DNA from: Chloroflexota bacterium
GTDB taxonomy: Bacteria > Chloroflexota > Anaerolineae > J102
Assembly (NCBI GenBank): GCA_024276255.1
Contig: JAJRXO010000126.1
Location: 1 to 29,452 of the forward strand
Length of the DNA stretch: 29,452 bases
Direction of reading: 5' to 3'
Shown: positions 1-29,452 of the stretch, in pieces
Numbering within the stretch: position 1 is the first letter of the stretch
Layout of the letters: the number at the start of each line of letters is the position of its first letter
Made by a program: the position numbers and the translations under genes
The notes under the pieces: generated by a model
Databases searched by the model: none
Told to the model about the DNA's origin: nothing
What the model saw: only the letters and a program-made list of their open reading frames with translations

Positions 1-1077
1 AATCGGCAGATCATACATCAAGCTTTGTTGCAGACGGGTGGCGGCATCGCCCATCATCACGCCTTTTGCAAGGCCCTCGGCCGAAAGGCCTGCCGTGAGT
101 AGACCATAGTAAAAACCGGCTGTCCAGGCATCACCTCCGCCTAGGCGATCCCACACATGCAGGCCACGCACCGCGGGCGAGCGAAAAAAGGCACCATCGG
201 ATGTGGAAGCACAGGCTTCCCAGCGTTGCTCCTCCATCGTATCGACATAACGCATGGTAAAAGCCACGGCACGCAAGTCAAAGCGCTCGATGACAGCCTG
301 AGCCACTGCCTGCAGCGCCTCGTCTGGCAGGCCTTCGATATTCTCGCTACGGATGGCATCGCCCCAGCGGCCATCGCAGCCGATGTTGTAAAACGCGGCC
401 ATGTCCTGCACAGTGGTGATCAGCACATCCACGTGGTCTTCCAGTATGGGGGTGAGCGTGGCTCTGGCCGCCTGCAGGGGCCACAGGGTACGGCGATAAT
501 TGAAATCAAGCCCTACCAGACAGTGGGCCGGCTTGTGCACCAATGCCTCACGAAAGGCAGCCAGCCAATGGTTGGTGCTGTAGCCGCTGTGTGCGGCCAG
601 CCCAAAGGTGATGCCGGTTGTATGCAGTAACCTAGCCCCGGCTAGGGCCTGAGCCCAGGCCACCATACCCTTCCCCAGCCGTGAACTGGCGGCGTACATG
701 CGTTGGTACACGCCGACCGTGGGCCGGGGGGTGCGACCAAGTTCGAAGATGAAGCGGGCCATGGGTTCGGTTTTGGGGGCCCACACGAAAAACCGCGTAT
801 CTACACCGTAAGAGCGGGCCGTGTTGCGCAGCATGTGGCCGTAGGGGTTGTCGGGTACGCGGGTGATATAGGCGCTGGGAATACCCCAACGGCTGAGGGC
901 GACGGTGGTCGAAAACTCGCTACCAGCCAGTGATAGATAAACCAGTCGTGTGCGTTCCGGTCGTTCCAGATCGGCTGGAGTGTCGCGCACCATAGTCTCG
1001 CCAAAGCTAACAAACCAGGGATCGGTGGCGGCAGGGGATGCGTCGTGGCCACCGGCAACTGCGGGTTGTGAATTCAT
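1..1077 (-). CDS. PfkB-family sugar kinase, divergent KdgK-like; 3' end runs off the window
   Basis: Not in the ORF track; translated by hand as an open frame from ATG 1077 (alternative ATG 1092) to base 1: MNSQP...WFVSFGETMVRDTP...LAGSEF...LHTTGITFG...LDFNYRRTLW...VWDRLGGGDAWTAGFYYGLL. Contains the PfkB C-terminal DxxGGGD motif. Confidence 0.9.
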   Translation of the reverse strand, partial: MNSQPAVAGGHDASPAATDPWFVSFGETMVRDTPADLERPERTRLVYLSLAGSEFSTTVALSRWGIPSAYITRVPDNPYGHMLRNTARSYGVDTRFFVWAPKTEPMARFIFELGRTPRPTVGVYQRMYAASSRLGKGMVAWAQALAGARLLHTTGITFGLAAHSGYSTNHWLAAFREALVHKPAHCLVGLDFNYRRTLWPLQAARATLTPILEDHVDVLITTVQDMAAFYNIGCDGRWGDAIRSENIEGLPDEALQAVAQAVIERFDLRAVAFTMRYVDTMEEQRWEACASTSDGAFFRSPAVRGLHVWDRLGGGDAWTAGFYYGLLTAGLSAEGLAKGVMMGDAATRLQQSLMYDLPI

Positions 1078-1101
1078 GGGTGTATCCGTCATGAAGACGC
1101 T

Positions 1102-1896
1102 TTACGAAGCTGTTTCGGACGCGGGCTCTGGCCCAGGCCAGCCCAATTCGCGGGAGATTTTTCCGGCGGCCTGCAAGACCACAGGGGCCAGGGCTTCCAT
1201 GCGTTGCCGATCCAGAAACGGTGTGGCGCTGGCAATACTGATGGCGGCTACGCATTGACCCGTGCCATCGAAAATGGGGGCTGCCACGCAGCGGATGCCG
1301 ATTTCGTTTTCTTCCATGTCGAAGGAATAGCCTCGTTGGGCGGTGCGGGCCAGTTCTTGGAAAAAGGCTTCCGGCTCGACTTTGGTGTAGGGGGTTTGGC
1401 GCTTAAGATGCGGGATGAAGCGTTGCCATTGAGTGGGTGGCAACTGCGAGAGCAGGGCTTTTCCCAGGCCGGTGCAATACGCCGGTTGGCGGCCGCCAAT
1501 GGTCGAGGCCATGTGAAGCCCCCTTTCTCCATCCACTTTATCGAGATAGAAGACCTCGTTGCCTTCCAGGATGCCCAGGTGCACGGTTTCATGGGTCTCT
1601 GATGCAAGCCATTCCAGGTGCGGGCGGGCCAGCGTGGGCAAATGCAGTTGGTTATGTGCCTTGAATCCCAGCTCGATGAGCTTGGGGCCCATGTGATAGC
1701 CGCGCCGCGGCTCATAGCGCAGGTAATCTGCTTGCACCAGCGTATGGAGTAAACGATAGGCGGTGCTGGTGGACAAGCCTGTCGTGCGGCTGATGGTTTG
1801 CAGGTCCTGCACACCGTCCGCCACGGCTTCCAGCAAGGCCAGTGCACGGATGACTGTGCGGGCGCCGCTGCTTTTAGTGGATGGCGAATCTGTCAT
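1102..1896 (-). CDS. IclR-family transcriptional regulator
   Basis: HTH (ARTVIRALALLEAV...GLSTSTAYRLLHTL) plus IclR effector domain (LGKALL, GIRCVAAPIFD). Start moved to ATG 1896, which has GAGGT upstream. Confidence 0.93.
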   Translation of the reverse strand: MTDSPSTKSSGARTVIRALALLEAVADGVQDLQTISRTTGLSTSTAYRLLHTLVQADYLRYEPRRGYHMGPKLIELGFKAHNQLHLPTLARPHLEWLASETHETVHLGILEGNEVFYLDKVDGERGLHMASTIGGRQPAYCTGLGKALLSQLPPTQWQRFIPHLKRQTPYTKVEPEAFFQELARTAQRGYSFDMEENEIGIRCVAAPIFDGTGQCVAAISIASATPFLDRQRMEALAPVVLQAAGKISRELGWPGPEPASETAS

Positions 1897-1927
1897 CTTG
1901 ACCTCGTCTGGGAAGGACGGTACTGAC

Positions 1928-1982
1928 AAGAGAGTTTGAGCTTACAGGGCGAAAGCCAGAACTGCATCGAACGCACTCTCTT
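1928..1982. other. Intergenic stem-loop upstream of iclR
   Basis: AAGAGAGT (1928-1935) / ACTCTCTT (1975-1982) inverted repeat enclosing GGC-GAAA-GCC. Confidence 0.45.
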
Positions 1983-2067
1983 AAACGCGACCGGGGCGCA
2001 AGGTTATTATTCTCCGTGGCGTCCTCTACATGATGAGGGGAGAACTTTCTGGTTGCGATCTGTTGGC

Positions 2068-3033
2068 TCAGGTGCTCCGTCCTTGCACAACAACATAGAG
2101 CGGCCTACCTTCCTGCGCCCAGTTAATCACATTCAGCGCAGCTTTCCGACGCAGTTCCAGTCCCGCCTGTTCTGAATACCAGGCGGCATGGGGACTGAGC
2201 AGCAGGCGAGGATGTTGTAAAATTGGCAGCTCAGGCGGCGGCGGTTCCTGGGGAAGTACATCGAGGGCGGCGCCGGCCAGATGTCCGCTGTCTAAAGCCC
2301 CTTGTAGCGCTGCCAGATCAATCAGGCCACCACGCGAGACATTTACGAGATAGCTGCCAACCGGCATGTGACTGAGAAAGTCCTCGTCCACGAGGTTCCG
2401 GGTTTCAGCCAGCAAAGGTAGGTGCAACGAGACAACATGTGAACGGGCCAGGAGGGCGGGCAGGTCGTCTTCATGTTGCACAAAGTCTGGCCAGGCTGCG
2501 ACAGGCAGATAGGGATCATAACCAATGATACTGCCAAACAGGGGTTGAGCGAAAGTCGCCAGCTGACGGCCGATACGGCCAAGGCCCACCACGCCAAGCG
2601 TGCGCGTGCTCAGGCGGTGGAGGGGGCCACTGCTTTGATATTGCCAAATGCCACGGCGCACGTCCGCATCCAGCCAGGGGAGGTGGCGAAGGAGAGCCAG
2701 TATCATGGCCAGGGCGTGGCTGGCGACTTCTTCAACGCCGTAGTCGGGCACATTGGCCACCCACACCCCCAACTCCTGTGCTGCCTGCAAGTCAACGGTA
2801 TCGACGCCCACCCCGTAGCGACTGACGAGTCGTATCTGAGGAAGGGCTTCCAGCACATGGCGGGTGATGGGCGCGTATTGGGTGATCAGGGCGTGGGCAT
2901 CTTGGCCGGCAACAATGACATCCTGCTCGCTGCGGCATTGGGCAATAGCCACCGTAAAACCTGCTTCTTGCAGGGGTGGTACTTCGAGGGCGTGCAGATC
3001 TGGATATTCGGCGTCGGTGATCAAGACTTTCAT
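2068..3033 (-). CDS. D-isomer-specific 2-hydroxyacid dehydrogenase (CtBP/PGDH-like, no ACT domain)
   Basis: RYGVGVD, VVGLGRIG Rossmann motif, NVSRGG, LDV..EP, SPHAAWYS. Confidence 0.92.
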   Translation of the reverse strand: MKVLITDAEYPDLHALEVPPLQEAGFTVAIAQCRSEQDVIVAGQDAHALITQYAPITRHVLEALPQIRLVSRYGVGVDTVDLQAAQELGVWVANVPDYGVEEVASHALAMILALLRHLPWLDADVRRGIWQYQSSGPLHRLSTRTLGVVGLGRIGRQLATFAQPLFGSIIGYDPYLPVAAWPDFVQHEDDLPALLARSHVVSLHLPLLAETRNLVDEDFLSHMPVGSYLVNVSRGGLIDLAALQGALDSGHLAGAALDVLPQEPPPPELPILQHPRLLLSPHAAWYSEQAGLELRRKAALNVINWAQEGRPLYVVVQGRST

Positions 3034-3043
3034 AGTCGGTAGA

Positions 3044-3889
3044 TCAGGATTTGACGGCGCCGGCCGTGAGGCCCTTGACGATGTATTTTTGCGCCAGGAT
3101 GAAGAAGGTGATGCTGGGGATGACGGCGATCACGCCCGCCGCGCTCATGCGGTTCCAGTAGGTGAGCTCGTCTCCGACGAAGTAATAGATGCCCACGGTC
3201 AGGGGTTTGAGTTCGTCAGAGTTGATGAATAAGTAGGGGGCCAGGAATTCGTTCCAGGTCCACATAAAGGCCATGACCGCTACAGCCATGATGGCCAGAA
3301 TGGTAACGGGCAGGACGATGCGGAAGAGCGTACCTGTCCGGGACGCGCCATCGATGACCGCGGCATCGATCAATTCACGCGGAAAGTCGTCGAAAAAGCC
3401 TTTGAGCAGCCACACCATGAGCGGGTAGGACAGATAGATGGTGTAGATGATTACGGCGGTGCGGGTGTTGATCAGCCCCAGCTTGAGGAAGACCACGTAA
3501 AAGGGCAGGATCAGGGAGATCGGAGGGATGACACGGGTAAAGATGAAAAGTGTCAGCACGGTGTTGCTGCCCTTGAATTTGTATTGGCTGAGGCCATAAG
3601 CCGTGAAGGTGCCGGCCACCAACGTGAATGCCACTGTCACCAGGGCAATGATGGTGGAGTTCAGGAGATAGGTGGGCAGTGGGGCCTTGTTCCAGGCCTG
3701 GGAATAGGCTTCCAGGGTGAAGTCGTGCGGCCAATAAGTAGGCGGCGACTGGAAGAGCTCACTCATGGTTTTGAACGAAGACAACACCATCCACAAAAGG
3801 GGCAGTAGCAGGAAAAAGAGAATGAAACTTACAACTACGTAGGCCGTGAGCCGCTGTTCAAGGATGCGGTCAAGCGTACGACGTATCAT
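3044..3889 (-). CDS. Carbohydrate ABC transporter permease (MalG-like)
   Basis: Multiple TM segments, EAA-like loop (ELIDAAVIDGAS), WNEFL motif. Confidence 0.93.
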   Translation of the reverse strand: MIRRTLDRILEQRLTAYVVVSFILFFLLLPLLWMVLSSFKTMSELFQSPPTYWPHDFTLEAYSQAWNKAPLPTYLLNSTIIALVTVAFTLVAGTFTAYGLSQYKFKGSNTVLTLFIFTRVIPPISLILPFYVVFLKLGLINTRTAVIIYTIYLSYPLMVWLLKGFFDDFPRELIDAAVIDGASRTGTLFRIVLPVTILAIMAVAVMAFMWTWNEFLAPYLFINSDELKPLTVGIYYFVGDELTYWNRMSAAGVIAVIPSITFFILAQKYIVKGLTAGAVKS

Positions 3890-3892
3890 GAT

Positions 3893-4762
3893 TTAGCGCT
3901 CCCCGAATGCCATGCGAATAAAGCCAACGCCGATAAGCAGGGTGAGGATAAAAATGACGACACCCGTGGCGGCAGCTACGCCAAAATTCAGATATTTAAA
4001 AATGGAATCGAACAAATATACGCCTCCGAGATAGGTCGATTTGGCTACCCCGCCGCCGGGCGTCATGGAGAAGATCACATCCACAGTGCGGAAGGAGAAC
4101 ATGATTGTTGTGAACAGTCCCAGCAGGATGGGGCGGCGGTTGAGGGGCACCGAGATATAGGCGAAACGGTCGAACACGTCGGCGCCATCCACCTTTGCCG
4201 CTTCGTACAATTCCTGTGAGATGGCCTGCAGGCCCGCCAGGATGAGAATGGCCATAAAGGGGATTCGTGTCCAGGCATCAGCCACGATCACGCCGACCAT
4301 AGCCAGACGTGGATTGCCGAAAATGTTTATTGGCTCCTGGATAAGATGTAGTTTGAGCAGGATGTCGCTGAACACTCCGAATGCGGGATTAAACACCCAG
4401 GCCCAAATGAAGCCGCTGATCACCAGCGGCACTGCCCACGGCAATACAGTGAGCGAGCGAAAGATGGCCACACCCTTGCCCATGGCATTCAGCCCGTGGG
4501 CGAGCGCCATACCCACGAAAAAGGTGAGGGCTGTGGAGCCCATCGAGAAAATGATCGTGTTTTTCATCGACAGCCAGAACACCCGATCATCGAACATGTA
4601 CTGGTAGTTTTTAAGGCCGATGAATTTGATCGGGCGGATGTTATCGTAGCGTAGAAAGCTGAGGCCAAAGAGATAGCCGGAGGGGATAAGCACCAGGACC
4701 AGCAACAAGATCAGGCCTGGCAAGGATAACAGTGCCCCGTATTTACTGTCGCTTAGTCGCAT
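3893..4762 (-). CDS. Carbohydrate ABC transporter permease (MalF-like)
   Basis: FIGLKNY, LAGLQAISQELYEAAKVDGA EAA loop. Start moved to ATG 4762 with AGGAG upstream. Confidence 0.93.
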   Translation of the reverse strand: MRLSDSKYGALLSLPGLILLLVLVLIPSGYLFGLSFLRYDNIRPIKFIGLKNYQYMFDDRVFWLSMKNTIIFSMGSTALTFFVGMALAHGLNAMGKGVAIFRSLTVLPWAVPLVISGFIWAWVFNPAFGVFSDILLKLHLIQEPINIFGNPRLAMVGVIVADAWTRIPFMAILILAGLQAISQELYEAAKVDGADVFDRFAYISVPLNRRPILLGLFTTIMFSFRTVDVIFSMTPGGGVAKSTYLGGVYLFDSIFKYLNFGVAAATGVVIFILTLLIGVGFIRMAFGER

Positions 4763-4799
4763 AAACGCACTCCTGGAGCGTTGGCAGGTGGGAAAACGA

Positions 4800-4851
4800 C
4801 CGGCGAGGCGCCGGCAGAGCATCTGCACGATGATGCTGAGCGCCTCGCCGG
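4800..4851 (-). other. Strong hairpin between binding-protein and permease genes (mRNA stabiliser or attenuator)
   Basis: Perfect 12-bp stem CCGGCGAGGCGC / GCGCCTCGCCGG with inner AGCATC/GATGCT stem; no clear U-tract. Confidence 0.7.
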
Positions 4852-4895
4852 GGCAAAGAAGGAGAAGAATCTGTCAGCAGCGAGGGTGGTCGATG

Positions 4896-6419
4896 CTATT
4901 GCGGTGACAGGTATTTGGTGATGTCGGTGTTGGCAGCCTGCAGCGCTTCCAGCGGTTCCATCTCGCCAGTAACGGCCCTGCCGTAGTACTCGATCAGGGC
5001 TTCAAGAGCCGCTTTCGAGCCGGGCGGGAAGGCTTCCATCACCGTCGTCTCGGCCGAGGCGCGACGGGCCTCCAGCTTGGGCACTTCGGTGACATGCGGC
5101 GGAGCCTTGATGTCGAGCTCTTTGGCGGCAGCGTCTACCAGATCCCAGTCCACCTTGCTGATGATGTCGGGTTCGTAGGTGGCGGGCAGCCATGATTCGT
5201 TGCCCTCGACAGCCATTTCATACATCTGCGCCTGCTTGCTGCGGCGATAATCGAACCACAGCATGGCGGCAGCCTTCACCTTGGGAGGGGCGAATTTATT
5301 GATCAGATTGGCGTCGAAGTCGATGAAGGCGGCGCGGTTCGAGCCGGGTTGGGAGGCGTCCCACTTGGGCGGAGCCACCACGTCCCAGTCCGTGCCCAGT
5401 TCGGGCCAGGCTTCAGTGTTGGTGAACTGCATGGCGTAGGTGGAGAAGCCGAGCATGAAGGCGGCTTTACCCAGGCCGAAGGTCTTCTGGTAGTCTTCCC
5501 AAGTGTAGCCCAACACGGCCTCGTCGGCAATGCCCTCTCTCACCAGGTTCACCCAGTATTCCCAGGAGTTCTGGAATTCGGGGCTCATCACATCCCACGA
5601 ACCGTTTTTCAGCACCCGGCCACCCTGCGAATACACACCGGCCTGCAGCATGTGCGACAGGTTGTAGTCGCCGGGGAAGACAATGCCATACGAGTCGGTC
5701 TTGCCCTGCGAGACGAAGTATTCGCGAGCTTTCTTGGCCGCGCGATAGACATCCTGCCAGGTTTCGGGCACGGGTTCGCCGATAGCTTCCAGCACCGAGG
5801 GCCGGTAGAAGAAGAGATAGGATCGCTCCGTGTCGCAGGTGCCATAGAAATGACCTTCCCACTGGATGGCGTCCACCAGGCCTTTGGGATACAGCGCCTG
5901 TACTTCAGGCGGCCACAGCACGTCCAGCGATTCGTGCCAGCCGGCGGCCATGGTTTGCGTCAGTTCCAACGGAGCGTCGGTATGGCTGACGATGGCCACG
6001 CTGCTGTCTTTGGACGAAAGCGTGGAAAGGGTCTTGGCGAAAAGAAAGCCCGCGCCAACATCGATGTTCTTGAGCTTGATGCCAGTAAGCTGCTCAAAGA
6101 TCATCATGTTTACTTTGGTGGCGATGTCCCCTTGCATACCACCGGAATTGTAAAACACGATTTCATCTACACCGGCTGTAGCCTCTTGCCAGCCCTCAGG
6201 CAGCACATATTCGTCCGCCAGCAGGCGTTCGGTCATGGGCATGGGCTCATTCCACTTGATCTGCTCCCAGGGCTGGAGCGGAACAGGCGTGGGCGTGGCC
6301 TCTACCACTTTTTCAACGACTTTTTCAACCACTTCCGGTGTGGGTGCCGGCTGTGAACAGGCCGTTAAAACAGCCAACACCAGGATCAACACAAATGTGA
6401 GAACCAAACCTTTTTTCAT
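4896..6419 (-). CDS. Carbohydrate ABC transporter substrate-binding lipoprotein
   Basis: MKKGLV...VLTAC lipobox, Pro/Thr linker, family-1 solute-binding features (GKAAFM), upstream of two permeases. Start moved to ATG 6419 with AGGAG. Confidence 0.88.
   Translation of the reverse strand: MKKGLVLTFVLILVLAVLTACSQPAPTPEVVEKVVEKVVEATPTPVPLQPWEQIKWNEPMPMTERLLADEYVLPEGWQEATAGVDEIVFYNSGGMQGDIATKVNMMIFEQLTGIKLKNIDVGAGFLFAKTLSTLSSKDSSVAIVSHTDAPLELTQTMAAGWHESLDVLWPPEVQALYPKGLVDAIQWEGHFYGTCDTERSYLFFYRPSVLEAIGEPVPETWQDVYRAAKKAREYFVSQGKTDSYGIVFPGDYNLSHMLQAGVYSQGGRVLKNGSWDVMSPEFQNSWEYWVNLVREGIADEAVLGYTWEDYQKTFGLGKAAFMLGFSTYAMQFTNTEAWPELGTDWDVVAPPKWDASQPGSNRAAFIDFDANLINKFAPPKVKAAAMLWFDYRRSKQAQMYEMAVEGNESWLPATYEPDIISKVDWDLVDAAAKELDIKAPPHVTEVPKLEARRASAETTVMEAFPPGSKAALEALIEYYGRAVTGEMEPLEALQAANTDITKYLSPQ
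6306..6335 (-). repeat. 12-bp tandem repeat encoding (VVEK)n linker
   Basis: cactttttcaac-gactttttcaac-cacttc on + strand, encoding EVVEKVVEKVV. Confidence 0.75.
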
Positions 6420-6515
6420 TGTGCTTCTCTCTCCTTGGAGAAAACGAGTGAATACAGTAGCGCGCAAGTGCCATGATGCCTGCGCTGGTTTCGGCGTCGA
6501 TAGATGAACTGAATT

Positions 6516-6541
6516 GGCTGGACTCACCTCCTTTACAATGA
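6516..6541 (-). promoter_or_regulatory. Orphan extended Shine-Dalgarno-like element (STAB-SD-like) in the binding-protein 5' UTR
   Basis: Minus strand TCATTGTAAAGGAGGTGAGTCCAGCC; no suitably spaced start codon; about 105 nt upstream of ATG 6419. Confidence 0.6.
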
Positions 6542-6824
6542 CAGAAAGTGGTGCCTGGACGCTAACGATTTGAGTTTCCCACCACGTACTCTCTCGAATT
6601 CCACATAGCGTTGAGCCATTTATGCGTGTCATTCGAACAATATGTGGCAAGGTTACTCAAGCATCTGTTACTGTTTTCGCCTGGCACCAGCAAGATGAGG
6701 GAACGATAGATTTGGCCAGTCGACGAGACGTCATTGACTCAGTGTGGCCATCCATAGTGGTGTCAGCAATACGATGCAAGGACATTAAATTGCATAGAAT
6801 GAAAATAGCATTTATAGAATGGGA

Positions 6825-6853
6825 ATTATAATGCACTTGCTCGAAGATGTCAA
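6825..6853 (-). promoter_or_regulatory. Consensus sigma70 promoter for the sugar ABC operon
   Basis: Minus strand TTGACA-N17-TATAAT, a perfect match. Confidence 0.85.
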
Positions 6854-6956
6854 AAGTTACAATGCAGAAAAGACGCCCCGGCGTTGCACACAGCTAAACC
6901 GCTCGCCGCCCCACTGCGCACCGAACTTCAAGGCCTCGGTTATCTGGCAGATGCCT

Positions 6957-8162
6957 CTAGCGGATGTCCTCCCGCTCCCAGTGATCGCCCATGGTGCGCC
7001 GACCAACAGCCAGCCCCTGGCCTGATGACACCTGACGCTGGACAGAGGGATCGGCCAAGGTATCGACTCTCAGCCGTACACCGTGGCCTGGTCCCTGAGG
7101 CAAAGCAAAGCTGCCGTTTTCGAGTAACGGCGTATAAGCGCTGATAGTGGCAAAAGCCTCCCGGTACAGGGCTCGGCTGGACTCCACAAAGAACAGGTTG
7201 TGGATGTGGGCAGCGAGGTGCAGGCACACGGCGTGGCATACTGGTCCCGACAAATTATGCAGTACCAGTGGCACACCAAAAGTGTCGGCCAGCGCGGCCA
7301 TGCGGCGTGTCTCGGCCACGCCGCCGTTCCAAAGGGGATCGGTCATGAGGATGGAACCGGCTTGTTTGACCAGCCATTCACGTACCTGCCAGCGTGTCAT
7401 CAGCGTCTCAGAGCCCACAACCGGAATACGAATACGCTGTGTCAGCAGCCGCAGTTCATCGATATGCAGCGCTGGCAGAGGGTCTTCGAGGAAGAGAATG
7501 TCATAAGGCTCGAGCGCCTGGGCGATGCGCTCGGCTGCCACCCGGTTCCAGCGAAAATGGCATTCGATACCGATTTCTATCTCGTCGCCGACGGCTTCAC
7601 GAATACGGCGGATGGGCTCCAGGGCGCGTTCAAGAGCCGCCGGTTCGATGTATTGGCCGTGCGATTGCTCACTAAAAGTGTCGAACGGCCAGATTTTCAT
7701 GGCCCGCACGCCATCGGCCAGCAGGCTCTTTGCCAGAGAACCAGCGTCACCCTGGCGCCATGTTTCGTAATCACGTGTCTCACCAAAGCTGATGCACGTG
7801 TTGTATGTGGGGATGCGCTCGCGCACTTTCCCCCCTAAAAGCTGGTAAAGGGGCATGTCGGCCTCCTGGCCCAGCAGGTCCCACAGTGCGATCTCGACCG
7901 CCGACAAAGCACGCAACTCGGCGCCGCTATAGCCGTGATACAGCAGGTTGTCGAACACAAAGCGCCACAGACCTTCAATGTCTTGAGACTCCTGCCCCAG
8001 CAAGAGCGGGGCCAGCGTGCCGTGCAAAGCGCCAAGCGTCCCGGCTGTTTTCTCTGATGTTTCTCCCAATCCTACGAGACCACTATCGCTATGCACTTGC
8101 ACAAACAGTGTGCGCGGCATGTGCGGCCATTGCAAACTTTCGATGGCAGCGATCCTGGACAT
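6957..8162 (-). CDS. Mandelate racemase-subgroup enolase-superfamily enzyme, probable sugar-acid dehydratase
   Basis: GLGET N-terminal domain, SAVEIALWD, ligand motifs IECH / LEDP / GSET, His-Asp dyad (MTDP...VLHN). Start moved to ATG 8162 with GAGGT. Confidence 0.88.
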
Positions 8163-8233
8163 GTCTGATAACCTCATTGTATATAAGTGCCAGGGCAACT
8201 GGCTCGACAGAGATATCTAGATTCGAAATCGGC

Positions 8234-8252
8234 TTCATATTCCGAGTATGAA
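8234..8252. promoter_or_regulatory. Palindrome, possible operator or hairpin
   Basis: TTCATA-N7-TATGAA in the intergenic region upstream of the MR-type gene. Confidence 0.35.
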
Positions 8253-8295
8253 CGCGGGCGATGAAACGTAGCAGGTCATGCATTTTTGTGGCAGC

Positions 8296-9438
8296 TTATC
8301 GCCGCCGGTGACGACGCCGGGTTGCCCTGGGACGAGATGGCTCCTCACCGGCCCCGGTCAGGCGTAGGGGCGGAATCTGCTCTGGTGGCAGCGCTGGCGG
8401 TTCCCACTGACGCACGGCTGCCAACATGGCATCGATACTTTCGGCCGGCATGCCTGGTGAGATGCCCCCTCCCAGAGACAAGATCAGTCCACCCCCTGGG
8501 GCTGCCCGATCCAGACAGTTCTTTGCCCACTCATATACGACTTCTGGCGGCTGTCGTGTCGCGATGTGCAAGGGAGGGATGTTGCCCATGAGGGCAATGC
8601 GGTTGCCGATGACCTTCTTTGTTTCCAGAAGATCCACGTCATACGTAAAATTGAGGACATCAAAACCAGCGCGGGTAAAAGCGGGAAAGAGATGGGCGCA
8701 GGGGGTGTCATTGTGATATACCCGGATCAGTCCTTCGAATTCGCCAAAAATGCGCTGCAGACAGGGCTCGACGAATTCCTCATAATGCTGCAATGACACC
8801 ATGCCGACAATGTCGTCAAGCAACATGATTCCCTCTGGCTCGTGCAGGATATCCAGCTGGGCATGCAGGAACTGGATCAGGGTGGTGGTAATTTTTTCCA
8901 CGATGCGATGAATGAGATCGGGATGTTGTACGATGCCCGTCATCAGGCTGTTGATGCCCATGATCCAACCGGCAGTCACCATGGGGCCACGCGCACATAC
9001 CATTTTGATACCCCCGCCCTCAGCCCGCAATCTTTCTTCGGCATAGCGATACAGCCGATAGACCAGGGGCATGAGCCCATCTTCATACACATTGGGCAGG
9101 GGCGCCTCGGCCCAATGTTCCAATGATGTGGTAACCGGCTCCAGGGCCGGGGGACTGTCGTCGTGCCAGTGGATGCGGACGCCGAATGCGGATGGTTCGA
9201 CCGCCATACCATACTCGACCCAAAAGCCCGGGATCCAAACTACGCCGGGAAATCGTGTAAGCAGGGCGCGCTGAATATCGAACCAGGTCTCGGGAAAAAG
9301 GTAATAATCCTTGGTGTTGATGCCGGCATAACCGGCCAACCAGGGACTGTCGACTATCAGTGCCAAAGGTGGTTTGGCGGGTTCGCCCAGGCGGGCCGCA
9401 AGTTTGAAGTCTTGCCAAAGAGTTGTATTGTTCATCAT
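8296..9438 (-). CDS. URO-D/MtaA-fold family protein (not HemE)
   Basis: GPMVTA, MLLDDIVG, YHNDTP, LMGNIPP, GGGLILSLGGG..PG; lacks the HemE RQAGR motif; Arg-rich C-terminal tail. Confidence 0.82.
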   Translation of the reverse strand: MMNNTTLWQDFKLAARLGEPAKPPLALIVDSPWLAGYAGINTKDYYLFPETWFDIQRALLTRFPGVVWIPGFWVEYGMAVEPSAFGVRIHWHDDSPPALEPVTTSLEHWAEAPLPNVYEDGLMPLVYRLYRYAEERLRAEGGGIKMVCARGPMVTAGWIMGINSLMTGIVQHPDLIHRIVEKITTTLIQFLHAQLDILHEPEGIMLLDDIVGMVSLQHYEEFVEPCLQRIFGEFEGLIRVYHNDTPCAHLFPAFTRAGFDVLNFTYDVDLLETKKVIGNRIALMGNIPPLHIATRQPPEVVYEWAKNCLDRAAPGGGLILSLGGGISPGMPAESIDAMLAAVRQWEPPALPPEQIPPLRLTGAGEEPSRPRATRRRHRRR

Positions 9439-9481
9439 AATTAGGGGGTGTGAAAAGACAAGAAGTGAGTGGGGGGCTCAT

Positions 9482-10294
9482 CTAGAGTTGGGTATAGGCG
9501 GCGATGATGTGCTGTAGAAATTGCTTTTGATTCATCTGCCAATATGTACTGGAAAAGATTTCCACCTCGTAGAAGCCGCCAAAGCCTGCGGCCTGGATGG
9601 CCCGGCAAATGGCCGCCAGGGGAATGCAACCCTCTCCCATCAGGCCCCGATCGTTCAGCATATCCGTCGTGGGTACCTTCCAATCGCTGAGGTGCACTGC
9701 AAATAGACGCCCCAGGCGGCCGCAGCGGGCGATCTCATCATACAGATGGGGATCCCACCAGACGTGATACACGTCCAGCACCACGCCGACCTGAGGCGAG
9801 CCCAGACGTTGGGCCATATCGATGGCTTGAGCGAGCGTGTTGACGGCCGAGCGATCGGCCGCATACATCGGGTGTAGGGCTTCGATGCCCAGGCGCACGC
9901 CACAGGACTCGGCATGGGGCAGGATGGCGGCGATGCCGGTCTCGATTTGTTGCCGTGAGAGCTCCAGCGGCTGGCCTGGGGTGGCGCCGCACACCAGCAC
10001 CAACAAGGGGGCACCCAGGGCTGCGGCCTCGTCGATGGCCGTCAGGTTGCCATCGATAGCCTGCCTCCGTTCGGCCGCCGTGTGGCTCGTGAAAAAGCCG
10101 GCCCGACACAGGGACACTACCTGCAAGCCCGCATTCCCGATGCGTTCACCCGCGCGCCGTACATCCTGCCCGGCCAGCGCCTGGCGCCACACTGAGATGC
10201 CACCGATGCCGGCGCGACTGTATTGCTCGATCGCCACATCCAGCGACCATGGGCGAGTGGTGATAGTGTGTATGCAGAGTCGGGAAAGATCCAT
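9482..10294 (-). CDS. Sugar phosphate isomerase/epimerase-like TIM barrel (IolE/XylA-like, AP_endonuc_2)
   Basis: Metal-ligand motifs IEALH, DVYH, HLSD, EVE. Real start is MDLSRL at 10294, 1 nt after the upstream stop; the track ORF is over-extended. Confidence 0.88.
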   Translation of the reverse strand: MDLSRLCIHTITTRPWSLDVAIEQYSRAGIGGISVWRQALAGQDVRRAGERIGNAGLQVVSLCRAGFFTSHTAAERRQAIDGNLTAIDEAAALGAPLLVLVCGATPGQPLELSRQQIETGIAAILPHAESCGVRLGIEALHPMYAADRSAVNTLAQAIDMAQRLGSPQVGVVLDVYHVWWDPHLYDEIARCGRLGRLFAVHLSDWKVPTTDMLNDRGLMGEGCIPLAAICRAIQAAGFGGFYEVEIFSSTYWQMNQKQFLQHIIAAYTQL

Positions 10295-10295
10295 G

Positions 10296-11369
10296 TCAGG
10301 AAATGTGCATGGCCATGTTCTGAGCCTGGATGGCCAATTCGATGGCTTTGAAGGCGTGTGCTTGCGGCTGGGCCTGCTCGCTGCGCTGCAGGCAGTCGAG
10401 AATGAGCTGTCCGAAAAAGGGAAAGCCCACTTGGCCATGCAGGGCGAAATGCTGCATGCCCTGGTGATTGACGAGATACAGGTGGTCGCCGCTCTCCTCG
10501 CGAGCGATGTCGATGTACTTGCGCAGCTCAATGGTGCCATCGCTGCCCATGATAAACGTGCGTCCATCGCCCCACACGGGCAGCCCGTCAGGCGTGAACC
10601 AGTCCACCCGGAAATACATGGTGGCTCCGTTGTCGGCCAGTAGCGTGGCATCGCCGAAATCCTGAAAGCCAGGGTATTGCGGATGTCGATAATTGGCTAT
10701 CTTGCTGTGCAGTACCCTGGCATCCTGCGCGCCGGCATAAAACAGAAACTGTTCGATCTGATGACTGCCGATGTCGCAGAGGATGCCGCCGTAGCGGCCG
10801 GGGTCGAAGAACCAGGCCGGACGCGATGGCAGATTGGCGCGATGCGGCGCCAGATTGACTACCTGCAGCACCCGGCCGATGGCCCCCTGCTGGATGAGAT
10901 CGCCGGCAAATACGGCGGATTCGACATGCAGGCGCTCAGAATAATAGACGGCGTATTTGCGGGCCGTCGCCGCCACCCTGGCGCGTGCCAGTGCCAGCTG
11001 TTCCAGCGTGGTGAGGGGAGGTTTGTCGGCAAAGAAATCCTTGCCTGCATCCATGACCCTCAGGCCAATGCTGCAACGGTCGGCAGGCACAGCAGCACAT
11101 GCCACCAGGTGGACGGTGGGATCATCAAGCACCTGGGCTTCGCTGTTGGCGGCCCGGGCCTGGGGAAAACGTCGGCGGAATGCGGCAACTTTGATCGGAT
11201 CGGGGTCGTAGACCCAGGCCAGCTCGGCGCCGGCTTCGATGAGCCCGTTGCACATGCCGTAGATGTGACCGTGATCCAGACCCACGGCGGCAAAGCGGAA
11301 TTCACCGGCATCTACCACCGGATTGGGTTTGCCCTGCGGGGCATACATCATGCCATCTGCTCGCTGCAT
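10296..11369 (-). CDS. Gfo/Idh/MocA-family oxidoreductase
   Basis: AVGLDHGHI, ADKP, GGILCDIGSH. Start at ATG 11369 with AGGA. Confidence 0.9.
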   Translation of the reverse strand: MQRADGMMYAPQGKPNPVVDAGEFRFAAVGLDHGHIYGMCNGLIEAGAELAWVYDPDPIKVAAFRRRFPQARAANSEAQVLDDPTVHLVACAAVPADRCSIGLRVMDAGKDFFADKPPLTTLEQLALARARVAATARKYAVYYSERLHVESAVFAGDLIQQGAIGRVLQVVNLAPHRANLPSRPAWFFDPGRYGGILCDIGSHQIEQFLFYAGAQDARVLHSKIANYRHPQYPGFQDFGDATLLADNGATMYFRVDWFTPDGLPVWGDGRTFIMGSDGTIELRKYIDIAREESGDHLYLVNHQGMQHFALHGQVGFPFFGQLILDCLQRSEQAQPQAHAFKAIELAIQAQNMAMHIS

Positions 11370-11423
11370 GGGATTGATCCTGCAATTCATGTTGAATTAG
11401 CTGTAGGCAAGAACGCCGTTGCG

Positions 11424-12578
11424 CTACTGATAATCAGAGCCAAATGAAATCTGATCGTCGGCGAAGCCTTCGACGGTGTGGGTTTTTTCGTGAAAGTGTG
11501 GCGCGTGGGTCAGGACGCCTTCCCGGGAGTAGAAGGGGGAGGTGGAAGGTAGAGGGAGGCGCACGATCTCGCCGGTAAACCCCGATTGGTAGATGGCTGT
11601 TACCAGTTCGATCGTGTTGCGGCCCTGCACACCGTCGATCAGTAGGCCGGCTTTGCCCTCCACGGCGGCCAGCATGTTCTCGATTTGCCCAGCATGCCCC
11701 TCCCTGGGGACTTCTGGCAGTCCCTGGAAAAAGCGATCGATCTCGGCTTCTGTCTCGGGGTCGGGATCAGGAAAGCCGTTGGGGCGCTGTTTGTGGGCAT
11801 GGACCTGCCAGGGCACGGAAACGCCTGCCCGTTCGCCCTGAAAAGTGAAGCGCTGCAGCTCACCGTGGTGCACCAGCGAAGCCGTGATCTGGCCCAGGCG
11901 ACCGTCCTCATAGCGCAGCACAGCCGTGGAAAAGTCCTCCACCTGCGAGTTTTCGTGGTTCAGGTTGGTGACCACGGCGTGCACGGTCTGCGGCATGCCC
12001 ATCATCCACTGGAAGAGGTCGATGTGATGAACGGCATGGTTGAGCGTACAGCCGCCGCCTTCCTTCTCCCAGGTGCCTCGCCACCATAGGTCGTAGTAGT
12101 GGCTGCCCCGCCACCAGAAGGAGTCGACCATGCCATACAGGATGCGGCCGACAATGCCGCTATCGAGAACCTGCTTGAGTTTCTTCAGAGGGCTACGAAA
12201 GCGATTTTGCGCCACCACGGAGAGAAGTTTGTTGCTGTGTCGCTGCGCTTCCAGGATGCGGTCGCACTGGGCCAGGGTGGGAGCCATGGGTTTTTCCAGC
12301 AACACGTGTACACCAGCCTGTAGCAGATCGATTGCAGCCTGGGCGTGGGCGTATGGCGGCAGACAGATCGCAGCCAGGTCTATGCGTTGGTCGGCGAGCA
12401 AGTCCTGCCACGAACTATAGATGGCAGCGTCAAGCTGGAACTGCTCGGCTTTTTGCGCCGCGCGCTCAGGCGTGCGGTTGACCAGCGCCGTGATACGGCA
12501 ACGGTCAGGGAATTGCATGAATCCCCGGATGTGAGCCGGGGCGACAGCCCCGGTACCAATGATAGCGACTCGAAGCAT
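11424..12578 (-). CDS. Gfo/Idh/MocA-family oxidoreductase
   Basis: IIGTGAVA, EKP, GGGCTLNHAVHHID. Confidence 0.92.
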   Translation of the reverse strand: MLRVAIIGTGAVAPAHIRGFMQFPDRCRITALVNRTPERAAQKAEQFQLDAAIYSSWQDLLADQRIDLAAICLPPYAHAQAAIDLLQAGVHVLLEKPMAPTLAQCDRILEAQRHSNKLLSVVAQNRFRSPLKKLKQVLDSGIVGRILYGMVDSFWWRGSHYYDLWWRGTWEKEGGGCTLNHAVHHIDLFQWMMGMPQTVHAVVTNLNHENSQVEDFSTAVLRYEDGRLGQITASLVHHGELQRFTFQGERAGVSVPWQVHAHKQRPNGFPDPDPETEAEIDRFFQGLPEVPREGHAGQIENMLAAVEGKAGLLIDGVQGRNTIELVTAIYQSGFTGEIVRLPLPSTSPFYSREGVLTHAPHFHEKTHTVEGFADDQISFGSDYQ

Positions 12579-12656
12579 GGTTTGTTTGCTTATTGATGGT
12601 GAGGATGTGTGGGCGCAAACGAATGAAAACCCGGTCCGTCTGCGTCCGTTTACAGT

Positions 12657-13877
12657 CTATTTGCCAGATATTTTCTTGCGGATTTGCCTTCTTGCCCGGG
12701 TTCCCGACGCACCAGCTGCCAGTGACCATGCCACGGTGATGATCATCGCCACAAGCAACCCTACCAGGGGGGCAACGGGCTGGCCCCACAGCGTCAGCAG
12801 CACAGCCACGAGCGAGCCGGGAGCCCACGTCCACGCAGGGATGCCATATGGCGCTTTACCGTGCCGGCGACGGGACGACTCCACGGCCAGGGGCACGATC
12901 AGGGGCGGCAGCATGGCGGCTAACAGAGCCAGCCAGCTTCCCAGCCATAGGTCAAAACGAAGGAGTGCTAGCATGTAGGCGATGGTGGTAATCAACACCA
13001 TGCCGCTGCGTTCGGGGATATTGAGCGCGGCGCGCAGGCCAGGCGCGCCCGAGTAAAGTGTGGTGAACGTGGGGGCCAGAATGGAGAGAAAAAGCAACAA
13101 ATTGCCAATGCCCAAGGCCCTGTGAGAGGCCAGTAGTGCCACAAGGTCGGCCTCACCCGTGCCCCGATAGATGCTGGCGCCGGCCAGCATCAGGAGCAGC
13201 ACAGGCAGCACCAGCAGATTGATCAGCAGGAACAGATCCTGGCGGCGACGCAGGCCACAGGTGAAGTCGGGCGCCCGCACACTGAAGACAGAGACATAGC
13301 CCACCAGCACAGCCACATCGCTGATAAGAAAGAGGGGATTGCCGAGGTCCAGGCTGATGGGCGTGGTGCGCGCGGCCAGGCGACTTACCAGCAAACCCGC
13401 CAGTAGCAGCACCGAGAGGGTTGCCAGTGCGGCCAACCTGTTCCAGCTACGGATGCCGCGCAATGAGAGAATGAGCACGGGCAGGGCAATACCCAGCGCC
13501 GCCAGCCATAGCGGGAGTCCCAGCAGGCGTCCCAGGGCGGCACCTCCCAGGGCCATGTTGAAACCCGACCAGCCGATCATACCCAGGGCGATCACCCCGC
13601 CTACGATGCGCTGCATGCCCGGCCCAAAGTAAATGGGCGTGACCTGCGTGAGGGTACGACCGTCGCCGTGCGGCGGCTGCAGGCCCAGCAGGCCCTGGAA
13701 CCAGAGGATGGCAAACATCAGGGCATAGGCAAAGAGGATCGCCAGCAGCGGCACGGCCCCGCCGTGACGTCGCGTGATCAGGGCCCCGATCAGCAGGGAA
13801 CCTGGTGAGGTCCCGATGCCCAGCCATGCGCCGGAGACCTGCCACCAGCGTCGTTCTGCCACCGTGTATGCGCTCAT
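12657..13877 (-). CDS. Secondary transporter, probably NCS1/CodB (purine-cytosine permease)-like
   Basis: About 11-12 hydrophobic segments; N-terminal WLGIGTSPGSLLIG and MIGWSGFN resemble CodB-like permeases. Confidence 0.6.
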   Translation of the reverse strand: MSAYTVAERRWWQVSGAWLGIGTSPGSLLIGALITRRHGGAVPLLAILFAYALMFAILWFQGLLGLQPPHGDGRTLTQVTPIYFGPGMQRIVGGVIALGMIGWSGFNMALGGAALGRLLGLPLWLAALGIALPVLILSLRGIRSWNRLAALATLSVLLLAGLLVSRLAARTTPISLDLGNPLFLISDVAVLVGYVSVFSVRAPDFTCGLRRRQDLFLLINLLVLPVLLLMLAGASIYRGTGEADLVALLASHRALGIGNLLLFLSILAPTFTTLYSGAPGLRAALNIPERSGMVLITTIAYMLALLRFDLWLGSWLALLAAMLPPLIVPLAVESSRRRHGKAPYGIPAWTWAPGSLVAVLLTLWGQPVAPLVGLLVAMIITVAWSLAAGASGTRARRQIRKKISGK

Positions 13878-13886
13878 GAATGGGCG

Positions 13887-14228
13887 TCAGTCAAACCATT
13901 CGTCGGCAGGGTTGAAGGCCGGAATGGCGGTGATGGCCACGCGTAGCTGGCCCACGGCCCGGTGCCGGCAGCCAGGTTTGATAAGGATGGCCGAAAAAGG
14001 TCGCACCGGAACGCGCTCACCGTCCAGTTCCATGATGCCTTCGCCCGCTAAGATCAAATAGAGCTCAGTGGTTTCCTTGTGATAATGTACCCGTGCATCT
14101 TCCTGCACGTTTAGCAGATGCAGGCTGGCCCGCTGTTCCGCATCCTGCGTAAAGGCGCGGCGGGTGATGCCGCAGGGGCAGGTGATAGGGTCGAGGGCAT
14201 CCAGTTGTGCAAGGAGATAGCGAGCCAT
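13887..14228 (-). CDS. Monocupin with N-terminal CPCG motif
   Basis: HYH...E.Y.ILAGEG and PG..H cupin metal motifs; 113 aa. Confidence 0.88.
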   Translation of the reverse strand: MARYLLAQLDALDPITCPCGITRRAFTQDAEQRASLHLLNVQEDARVHYHKETTELYLILAGEGIMELDGERVPVRPFSAILIKPGCRHRAVGQLRVAITAIPAFNPADEWFD

Positions 14229-14231
14229 CTT

Positions 14232-15008
14232 TCACTCCAGATGCAGCACGCCGCTGTCCTGGAAGATACCGCGGATATGACCTGTATACTCGTTGAACTC
14301 CTCTGGCAGGCGGTCCAGCCTGCGAGGGCGGGGTAAATCGATATCGATGATCTCGGCCACGCGGCCGGGGCGCGGCGTCATCACCACCACCCGGTCGGCC
14401 AGCAGCACGGCTTCGGGGATGCTGTGAGTGATCAGCAGGGCAGTCTTGCGTTTCTCCATCCACAGATGCTGAATGTCCATGGATATTTGTTCGCGTGTGA
14501 GTGCGTCGAGAGAGCCGAATGGCTCATCCATGAGCAGCAGGGGGGGATCATGCACCAGTCCGCGACAAATGGAGACGCGCTGCTTCATACCACCCGAAAG
14601 CTCGTAGGGTTTTTTATGCTCAAAGCCATCCAGCCCCACATCACGAAGCAGTTCGAGGGCCTTGGGTTCATATTCCTTGCGGTCCAGATTACGGATATCG
14701 ATCTGCAGTAGGACGTTGTCCAGCACATCTCGCCAGTCCAGCAATACTGAATCCTGGAAGATGATGCCCAGGTTAATCTGCGGTCGGTTGACCAACTTGC
14801 CGGCGATCGTGATTTCGCCCAGGGTGTAGGGGATGAGCCCGGCAATCATCTTGAGGATGGTGGTTTTGCCACAGCCACTCGGGCCGACGATCGCCACAAA
14901 CTCTGATTCGTAAATGTCAAAGTTTACTTTTTCGACGGCCAAGACAATGCCGTTCCTGGTGAGGTATTGTTTTTCGACGTTCCGTAAACGAATGAATGGT
15001 TCGGCCAT
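14232..15008 (-). CDS. ABC ATP-binding protein, NitT/TauT family
   Basis: Walker A GPSGCGKT, signature LSGGMKQR, Walker B LLMDEPF. Start at ATG 15008. Confidence 0.95.
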   Translation of the reverse strand: MAEPFIRLRNVEKQYLTRNGIVLAVEKVNFDIYESEFVAIVGPSGCGKTTILKMIAGLIPYTLGEITIAGKLVNRPQINLGIIFQDSVLLDWRDVLDNVLLQIDIRNLDRKEYEPKALELLRDVGLDGFEHKKPYELSGGMKQRVSICRGLVHDPPLLLMDEPFGSLDALTREQISMDIQHLWMEKRKTALLITHSIPEAVLLADRVVVMTPRPGRVAEIIDIDLPRPRRLDRLPEEFNEYTGHIRGIFQDSGVLHLE

Positions 15009-15060
15009 GGATGGGGTTCTCGCTGGGGGATGAGAGGGGTTACGGAATTGAGAGCAGGCG

Positions 15061-15090
15061 TGGGGGCGCCGCAATGAGGTGGCGCCCCCA
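15061..15090 (-). other. Strong hairpin between binding-protein and ATPase genes
   Basis: Perfect 10-bp stem TGGGGGCGCC / GGCGCCCCCA, extendable with AGGC/GCCT. Confidence 0.7.
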
Positions 15091-15101
15091 GCTGCCTGGC
15101 C

Positions 15102-16136
15102 TTACTTCTCGGGCATGTAGGGCGGTTCGGAGATGAAATCGTTGGTGAAAAAGACGTTCACATCCTTTTCGGGCTTGAAGCTGGCGTATTTCTGCAGCAG
15201 TTCCTGGGTGGCCAGCCAGTCTTCTGTGGCCGACCAGCCGATGGGCTTACCCTCAGAATTGGGCGTGTGCAGCAGGGTCAGAGATCCCTTGATCTCTGCC
15301 AGCGACAGCGGCACATCGAAGCCGCGGTCAGCCGCGTGCTTGGCGAAGATCTCGGCTGCCTCTTCGGGATGCTCGGCAGTGTAGGCCCAGGCCCGCTGTG
15401 AAGCGCGTACGAACTTCTTGACAAGCTCAGGGTTCTCTTTGGCCCAGAAGTTGTTGACGATGATGGCGCTGGAAAGCGTATTCACGTTACATACTTCGGT
15501 CAGCTGCTTCCACTCGATATCGATGCCGGTGTTCTTCTCGATGCGCAGTGGCTGATCGACGAAGTATCCGAGGAATGTATCTGACGTGCCTTCCAACATC
15601 GCCACTTCTTTGGCCTGCGGATTTGAAACCTGCACCAGCTCGACATCGTCCAGGGTCATGCCGTTTTTGCCCAGACATGCTTCGAAGATGGACATGGAGG
15701 CATCGCCGGCGGTGACAGCCACCTTGGCGCCCCTCAGTTCATCGATGTTGGTGGGGCGTGGGCGATCGGCACGATAGATGAAGGACATGGGACTGGATTG
15801 GAATATGACGGCCACAGCCTTTACAGGTACACCTGCCGAGACACCTCGCATCATGGTGGCCGAGTCGGCATAGCCAATCACGTTGTTGCCATTGCCAACC
15901 AGCTTGACCGTCGTGCCGGAGCCGCTCCCTTCGAGAATGGTGACATCAAGGCCTTCGTCAGCGTAAAAGCCTTTATCTACTCCCAAAAAGAAGGGCGCGT
16001 GTTCGCCGTAAAGCGTCCAGTTTAGGCGGAATTCAATGGGGACGGGGCCGGATTCAGGCGGGGCGGCCGGCTTGGCGCAGGCTGCCAGGGCCGTGGCCAG
16101 CATAATCAACAAAACCAGAACGATGGTCTTCTTCAT
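15102..16136 (-). CDS. NMT1/THI5-like (SsuA/TauA class) ABC substrate-binding lipoprotein
   Basis: LAAC lipobox; LNW...HAPFFLGVDKGFYADEGLDV..G.GS pattern. Confidence 0.88.
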   Translation of the reverse strand: MKKTIVLVLLIMLATALAACAKPAAPPESGPVPIEFRLNWTLYGEHAPFFLGVDKGFYADEGLDVTILEGSGSGTTVKLVGNGNNVIGYADSATMMRGVSAGVPVKAVAVIFQSSPMSFIYRADRPRPTNIDELRGAKVAVTAGDASMSIFEACLGKNGMTLDDVELVQVSNPQAKEVAMLEGTSDTFLGYFVDQPLRIEKNTGIDIEWKQLTEVCNVNTLSSAIIVNNFWAKENPELVKKFVRASQRAWAYTAEHPEEAAEIFAKHAADRGFDVPLSLAEIKGSLTLLHTPNSEGKPIGWSATEDWLATQELLQKYASFKPEKDVNVFFTNDFISEPPYMPEK

Positions 16137-16220
16137 GGGGTCCTCCTGTAAACGATACGTGAGTGAACGGCGGAATAGGGTGATTGGATATTAAACGGCC
16201 TCGGAAAAACATTTGAATAT

Positions 16221-16241
16221 GGCATCACCTCCTTGCAATGA
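16221..16241 (-). promoter_or_regulatory. Orphan extended Shine-Dalgarno-like element upstream of the NMT1-like binding protein
   Basis: Minus strand TCATTGCAAGGAGGTGATGCC, about 89 nt upstream of ATG 16136, which has its own AGGAGG. Confidence 0.55.
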
Positions 16242-16252
16242 TGGGGCATGTG

Positions 16253-17071
16253 TTACAGTGTGCCGTGTTCTTGGCCTGAACGCACCGTAATGTGCCAGGG
16301 AATCAGAATGTTTTCCAGAAATTGTACGATGTAGAAAAGCAACAGGCCCTGAATTGTGAGGGCAACGATCACCCCAAACATGAGTGCTGTTTGCAGGTTG
16401 GAATTGGTAACCAGCAACATATAGCCCAGGCCCTTGTCTGCACCGACGAATTCGCCGACGACCGCACCCACAACGGCCAATGTGGCGCCCACTTTGAGAC
16501 CACTGAACATGTAGGGCAGGCTGGTGGGCAGCCTGAAGCGTGTGAAAATCTGGAAATTGCTGGCCCCCATGGAGCGCGCCAGGTCGATCATCTCCGGTGA
16601 GATGGAACGCAGGCCTACCGCGGTGTCAATGATGATGGGAAAAAAGGAGATCAGGAAGGCGACCAGTACTTTGGGCAGCGTTCCCACGCCAAACCACACC
16701 AAAAACAATGGGGCCAGGGCGATCTTTGGTACGGTTTGGAAGAAGAGGATGATTGGGGTGATGAAATTGTCGAATGAGCGCGAGGCCGTGGTGAGAATGG
16801 CCAGGGGCACGGCAACGGCGATGGCCATGAAATAGCCCAACAACATCTCGTAGGCTGTTACCCCGCTGTGCTTCAGGAGAGCATCGAAGTGTTCCACGAT
16901 CATGACGAGCACTTCGGTTGGAGGGGGAAGCAGGTATGATGCGATGTTGAGCAAGCGCACAGCCACTTCCCAGATAACCAAGAAGAGGATGATGCCAATG
17001 GCAGGCAGGATTTTAGCCCGCCAGGCGGCTCGGCGTTCGAGTTGACCCAATTCGGCGATTGATTGTGTCAT
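16253..17071 (-). CDS. ABC permease, NitT/TauT family
   Basis: LLPPP motif, PKIALAPLF, EAA-like loop (DLARSMGAS), GAVVGEF. Confidence 0.93.
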   Translation of the reverse strand: MTQSIAELGQLERRAAWRAKILPAIGIILFLVIWEVAVRLLNIASYLLPPPTEVLVMIVEHFDALLKHSGVTAYEMLLGYFMAIAVAVPLAILTTASRSFDNFITPIILFFQTVPKIALAPLFLVWFGVGTLPKVLVAFLISFFPIIIDTAVGLRSISPEMIDLARSMGASNFQIFTRFRLPTSLPYMFSGLKVGATLAVVGAVVGEFVGADKGLGYMLLVTNSNLQTALMFGVIVALTIQGLLLFYIVQFLENILIPWHITVRSGQEHGTL

Positions 17072-18531
17072 AGCGACCTTCCTTGATGAGGGGATAAGCG
17101 TTTATGGCTTGTGATTGGAAAGATGTGTGGAAGTGAGCTAAAATCTAAATCAGTTGCCAGACCAAAAGGCGCTTGCAGGAGACTGCCAAGAGAGCATTGG
17201 CCTGCAATGATGCGAAGGCGGGGAGGAGTTTGACCATGCTTGACATAAAGATCAGAATGGTGTCGCATTACAGCCTCTTGCCAGGAAGGGGGGAACTGAT
17301 CGAGGCCACCGAAGTAGTGGTGCCCGTTGCGTTCCACATGGTGCAGGCCCAGAGTGGCCATTACGGTAAGATCCTGGTGTAGTGCGATGGGGCCAACATT
17401 GCTCAGGTCTTCGCCGCTGAGGATAATGGTTTGCGTTGGTTGCTGCTGCCGGAGATAGGACAGCAGGCAGGCATTGGCCACGCCCTTGAAAACGCCCTTG
17501 CAGTTTTTATGGCTGGTGCCAGCATAGCCATATGCCAGCGCCCGGCGCATACTGCCCAACTCGGCATCCGATTCGTCGATGATCATCGGTGGCCGGCCTG
17601 TCCAGTTCAGTAGCTGTTGTTGGGTGTCGGAGGTCAGGGCGATGACACGATGGAAAGGCTGTTCCACGAAGAGCAGTCGTTGTCCGAAAGCCGGCCACGC
17701 CGCGGATGTGCGGAAACGCTCCCAGAATCGTCGGAATGCTGCAACTTCGCGGAATTGTTCGTTGCCGTCGAGCGTAATGGTAAATGCATCCGTACGCGTT
17801 TCGATGATGGCTGCAATGCGTACCAGCCTGGGAATATCCTCCTCGGTTCCAGCGATCTTGATTTTGAAATAACGCAAACCGTATGTCTGGATACAGGCTT
17901 CAAGACTCTGTGGTAAACCATCATTGACCCGCTCATGCGGTGAAATCTCGGCCTCGGTGAGGGGATCAGCCATACCCACTGTGTGACGGATGAAAATCGT
18001 ATGGGCAGGCGACGCAGGCAGGAGTTGGGCTGGCTGGAGACCGGTCAATTCAGCATGCACCTGGCCCAGATCGATGCCCAGACGGTTGTCACGTATGGCT
18101 TTGGCAAAGGATACGTCCTCAGCCTTGCAGAAAGCATCGATAAGCGCCCGTTCAACAAGGCTGACTCCGAATTGCCACAGCAATGCCGGATACGGTGTGT
18201 CCTGCGCCCAGGCCTGCTGGGCAGCGTAAACGTGCTGCCACAGCCGGAAGACAGTGGGTGCAGAGCCAGTCTGCAGGGCATGTTGTGTTGCCATACTGAT
18301 CACGTCCAGCATGGCAGCCAGCTCCTCGTTGTAGGTCTGGGCCGCATCCTTGCTGAACCACTTGGGTACCAGGTTGTCGGCTGCCAGCCCCTCACTGAGC
18401 TTGCCATCCACATCCACCCGTAATCGCATTATTAGATGCGGCGTCTCGGTGAGGGTGGCAATACCGTAGTGGAAGGGTATGCGCGTATGCAAGTCAATCT
18501 GGTAAAAATCGGCAGCCAGGACGCGAATCAT
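17068..18531 (-). CDS. Large (487 aa) enolase-superfamily protein with MLE-type ligands, function unknown
   Basis: FKIK, LDGNEQ, VEQP, IDES, SHKNCKG. Start MIRV at 18531 overlaps the upstream stop (ATGA); its own stop overlaps the permease start. Confidence 0.8.
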   Translation of the reverse strand: MIRVLAADFYQIDLHTRIPFHYGIATLTETPHLIMRLRVDVDGKLSEGLAADNLVPKWFSKDAAQTYNEELAAMLDVISMATQHALQTGSAPTVFRLWQHVYAAQQAWAQDTPYPALLWQFGVSLVERALIDAFCKAEDVSFAKAIRDNRLGIDLGQVHAELTGLQPAQLLPASPAHTIFIRHTVGMADPLTEAEISPHERVNDGLPQSLEACIQTYGLRYFKIKIAGTEEDIPRLVRIAAIIETRTDAFTITLDGNEQFREVAAFRRFWERFRTSAAWPAFGQRLLFVEQPFHRVIALTSDTQQQLLNWTGRPPMIIDESDAELGSMRRALAYGYAGTSHKNCKGVFKGVANACLLSYLRQQQPTQTIILSGEDLSNVGPIALHQDLTVMATLGLHHVERNGHHYFGGLDQFPPSWQEAVMRHHSDLYVKHGQTPPRLRIIAGQCSLGSLLQAPFGLATDLDFSSLPHIFPITSHKRLSPHQGRSL

Positions 18532-19673
18532 GCGCCTACCTCCGCGACCACACGCAGGGTCTCTTCTGCCCTTGGGTACAGCGTCAGTCCCAGGCCGGGG
18601 CCGGTGGGCACTTGGATGCGGTCGGTATGCGGGAAAAAGCCATCGCCAGCCAGGCTTTCGGCCAGATACTGTGGGCCATTGAGTGCGCAGGGTTTGTCGA
18701 TGCCCGCCCAGGCAAAGAGATGCGCTGACGCAGCCAGCGAGAGATCGGGGTCGCACAGTCCTGAGCCCAGTAGGAAGATGCCGCGCTCCCTGGCCAGTTT
18801 CGCTATTTGCATCCCCTGCCAGATGCCCGCAGTGCGCCCTACCTTGAGTGTAAGCCCATCCATCATCCCCAGGTCCATGAAGGATTCCGCCTCCAACGGC
18901 GAGATAACGCCCTCGTCCATGACGATGGGCAAAGCACCCTGTTGGTGCAAGGTTTGATAGCCGGCGACGGACATTGGCGGCAAAGGAGATTCCAGTACGT
19001 CAACGCCGATATCGCTCAGCCGGGGCAGCGTCTGCAGGGCCGTACTCAGGTCGTAGCCGGTGTTGGCGTCGGCCCAACAGAAGCCATCCGGTGCAAAATC
19101 GCGAACCAGCCGCGCCAGCGCCAGATCGTAATCCGGTGCCTGCGGGGGACCGATCTTGAAGTTGAAATGCCGATAACCCCGTTCGTGGCCCGTCTGTAAT
19201 TGCGCTTCGGCCTGAGCAAGTGTGGGCGCATTGATCGTCCAGCTCAGCGTGAGTTCGGTCGGGCCATCCTCGGTGCCCAGCAGGTTTTGCATCGACACAC
19301 CGCGCTGCCGGCCTGCCAGATCGTAGCAGGCCAGATCGACAGCTGCCTGGCAAAGGGGCTGGCCGGTGGTCAGGCCCGGACAGATGGTCCGGTTCATGCG
19401 CCCGTGGATATCGGCAATATCTGCAGGATTGGCGCCCAAAAGCCGGGGCGCGAGATAGTTGGCGAGGGTGGTGGTCACCGTCTCCACCGTTTCATAGCTC
19501 CAATTGGGGACGGGTACGGCCTGCCCCCAGCCTTGATTGCCGGCGGCATCCGTTAATCGCAGCAAGACCGAAGGCCGGACGACGCGCCCATTCGGGCCGG
19601 GTTCAAAGAATTTGAACTCGCCCTGGAAGGGATAATCGAAGCGTCCGACTTCGATCCTGACTATCGAATGCAC
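18528..19673 (-). CDS. MLE-subgroup enolase-superfamily enzyme (epimerase/cycloisomerase-like)
   Basis: GWGQA, AAVDLACYD, FNFKIG, DAN, ESP, DEG, LKVGRTAG. GTG start at 19673 with AGGAG. Confidence 0.85.
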   Translation of the reverse strand: MHSIVRIEVGRFDYPFQGEFKFFEPGPNGRVVRPSVLLRLTDAAGNQGWGQAVPVPNWSYETVETVTTTLANYLAPRLLGANPADIADIHGRMNRTICPGLTTGQPLCQAAVDLACYDLAGRQRGVSMQNLLGTEDGPTELTLSWTINAPTLAQAEAQLQTGHERGYRHFNFKIGPPQAPDYDLALARLVRDFAPDGFCWADANTGYDLSTALQTLPRLSDIGVDVLESPLPPMSVAGYQTLHQQGALPIVMDEGVISPLEAESFMDLGMMDGLTLKVGRTAGIWQGMQIAKLARERGIFLLGSGLCDPDLSLAASAHLFAWAGIDKPCALNGPQYLAESLAGDGFFPHTDRIQVPTGPGLGLTLYPRAEETLRVVAEVGA

Positions 19674-19749
19674 GCGGATCTCCTGAAAAGGGGGTGGGAT
19701 GACTGATATGGCTCTCAACAAGGCGGGTTGTTCACTGCAACGAAGGTGT

Positions 19750-20856
19750 CTAATTCGTCCTTCGTCGATGCTGGCGCTGTTCGCGACGCGGCCTGCGCTT
19801 TTGATCTTGCAAGGCTTTAATAATGGTAGGGATATTCCGGTGAAGTTTTGGGTTGGCGCCCCAGTCGTGGGCAGCTCGTACCATGGCGGCTACATTTTCC
19901 AGCGGGGTGTGCTGGGGAAGTGAGCAACCCGGCGCCAGGATGTCGACGCCGTTGCCCAGGCATTCCAACGATGCCTGGTAGACCGTTTCCGGGTCGCCAT
20001 TGAGCAACACTTCCACGGTGGGTACGTAGCCGGCCAGCGCTACTTTGCCTTTGGCATACTTGCGTGCTTCACTCATGTCAACCCCTTCGTCGAAGCTGTA
20101 GCAGGTGGCGCCGCTCTCGGCAATGTAGGGCAGGTGATTGCTGGACTTGCCGCAAATATGCAAGATAGTGGGGCCTTTGATGCTGGCACACAGGCGCTGG
20201 TGATAGGGTAGGATGAAGTCCCGGTAGGTTTGATGTGAGATAAGATCGCCCGAGCAGGTGGCCTCTCCCAGGACGATGGCGTCGGCACCGGCATCGATCT
20301 GGGCATTTGCATAGCGGGTGGCCAGATCAGTGAGAGGCTCCAGAATCTGATGGACATAGTCGGGATGCGTGATGATCCAGGGGAAGAGATTGGGAAAACC
20401 AAAGAGTTTGGCGGCTAGGGCAAAGGGCCCCACGATGGAGGAGATGACGGCCACCTCGTTATCGTAACGCTTACGCAGACGGCCGATGGCATCCAGCACG
20501 ACCGGCACCCGCCCCCGATCCAGGAAGTCGGTGGGGATCAAAAGTTCGTCGGGATGATTCCAGATGGGATAGATGTCGGTGGGCAGGGTATCCAGGGTGC
20601 CGTAATCGATTTCCAAGCCCAGAACCTCAACCTCGACGGTCATGCCAAAAGGCAGCTTGATGGCTTCGATCTGGCAGTGTTCCCAGATGGACGCGGCTAG
20701 GCCGGCCAGTTGACGTGCATCTTTGTGGGCCTCTGGATAGAAAATGCCTGCCTTTTCCATCATTCTCACAGTAATACCCGTGACCACCGCCGCTACAGGC
20801 GGACGATCGACGGGTTGCAGGTGCAGTGCGTTCAGAAAGCGGGTTTTGGCGTTCAT
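19750..20856 (-). CDS. MtaA/CmuA-family methyltransferase-like protein (URO-D fold)
   Basis: RPPV N-terminus, VGPFALA, LHICG and LAPGC Zn-ligand motifs. Confidence 0.85.
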   Translation of the reverse strand: MNAKTRFLNALHLQPVDRPPVAAVVTGITVRMMEKAGIFYPEAHKDARQLAGLAASIWEHCQIEAIKLPFGMTVEVEVLGLEIDYGTLDTLPTDIYPIWNHPDELLIPTDFLDRGRVPVVLDAIGRLRKRYDNEVAVISSIVGPFALAAKLFGFPNLFPWIITHPDYVHQILEPLTDLATRYANAQIDAGADAIVLGEATCSGDLISHQTYRDFILPYHQRLCASIKGPTILHICGKSSNHLPYIAESGATCYSFDEGVDMSEARKYAKGKVALAGYVPTVEVLLNGDPETVYQASLECLGNGVDILAPGCSLPQHTPLENVAAMVRAAHDWGANPKLHRNIPTIIKALQDQKRRPRREQRQHRRRTN

Positions 20857-20860
20857 CGGG

Positions 20861-21562
20861 CTAGGTCACTTCCATGTTCCACACGACCGGCACCTGTTCG
20901 TCGCTGAAGCCTGAGCGGTGCAGATGATCGATGTAGTCTTTGAGGGCGGAGCGGTTGTGCTCGCGCACACTCATTTCCAGGCGGACGACATCCTTGTCTT
21001 TCATCGCCTGGAACATTTTCCAGTGATCGGCTTGGGCTTTGGCAATGCGCTTCCCAAACACATCATCCAGATAGGTGCGGCGCAGGCGGTCCCAATGCAA
21101 CAGCACTCGTTTCATGATGTCGGTCACCATCATCACGCCAGAGCGCTCGCAGATCAGCTGATGCAGACGCATATTGTGTTCCGACCAGCGCTCCACATCC
21201 GAGATCAGATCATCCATTTTTGTGAGTAGTTGCTCGATTTCCCGCAGGTCTTCCCTCTGCAGGTTCAGGCAGGCCATGCGACCGCTAATCACCTCCACTG
21301 CTTCCAGCATGACAAAAATCTCGGATATCATACCCGGTTGTAGGTCGGTCACCGTGGCCCCGGCGTAGGGGCGAATCACCACAAATCCCTCGGCTTCCAG
21401 TTGCTGCAGGGCTTCACGTATGGGAATGTGACTGATTTTCAAGCGGCGGGCCAGATCGTCGATCACCAGCGGCGAGTTGGGCGCGAAGTTTCCCTCGATG
21501 ATTTGCGAGAGAATCCATCGATAGACGGCGGTGCGTTTGCTGCGTACGGTGATCCTAGTCAT
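20861..21562 (-). CDS. GntR-family regulator (FCD domain)
   Basis: wHTH (IIEGNFAP...ISHIPIREAL..LEAEG) plus FCD. Start at ATG 21562. Confidence 0.92.
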   Translation of the reverse strand: MTRITVRSKRTAVYRWILSQIIEGNFAPNSPLVIDDLARRLKISHIPIREALQQLEAEGFVVIRPYAGATVTDLQPGMISEIFVMLEAVEVISGRMACLNLQREDLREIEQLLTKMDDLISDVERWSEHNMRLHQLICERSGVMMVTDIMKRVLLHWDRLRRTYLDDVFGKRIAKAQADHWKMFQAMKDKDVVRLEMSVREHNRSALKDYIDHLHRSGFSDEQVPVVWNMEVT

Positions 21563-21570
21563 GGGCAATT

Positions 21571-21599
21571 TTGCCAAATGCGGCAACATATATTACAAT
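21571..21599 (+). promoter_or_regulatory. sigma70-type promoter for the rightward arm
   Basis: TTGCCA-N17-TACAAT. Confidence 0.65.
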
Positions 21600-21604
21600 A
21601 TGCC

Positions 21605-21631
21605 TATCAGCCTGTATGATAATATATGATA
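21605..21631. promoter_or_regulatory. Candidate GntR-family operator
   Basis: TATCA-N7-TGATA palindrome (21605-21621) plus TATGATA direct repeats (21615-21621, 21625-21631). Confidence 0.5.
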
Positions 21632-21647
21632 CGATCGCACTTGTCAA
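21619..21647 (-). promoter_or_regulatory. sigma70-type promoter for the leftward arm
   Basis: Minus strand TTGACA-N17-TATTAT. Confidence 0.75.
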
Positions 21648-21687
21648 ATTCATCAATGGTGCTGAACACTTCATGCAAGGAGTACAA

Positions 21688-22389
21688 ATGTCTTTCACCC
21701 CACCTGAGTTATTTCATAAAACCCTGGTCGAGCAAGTTACCGATGCCATCATGAAGATGATCGAGGCGGAGGGGCTGAAACCGGGCGATAAATTACCGTC
21801 AACCGCTGCTTTAACCGAGATCTTTGGTGTCAGTCGTCCGGTTGTGCGGGAGGGGTTGAAGATGTTGGAGGGGCGGGGAGTCATCGAGATTACAGGAGGC
21901 CGTACGGCTGTCATACGTCCCGTGAGCGGTGAGGTGCTGCATTCGTTTTTCGAGCGGGTGGTCACTTTCGAACGTGAGAAGGTTCGGGAGATCCTGGAAG
22001 TGCGCTACGGTATCGAAATGCAGTGCGCTCGACTGGCAGCCCGCCGTCGTACACCAGAGCAGGCCAAGGCTCTACAAAAGCTGGTGGCCGAGATGGCAAA
22101 ATACCTGCAGGATGCCGATACCTATGCTGAGCTCGATGTACAGTTCCATTTGTTGTTGGCGGAAGCCACCCATAACAGCTTGTTGTATCATTTGGTGCAC
22201 AGCATTCGCGATGTATTGCGCGATGTGATCCGCGAGGGCCTGGATCACCGCCTCAGCGAGAATGAACTGCATCTGGTGCAGGTGGCGCACGAACGTATCG
22301 TCAGCAAGATCGTTGAGGGGGATTCTGACGGCGCTACTCAAGCAATGGCCTTCCACTTCGACGACGCCCTACGTGCTATTTTTACATAA
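21688..22389 (+). CDS. FadR-subfamily GntR regulator
   Basis: LKPGDKLPS...FGVSRPVVREGL wHTH, DVQFH in FCD. Start at ATG 21688 with AGGAG. Confidence 0.93.
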   Translation: MSFTPPELFHKTLVEQVTDAIMKMIEAEGLKPGDKLPSTAALTEIFGVSRPVVREGLKMLEGRGVIEITGGRTAVIRPVSGEVLHSFFERVVTFEREKVREILEVRYGIEMQCARLAARRRTPEQAKALQKLVAEMAKYLQDADTYAELDVQFHLLLAEATHNSLLYHLVHSIRDVLRDVIREGLDHRLSENELHLVQVAHERIVSKIVEGDSDGATQAMAFHFDDALRAIFT

Positions 22390-22409
22390 TACTTTTCCCA
22401 AACTAAATC

Positions 22410-23558
22410 ATGAAACAGGAACCCAGACCGGCCGAATTGATACCGAAGCTGCAGCATGCCTTTGAATTTGCCCAGCGGCAGGTCAAGCAATTGATCACCG
22501 CCTACCCCGACTTCTTCCCCATATACACGCAGGGGGGGAAGTGGAAGCACACGGGCGAGGCATGGACAAACTGGTGCGAAGGTTTTTTGGGCGGCATGAT
22601 GTGGCTATTTCATCGTCGCTGTGGCAGTTCTTTCTGGCGCCAGCAGGCCGAGCACTATTCTCGCCTTCTGGAACCCCGCAAGTATGACCGCAACGTCCAT
22701 GATCTGGGGTTTGTTTTCTGGTCCTCCTGGAAGCGGTGGTATGATCTCACAGGTGATCCGCCGTTGAACGAGGTAATTATCACCGCCGGGCAGACCATGA
22801 GCCTGCGTTTCAAAGAAAAAGGTCAGTATCTACGATCCTTTGTGGCCGACAACTCGCTCTTTATCGACATCATGATGAATGTGGGAATCGTCTTTTATGC
22901 GGCTCAGCAAACCGACGATGCCGACCTGCTGCGCAAGGCCCATGCCCACTGCCTGACCACTCGGCGCACGCTGGTGCGAGGTGACGGTTCCACCGCCCAC
23001 GAGGGCCTTTTCGACCTGGCGAGCGGCGAGTTCCTGCGGCAGTCTACCCATCAGGGCTGGCGAGGCGATTCGGCCTGGGCCAGGGGACAGGGTTGGGCGT
23101 TGTATGGCTTTAGTACTGCCTATGAGATGACGGGCGAGCGTAAGTATCTGCAAACGGCCAAGATGTGCGCCGACTATTATATTGAAAGCACCTCCTTTGA
23201 TGATGATGCCCCCTTCGGGCCAGGAGTACCGCCCAACGACTGGCAGGAACCGGGCAGTCTGGCCGAGAGTTCGGCTGCTGCCATTGCTGCCAGCGGCCTG
23301 CTGGATCTGGCCCGTCTGGATCAGGACCCCGTGCACGCTGCCCGCTATCGTCAGGCTGCCCTCATCATTCTCGACACCCTCACCGGCCCCGACTATCTGG
23401 CTGATCACACGCCAGGTTGGGAGGGCATTCTCCTGCATGGCAGCTATCATCAGCGTAAGGGCCTGGGCGTGGATGAAAGTGTGATGTGGGGTGAGCATTT
23501 CTTTGTGGAGGCCATCGATAAGGCCTTGACCCTGCTGGAAGGAGAAAGCCAGGCATGA
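22410..23558 (+). CDS. ugl: GH88 unsaturated glucuronyl hydrolase, cytoplasmic
   Basis: WCEGF, HDLGF, FIDIMMN (two catalytic Asp positions), HQG...SAWARGQGWALYGF, SSAAAIAASG; no signal peptide. Confidence 0.88.
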   Translation: MKQEPRPAELIPKLQHAFEFAQRQVKQLITAYPDFFPIYTQGGKWKHTGEAWTNWCEGFLGGMMWLFHRRCGSSFWRQQAEHYSRLLEPRKYDRNVHDLGFVFWSSWKRWYDLTGDPPLNEVIITAGQTMSLRFKEKGQYLRSFVADNSLFIDIMMNVGIVFYAAQQTDDADLLRKAHAHCLTTRRTLVRGDGSTAHEGLFDLASGEFLRQSTHQGWRGDSAWARGQGWALYGFSTAYEMTGERKYLQTAKMCADYYIESTSFDDDAPFGPGVPPNDWQEPGSLAESSAAAIAASGLLDLARLDQDPVHAARYRQAALIILDTLTGPDYLADHTPGWEGILLHGSYHQRKGLGVDESVMWGEHFFVEAIDKALTLLEGESQA

Positions 23559-24334
23559 ACAGAGAGCAAGTCGCTATTGTAACCGGCAGCAGCCGGGGGA
23601 TCGGCCGGGGCATTGCCCTGGCGTTGGCCGAAAACGGCTGGCGCATCGTCATCAACTATCGTAACAAGCGCACAGCAGCCGACCAGACGGCGCGAGATGT
23701 ACGCTCTCAGGGCGGCGAAGCCCTGGTTGTGCAGGCCGATATCGGCGATCTGGACAGCTTGCAAGGGCTGGTGGATGTGACGCTGGCGCAATGGGGCCGC
23801 ATTGACATGCTGGTGAACAACGCTGGCATTGCTCCCCGTCAGCGTCTGGACATCCTGCAGACCACACCAGAAAGCTACGACGAGGTGATGGCCGTGAATT
23901 TGCGGGGACCCTTTTTCCTCAGCCAGCGCGTGGCGCGGGAGATGATTCGCTTGTTGCAGCTGGGCGTGATCAACGCCCCCAAGATCGTCAATATCGGGTC
24001 TATCAGCGCCTACACCAGCTCCACCTCACGCGGTGAATACTGCATCAGCAAGGCCGGCGTGGGCATGATGACCAAACTGTGGGCCGATCGCCTGGCCGAG
24101 TATGGCATCAATGTGTATGAAATCCGTCCCGGCATTATCGCCACCGACCTCACCGCGGCGGTAAAAGAGAAATATGACCGGCTTATCCTCGAAGAGGGTC
24201 TAACCCCGATTCGTCGCTGGGGCCGGCCAGACGACATCGCTAAAGCAGTGCTTGCCATCGCCAGTGATCTGTTCCCCTTCTCCACCGGCGAGGTGATCAA
24301 TGTTGATGGTGGCTTCCATTTACATCGTCTGTAA
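23555..24334 (+). CDS. Classical SDR oxidoreductase
   Basis: TGSSRGIG, NNAG, S...YCISK; ATGA overlap with the GH88 gene. Confidence 0.92.
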   Translation: MNREQVAIVTGSSRGIGRGIALALAENGWRIVINYRNKRTAADQTARDVRSQGGEALVVQADIGDLDSLQGLVDVTLAQWGRIDMLVNNAGIAPRQRLDILQTTPESYDEVMAVNLRGPFFLSQRVAREMIRLLQLGVINAPKIVNIGSISAYTSSTSRGEYCISKAGVGMMTKLWADRLAEYGINVYEIRPGIIATDLTAAVKEKYDRLILEEGLTPIRRWGRPDDIAKAVLAIASDLFPFSTGEVINVDGGFHLHRL

Positions 24335-24381
24335 ATCTCCCTTCCCACCCCGAAAACCAAACATTCAACCAGGAGGAAACT

Positions 24382-25416
24382 ATGCCCAGGATCGTCACAT
24401 TTGGCGAGATAATGCTGCGGCTTTCGCCACCGGGACATTTTCGTTTTTCGCAGGCCCGCAGCTTTGATGTCATCTACGGCGGCGGTGAGTCCAATGTCGC
24501 CGTGTCGCTGGCCCACTTCGGGATGAATACCGAGTTCGTAACTCGCCTTCCGGCCAATGATATCGGCGACGCCTGCCTGAATTACTTGCGTCAGTTTGGC
24601 GTGGGGGTACGACACGTGGCACGAGGGGGCGAGCGTCTGGGTATTTATTTTTTGGAACATGGCGCCGTAAGCCGCGGCAGCAAGGTGATCTACGACCGGG
24701 CCCGCTCGGGCCTGGCCACCATTGAGCCCGGTATGATCGACTGGGACGCCGTGTTTGCCGAGGCTGACTGGTTCCATTGGACAGGAATCACGCCCGCCAT
24801 TTCGGCGGGAGCAGCGGCCACCTGCCTGGAGGCAGTGAAGGCTGCCAGAGCACACGGCCTTACTGTGTCCTGCGACCTCAATTATCGCAAGAAGTTGTGG
24901 AAGTGGGGCAAGGAACCAGGCGCAGTCATGGGGGAGCTGGTACAGTATTGCGACATCGCCGTCGGCAACGAGGAGGACGCGGACAGGGTGTTCGGCATCC
25001 ATGCCCCACACACCGATGTCACCTCGGGCAGGCTCGATGCCGCTCAATATGAGTACGTTTGCCACGAGCTGGGTACGCGTTTTCCCAACCTGCACACCAT
25101 CGCCATCACCCTGCGTGGCTCCCTCTCGGCCAGTCACAACACCTGGAGCGCCGTGCTCTGGCATGGCGGGCAACTCTACTTCGGCCCGCAATACGATATC
25201 ACGCACATCGTGGATCGGGTGGGCGGTGGCGACAGTTTTGTAGCCGGGCTGATCTACGGCCTGCTCAGCTATGGCGATGACAGGCAAAAGACGCTGAATT
25301 TTGCCGTGGCCGCCTCGGCACTCAAACATACTATTTTCGGTGATTTCAATCTTGTCACCGTGCCGGAAGTAGAAAAACTCATGGCCGGCGATGCCTCCGG
25401 CCGGGTGAGCCGTTAA
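24382..25416 (+). CDS. kdgK: 2-keto-3-deoxygluconate kinase (PfkB)
   Basis: FGEIMLRLSP, GGGESNVA, DLNYRKKLW, GNEED, DRVGGGDSF. Confidence 0.92.
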   Translation: MPRIVTFGEIMLRLSPPGHFRFSQARSFDVIYGGGESNVAVSLAHFGMNTEFVTRLPANDIGDACLNYLRQFGVGVRHVARGGERLGIYFLEHGAVSRGSKVIYDRARSGLATIEPGMIDWDAVFAEADWFHWTGITPAISAGAAATCLEAVKAARAHGLTVSCDLNYRKKLWKWGKEPGAVMGELVQYCDIAVGNEEDADRVFGIHAPHTDVTSGRLDAAQYEYVCHELGTRFPNLHTIAITLRGSLSASHNTWSAVLWHGGQLYFGPQYDITHIVDRVGGGDSFVAGLIYGLLSYGDDRQKTLNFAVAASALKHTIFGDFNLVTVPEVEKLMAGDASGRVSR

Positions 25417-25436
25417 TAAAACAAAAGGAGAGCAAC

Positions 25437-26123
25437 ATGGCTAAATTCTCACGTCTGACCGTGCTTAATACTATGATCGAAACCGGTCTGGTGCCGGTTT
25501 TCTACCACCCCGATGTGGAGGTGGCCGCACAGATAGTGCAGGCCTGTGTCGATGGCGGCGCCCGCTGCATCGAATTCACCAACCGCGGAGATCAGGCCCA
25601 TCTCGTTTTCGGCGAGTTGGTACGCCGTTTTTGGGATGACGAGCGGGTGATCCTGGGCGTGGGCTCGGTGATCGATCCGATAGCCGCGGGACTGTATATG
25701 CAACTGGGCGCCAATTTCGTGGTGGGACCGGTGCTTAACCCCGAAGTCGCCCGCCTGTGTAACCGTCGCAAGGTCGCCTATTCACCGGGTTGCGGCAGTG
25801 TCAGTGAGATATCGGCGGCTGAAGAACTGGGCGTGGAGATCGTCAAGGTCTTCCCCGGCAGCCAGGTCGGTGGTCCCGGCTTTGTCAAAGCCGTACGCGG
25901 CCCCATGCCCTGGACCCGTATTATGCCCACCGGTGGCGTATCGCCCGACGAAGAAAATCTGCGAGCCTGGTTTGCTGCTGGCGTGGCCTGTGTGGGCATG
26001 GGCAGCAAGCTCATTAGCAAAGATCTGGTGGCCGCCCGCGACTTCGCCGCCCTGCGCCAGCGTACTGCTGCAACCGTGGCGCTGATTCAAAATCTCAAGG
26101 CTGAAGTCGGAGAAAATTTGTGA
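25437..26123 (+). CDS. eda: KDPG/KHG aldolase
   Basis: EFTNR, GVGSV, KVFPG (Schiff-base Lys), MPTGGV; adjacent to kdgK. Confidence 0.92.
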   Translation: MAKFSRLTVLNTMIETGLVPVFYHPDVEVAAQIVQACVDGGARCIEFTNRGDQAHLVFGELVRRFWDDERVILGVGSVIDPIAAGLYMQLGANFVVGPVLNPEVARLCNRRKVAYSPGCGSVSEISAAEELGVEIVKVFPGSQVGGPGFVKAVRGPMPWTRIMPTGGVSPDEENLRAWFAAGVACVGMGSKLISKDLVAARDFAALRQRTAATVALIQNLKAEVGENL

Positions 26124-26135
26124 ATTATCCGCGCA

Positions 26136-26150
26136 GGGGGCTACGCCCCC
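26136..26150 (+). other. GC hairpin after eda
   Basis: GGGGGC-TAC-GCCCCC, no U-tract. Confidence 0.45.
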
Positions 26151-26212
26151 GTATTGCTATAGAATCACTGATTACGCTGTAGTGAACTCTGATCCTCACG
26201 AAAGGAGACACC

Positions 26213-27661
26213 ATGAGCAACGGCTATCCCCGCATTGCCCGTCTGCGCACCCCGGACCTGTTTCGCAATCGCATCGAGGAGCTGGGAATCCACCTGCCCT
26301 TTGATGAAACGGTTAGCCCCGCCCCCGATGGCCCGCTGGCCCAACCCTACACGTTAAAAAACGGTCGCATCATCGGTAATCGCTTTGCCGTACACCCCAT
26401 GGAAGGCTGGGACGGAACGATCGACGGCCTGCCCACCGTGTACACCCGTCGGCGATGGGCCAACTTTGGCAAGAGCGGCGGCAAGCTGATCTGGGGAGGG
26501 GAGGCCGTGGCTGTGCGCCATGACGGGCGCGCCAACCCCAACCAGTTGCTGATGGCAGAGCGGAATCTGAGTGGTTTTGCTGCGCTACACCGCACCCTGG
26601 TGGACGCGCATCGCCAGGCACATGGCCGCACCGATGATCTGCTGATAGGCCTGCAACTGACCCACTCTGGCCGCTTTGCCCGCCCCAACATCAAAACCCG
26701 CCTCGAACCCAAGATACTCTACCATCATCCCCTGCTGGACAGGCTCTTTCACGTGGACCCAGAGTTGCCTGTGCTCACGGATGGCGAGATCGATGATCTG
26801 ATCGGCGATTTTGTGCAGGCGGCGAAGCTGGCAGCCTCGGTCGGCTTTGATTTCGTGGATATCAAGCATTGCCACGGCTATCTGGGACACGAGTTTCTCA
26901 GCGCCTACGCTCGGCCGGGGCGTTATGGCGGCAGCCTTGAGAATCGCACTCGCTTCTTGCGGGAGATCGTGGCGGGCATCCGCCGCGAGGTGCCCGAACT
27001 GATGATCGGTGTGCGCATCAGCGCCTTTGATTTCCCGCCCTTCCGGCCGGGCCCCGACGGCCGCGGAGTGCCGCTATGGTTGGACGACAAGGAGGGGTTG
27101 TATCCCTTCGGCTTCGGCGCCGATCATGATGATCCCTTCCAGGTAGCCATCGACGAGATCCTGGAATTCTTGCAACTGCTGCAGGCGTTGGACATCGAGC
27201 TGGTTAATCTTTCGTGCTGCAGTCCCTATTACAATCCTCATTTCATGCGTCCTGCCTACTTCCCTCCCTCCGACGGTTACCTGCCCCCCGAAGATCCGCT
27301 GGTGGGCGTGGCCCGACAGATCAATGTGGTCGCTTCGCTCAAGGAACACATGCCCGATTTAGCCATGGTGGGCACGGGCTACAGCTATCTGCAGGAGTGG
27401 CTGCCTAACGTGGCGCAATACGTGGTGCGTACCGGCATGGTGGATTTTGTGGGCCTGGGGCGCATGATCCTGGCTTATCCTGAGATGCCAGCGGACGTGC
27501 TGGCCGGCCGGGAACTGGCCCGCAAGCGCATCTGTCGTACCTTTAGCGATTGCACGACGGCCCCCCGCAATGGCCTGATATCGGGCTGCTATCCCCTGGA
27601 CGATTTTTACAAATCGCTGCCGGAAGCGATTCGCTTAAAGGAGGCCAAGCACAAAGCATAA
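26213..27661 (+). CDS. NADH:flavin oxidoreductase, Old Yellow Enzyme-like
   Basis: [42 protein letters not shown]. Confidence 0.9.
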
Positions 27662-29259
27662 TGCAAATCATCTCATCAGCACAAGCTGCAAGCCTGCTCC
27701 AGGATGGCGATACCCTCCTGATCGGCGGCTCGGGCGGCGGTCATGCCGTGCCTGAGTCCCTCATTGTTGCTCTGGCTGAACGTTTTCAGGCCGAAGGGCG
27801 GCCCCGCAATCTCACCTTGCTGCACCCGGTGGGTTTGGGCGACATGGATAGCCGGGGTGTGGACAGATTGGCGGGGAAAGGCCTGCTCAAGCGCATTGTT
27901 ACCGGTGCCCTGGTCAATACACCCGCCATTCAGCGCATGGCCCGCGCAGACCTCATCGAGGCCTACACCCTGCCGCAGGGCGCGCTCTCCCAGCTCATGC
28001 GCGAGATGGCGGCCGGACGGCCCGGCCTGCTCTCGCATGTGGGCTTGCACACCTTTGTCGATCCCCGGTATGGCGGCGGCCGCCAGAGCCCTTCAGCCAG
28101 AGAAGATCTGGTGGAATTGGTGGAGCTGGCCGGCGGGGAGTGGCTGTTCTACAAGCCCATTTCCGTGGATGTGGCCTTTTTACGGGGCACCACGGCTGAC
28201 GAGGATGGCAACGTGACCATGGAGAAAGAGGCGGTCTTTGGCGAGATGCTATCCATGGCGCAGGCAACCCGGCGCTACGGCGGCGTGGTTATCGCGCAGG
28301 TCGAACGCCTTGCCCAACGCCACACCTTGCCCCCCAAGCAGGTAAAGATCCCTGGCATGCTGGTTGATCTGGTAGTCGTCGATCCACAGCAACGACAGAC
28401 CTACGTTACTGACTACAGCCCTGCCTACGCCGGCGAGTTGCGTGTTCCCCTGCAAGATATCCCGTCCCTGCCTTTCGATGCCCGTAAGGTGATTGCCCGT
28501 CGGGCCGCCATGGAGCTCTTTCCCGGCGCTGTGTGCAATCTGGGAGCCGGTGTCTCGACCGGTATTGCCAACATCGCCGCCGAGGAGGGCTTTCTCGACC
28601 AGATCATCCTCACCAACGAGCAGGGCCTGATCGGTGGGGCTCCGGCTTCGGGAGTAGATGCGGGCGCTGCCGTCAATTACGATGCCATTGTGGACCAGCC
28701 CTATCAGTTTGATTTTTACGATGGCGGCGGCCTGGACCTGGCTTTCCTCTCCTTTGCCCAGGTCGATGCCGAGGGCAGCGTCAATATCAGCCGTTTTGGC
28801 GACCGCATCATCGGCATCGGTGGCTTCCAGAACATCGCTCAAAACGCCAAGACCGTGATCTTCAGCGGCACCTTCACCGCCGGGGGACTGGATATCACCT
28901 GGGAGCAGGGCCGCACCGTGATTCGCCGTGAGGGCCGCCATGCCAAATTTGTGGGGCAGCTCGAGCAGGTATCCTACAACGGCGCCTATGCTGCTTCGCT
29001 GGGACAGAATGTGCTCTTCGTCAGCGAGCGGGCCGTGTTTCGTCGCCAACGCCAGGGCATGGTTCTGGTGGAGATCGCGCCCGGTGTGGATCTACAGCGG
29101 GATGTGCTCGCTCACATGGCTTTTCGTCCCCTGATTTCGCCTCAGTTGCGGTTGATGGATGAACGCTTATTCCGGCCCGAGCTGATGAACTACGCCCCCA
29201 CGCTACTGGCCAAACCCCGGATCAACCTGCCTGCCCGGTTGCGAAACCTGATAACGTAA
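27661..29259 (+). CDS. Family I fused acyl-CoA:acetate/3-ketoacid CoA-transferase (YdiF/Pct-like)
   Basis: YTLPQG, GLHTFVDPR, NLGAG, catalytic ExGxxG (EQGLIG), YDGGGLD, GGFQNI. Start ATG 27661 overlaps the OYE stop (TAATG). Confidence 0.92.
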   Translation: MQIISSAQAASLLQDGDTLLIGGSGGGHAVPESLIVALAERFQAEGRPRNLTLLHPVGLGDMDSRGVDRLAGKGLLKRIVTGALVNTPAIQRMARADLIEAYTLPQGALSQLMREMAAGRPGLLSHVGLHTFVDPRYGGGRQSPSAREDLVELVELAGGEWLFYKPISVDVAFLRGTTADEDGNVTMEKEAVFGEMLSMAQATRRYGGVVIAQVERLAQRHTLPPKQVKIPGMLVDLVVVDPQQRQTYVTDYSPAYAGELRVPLQDIPSLPFDARKVIARRAAMELFPGAVCNLGAGVSTGIANIAAEEGFLDQIILTNEQGLIGGAPASGVDAGAAVNYDAIVDQPYQFDFYDGGGLDLAFLSFAQVDAEGSVNISRFGDRIIGIGGFQNIAQNAKTVIFSGTFTAGGLDITWEQGRTVIRREGRHAKFVGQLEQVSYNGAYAASLGQNVLFVSERAVFRRQRQGMVLVEIAPGVDLQRDVLAHMAFRPLISPQLRLMDERLFRPELMNYAPTLLAKPRINLPARLRNLIT

Positions 29260-29297
29260 AATCAGCCGTCTCTGCCCTTTCATGAGGAAAAAACAGT

Positions 29298-29452
29298 ATG
29301 GATACAAAAGTCGAATCCGAAGCGATTGCCGTCAGCTATCCGCGCGAGGGCGTGGCCCTGATTCAGATCCAGTCCAAACCGCTGGGCGTACTGCGTTTTG
29401 GCGTCAAGCAGGCGCTGCTCGCCCGCCTGCTTGAACTGGAGTCGGTTAAGAA
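29298..29452 (+). CDS. Probable enoyl-CoA hydratase/isomerase (crotonase) N-terminus, partial
   Basis: Hand translation MDTKVESEAIAVSYPREGVALIQIQSKPLGVLRFGVKQALLARLLELESVK; GAGGA RBS; resembles the crotonase N-terminal pattern; only 51 aa visible. Confidence 0.55.
   Translation, partial: MDTKVESEAIAVSYPREGVALIQIQSKPLGVLRFGVKQALLARLLELESVK

Follow-up and report, generated by a model that had tools for sequence, protein, structure and literature searches.

Does a locus in which genes for uronic-acid breakdown diverge from genes of several families without an assigned role encode one catabolic system, and if so, for what kind of compound? The window, that is, the whole stretch of 29,452 nt analysed here, is one entire contig of a metagenome-assembled Chloroflexota genome, its closest named matches being to Caldilineae. 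From the letters alone, an initial annotation had read it as a divergent regulon joining an unsaturated-uronate arm to an arm of methyltransferase-fold, enolase and transport genes. Gene content was assigned by Pfam, NCBIfam and PDB searches, and the genes which that annotation listed proved to be real. Around 22 genes make up a conserved, divergently transcribed cluster of uronic-acid breakdown enzymes and several families with no assigned role. We give about even weight to the reading that g08–g28 (~8.3–29.5 kb, continuing on to contig C280) is one functionally coupled catabolic cluster for uptake and breakdown of a uronic-acid-type compound.

Parts and limits of the locus

g01, 1–1092 (−): PfkB-family sugar kinase, 3′ end off the contig (Pfam PF00294; accessory left block)
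g02, 1102–1929 (−): IclR-family regulator (Pfam IclR_C, HTH_IclR; accessory block)
g03, 2068–3033 (−): D-2-hydroxyacid dehydrogenase (Pfam 2-Hacid_dh, 2-Hacid_dh_C; accessory block)
g04 and g05, 3044–3889 and 3893–4828 (−): two permeases of a sugar-type ABC importer (Pfam)
g06, 4896–6650 (−): SBP_bac_1 binding protein of a sugar-type ABC importer (Pfam)
6825–6853 (−): predicted sigma-70 promoter ahead of g06
g07, 6957–8198 (−): enolase-superfamily, acid-sugar-dehydratase-like, GalD/ManD-like (Pfam MR_MLE_N, MR_MLE_C; NCBIfam)
g08, 8296–9438 (−): URO-D-fold protein (Pfam PF01208, 137.6 bits)
g09, 9482–10294 (−): xylose-isomerase-like TIM barrel, ‘sugar phosphate isomerase/epimerase’ (Pfam AP_endonuc_2)
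g10, 10296–11390 (−): Gfo/Idh/MocA oxidoreductase 2 (Pfam; PDB 2p2s, 7e-123)
g11, 11424–12578 (−): Gfo/Idh/MocA oxidoreductase 1 (Pfam)
g12, 12657–13877 (−): polytopic membrane protein, purine-cytosine-permease-like by JGI name (152 homologues)
g13, 13887–14228 (−): small single-domain cupin, 113 aa (Pfam Cupin_2)
g14, 14232–15074 (−): ATPase of an NMT1/ThiY-like ABC importer (Pfam)
g15, 15102–16136 (−): binding protein of the same importer (Pfam)
g16, 16253–17071 (−): permease of the same importer (Pfam)
g17 (‘enolX’), 17068–18531 (−): 487-aa enolase-superfamily protein of an unnamed family, MLE-type motifs
g18, 18528–19721 (−): MLE-like enolase-superfamily enzyme (Pfam)
g19, 19750–20856 (−): MtaA/CmuA-family URO-D-fold methyltransferase (NCBIfam, PDB)
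g20, 20861–21562 or 21589, two possible starts (−): GntR/FCD regulator of the left arm (Pfam GntR, FCD)
21563–21687 (no strand): divergent control region with promoter-like sites and an inverted repeat
g21, 21688–22389 (+): second GntR/FCD regulator (Pfam)
g22, 22410–23558 (+): GH88 unsaturated glucuronyl hydrolase homologue (PDB 1vd5; Pfam PF07470, 33.6 bits)
g23, 23555–24334 (+): SDR (Pfam adh_short_C2)
g24, 24382–25416 (+): PfkB 2-keto-3-deoxy-acid kinase-like (KdgK-like)
g25, 25437–26123 (+): KDPG/KHG aldolase (Eda)
g26, 26213–27661 (+): OYE-like flavoprotein
g27, 27661–29259 (+): family-I CoA-transferase, FadX/YdiF-like
g28, 29298–end of window (+): enoyl-CoA hydratase (crotonase), start only

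The SDR, the IclR regulator, the 2-hydroxyacid dehydrogenase and the second PfkB protein had been missing from the earlier list. Its probable crotonase was borne out by contig C280, which overlaps the window end and runs on through ECH_1 into an FAH-family gene. Its three enolase-superfamily enzymes are also present, two by Pfam and the third (g17), which gave no Pfam match even at E ≤ 10, by superfamily motifs, as are its three transport systems: a sugar ABC system, an NMT1/ThiY-like ABC system and the permease g12. ATGA overlaps occur at g18/g17, g17/g16 and g22/g23 and a TAATG overlap at g26/g27, but with four in total their description as ‘many’ was generous. The start of g09 was placed at MDLSRL, 1 nt after the g10 stop.

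The leftmost 6.9 kb (g01–g06) encodes the sugar ABC system, the 2-hydroxyacid dehydrogenase, the IclR protein and a PfkB kinase that scores under the cut-offs of the NCBIfam KDG-kinase models. TTGACA-17-TATAAT ahead of g06 matches the sigma-70 consensus at 12 of 12 positions, and this promoter, predicted by consensus scan only, would mark g06–g01 as a transcription unit of its own. No homologues of g01–g06 were found at related loci and none of five relatives yielded an orthologue of g06, the one block gene searched genome-wide, at E ≤ 1e-30. Given that the block has its own predicted promoter and was not found at related loci, the window does not form a single unit throughout, and we read g01–g06 as a separate accessory sugar-uptake operon neighbouring the cluster. 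The joining of two arms thus holds for g08–g28, which co-occur in other genomes, but not for the window in full. The last left-arm gene here, g07, probably belongs with g08–g28.

As annotated, the two arms diverge from one region between two GntR genes, 125 bp long with the g20 start at 21562 and ~98 bp with that at 21589. Promoters in this region are consensus predictions only: one rightward (TTGCCA-17-TACAAT, 21571–21599) and one leftward (TTGACA-17-TATTAT, 21647–21619), so placed that the arms would start at overlapping divergent promoters between two different GntR/FCD regulators. A 14-nt inverted repeat (21587–21600 and 21615–21628) spans both −10 boxes, TATGATA is directly repeated at 21615 and 21625, and AAGGAG precedes the g21 ATG. 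The region contains three promoter-like sites, where shuffled sequences gave 0.7 ± 0.9. Seven of seven orthologous intergenic regions share the two −35-like hexamers and the AT-rich core. The two regulators are unrelated (18% identity); orthologues of g20 (56–70% identity) hold the same position in five relatives. With two such regulators and an IclR protein in the window, the label ‘regulon’ was not upheld.

Distribution and rearrangement of the cluster

The cluster is rare. Orthologues of g19 (70–82% identity) were found in five of 40 relatives searched, representing five genera of one family, with the next best match at 36%, and in 400 genomes sampled evenly across the phylum the search for g18 gave no orthologue exceeding 41% identity. 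In all five relatives g20–g09 is colinear, adjoined by a second GntR gene and right-arm genes as far as the contigs reach. Shared ancestry accounts for part of such conservation inside a single family. Genes of both arms also stand together on one strand in three Chloroflexota contigs from further afield: L027 (GntR-GH88-SDR-OYE-enolX-permease-SBP-ATPase-nitroreductase-Gfo2-Gfo1-TIM barrel, with a URO-D gene upstream), L054 (OYE-CoAT-ECH-FAH-ZnADH-LacI-UROD1-MLE-enolX-ABC-cupin-permease-UROD2-Gfo1-Gfo2) and L023 (ZnADH-LacI-UROD1 ×2-…-enolX paralogue). URO-D2 lies in the left arm here (as g08), in the right arm beyond the crotonase in G007 and G010, and within the cluster in L023 and L054; the order OYE-CoAT-ECH-FAH-ZnADH is common to G007 and L054. 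The g08–g28 cluster is therefore conserved, with its modules reshuffled between arms in other genomes.

The initial annotation had proposed a neighbourhood comparison, taking a lack of co-occurrence elsewhere as the sign of a patchwork; left- and right-arm genes of g08–g28 do co-occur in other genomes. It is unlikely, in our view, that an ordinary unsaturated-uronate/KDG operon (the right arm) and an unrelated catabolic operon (the left) simply share a promoter region inherited within one family. Such an arrangement would fit the unrelated GntR regulators, which suggest two effectors, the demonstrably unrelated g01–g06 neighbour and the confinement of full colinearity to one family; the junction is also plastic, G007 being without GH88 and having a duplicated GntR pair. 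Yet the colinearity of g08–g28 in five genera and the joining of the arms on one strand in three distant contigs argue against it, as do the interleaving of both arms’ genes in L027 and L054, the switching of URO-D2 between arms and the presence of the OYE-CoAT-ECH-FAH-ZnADH module alongside left-arm genes in L054 and L023. The inverted repeat shared by both −10 boxes and a Clostridia MAG locus (L070) with Eda, KdgK and enolX side by side in that order, the KdgK being 60% identical to g24, point the same way.

Uptake and the candidate glucuronide-cleavage module

If g08–g28 does act as one catabolic cluster, its substrate is probably a glycoside or modified (e.g. methylated) uronate, imported by the NMT1-type ABC system g14–g16 and the permease g12. 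We infer, as the initial annotation did, a modified sugar acid whose breakdown feeds into KDG, a proposal that genomic context strengthens. Within the module g11-g10-g09, g11 aligns best, among solved structures, with 3q2k (4.6e-45) and 3q2i, ahead of 8tdi, ‘P2B11 Glucuronide-3-dehydrogenase’ (4.7e-35), and DgpA (5e-23); g09 matches 7vpf (1.9e-75) and 3ju2 (2.4e-72). The published P2B11 cluster, which has two ‘sugar-phosphate isomerases’ besides its two oxidoreductases, is reported to hydrolyse α- and β-glucuronides, and the two Gfo/Idh/MocA proteins and TIM barrel encoded here resemble this 3-keto cleavage cluster. The earlier statement that no described pathway of such a composition is known accordingly gives way for these three genes. 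By analogy with P2B11, g11, g09 and g10 would cleave a glucuronide-type bond by C3 oxidation, 1,2-elimination, hydration and re-reduction.

The transport genes bear on a quite improbable alternative, namely a left arm for taking up and breaking down a nitrogen heterocycle or uronic-acid N-glycoside (a pyrimidine-like compound or a nucleoside-type uronate), with the Gfo/TIM-barrel enzymes removing the sugar and the URO-D proteins demethylating or decarboxylating the ring. By sequence, g14–g16 and g12 are nearer to pyrimidine/heterocycle importers than to sugar-acid importers: the binding protein g15 is closer to ThiY/THI5-type pyrimidine binders (~1e-23 to 1e-14), the PDB matches being 4nmy (3e-23), THI13/THI5 (~1e-19 to 1e-14) and ThiY 3ix1 (9.5e-15), than to sulfonate binders (SsuA, only 2.4e-7), and JGI labels relatives of g12 as purine-cytosine permease-like or cytosine permease. 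These names, however, come from weak family resemblance, g12 having no Pfam match; a ring-opening amidohydrolase, deaminase or nucleoside hydrolase is missing from the annotated genes, and Rfam gave no match in the window, riboswitch or otherwise. The 3-keto route is reported to cut bonds beyond the reach of ordinary glycosidases, which would suit an N-glycoside.

Very improbable is a left-arm cyclitol pathway acting on a methylated inositol or rhizopine-like compound, with Gfo/Idh/MocA proteins and a TIM-barrel dehydratase acting as IolG/IolE or MocA/MocC, URO-D proteins removing the O-methyl group and a PfkB kinase and aldolase finishing the route: the left arm presumably resembles moc and iol gene sets, there are weak NCBIfam matches (g10/g11 to IolG, g09 to IolO, g24/g01 to IolC) and PDB matches to inositol dehydrogenases and IolI, and an FAH-family enzyme could open a cyclic diketone, but all inositol-model scores fall far under cut-offs, no IolD-like (ThDP) enzyme is annotated, GH88 has no role in the scheme and three enolase-superfamily enzymes require a carboxylate that cyclitols lack.

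Returning to the uronate reading, GH88 (g22, matching 1vd5 at 7.6e-46 over residues 31–369) would release a 4,5-unsaturated uronate, and the SDR g23, kinase g24 and aldolase g25 would lead to pyruvate and glyceraldehyde-3-phosphate. No enzyme is assigned at an equivalog cut-off, the exception being g19 with its family-level MtaA models; KduD and KDG-kinase models score below theirs. For g23 (168.7 bits against the KduD cut-off of 338.85) we infer a KduD/DhuD-like role. KduI was not found in genome G000 (85% complete), and the cupin g13, with uncharacterised 4h7l as its best PDB match (2e-23), matched no KdgF structure among those listed. A second product may be processed as a CoA ester by the OYE, CoA-transferase, enoyl-CoA hydratase, FAH and Zn-ADH proteins.

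Enolase-superfamily and URO-D-fold proteins

The three enolase-superfamily proteins g17, g18 and g07 would abstract a proton next to the carboxylate, causing elimination of a β-substituent or epimerisation, with 2-keto-3-deoxy or 5-keto-4-deoxy acids as products for g23–g25 to convert. The KxK, D, E, D and HKNCKG motifs of g17 are invariant in 12 homologues; its unnamed family has at least 4955 proteins, and PF13378 is present in some of its homologues. Across several phyla, and among haloarchaea, genes of this family adjoin KdgK-Eda, Gfo/Idh/MocA, FAH, TIM-barrel and Zn-alkyltransferase-fold genes. On a Natronococcus plasmid a 49% identical homologue lies beside four Gfo/Idh/MocA genes, an FAH gene and IclR, and on a Rhizobium plasmid a 36% homologue shares an operon with ‘5-deoxy-glucuronate isomerase’, a glycosyl hydrolase, a TIM-barrel protein and a hydroxyacid dehydrogenase. 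Together with L070, these two plasmids tie enolX to uronate/KDG chemistry beyond the phylum. At 75 of 80 enolX loci none of the cluster’s other specific genes is nearby, and the neighbours there differ from locus to locus (M20 peptidase, aldo-keto reductase, MetE-like, AI-2E transporter); the enolX reaction therefore need not be uronate-specific. g18, which matches chloromuconate cycloisomerase in the PDB (1e-34), has N-F-K instead of K-x-K, and N-x-K is retained in L021, L023 and L054. g07 is GalD/ManD-like but scores under the NCBIfam equivalog cut-offs.

A methyl group could be handled by g19, as a zinc-dependent MtaA-type enzyme, with g08, the corrinoid proteins being encoded elsewhere or there being none. 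g19 exceeds the cut-offs of NF004889 (342.9 bits against 244) and TIGR01463 (312 against 235.4), and its alignment with 4ay7 (3.2e-59) keeps H-x-C…C, the MtaA zinc motif; in g08 the alignment has YHNDTP…LGGG there and the motif is absent. G000 has 17 B12-binding, 7 RACo and 11 URO-D matches. The window encodes no corrinoid protein, contig C696 has none of the 17 B12-binding matches, and none was detected on the orthologous stretches by tblastn with window proteins and Pfam searches of selected ORFs. The sole G000 corrinoid-protein contig examined, C352, carries MttB-type systems. Orthologues of g07 (71–72% identity) in G004 and G008 sit on other contigs beside URO-D genes, the G008 locus reading URO-D, MBL, enolase, corrinoid protein, g07 orthologue, SDR and URO-D.

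Gene content and the divergent control region

The window is identical with contig C696, from a fragmented MAG (G000; 704 contigs, 3.15 Mb, 85% complete). Where relatives of its proteins are best named, the labels read Caldilineae, Caldilineales or Chloroflexota. ORF listing together with Pfam, NCBIfam and PDB searches identified 28 genes, 20 on the minus strand and eight on the plus strand, and bore out the gene content and arrangement given in the initial annotation:

g01, minus strand, PfkB protein
g02, minus strand, IclR protein
g03, minus strand, 2-hydroxyacid dehydrogenase
g04 and g05, minus strand, two permeases
g06, minus strand, SBP_bac_1 binding protein
g07, minus strand, GalD-like enolase-superfamily protein
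g08, minus strand, URO-D protein
g09, minus strand, xylose-isomerase-like TIM barrel
g10 and g11, minus strand, Gfo/Idh/MocA proteins
g12, minus strand, membrane protein
g13, minus strand, cupin
g14 to g16, minus strand, NMT1-type ABC system
g17, minus strand, 487-aa protein without any Pfam match
g18, minus strand, MLE-like enzyme
g19, minus strand, MtaA-like URO-D protein
g20, minus strand, GntR/FCD regulator
g21, plus strand, second GntR/FCD regulator
g22, plus strand, GH88 protein
g23, plus strand, SDR
g24, plus strand, PfkB protein
g25, plus strand, KDPG aldolase
g26, plus strand, OYE-like protein
g27, plus strand, family-I CoA-transferase
g28, plus strand, enoyl-CoA hydratase (first 51 codons)

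A 2.1-kb contig of the same assembly (C280, locus L127), which overlaps the window at 29093-29452 and includes its last 60 bases, carries a complete enoyl-CoA hydratase gene (268 aa) followed by an FAH-family gene. The right arm thus continues through both, and the break in the operon is one of assembly, not biology. The 125-bp gap described between the two regulator genes holds if g20 starts at 21562, whereas a start at 21589 would leave 98 bp; the g21 start, at 21688, is preceded by AAGGAG. The gene overlaps that had been called many are real and occur at four junctions (ATGA at three, TAATG at one), most other junctions measuring 1-10 nt.

Within the region between the regulators (21563-21687), a consensus scan predicted one promoter for each direction, TTGCCA-17-TACAAT rightward and TTGACA-17-TATTAT leftward, with -10 boxes 20 nt apart; it counted three promoter-like sites, where shuffled sequences gave an expectation of 0.7. 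The two -10 boxes are covered by an inverted repeat of 14 nt that is 86% complementary, and a TATGATA motif recurs at 10-nt spacing. All seven orthologous intergenic regions keep the AT-rich core and the two -35-like hexamers. The regulators themselves, g20 and g21, are only 18% identical. It is plausible that one operator controls both arms jointly.

A conserved core and an accessory operon

With g19 as the query against 40 relatives, orthologues (70-82% identity) were found in five genomes, representing five genera of one family; beyond these, identity fell to 36% at best. The contigs of these five (G001, G004, G007, G008 and G010) were compared with all window proteins by tblastn. G004, G007 and G010 preserve the gene order from g20 to g09, as do G001 and G008 up to the ends of their short contigs, and in every relative a second GntR gene is divergent from the first. 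The GH88-SDR-KdgK-Eda genes come next in G008 and G010, as does GH88 in G001; in G007 the next genes are SDR-KdgK-Eda-OYE-CoAT-ECH, without GH88, and the regulator pair is duplicated. The G007 contig (C384, L014) carries at 11024-13880 two g21-like genes with one full and one truncated g20-like gene, GH88 being missing there. The g08 counterpart of G007 and G010 lies on the opposite arm, past the crotonase, FAH and Zn-ADH genes. On contig C25 of G010 (L016-L018), many cluster genes are each broken up into two to four matches that differ in frame, which suggests long-read frameshift errors or decay of the cluster.

No counterparts of g01-g07 were found by tblastn at the related loci of the five relatives, and a search of all five with the g06 binding protein found nothing at E ≤ 1e-30. 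A sigma-70 promoter matching the consensus at 12 of 12 positions (TTGACA-17-TATAAT; 6825-6853, minus strand) stands in the 306-bp gap ahead of g06. Having a predicted promoter of their own, being absent from related loci and including a g06 with no orthologue in the five relatives, g01-g06 are therefore an accessory operon. Orthologues of g07 (about 70-72%) occur on separate contigs of G004 and G008. We conclude that g08-g28 form a conserved core, with g07 as a mobile member. The initial annotation had taken the whole window as one divergent regulon for a modified sugar acid funnelled into KDG; this reading is supported in part. As a single unit the window does not hold together, and what stands is a conserved, coupled core of uronate/KDG enzymes and unassigned families that is smaller than the window.

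To look further afield we used the family of g17, termed enolX here. Scanning a single genome for each species gave at least 598 candidate stretches, at least 575 of which encode a g17 relative; the best 80 of these 575 loci were taken with 10-kb flanks, and all enolX neighbourhood counts refer to these 80. Because antisense ORFs at times displaced real genes in ORF clustering (the SDR gene of L027, for example), tblastn was used alongside it. Searched with the window proteins in this way, five of the 80 loci contain the cluster. Two are those of G001 and G007; the remaining three lie on more distant, rearranged contigs recorded as Anaerolineales or Chloroflexia.

Gene order at the three distant enolX loci (UROD1, g19 type; UROD2, g08 type; Gfo1, g11 type; Gfo2, g10 type)
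L027, one strand, URO-D gene upstream: GntR-GH88-SDR-OYE-enolX-permease-SBP-ATPase-nitroreductase-Gfo2-Gfo1-TIM barrel
L054: OYE-CoAT-ECH-FAH-ZnADH-LacI-UROD1-MLE-enolX-ABC-cupin-permease-UROD2-Gfo1-Gfo2
L023: ZnADH-LacI-UROD1-UROD1-MLE-enolX-ABC-cupin-permease-UROD2-Gfo1-Gfo2-enolX paralogue

These gene orders bear on the first of the main rival explanations, that the locus is a patchwork of unrelated operons. The accessory g01-g06 do stand apart; genes of the left and right arms, as had been proposed, occur together in the five relatives and, reordered, on the distant contigs. Their association in differing orders is to be expected from functional coupling but not from simple inheritance. 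The cluster is rare: 400 evenly drawn genomes of the phylum gave no g18 match above 41% identity, and at E ≤ 1e-60 the g18 search had matches in 19 of 401 genomes, all of which, except that of G000 itself, are paralogues at or below 41% identity.

Uronate, 3-keto-glycoside and URO-D modules

Unsaturated-uronate catabolism in degraders of glycosaminoglycan, pectin and alginate runs from UGL/GH88 through KduI or DhuI, KduD or DhuD and KdgK to KdgA/Eda. The window resembles this pathway in having a GH88 homologue, an SDR, a PfkB kinase and a KDPG aldolase in one operon with a GntR-family regulator, but it has neither a KduI/DhuI-type isomerase nor a polysaccharide lyase, and its operon runs on into OYE, CoA-transferase, ECH and FAH genes and is coupled to the left arm. 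The GH88 homologue, g22, matches 1vd5 over residues 31-369 (7.6e-46) and 3wiw, 2zzr and 3anj at 1e-37 to 1e-34, while its PF07470 match (33.6 bits against a cut-off of 26.6) covers residues 53-240 only; it is a full-length homologue of characterised UGLs. No match to the KduI/DhuI family (PF04962) was found in G000, which is 85% complete. Among the PDB matches of the cupin g13 at E ≤ 0.01 there is no KdgF or KduI structure, and a reading of g13 as KdgF is unsupported by them. The SDR g23 falls below the KduD equivalog (TIGR01832, 168.7 bits against 338.85) and the kinase below the KDG kinase models (230.9 against 440; 47.3 against 400); on these profile scores g23 and g24 are assignable to SDR and PfkB at family level only. 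The KDPG/KHG aldolase g25 passes PF01081 (117.1 bits against 27.8).

The contiguous genes g11, g10 and g09 recall a different system, the P2B11 cluster. This cluster is described as having two oxidoreductases between two 'sugar-phosphate isomerases', and the P2B11 set hydrolyses alpha- and beta-glucuronides via a 3-keto intermediate (bioRxiv 10.1101/2024.03.25.586180). Like P2B11 and the AL/BT 3-keto-glycoside clusters, the window has two adjacent Gfo/Idh/MocA genes with a 'sugar phosphate isomerase' TIM barrel; it differs in having one TIM-barrel gene, where P2B11 has two, and no DUF1080 protein, and the trio is embedded among URO-D, enolase-superfamily and transport genes. Among solved structures g11 matches 8tdi ('P2B11 Glucuronide-3-dehydrogenase'; 4.7e-35, residues 22-232), with 3q2k (4.6e-45) and 3q2i scoring better and DgpA also among its relatives. 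We take 3q2k and 3q2i to be WlbA, a C3 dehydrogenase of a UDP-uronic acid, a point on which the PDB titles are silent. The solved relatives of g10 (2p2s, 7e-123) and g09 (7vpf and 3ju2, about 1e-72 to 1e-75) are very close and uncharacterised, and no literature was found on 7vpf, 4h7l, 'glucuronide 3-dehydrogenase' or SMc04130. An equation of g09 and g10 with spiX and dhfX, predicted KdgR-regulon genes of Dickeya, was dropped; in PMC6127512 these names are cited from Rodionov 2004.

The two URO-D proteins of the core differ in their active sites. The family cut-offs are exceeded by g19 (NF004889, 342.9 against 244; TIGR01463, 312 against 235.4), which stays below the MtaA equivalog (NF040654, 310.6 against 400). 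In alignment with 4ay7, the MtaA of Methanosarcina (3.2e-59), its LHICG and APGC coincide with the same motifs; g19 keeps the H-x-C...C signature of the MtaA/CmuA family, the residues of which are zinc ligands. At these positions g08 has YHNDTP and LGGG, as do its L023 and L054 counterparts; it has no H-x-C...C zinc motif, and every NCBIfam score is under the cut-off.

According to PMC10418091, type 1 mlp clusters have multiple MtaA-like genes with a corrinoid protein and activator alongside and are tied to methyl-sulfur or methyl-selenium metabolism in anaerobes; the reported hosts of type 1 MGCs are obligate anaerobes, for the most part Firmicutes. Set against these clusters, the likeness lies in the MtaA-like g19, the grouping of several URO-D paralogues and a genome with corrinoid proteins and RACo activators; the differences are that the window has no corrinoid protein or activator, that g08 lacks the zinc motif and that sugar-acid enzymes take the place of methyl-sulfur or methyl-selenium genes as neighbours. 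G000 has 11 URO-D (Pfam), 17 B12-binding and seven RACo matches and none to an MtrH-type methyltransferase; none of its B12-binding or RACo matches is on C696. The sole corrinoid-protein contig of G000 examined, C352 (L124), carries MttB, a corrinoid protein, a pterin-binding methyltransferase, a second MttB and, at the contig end, a second corrinoid protein, and is a quaternary-amine-type corrinoid demethylation system.

The URO-D superfamily is expanded in G004, G007, G010 and G018, where the g19 query gives 21-30 matches per genome. At 20 paralogue loci from G004, G007, G008 and G010, H-x-C...C is present in 13 of 32 URO-D ORFs, ABC transporter, SDR or Gfo genes are common neighbours, and a corrinoid-protein homologue lies within the stretch at four. 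One strand of G008 contig C311 (L100; 684-8362) encodes a URO-D protein, a metallo-beta-lactamase fold, an enolase-superfamily protein, a corrinoid protein, a g07 orthologue (71%), an SDR and an MtaA-like URO-D protein. Such loci, this one foremost, place methyl-transfer machinery within sugar-acid gene sets in this family. Among the papers listed by searches of open-access text, none was found that connects methyl-sugar catabolism with methyltransferases of the corrinoid or URO-D kind. Further observations on these genomes are that the corrinoid gene of C311 sits between two acid-sugar-dehydratase-like genes, that the relatives' URO-D active sites take at least three forms (H-x-C...C; H-x-C without the last Cys; H-x-D...H), and that G004 contig C122 (L101; 2917-16002) has three URO-D-fold genes, a CobW-family GTPase, a Peripla_BP_4 sugar ABC system and a GntR gene, this URO-D set being divergent from two SDR genes and a g07 orthologue (70%).

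The g17 family and a candidate pathway

The third enolase of the initial annotation is g17, a probable enolase-superfamily member: it has no Pfam match at E ≤ 10, no NCBIfam match and a sole PDB sequence match at E 0.18, yet 12 homologues from several phyla share the invariant motifs K-I-K, DGNE, EQP, IDES, SHKNCKG and ERNG. K223/K225, D255, E290, D319 and K342/K345 are invariant in the 12 sequences and would lie on barrel strands as in the MLE subgroup. PF13378 is carried by about 30% of the family. Enolase-superfamily enzymes of uronate-derived acids include the glucarate and galactarate dehydratases, galactarolactone cycloisomerase (MLE subgroup) and the mannonate dehydratase ManD. Like them, g17 and g18 have candidate motifs of MLE type, namely K-x-K (in g18 N-x-K), D/E/D and a putative strand-6 Lys; the GalD models give g07 195 bits, and KdgK and Eda are in context; unlike them, g17 is longer by about 100 aa. 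The K-x-K position of g18 reads N-F-K, with the Asn retained in three orthologues.

The family has at least 4955 members at E ≤ 0.001. None of the best 120 of these bears a functional name, all being 'hypothetical' or generic, and a homologue stored in Atlas is annotated only as 'mandelate racemase family protein'. Matches at 52-64% identity come from Chloroflexota, Planctomycetota, Armatimonadota and Verrucomicrobiota. In the 75 enolX loci outside the cluster, neighbours vary with lineage. The 80 loci include 2-hydroxyacid dehydrogenases at 18, an aldo-keto reductase at 15, an M20 peptidase at 14 (mostly Latescibacterota), a TIM-barrel neighbour at 10 (nine Caldilineaceae contigs and L027) and a 25% identical g17 paralogue at five. 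A Zn-alkyltransferase-fold protein stands beside enolX in 11 of the 80, of URO-D type in Chloroflexota and MetE-like in Verrucomicrobiota, Planctomycetota and Omnitrophota. The MetE-like protein directly adjoins the g17 relative at seven loci in at least four phyla; all seven match Meth_synt_2, with H-x-C, E and C invariant. By tblastn (E ≤ 1e-5), G000 has no MetE-like gene of this type and no enolX paralogue. A g17 paralogue of about 470 aa (25-26% identity, weak MR_MLE_C match), absent from the window and the rest of G000, lies between Gfo2 and the TIM barrel in G004, G007, G010 and L023.

A Clostridia contig has the order Eda-KdgK-enolX, with a kinase 60% identical to g24. Six Chloroflexota loci have enolX near homologues of g27 (50-53%) and of the SDR g23 (34-36%); one of them, L055, has a HAD hydrolase and a thiolase in between. 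On a Natronococcus plasmid a 49% homologue lies beside four Gfo/Idh/MocA genes, FAH and IclR, and on a Rhizobium leguminosarum plasmid a 36% homologue is the last gene of an operon with an ABC transporter, a '5-deoxy-glucuronate isomerase', a glycosyl hydrolase, a TIM-barrel gene and a hydroxyacid dehydrogenase. The matches H16 (a Paenibacillus plasmid) and H23 (Neorhizobium) were left out, their annotation being sparse. The recurring partners of enolX are thus keto-deoxy sugar-acid enzymes, with a protein of Zn-alkyltransferase fold as a further partner at 11 of the 80 loci. These partners point to a g17 that would abstract a proton from a sugar acid, with beta-elimination or epimerisation; the M20-peptidase contexts may leave room for other substrates.

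Our preferred model is a pathway of several modules that would act on a modified uronate or a glycoside of uronate type; we give its gene coupling and general chemistry, taken together, about an even chance. A more specific proposal is rather unlikely as a whole: that the URO-D pairs are carbohydrate demethylases, that the g17 family is a new uronate/aldonate beta-eliminating enzyme, and that both take part in a conserved two-enzyme step. Here the zinc-type g19 and non-zinc g08 would demethylate O-methylated sugars or uronates, 4-O-methyl-glucuronate-type residues for instance, whether or not corrinoid proteins from other parts of the genome take part; g17-family enzymes would deliver 2-keto-3-deoxy acids to KdgK and Eda; and enolX with its Zn-alkyltransferase-fold partner would form the two-enzyme step. 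Another main rival, a heterocycle or N-glycoside as substrate, draws on two likenesses, that of the binding protein to ThiY and that of the transporter to cytosine permeases. A reading of these as ThiXYZ/CytX thiamine-pyrimidine uptake was set aside for want of a TPP riboswitch, Rfam giving no matches at gathering scores over the whole window. A cyclitol substrate is the last of the main rivals.

The locus holds one widespread uncharacterised enzyme family and has MtaA-type proteins in an unusual context. Were the uronate pathway wrong, it would be another unassigned catabolic island in a MAG. If it is right, methanogen-type URO-D/MtaA methyltransferases, of which there are 10-30 genes per genome, act in Chloroflexota carbohydrate breakdown, and the locus is an environmental counterpart of oxidative (3-keto) glucuronide cleavage joined to the classical KDG pathway. 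It would also give a function to a large unnamed enolase-superfamily family, of at least 4955 proteins, which extends over eight or more phyla of bacteria and to plasmids of haloarchaea. The haloarchaeal homologues (43-49%) are on megaplasmids of Natronococcus, Haladaptatus and Halosolutus (NZ_CP099392.1, NZ_CP119792.1 and others), and the g17 family therefore spans both domains.

Follow-up and report, generated by a model that had tools for sequence, protein, structure and literature searches.

Organisation of the locus

The window, by which we mean the whole 29,452-nt stretch of DNA analysed here, lies on contig C696 of an Anaerolineae/Caldilineales MAG that is 85% complete. It holds an operon headed by a GntR/FCD regulator, with a divergent uronate operon on its other side (Table 1). 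Only 4 nt separate the stop of the regulator from the start of the MtaA-like gene, which is therefore the first enzyme gene after the regulator, as an earlier note on this DNA had stated.

Table 1. Features of the window, with the basis of each assignment.
Feature	Position	Strand	Basis or detail
MtaA-like (Mlp/SCMT-clade) zinc methyltransferase gene	19750–20856	−	368 aa; Pfam URO-D, E 8e-76
His233-Ile-Cys235, two of three predicted zinc ligands	20152–20160	−	in LHICG, 20149–20163
Cys311, distal predicted zinc ligand (PGC)	19924–19926	−	in PGCS, 19921–19932
Cys201 in clade-specific motif E-A-x-C-S/T-G-D	20254–20256	−	invariant in orthologue alignment
GntR/FCD regulator, first gene of the operon	20861–21589	−	Pfam GntR and FCD
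Promoter-like site TTGACA-17-TATTAT, upstream of regulator	21619–21647	−	11 of 12 consensus positions; pattern match only
MR_MLE1, MLE-subgroup enolase-superfamily enzyme	18528–19721	−	Pfam MR_MLE_N and MR_MLE_C
Divergent enolase-superfamily protein	17068–18531	−	487 aa; start ATG overlaps MR_MLE1 stop (ATGA)
ABC importer	14232–17071	−	permease 16253–17071, NMT1/ThiY-type binding protein 15102–16136, ATPase 14232–15074; Pfam and NCBIfam
Small cupin, conserved after ATPase gene	13887–14228	−	113 aa; Pfam Cupin_2
Multi-pass membrane protein (second permease)	12657–13877	−	translation hydrophobic throughout; in many loci
Two GFO/IDH/MocA oxidoreductases	11424–12578, 10296–11390	−	Pfam; kept in supercluster
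Second URO-D-fold paralogue	8296–9438	−	Pfam URO-D, E 7e-40; below MtaA/CmuA cut-offs
GH88 unsaturated glucuronyl hydrolase, heading divergent uronate operon	22410–23558	+	1VD5, E 8e-46
Rest of divergent uronate operon: SDR, KDG kinase-like PfkB, KDPG aldolase, OYE, CoA-transferase	after GH88, up to 29259		Pfam

The best solved relatives of MR_MLE1 are (chloro)muconate cycloisomerases and N-acylamino-acid racemases. For the binding protein of the importer, the nearest solved relatives are 4NMY, THI5/THI13 and ThiY, with SsuA far weaker. The Sao organometallic transporter is among the best NCBIfam names for the ABC system; we rejected it as its scores fall far below the cut-offs, and the Sao transporter paper makes no link to the cluster of the MtaA-like gene. 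The cupin, which is 59–78% identical across loci, matches 4H7L (E 2e-23) and the ‘cupin_2 isomerase’ 5NJN (E 6e-6) in the PDB. A KdgF-like role was dropped because KdgF structures are absent from its PDB sequence matches, and a role as DMSP lyase because DddQ and DddK reached only E 0.3–0.4. The membrane protein has no family match in Pfam or NCBIfam. In the second URO-D-fold paralogue, Y-H-N-D and LGGG replace LHICG and PGC, and orthologues of this H-N-D paralogue, with F-H-N-D-M, occur in 7 window-type loci. An Rfam search of the window returned neither a cobalamin riboswitch nor any other family.

The MtaA-like protein and its predicted zinc site

The ORF at 19750–20856 encodes a full-length MtaA/CmuA-family protein that is a close bacterial relative of methanogen MtaA. 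It passes the NCBIfam cut-offs of NF004889 (342.9 bits, cut-off 244) and of TIGR01463, the MtaA/CmuA family (312 bits, cut-off 235.4), and its best NCBIfam names read methylcobalamin:CoM methyltransferase. The MtaA/MtbA equivalogs NF040654 (310.6 bits versus a cut-off of 400) and NF041608 (230.9 versus 600) are not reached. M. mazei MtaA (4AY7) aligns over its full length (phmmer, E 3e-59), and judged by such sequence comparisons the match to the family is far beyond chance. Searching with the AlphaFold2 model (pLDDT 88.4), which shows the URO-D (beta/alpha)8 fold, Foldseek returned MtaA (4AY8/4AY7) as top match with TM values of 0.87/0.93, an rmsd of 1.8 Å and 34% identity, whereas true UroDs reached a TM of only ~0.76 against the same model. 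The identity of 34% to M. mazei MtaA also makes the protein an Mlp, a class whose members share over 25% identity with an SCMT of characterised function (Kountz & Balskus, PMC10418091). The soluble CoM methyltransferases comprise MtaA (methylcobamide:CoM methyltransferase), MtbA and MtsA. We rejected a HemE identity, since TIGR01464 gave 69.6 bits versus a cut-off of 302.95; the true HemE-like gene of the genome lies on contig C423 and scores 395.9 bits to PF01208. A weak search for longer, fused forms, such as one carrying the corrinoid domain known from CmuA, returned nothing.

The earlier note had described an MtaA-like enzyme with an intact His-x-Cys...Cys site, and both the two cut-offs passed and the alignment with 4AY7 bear this out. 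In the phmmer alignment, LHICG and PGC fall in register with the LHICG and APGC motifs that M. mazei MtaA carries; H-I-C lies at 20152–20160 and the PGC cysteine at 19924–19926, where that note had located them. The triad of His233, Cys235 and Cys311 does not vary among 30 aligned orthologues, nor in any of the 46 homologues taken from the loci. Since His-Cys-Cys coordination is reported for the S/Se-methyltransferases of the superfamily and not for O-demethylases (PMC10418091), the site argues against a simple O-methyl sugar as substrate. A further cysteine, Cys201, sits on an active-site loop (residues 199–203) that is flexible in the AlphaFold2 model (pLDDT <50). This residue is missing from distant Anaerolineae homologues (DHA-TGD) and from MtaA (DPVASPD), and as an extra invariant cysteine it could indicate a different chemistry. 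The Arg-rich C-terminal tail turned out not to be conserved: many orthologues are 334–343 aa long, and the alignment yields no defined consensus in this region.

A conserved supercluster

The earlier note had proposed a check of neighbourhood conservation, and the neighbourhood is indeed kept. Orthologues of the MtaA-like protein, 60–83% identical to it, are syntenic in 21–24 of 32 genome loci, within a supercluster of ThiY/NMT1-type ABC importer, small cupin, two GFO/IDH/MocA oxidoreductases, GH88, SDR and OYE. The importer adjoins the MtaA-like gene in 21 of the 32 loci, and all five genomes with an orthologue of the binding protein also carry the MtaA-like orthologue (5/5, in a class sample of 201 genomes). 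Together, this synteny and co-occurrence argue that the gene is not in the cluster by chance. GH88 lies within the span of at least 16 orthologue loci, and in type-B loci it is colinear with the MtaA-like gene; these type-B clusters lack the second URO-D paralogue. In window-type loci, MR_MLE1 comes after the MtaA-like gene, and in most loci a GntR- or LacI-type regulator adjoins the orthologue. Tandem pairs of MtaA-like (Mlp) genes occur in 4 loci, with a single Mlp otherwise. The synteny extends across families and to one other phylum, and distant relatives, too, lie beside importers (CUT1 permeases, an Nramp-like permease and a Liv-type ABC system). In uncultured Anaerolineae, the MtaA-like gene belongs firmly to a cluster for taking up and degrading sugar acids.

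Corrinoid partners are missing nearby and present elsewhere in the genome

The lack of corrinoid partners in the window, claimed in the earlier note, was found by every approach. Among all long ORFs scanned with Pfam, none codes for a corrinoid protein, a RACE activase, an MttB or a pterin methyltransferase; whole-genome searches placed no B12-binding, RACo, MttB or pterin-binding match on contig C696, and profiles built from the genome’s own partner proteins found nothing in the window. A positive control showed that the partner profiles work. Extending the search to ~1.4 Mb of flanks (the window, 37 orthologue loci, 6 distant-homologue loci and 80 enolase-centred metagenome loci), we found no corrinoid protein, RACE or MttB gene within ~10 kb of any homologue. 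A standard corrinoid cluster beside the orthologues, the case that the earlier note had set against its own reading, was sought in the 37 loci and not found.

The partners that note had supposed to be encoded elsewhere do exist in the genome, which has 17 B12-binding matches (among them small corrinoid proteins, on contigs C352, C134, C413 and C683), 7 RACo, 8 MttB and 4 pterin-binding methyltransferase matches. Contig C352 carries a canonical MttB / CoP / pterin-MT2 / MttB cluster. RACo, the RACE activase, is present in all 16 homologue-bearing genomes examined, from Chloroflexota, Acidobacteriota, Bacillota and Planctomycetota, compared with 1 of 14 control genomes. Within Anaerolineae this co-occurrence is weak evidence, since RACo turns up in 158 of the 201 class genomes in any case.

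A divergent enolase-like protein pairs with two kinds of zinc enzyme

The 487-aa enolase-like protein has no match by sequence in Pfam or the PDB. Its assignment comes from an ESM Atlas score of 0.98 to MR_MLE_C clusters and from an AlphaFold2 model (pLDDT 90.9) for which Foldseek returns OSBS, NAAAR, MLE and MR; the KxK and D/E/D residues are invariant. Among 43 evaluable metagenome loci, the enolase-like gene is paired with an MtaA-like gene in 3 and, in other lineages, adjoins a short MetE-like His-x-Cys...Cys enzyme in 7. GFO oxidoreductases recur by both kinds of pair. The MetE-like partners score below every methionine-synthase equivalog cut-off. MetE-like enzymes are the other thiol-methylating branch of the clan to which the MtaA-like protein belongs.

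Comparison with known systems

The MtaA-like protein shares with M. mazei MtaA its fold, length, level of identity and zinc motifs, as well as a location apart from the presumed corrinoid partner genes. It differs in its bacterial host, whose 85%-complete genome gave no ComA match, in scores below the MtaA and MtbA equivalog cut-offs, the extra Cys201, an Asp256-Glu257 pair where MtaA has Glu-Glu, and its sugar-acid/importer operon. A bacterial parallel is found in the type 1 mlp clusters, whose Mlps are likewise MtaA-like with a His-Cys-Cys site predicting S/Se-methyl chemistry, and which combine two or three Mlps with a corrinoid protein and a RACE activase (PMC10418091). Unlike these, the loci described here usually have one Mlp and carbohydrate rather than sulfur or selenium neighbours; since neither the window nor the 37 orthologue loci contain a CoP, a RACo or an MttB, they do not classify as type 1 mlp clusters.

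In bacterial corrinoid systems, the UroD-fold component is the substrate-specific MT1 and the MT2 is of the pterin type (PMC13222342). The UroD-fold MT1s OdmB, VdmB, MtvB and CdmB resemble the present case in being bacterial and in working with a pterin MT2, as in the canonical cluster of this genome. However, they lack the Cys ligands, or zinc altogether (PMC10418091, PMC13222342), and their genes accompany that of their corrinoid protein; the H-N-D paralogue is closer to them than the MtaA-like protein is. We rejected MtqA as a UroD-fold THF methyltransferase, as bacterial MT2s, MtqA included, are of the pterin type (PMC10418091, PMC13222342). Short ‘core’ MetE-like methionine synthases (PF01717) share with the MtaA-like protein the clan, the His-x-Cys...Cys site and a place beside the enolase-like gene, although they are another family.

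Possible functions

The explanation we prefer, which we hold as possible rather than probable, is a corrinoid-dependent S-methyl transfer step using partners encoded elsewhere. A zinc-dependent enzyme of the soluble CoM-methyltransferase clade (MtaA/MtbA/MtsA, ‘Mlp’) would have been recruited into the Anaerolineae catabolic supercluster. Its zinc, held by His233, Cys235 and Cys311, would bind the soft atom (sulfur, possibly selenium) of a small molecule imported by the adjacent ThiY/NMT1-type ABC system and processed by the adjacent enolase-superfamily enzymes. A corrinoid protein encoded elsewhere, alternating between cob(I) and methyl-cob(III) and kept active by a genomic RACE activase, may then give or take the methyl group, with a link to tetrahydrofolate through a pterin-type MT2 on contig C352 or C41. 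The likeliest direction would be S-methyl removal, as MtsA does, after which the remaining skeleton would enter the sugar-acid route. In this scheme the involvement of a corrinoid, the choice of sulfur as the bound atom, the transfer direction and the nature of the substrate are all inferred. As the gene is always far from B12 carrier genes, it probably handles an S-bound methyl group in a pathway not yet described. In favour of this explanation we count the family membership, the invariant triad, the partners present in the genome, RACo in all 16 genomes, the conserved synteny and the pairing of the enolase-like gene with MetE-like enzymes. Against it count the partner-free flanks, the lack of a cobalamin riboswitch in the window and the extra Cys201; moreover, the rest of the cluster looks like ordinary catabolism of unsaturated uronates and sugar acids, in which neither sulfur nor methyl chemistry is evident.

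A zinc enzyme that works independently of corrinoids is an alternative that we consider somewhat unlikely. The His-Cys-Cys zinc, perhaps aided by Cys201, would prepare a thiol to take an alkyl or methyl group straight from an activated carbon atom, whether of an onium methyl, of an epoxide or enone, or of a vinylogous ester produced by GFO and enolase enzymes; or else it would serve as Lewis acid towards a sugar acid. Across ~1.4 Mb of flanks and four phyla, no partner ever lies close by, the gene always adjoins an importer, even in distant relatives, and the clade-specific Cys201 lies on a flexible active-site loop. The pairing of the enolase-like partner with MetE-like enzymes, with GFO near both pairs, also speaks for this alternative. 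Against it, the MT2 genes mtaA and mtbA of Methanosarcina are likewise unlinked to their corrinoid operons, so a lack of partner neighbours is not unusual for the clade. The clan offers precedents in MetE and epoxyalkane:CoM transferase, the UroD superfamily being listed as including cobalamin-independent methionine synthase and epoxide CoM transferase (PMC10418091). Against these points stand the near-superimposable structure of MtaA at 34% identity, the corrinoid proteins with which characterised members of the SCMT/Mlp clade work (PMC10418091), and RACo in 16 of 16 genomes.

The strong carbohydrate context of GH88, GFO and acid-sugar dehydratases points instead to anaerobic O-demethylation, with a methylated sugar or uronic acid as the substrate, a reading that we regard as improbable. 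The MtaA-like enzyme would either be the substrate:corrinoid methyltransferase itself, or pass a corrinoid methyl to a thiol or sulfide after demethylation by the H-N-D paralogue. The window and 7 loci combine an O-type URO-D paralogue (His-x-Asp) with one of the S-type (His-x-Cys), which under the ligand rule of PMC10418091 is how an MT1 and MT2 pair is composed, and the literature searched describes no anaerobic sugar demethylase. That same rule, by which His-Cys-Cys serves S/Se and not O substrates, opposes it, as do the type-B clusters, which lack the second URO-D paralogue. Moreover, 4-O-methyl-GlcA, the commonest methylated uronic acid, would not fit directly, because the GH88 substrate presumably has no O4. 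A housekeeping MT2 (methylcorrinoid:CoM-like thiol) serving the genome’s MttB systems and present in the operon by chance would agree with the best NCBIfam names and the eight MttB matches. We already disfavour it as very improbable: the synteny across families and one other phylum and the strict co-occurrence with the importer oppose it, the canonical MttB cluster has its own pterin-type MT2, the MtaA/MtbA equivalog cut-offs are not reached, and ComA (PF02679) has no match in the genome (85% complete).

Significance

MtaA-like enzymes had no assigned role outside methanogens until a preprint proposed methyl-sulfur or methyl-selenide metabolism for bacterial clusters carrying their own corrinoid protein (PMC10418091). 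The present loci connect a well-conserved MtaA-like clade with a defined importer and with the catabolism of unsaturated glucuronides and sugar acids in a widespread group of anaerobic heterotrophs. New here are the conserved supercluster, its corrinoid-free flanks, RACE in 16 of 16 genomes and the enolase-like/MetE-like pairing; our literature searches returned no description of the supercluster or of corrinoid-dependent sugar demethylation. The only carbohydrate demethylase in the literature searched is an oxygen-dependent P450, and oxygen-free removal or addition of a methyl group on a carbohydrate-derived compound would, if true, fill a gap.

More speculatively, and in our estimation doubtfully, the MtaA-like protein, the divergent enolase and GFO together may constitute an undescribed oxygen-independent removal of methyl or alkyl groups from a modified sugar acid or a thio-sugar as polysaccharides are degraded. 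The zinc-thiolate enzyme would accept the group through a shared corrinoid protein or directly from an oxidised or enolised activated carbon, and the short MetE-like enzyme might do the same job in other lineages. With an importer, its binding protein, two enzymes of the enolase type and a single zinc enzyme, the cluster forms a tractable test set, and the repeated association of the enolase-like family with two distinct zinc alkyltransferases offers a separate way into the chemistry.

The predicted zinc enzyme belongs to the MtaA/CmuA family

The MtaA-like protein comprises 368 residues and matches Pfam URO-D from end to end (E 8e-76). It scores above the cut-offs of two curated NCBIfam subfamily models, NF004889 (methylcobalamin:CoM methyltransferase; 342.9 bits, cut-off 244) and TIGR01463 (MtaA/CmuA; 312 bits, cut-off 235.4). 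The equivalog models for MtaA (310.6 bits, cut-off 400) and MtbA (230.9 bits, cut-off 600) and the HemE model (69.6 bits, cut-off 303) were not reached. MtaA of M. mazei (4AY7) aligns over the whole length (E 3e-59), placing LHICG on LHICG and APGC on APGC. Modelled with AlphaFold from 30 orthologues, the protein gave a confident structure (pLDDT 88.4) whose best match is MtaA (TM 0.87/0.93, RMSD 1.8 Å, 34% identity), with true uroporphyrinogen decarboxylases well behind (TM about 0.76). Its sequence makes the protein an 'Mlp', the name that Kountz and Balskus give to proteins sharing over 25% identity with a characterised soluble CoM methyltransferase (PMC10418091).

Translation places the LHICG and PGC codons where the earlier note had read them. 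The triad of His233, Cys235 and Cys311 is kept in every homologue, tandem and distant copies included, and among the 11 URO-D matches of the genome only this protein has His-x-Cys...PGC. As described in PMC10418091, His-Cys-Cys marks S/Se-methyltransferases within the UroD superfamily, whereas O-demethylases carry carboxylates instead of cysteines or have lost the cysteines. Across the clade of the protein (≥45% identity), an extra, almost invariant Cys201 lies in the motif E-A-x-C-S/T-G-D, where MtaA has DPVASPD and distant Anaerolineae homologues have DHA-TGD. Its loop is the sole poorly predicted part of the modelled barrel. Four loci (L044, L046, L047 and L056) carry tandem pairs of MtaA-like genes, about 62–69% identical to the target, and both copies retain the triad and Cys201. 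The Arg-rich C-terminal tail is not conserved; many orthologues stop just behind the barrel, at 334–343 aa.

Features of the window, with genes downstream of the MtaA-like gene numbered in order
Feature	Position	Strand	Remark
MtaA-like gene	19750-20856	-	
LHICG codons	20149-20163	-	translation
PGCS codons	19921-19932	-	translation
Arg-rich C-terminal tail	19750-19850	-	
1. MLE-type enolase-superfamily gene		-	
2. Divergent enolase-superfamily gene	17068-18531	-	ATG at 18531, overlapping preceding stop codon
ATGA overlap	18528-18531	-	couples genes 1 and 2
3. ABC importer with ThiY/NMT1-type binding protein	15102-16136 (binding protein)	-	
4. Cupin		-	113 aa
5. Membrane permease		-	
6. Two GFO/IDH/MocA oxidoreductases		-	
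7. Xylose-isomerase-like TIM barrel		-	
8. Second URO-D paralogue	8296-9438	-	
9. Acid-sugar dehydratase		-	
10. CUT1 sugar importer		-	
Divergent genes			GntR, GH88, SDR, KDG-kinase-like PfkB, KDPG aldolase, OYE, CoA-transferase

The gene is part of a conserved supercluster

A GntR/FCD regulator gene precedes the MtaA-like gene with a gap of 4 nt, and upstream of the regulator gene lies a strong promoter-like site, identified by pattern match only. The GH88 protein of the window is a true unsaturated glucuronyl hydrolase (1VD5, E 8e-46). The binding protein of the ABC importer resembles ThiY and THI5, which bind pyrimidines (E 1e-15 to 3e-23), more closely than SsuA (2e-7). Such an importer is unusual in a cluster whose other genes look like unsaturated-glucuronide catabolism.

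Among 201 sampled genomes of the class, 6 hold an orthologue of the MtaA-like protein (60–83% identity), and a species-representative collection yielded 32 loci, nearly all from Anaerolineae and one from an Acidobacteriota MAG. More distant copies are found in Oscillospiraceae, Pirellulales and Heteroscillospira. The earlier note had proposed to check neighbourhood conservation: in 21 of the 32 loci the immediate neighbours of the gene are the ABC importer and cupin genes seen in the window, and three more loci end at contig edges and agree with this arrangement. Two GFO genes usually come next. The GH88-SDR-OYE set is divergent in loci of the window type and colinear in type-B loci, which form one clade in the tree; it is variably joined by KDG kinase, KDPG aldolase, CoA-transferase, crotonase, FAH and ADH. 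In the class sample, all five genomes with an orthologue of the binding protein are among the six with the MtaA-like orthologue. Given this synteny and co-occurrence, the gene is a working part of the cluster and not a passenger. The type-B locus L062 contains, besides its MtaA-like gene, a MetE-like frame between the GFO genes (18099-19096) that is broken by stop codons, possibly a pseudogene or an assembly error.

Corrinoid partners are encoded on other contigs

The earlier note had seen no corrinoid partners in the window, and profile searches of its whole contig likewise found no corrinoid protein, RACE activase, MttB or pterin methyltransferase; no cobalamin riboswitch was found in the window. 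The genome search suggested there located such genes on other contigs of this MAG (3.15 Mb, 704 contigs, 85% complete), with 17 B12-binding, 7 RACo, 8 MttB and 4 pterin-binding matches. Judged by its named homologues, the MAG falls within Anaerolineae/Caldilineales. These include a canonical quaternary-amine-type cluster of MttB, corrinoid protein, pterin-type MT2 and MttB (C352:548-5118) and, on contig C41, a pterin-type MT2 adjoining RACo. Further MttB triplets lie on C27, and RACo with a corrinoid protein on C134. ComA was not found in the 85%-complete genome.

Profiles were derived from the corrinoid proteins, RACo and MttB of this genome and, as a control, recovered further genomic copies. 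They had no match in the window, the 37 orthologue loci, six loci of Anaerolineae homologues with 33–37% identity or 80 metagenome loci around the enolase-like gene, about 1.4 Mb of flanks in total. The standard corrinoid cluster beside orthologues that would, according to the earlier note, have removed the novelty was not found in the 37 orthologue loci. Partners come near in a single genome, G121, which has RACo and a corrinoid protein on the homologue's contig at a distance of 10–13 kb. All 16 homologue-bearing genomes that were examined, from four phyla, encode RACo; since 158 of the 201 class genomes have it as well, this co-occurrence lends only modest support to corrinoid dependence.

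An enolase-superfamily protein pairs with two types of predicted zinc enzyme

The 487-aa enolase-like protein has no sequence match in Pfam, NCBIfam or the PDB. It is clearly an enolase-superfamily member, as indicated by an ESM Atlas value of 0.98 to MR_MLE_C clusters, a homologue in G121 that matches MR_MLE_C, invariant KxK and Asp/Glu/Asp residues, and an AF2 model (pLDDT 90.9) with OSBS, N-acylamino-acid racemase, MLE and MR as its closest structural neighbours. A start at 18756, as given by the longest ORF, was rejected as spurious because the frame would then overlap the 3' end of the preceding gene, which is conserved.

In metagenomes the family is a large one, with at least 566 matches. 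An MtaA-like gene is close to the enolase-like gene in 3 of the 43 metagenome loci with enough flank (6 of all 80), and a short MetE-like gene directly adjoins it in 7 of the 43 (15 of 80). These MetE-like neighbours (PF01717, about 338 aa, with VHLCFGN and HPDCGFW) fall under all methionine-synthase equivalog cut-offs, and genes for GFO oxidoreductases are found repeatedly next to pairs of either type. Chance is an unlikely explanation for two different zinc thiol-alkyltransferases of one clan in the same genomic position, which speaks for a common metabolite on which both the zinc enzyme and the enolase-type enzyme act. On metagenome contigs, enolase-like/MetE-like pairs (L136 6938-15136; L131 9534-11066) adjoin an FGE-sulfatase-like gene, a sulfatase, a BadF/BadG-type ATPase and a MurQ-like SIS protein, which hints at modified (sulfated or etherified) sugars.

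The MtaA-like protein belongs to a known family in a conserved context of which we found no description in the literature searched. Added here are the defined supercluster, the strict link to an NMT1-type importer, the clade-specific Cys201, and the alternation of MtaA-like and MetE-like genes beside a large uncharacterised enolase-superfamily family.

Possible function

We favour corrinoid-dependent S-methyl transfer through partners encoded elsewhere as the likeliest role. Four observations point this way: homology, an intact zinc site of the S type, the MetE-like alternative partner, and the finding that every genome examined has corrinoid proteins and activases. In Methanosarcina, neither mtaA nor mtbA is linked to its corrinoid operon. 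In Eubacterium, one pair of corrinoid protein and MT2 is described as serving several unlinked MT1s (PMC9303578). With these precedents, the missing neighbours are unremarkable. In bacteria, the UroD-fold component is normally described as the substrate-specific MT1, with an MT2 of the pterin type (PMC13222342), a pattern matched by the pterin-type MT2 in the canonical cluster of this genome. We therefore lean towards an MtsA-like role, in which the protein would demethylate a thioether; the rest of the cluster gives no sign of sulfur.

A zinc mechanism independent of corrinoids is a less favoured alternative to S-methyl transfer through distant partners, and would agree with the absence of nearby partners throughout, the unvarying association with importers and the additional Cys201. 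O-demethylation of a methylated sugar or uronic acid would suit the carbohydrate context and the second URO-D paralogue, but fits less well with the His-Cys-Cys site and with the type-B clusters. This paralogue has Y-H-N-D and LGGG in place of the zinc-cysteine motifs, and judging from these residues it could be an O-type substrate:corrinoid methyltransferase. Its orthologues (F-H-N-D-M) lie between the permease and GFO genes in seven window-type loci and occur in none of the type-B loci.

Follow-up and report, generated by a model that had tools for sequence, protein, structure and literature searches.

An OYE-like flavoprotein and a set of CoA genes appended to a putative unsaturated glucuronide operon of a Chloroflexota bacterium

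Unsaturated uronates are a common currency in the breakdown of pectin, alginate, ulvan, glycosaminoglycans and bacterial exopolysaccharides, and we know of only two forms of the step that leads from the product of GH88 enzymes to 2-keto-3-deoxygluconate (KDG), namely KduI/KduD and DhuI/DhuD. In a 29,452-nucleotide stretch of DNA from a Chloroflexota bacterium (contig JAJRXO010000126.1, hereafter the window), genes for GH88 and Entner-Doudoroff enzymes are followed by an OYE-like gene, a CoA-transferase gene and the start of a further gene. What do these appended genes contribute, and do they belong together? A preliminary description had treated them as one trio, acting either on unsaturated uronates or their furan/pyran by-products as CoA thioesters, or on a downstream short-chain acid as a fermentative electron sink.

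The genes of the string all point the same way and either overlap or are separated by short gaps, in which no terminator-like site was found (Table 1). The trio directly follows eda, as originally described, and the ATG of the CoA-transferase gene begins at 27661 on the last base of the TAA stop of the OYE-like gene (27659-27661), giving a TAATG overlap. The gap between eda and the OYE-like gene measures 89 nt and carries a good Shine-Dalgarno sequence (AAGGAG); a terminator there was rejected, no such site being found, and a small hairpin in the gap was no better than shuffled sequences (z -0.96). Promoter-like sites in the region were seen only at 21571-21647, and the start codon of the regulator gene is uncertain, its ORF being open from 21571. 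An Rfam search of the window gave no match. An antisense ORF at 24010-25329 was dismissed as a miscall of simple ORF calling in a high-GC locus.

Table 1. Genes of the string in the window, with the matches that support their assignment
Feature	Position	Strand	Remarks
GntR/FCD-family regulator	21685..22389	+	opens the + strand string; Pfam GntR 1.3e-14, FCD 6.8e-26
GH88 unsaturated glucuronyl hydrolase	22410..23558	+	PDB 1VD5 (Bacillus UGL) 7.6e-46
SDR, PRK12745 type	23555..24334	+	NF009386, 328 bits against a cut-off of 250
2-keto-3-deoxygluconate kinase (KdgK), PfkB family	24382..25416	+	Pfam PfkB 4.6e-31; KDG/KDGal kinase models
KDPG/KHG aldolase (Eda)	25437..26123	+	NCBIfam NF005499 equivalog, 342 bits against a cut-off of 275
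OYE-like FMN barrel protein, 482 aa	26213..27661	+	Pfam Oxidored_FMN 1.9e-26
Fused family-I CoA-transferase, YdiF type, 532 aa	27661..29259	+	CoA_trans 1.4e-36; 2AHU 2.3e-138
Crotonase-fold gene, 5' end, 51 aa	29298..29452	+	ORF cut by contig end

The 51-residue fragment at the end of the window had no family match when taken alone. A second contig of the same assembly (C280) overlaps positions 29089-29452 with two mismatches, and on it the complete gene encodes a protein of 265 residues with the crotonase fold and a Pfam ECH_1 match (2.1e-49), which bears out the earlier designation as a probable crotonase. The same contig supplied the downstream genes, an FAH-family gene (223 aa; FAA_hydrolase 6.5e-55) and then a Zn-ADH gene (ADH_N 1.1e-31). 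The proposed operon would thus read GntR, GH88, SDR, KdgK, Eda, OYE-like, CoA-transferase, crotonase variant, FAH and Zn-ADH, and in a genome of the same genus (G306) it ends after a 358-residue Zn-ADH. The gene string recurs in genomes G306, G309, G312 and G315 (in the last with broken frames) and at loci L004, L005, L007 and L067, being kept across genera together with the sugar genes; this conservation shows that it is not a chance juxtaposition in one contig. The region is best explained as the distal part of one operon of about ten genes for unsaturated glucuronides.

D98 and D153 of the GH88 protein align with the catalytic D88 and D149 of Bacillus UGL, and the His, Gln, Arg and Trp of the site are also conserved. 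The SDR is not a KduD equivalog (168.7 against a cut-off of 338.85 for kduD TIGR01832); its best equivalog model is NF009386, and the closest solved SDRs are uncharacterised. The CoA-transferase, which has fused alpha and beta domains, matches E. coli YdiF (2AHU) over residues 3-511 and is about half identical to it, with E320 aligning with the catalytic E333; against the FadX model NF052271 it scored 416 bits, under the cut-off of 750. In the crotonase, the GGGxE motif reads GGGAV, so that the first catalytic Glu is replaced by V116, while the second, E136 of the PE motif, is kept. The valine is found in all nine operon orthologues, whereas the ECHs of other CoA-transferase loci read GGGxE, indicating that the one-Glu variant is specific to the operon. 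The function of hydration that had been ascribed to this gene is therefore not secure.

The OYE-like protein scored 93.6 bits against Pfam PF00724 (cut-off 27), the match covering only profile positions 2-229 of 342. Its AlphaFold model (pLDDT 90.2) matched the folds of OYE, 2-naphthoyl-CoA reductase (NCR) and 2,4-dienoyl-CoA reductase (DCR) at Z 34-37. The active site contains K218-H-C-H221-G-Y223, a K-H-C-H-G-Y motif that is invariant in the family, and the protein also has E64. In place of the carbonyl-binding His/His or His/Asn pair, the first position is K218 and the second H221, while Y223 aligns with the proton-donating Tyr in the H-G-Y of TOYE. The equivalents of the FMN contacts, Q148, R268 and G414-L-G-R417, line up with TOYE and do not vary among 49 sequences; we take the roles of the reference residues, the Gln of QLxHxGR, the Arg of VRxS and the C-terminal GxGR, to be those of YqjM. 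After the barrel, the protein carries C441-x2-F444-x2-C447-x11-C459, in register with the CxxCxxCx11C of histamine dehydrogenase but with F444 at the second Cys, and hence without the four-Cys motif of a [4Fe-4S] cluster. It ends at residue 482 and lacks the C-terminal FAD/NAD(P)H-binding domains. The 120 closest clusters, from a search limited to proteins of 265-844 aa, span 462-492 aa, identity within the family is about 60% across phyla, and names in the ESM Atlas are generic only. The protein belongs to a distinct, widespread family with a relic iron-sulfur motif, CxxFxxCx11C.

We compared gene neighbourhoods across phyla. As simple ORF calling had erred in high-GC loci, the co-occurrence counts were based on tblastn; one unpublished genome (G368, locus L014) adds one count to the locus and KduI tallies, and no claim depends on it. 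An SDR gene was co-oriented within 5 kb of the OYE-like gene in 31 of 80 loci and a GH88-like gene was near it in 22 of 80. In 31 of 80 loci, drawn from four phyla and showing four gene orders, the OYE-like gene adjoined GH88 and/or SDR, in some cases together with KdgK and Eda. Among 301 genomes sampled from the phylum, the OYE-like gene was present in four, all of which have a close GH88 orthologue (itself found in 5/301). About half of the OYE-like loci lack GH88 and SDR and have DHDPS/DUF993-like, Gfo/Idh/MocA, VOC or aminotransferase neighbours, suggesting that the substrate of the family may be broader than 4-deoxy-L-threo-5-hexosulose uronate (DKI), the GH88 product. CoA-transferase and crotonase genes stood beside it in only 4 of 80 loci and in the window's own family, an arrangement confined to one Chloroflexota lineage; elsewhere in the class, five further families have it with the transferase absent at E<=1e-80, and in G066 and G099 the two are unlinked. 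The linkage to uronate genes that the preliminary description proposed to look for was thus seen for the OYE-like gene (31/80), the CoA-transferase (5/20) and FAH (two genomes), and the three genes as a unit found no support (4/80). The trio is rejected on co-occurrence, and the appended genes are two separate add-ons, the OYE-like gene with the SDR and the CoA gene set. Since the OYE-like gene occurs elsewhere without the transferase, its product is unlikely to need a CoA thioester. In the literature, we found no paper linking an OYE, flavin oxidoreductase or ene-reductase with GH88, KduD, uronates or KDG, and nothing relevant joining a CoA-transferase with GH88.

The association of the OYE-like gene with SDR and GH88 often coincides with a missing isomerase. 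Neither a KduI nor a DhuI-type isomerase is encoded in the operon or in the operons of relatives, no other conserved candidate isomerase was found in the clusters, and the bacterium's own genome (85% complete) gave no match to PF04962 (KduI) or PF02502 (RpiB/LacAB, the DhuI family). The complete genomes G001-G003 and G099 likewise gave no PF02502 match. Among PF04962 matches in five cluster-bearing genomes, the high-scoring ones checked (G001, G005) proved with NCBIfam models to be IolB, adjoining IolC, and true KduI was confined to the Bacteroidota. Scored with NF002091, and with many of the genomes being incomplete MAGs, true KduI was found in none of the cluster-bearing genomes of Chloroflexota (0/17), Planctomycetota (0/2) or Acidobacteriota (0/1), and elsewhere in the genome in 10 of 11 cluster-bearing Bacteroidota. 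Its absence alone says little, because KduI is rare throughout the phylum (1/301 genomes). Chloroflexota GH88 loci without the OYE-like gene (G156, G183) have an IolB-like cupin and a KduD-like SDR in its place.

Because KduI is missing from the cluster-bearing Chloroflexota, Planctomycetota and Acidobacteriota, and the DhuI family from four complete genomes, we propose the OYE-like protein and the SDR for the isomerase/reductase position. They would act on DKI and supply KDG to KdgK and Eda, standing where KduI/KduD or DhuI/DhuD stand. The flavoprotein might catalyse either a redox-neutral isomerisation or an ene-reduction whose substrate would be an enone or enoate derived from DKI; K218 and H221 would hold the (keto)carboxylate, and Y223 would be the proton donor. 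Against this, OYE enzymes are reductases and not aldose-ketose isomerases, and the family shares a genome with KduI in 10 of the 11 Bacteroidota and lies together with KduI, IclR and SDR genes at locus L013. The reading as a whole, an operon of about ten genes with this pair at the isomerase/reductase step and a separate CoA module, seems to us evenly balanced between right and wrong. More tentatively, and with rather less than even confidence, the pair may be a third, non-homologous solution for DKI to KDG in Chloroflexota, Planctomycetota and Acidobacteriota without the known isomerases, joined in one Chloroflexota lineage by a CoA-dependent side branch.

That side branch would be a lineage-specific module of the YdiF-type CoA-transferase, the one-Glu crotonase, FAH and Zn-ADH, handling a small acid from the same catabolism as a CoA thioester. 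FAH and the dehydrogenase may cleave a 2,4-diketo-3-deoxy acid to pyruvate and a C3 acid, which would then be CoA-activated. Of 20 Chloroflexota loci with a homologue of the CoA-transferase, five have GH88-like, KdgK or Eda genes next to it, the GH88-like neighbours being weak matches (26-29% identity) in three of the five, and the other 15 are unrelated settings. Gene orders include ABC, GH88, SDR, CoA-transferase (G248); ECH, CoA-transferase, ABC, GH88, KdgK, Eda (G070); LacI, ABC, DHDPS, SDR, CoA-transferase, ECH, FAH (G039); and ECH, GH88 (G132). In G091, one 17.5-kb stretch holds a GH88-like gene and a TRAP transporter upstream, then MaoC, CoA-transferase, MaoC and EtfBA, with KdgK and Eda downstream. 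In two genomes, a canonical GH88-cupin-KduD-Eda-KdgK cluster contains an FAH gene. This recurrence of CoA-transferase, hydratases and FAH beside other GH88/KdgK/Eda loci makes a CoA-dependent side branch of uronate catabolism plausible.

Of the two uses proposed for the trio, a downstream short-chain acid would fit the CoA genes better than the uronate itself. Were an unsaturated uronate or a furan/pyran by-product activated by the transferase and, as a CoA thioester, reduced by the OYE-like protein and hydrated by the crotonase, the adjacency and translational coupling of the three genes would be expected. Over the greatest length, moreover, the OYE-like fold is nearest to two enzymes of CoA esters, NCR and DCR, and genes for CoA-transferases and hydratases are repeatedly found close to GH88-like genes in the phylum. 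This reading nevertheless appears very improbable, as 76 of 80 loci, and the five other families of the class, have the OYE-like gene with neither CoA-transferase nor crotonase, the gene is unlinked from the transferase in the two genomes named above, the double bond has already been consumed by GH88, and the first catalytic Glu is missing from nine of nine operon crotonases.

In a different view, the OYE-like protein would be an NAD(P)H ene-reductase of the usual kind, and the CoA genes would form a route for short-chain acids (acetoacetate, 3-hydroxybutyrate, crotonate, acrylate), a carbon or electron sink merely sharing the uronate promoter. The degree of identity to YdiF, the many SDR-CoA-transferase and CoA-transferase-ECH pairs without uronate genes in the phylum, and the EtfBA genes of one locus agree with it. 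We consider it unlikely, since the partners of the OYE-like gene across phyla are GH88 and SDR and not CoA genes, the string is conserved across genera with sugar genes, and the non-canonical crotonase is specific to the operon. Similarly low is the probability that we assign to detoxification, in which the ene-reductase would clear the reactive enones or enals that form when DKI and similar 2-keto-3-deoxy sugars lose water, while the main flux passed through another, unrecognised isomerase. The conserved Tyr and FMN contacts, the VOC/glyoxalase-fold and Gfo/Idh/MocA neighbours and the co-residence with KduI speak for such a function; the cross-phylum identity and fixed pairing with one SDR clade indicate a specific step of the main pathway, and the clusters offer no other conserved isomerase candidate.

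GH88 without either known isomerase is found in many Chloroflexota, Planctomycetota and Acidobacteria, groups that abound in sludge, sediments and soils, and a widespread and sharply conserved family of flavoproteins, annotated only as 'NADH:flavin oxidoreductase', is the obvious candidate for this gap. If its members are reductases instead, they would form a new family of sugar-acid ene-reductases whose Lys/His site is unusual and which keep a relic iron-sulfur motif. The CoA module, if true, would bring CoA-thioester chemistry to a uronate pathway for the first time.

Compared with the canonical uronate pathway (UGL/GH88, KduI or DhuI, KduD or DhuD, KdgK, KdgA/Eda), the operon shares a GH88 with both catalytic Asp residues, an SDR, KdgK and Eda, and its presumed product is likewise KDG, followed by pyruvate and glyceraldehyde-3-phosphate. 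It differs in that no KduI- or RpiB/LacAB-family isomerase was found in the cluster or the genome, the SDR falls below the KduD cut-off, and the OYE-like flavoprotein is an extra conserved member. With the thermophilic-like OYEs YqjM, TOYE and TsER, this protein shares the (beta/alpha)8 FMN barrel (Z ~36), the Gln, Arg and GxGR contacts and the H-G-Y Tyr, but it is about 140 residues longer, with an extra C-terminal Cys segment, and has Lys where the HxxH pair starts with His, as well as Glu for the Cys/Thr near the flavin. The barrel and cluster-bearing linker of the FMN/[4Fe-4S] flavoenzymes (DCR, NCR, trimethylamine and histamine dehydrogenases) superpose on it, NCR at Z 37.3 over residues 35-482 with the Cys spacing in register, whereas the second Cys is an invariant Phe and the FAD/NAD(P)H domain is absent. 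YdiF, a short-chain acyl-CoA:acetoacetate transferase, matches the operon enzyme over its full length with the catalytic Glu conserved, although the setting here is a sugar-acid operon and not ydiQRSTD-type fatty-acid genes. Finally, the non-phosphorylative L-rhamnose/L-fucose route employs a 2-keto-3-deoxy acid 4-dehydrogenase and an FAH-family 2,4-diketo-3-deoxy acid hydrolase, and it resembles the operon in having an FAH-family protein beside a dehydrogenase among sugar-acid genes. The best NCBIfam match of the operon FAH is the L-2,4-diketo-3-deoxyrhamnonate hydrolase model, at 158 against a cut-off of 500; unlike that route, the operon has the short 223-residue form of FAH, a Zn-ADH in place of an SDR dehydrogenase, and neither a dehydratase nor a lactonase.

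The window is one whole contig (C696). A divergent promoter-like region precedes a string of + strand genes that runs to the contig end. The gene calls and the overlapping start of the CoA-transferase (CoAT) bear out the preliminary description, in which the flavoprotein of the Oxidored_FMN family (OYE-like), CoAT and crotonase genes were co-oriented after eda. Contig C280 of the same MAG (704 contigs, 85% complete) shares 364 bases with the window (C280 1742-2105, window 29089-29452; 2 mismatches), and both contigs end there. Read in reverse, C280 continues the window directly, and the assembly break was probably caused by strain variation. The remainder of the crotonase and the genes beyond it, missing from the preliminary description, were obtained from C280: the complete crotonase-fold protein has 265 aa, and after it come an FAH-family protein (223 aa) and a Zn-ADH, with start codons that overlap the preceding stops. 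Genome G306, of the same genus, carries the same string, ending with a 358-aa Zn-ADH and with convergent genes beyond. No terminator-like site was found between eda and the OYE-like gene, and the 89 nt between them contain a small GC hairpin that is no better than those of shuffled sequences. The same-strand string, its continuation on C280 and the lack of a terminator at this gap therefore confirm the observation and extend it to an operon of about ten genes.

Features of the window
Feature	Position	Strand	Remark
URO-D family gene	8296-9438	-
Polytopic membrane protein, 406 aa	12657-13877	-	no family match
ORF, 562 aa	17068-18756	-	no Pfam/NCBIfam match
MR_MLE gene	18528-19721		upstream of the 562-aa ORF
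URO-D family gene	19750-20856	-
Promoter-like region	21571-21647		divergent
GntR/FCD regulator		+	first in string, before GH88; family match
GH88 gene	22410-23558	+
SDR	23555-24334	+
Antisense ORF, 439 aa	24010-25329	-	opposite kdgK
KdgK	24382-25416	+
Eda	25437-26123	+
Oxidored_FMN protein (OYE-like), 482 aa	26213-27661	+
CoA_trans protein (CoAT), 532 aa	27661-29259	+	ATG overlaps preceding TAA by one base
ORF cut by contig end	29298-29452	+	first 51 codons; crotonase start

The antisense ORF, which misled length-based ORF picking, was rejected as a gene, being a GC-rich shadow frame. At a locus of genome G315 (L152, contig C25, 3890-13761) the GH88-to-Zn-ADH string recurs with GH88, KdgK, OYE-like and CoAT each split or truncated; either the operon is decaying or the assembly is rich in errors.

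The GH88 protein is a true homologue of unsaturated glucuronyl hydrolases: it matched 1VD5 at 7.6e-46, its catalytic Asp pair (D98, D153) is present and the remaining site residues also align. GH88, KdgK and Eda were assigned to their uronate-pathway families, and no KduI/DhuI-type isomerase was found in the operon. The SDR scored above the NF009386 (PRK12745) equivalog cut-off and far under that of KduD, placing it outside the KduD equivalog, and the solved proteins nearest to it are uncharacterised. The operon is a variant form of the established route for unsaturated uronates.

In the known route, a KduI or DhuI isomerase is needed between the GH88 product, 4-deoxy-L-threo-5-hexosulose uronate (DKI), and the substrate of KduD/DhuD. 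The window's own genome, at 85% completeness, gave no match to PF04962 or PF02502. Among cluster-bearing genomes, true KduI (NF002091) was found in none of the 17 Chloroflexota, two Planctomycetota and one Acidobacteriota; it was found in 10 of 11 Bacteroidota, and also with loci L013 and L014. An RpiB/LacAB family gene was absent from four complete genomes with GH88-SDR-OYE (G001-G003, G099); a PF04962 match in G001 was rejected as KduI, as it is an IolB adjoining IolC. Two Chloroflexota loci with GH88 and without the OYE-like gene (L155, G183 contig C3, 7878-13306; L154, G156 contig C6) carry GH88, FAH, an IolB-like cupin, a KduD-like SDR, Eda and KdgK. Chloroflexota GH88 clusters carry either a cupin and a KduD-like SDR, or the OYE-like gene and a PRK12745-type SDR. 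At L154 and L155 the cupin at the isomerase position is of the IolB and not the KduI type, and the FAH-family protein lies inside the uronate cluster.

We analysed 80 genome loci with the OYE-like gene. An SDR partner (co-oriented, at least 40% identity, within 5 kb) was present at 31, a GH88-like gene at 22, KdgK at 8 and Eda at 5. Membership of these clusters is constant and the order shuffled: GH88-SDR-OYE in Chloroflexota, GH88-OYE-SDR in Bacteroidota, OYE-GH88-SDR-Eda-KdgK in Planctomycetota and OYE-SDR-GH88 in one acidobacterium, the GH88-like genes of Bacteroidota and Planctomycetota giving sub-threshold Pfam matches only. In an even draw of 301 genomes from the phylum, four had the OYE-like gene, all with the close GH88 orthologue that is itself found in only five of the 301; SDR, or GH88 and SDR, lay directly upstream in three of the four. 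The supposed link of the appended genes to uronate metabolism holds, since the OYE-like gene accompanies GH88/SDR in several phyla. The three genes do not form one unit: CoAT and crotonase adjoin the OYE-like gene at only 4 of the 80 loci, and G066 and G099 have OYE-like as well as CoAT but not linked to each other, the distance in G099 being 1.44 Mb. CoAT occurs in 35 of the 301 genomes. In the window's own family the same five genomes have both genes, always in the same string; in five other families of the class OYE-like is present and CoAT absent at E<=1e-80. The earlier suggestion that the uronate itself is processed as a CoA thioester does not hold. The remaining OYE-like loci have neighbours of other sugar types. 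At 12 loci without GH88 (L010, L016, L019, L053 and eight others) a weak DHDPS/DUF993-like gene always lies immediately upstream, co-oriented, often alongside two Gfo/Idh/MocA genes, which makes this a second conserved setting of the family; VOC proteins, an SSF transporter and a 660-aa FAD_binding_2 protein are further neighbours at the remaining loci.

Mainly because cupin and OYE-like protein are complementary, and five-gene sets of GH88, SDR, OYE-like, KdgK and Eda recur in several orders, we propose to place the OYE-like protein with the SDR between DKI and 2-keto-3-deoxygluconate. The two would together occupy this position, the flavoprotein catalysing either a redox-neutral isomerisation or the ene-reduction of a DKI-derived enone. 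Against this, KduI is rare in the phylum anyway (1/301), at one locus KduI and IclR are found along with SDR and OYE-like, and both systems are present in Bacteroidota; moreover, it is not evident how an OYE fold would carry out such chemistry. A literature search found no paper connecting the OYE-like family with uronates.

CoAT matched E. coli YdiF over its full length, with the catalytic Glu kept (E320, equivalent to E333). The crotonase (C280 1102-1896, -) matched enoyl-CoA hydratases at 1e-40, with the motif GGGAV for GGGxE; the first catalytic Glu position is therefore Val116, and the second, E136, is kept. GGGAV is present in all nine operon-type orthologues (L148-L152, L004, L005, L007, L067), and crotonases adjoining CoAT homologues at other loci are canonical. 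The operon crotonase may be isomerase-type or otherwise non-hydratase. The FAH protein is similar to L-2,4-diketo-3-deoxyrhamnonate hydrolase and to the HpaG C-domain, with scores well under equivalog level. One conjecture is that FAH and a dehydrogenase might cleave a 2,4-diketo-3-deoxy acid to pyruvate and a C3 hydroxy acid, which could then be handled as a CoA ester.

CoAT homologues in Chloroflexota (40-59% identity) have varied settings. A GH88-like gene was found at 5 of 20 such loci, three of these also with KdgK and Eda homologues; only G070 and G248 gave solid GH88 matches. GH88 is rare in the phylum (10/301), so its recurrence beside CoAT is unlikely by chance. The sets comprise LivK-type ABC, GH88, SDR and CoAT (G248); family-III CoA-transferase, aldehyde dehydrogenase, enoyl-CoA hydratase (ECH), CoAT, ABC, GH88, KdgK and Eda (G070); Zn-ADHs, CoAT, MaoC hydratase and GH88-like (G183 and G242); MaoC, CoAT, MaoC and EtfB/EtfA (G091; L116, contig C96, 7517-11935), with GH88-like and a TRAP transporter upstream and, farther down within the same 17 kb, homologues of KdgK and Eda. 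Beyond these five, there are ECH and GH88 (G132), and LacI, ABC, DHDPS, SDR, CoAT and ECH, with FAH further on (G039). A KduI/IolB-type gene is missing from all of these loci. In our reading, sugar-acid catabolism in Chloroflexota has a recurrent CoA-dependent accessory made up of CoAT, a partner with the hydratase fold, a dehydrogenase and FAH. At L116 there is also a CCG/4Fe-4S oxidoreductase, lying opposite.

Best matches of the window's proteins are from Caldilineae and Chloroflexota MAGs. Its two URO-D family genes lie amid sugar-acid enzymes (MR_MLE, Gfo/Idh/MocA, a xylose-isomerase-like barrel) and ABC transporters, an odd setting for a methylcobamide-type methyltransferase; the gene nearer the operon is above the MtaA/CmuA methyltransferase cut-offs (343 bits vs 244). 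The 562-aa ORF has enolase-superfamily-like motifs (KIKIAG, DGNEQF, IIDES) and overlaps the MR_MLE gene by 229 nt, so its true start is probably internal. The polytopic membrane protein adjoins an NMT1-type ABC transporter in the stretch of highest GC (0.645) and strong AT skew (0.285).

The OYE-like family is large and tightly conserved, comprising at least 120 clusters among the matches listed (66-89% identity), with about 57-69% identity even across phyla; among the proteins of 265-844 aa that were searched, all members have about 480 aa and generic names only. The confident AlphaFold model (pLDDT 90.2) superposed on thermophilic-like OYEs (Z ~36, ~320 residues) and, over a greater length, on 2,4-dienoyl-CoA reductase and on the barrel and cluster-linker of 2-naphthoyl-CoA reductase (Z 37.3, residues 35-482). 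The protein is without an FAD/NAD(P)H domain. The fold over the cluster-linker, a Cys relic and the missing domain thus point to a truncated relative of FMN/Fe-S flavoenzymes. It lacks the canonical His/His(Asn) pair of OYEs and the four Cys and FAD domain of the Fe-S relatives, and is therefore filed as a distinct OYE-like family; lacking these defining features, it was assigned neither as ene-reductase nor as dienoyl-CoA reductase. Compared with OYEs, it shares the fold, the residues that contact FMN and the Tyr that follows the second His, whereas Lys replaces the first His of the substrate-binding pair (K-H-C-H-G-Y is invariant) and Glu64 the near-flavin Cys or Thr; judging from the residues, a carboxylate or alpha-keto acid would be a fitting partner for the Lys/His pair. 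Compared with histamine dehydrogenase, the spacing of its C-terminal C441-x2-F444-x2-C447-x11-C459 is alike and in register with CxxCxxCx11C (at a marginal E-value), but an invariant Phe stands where that enzyme has the second Cys.
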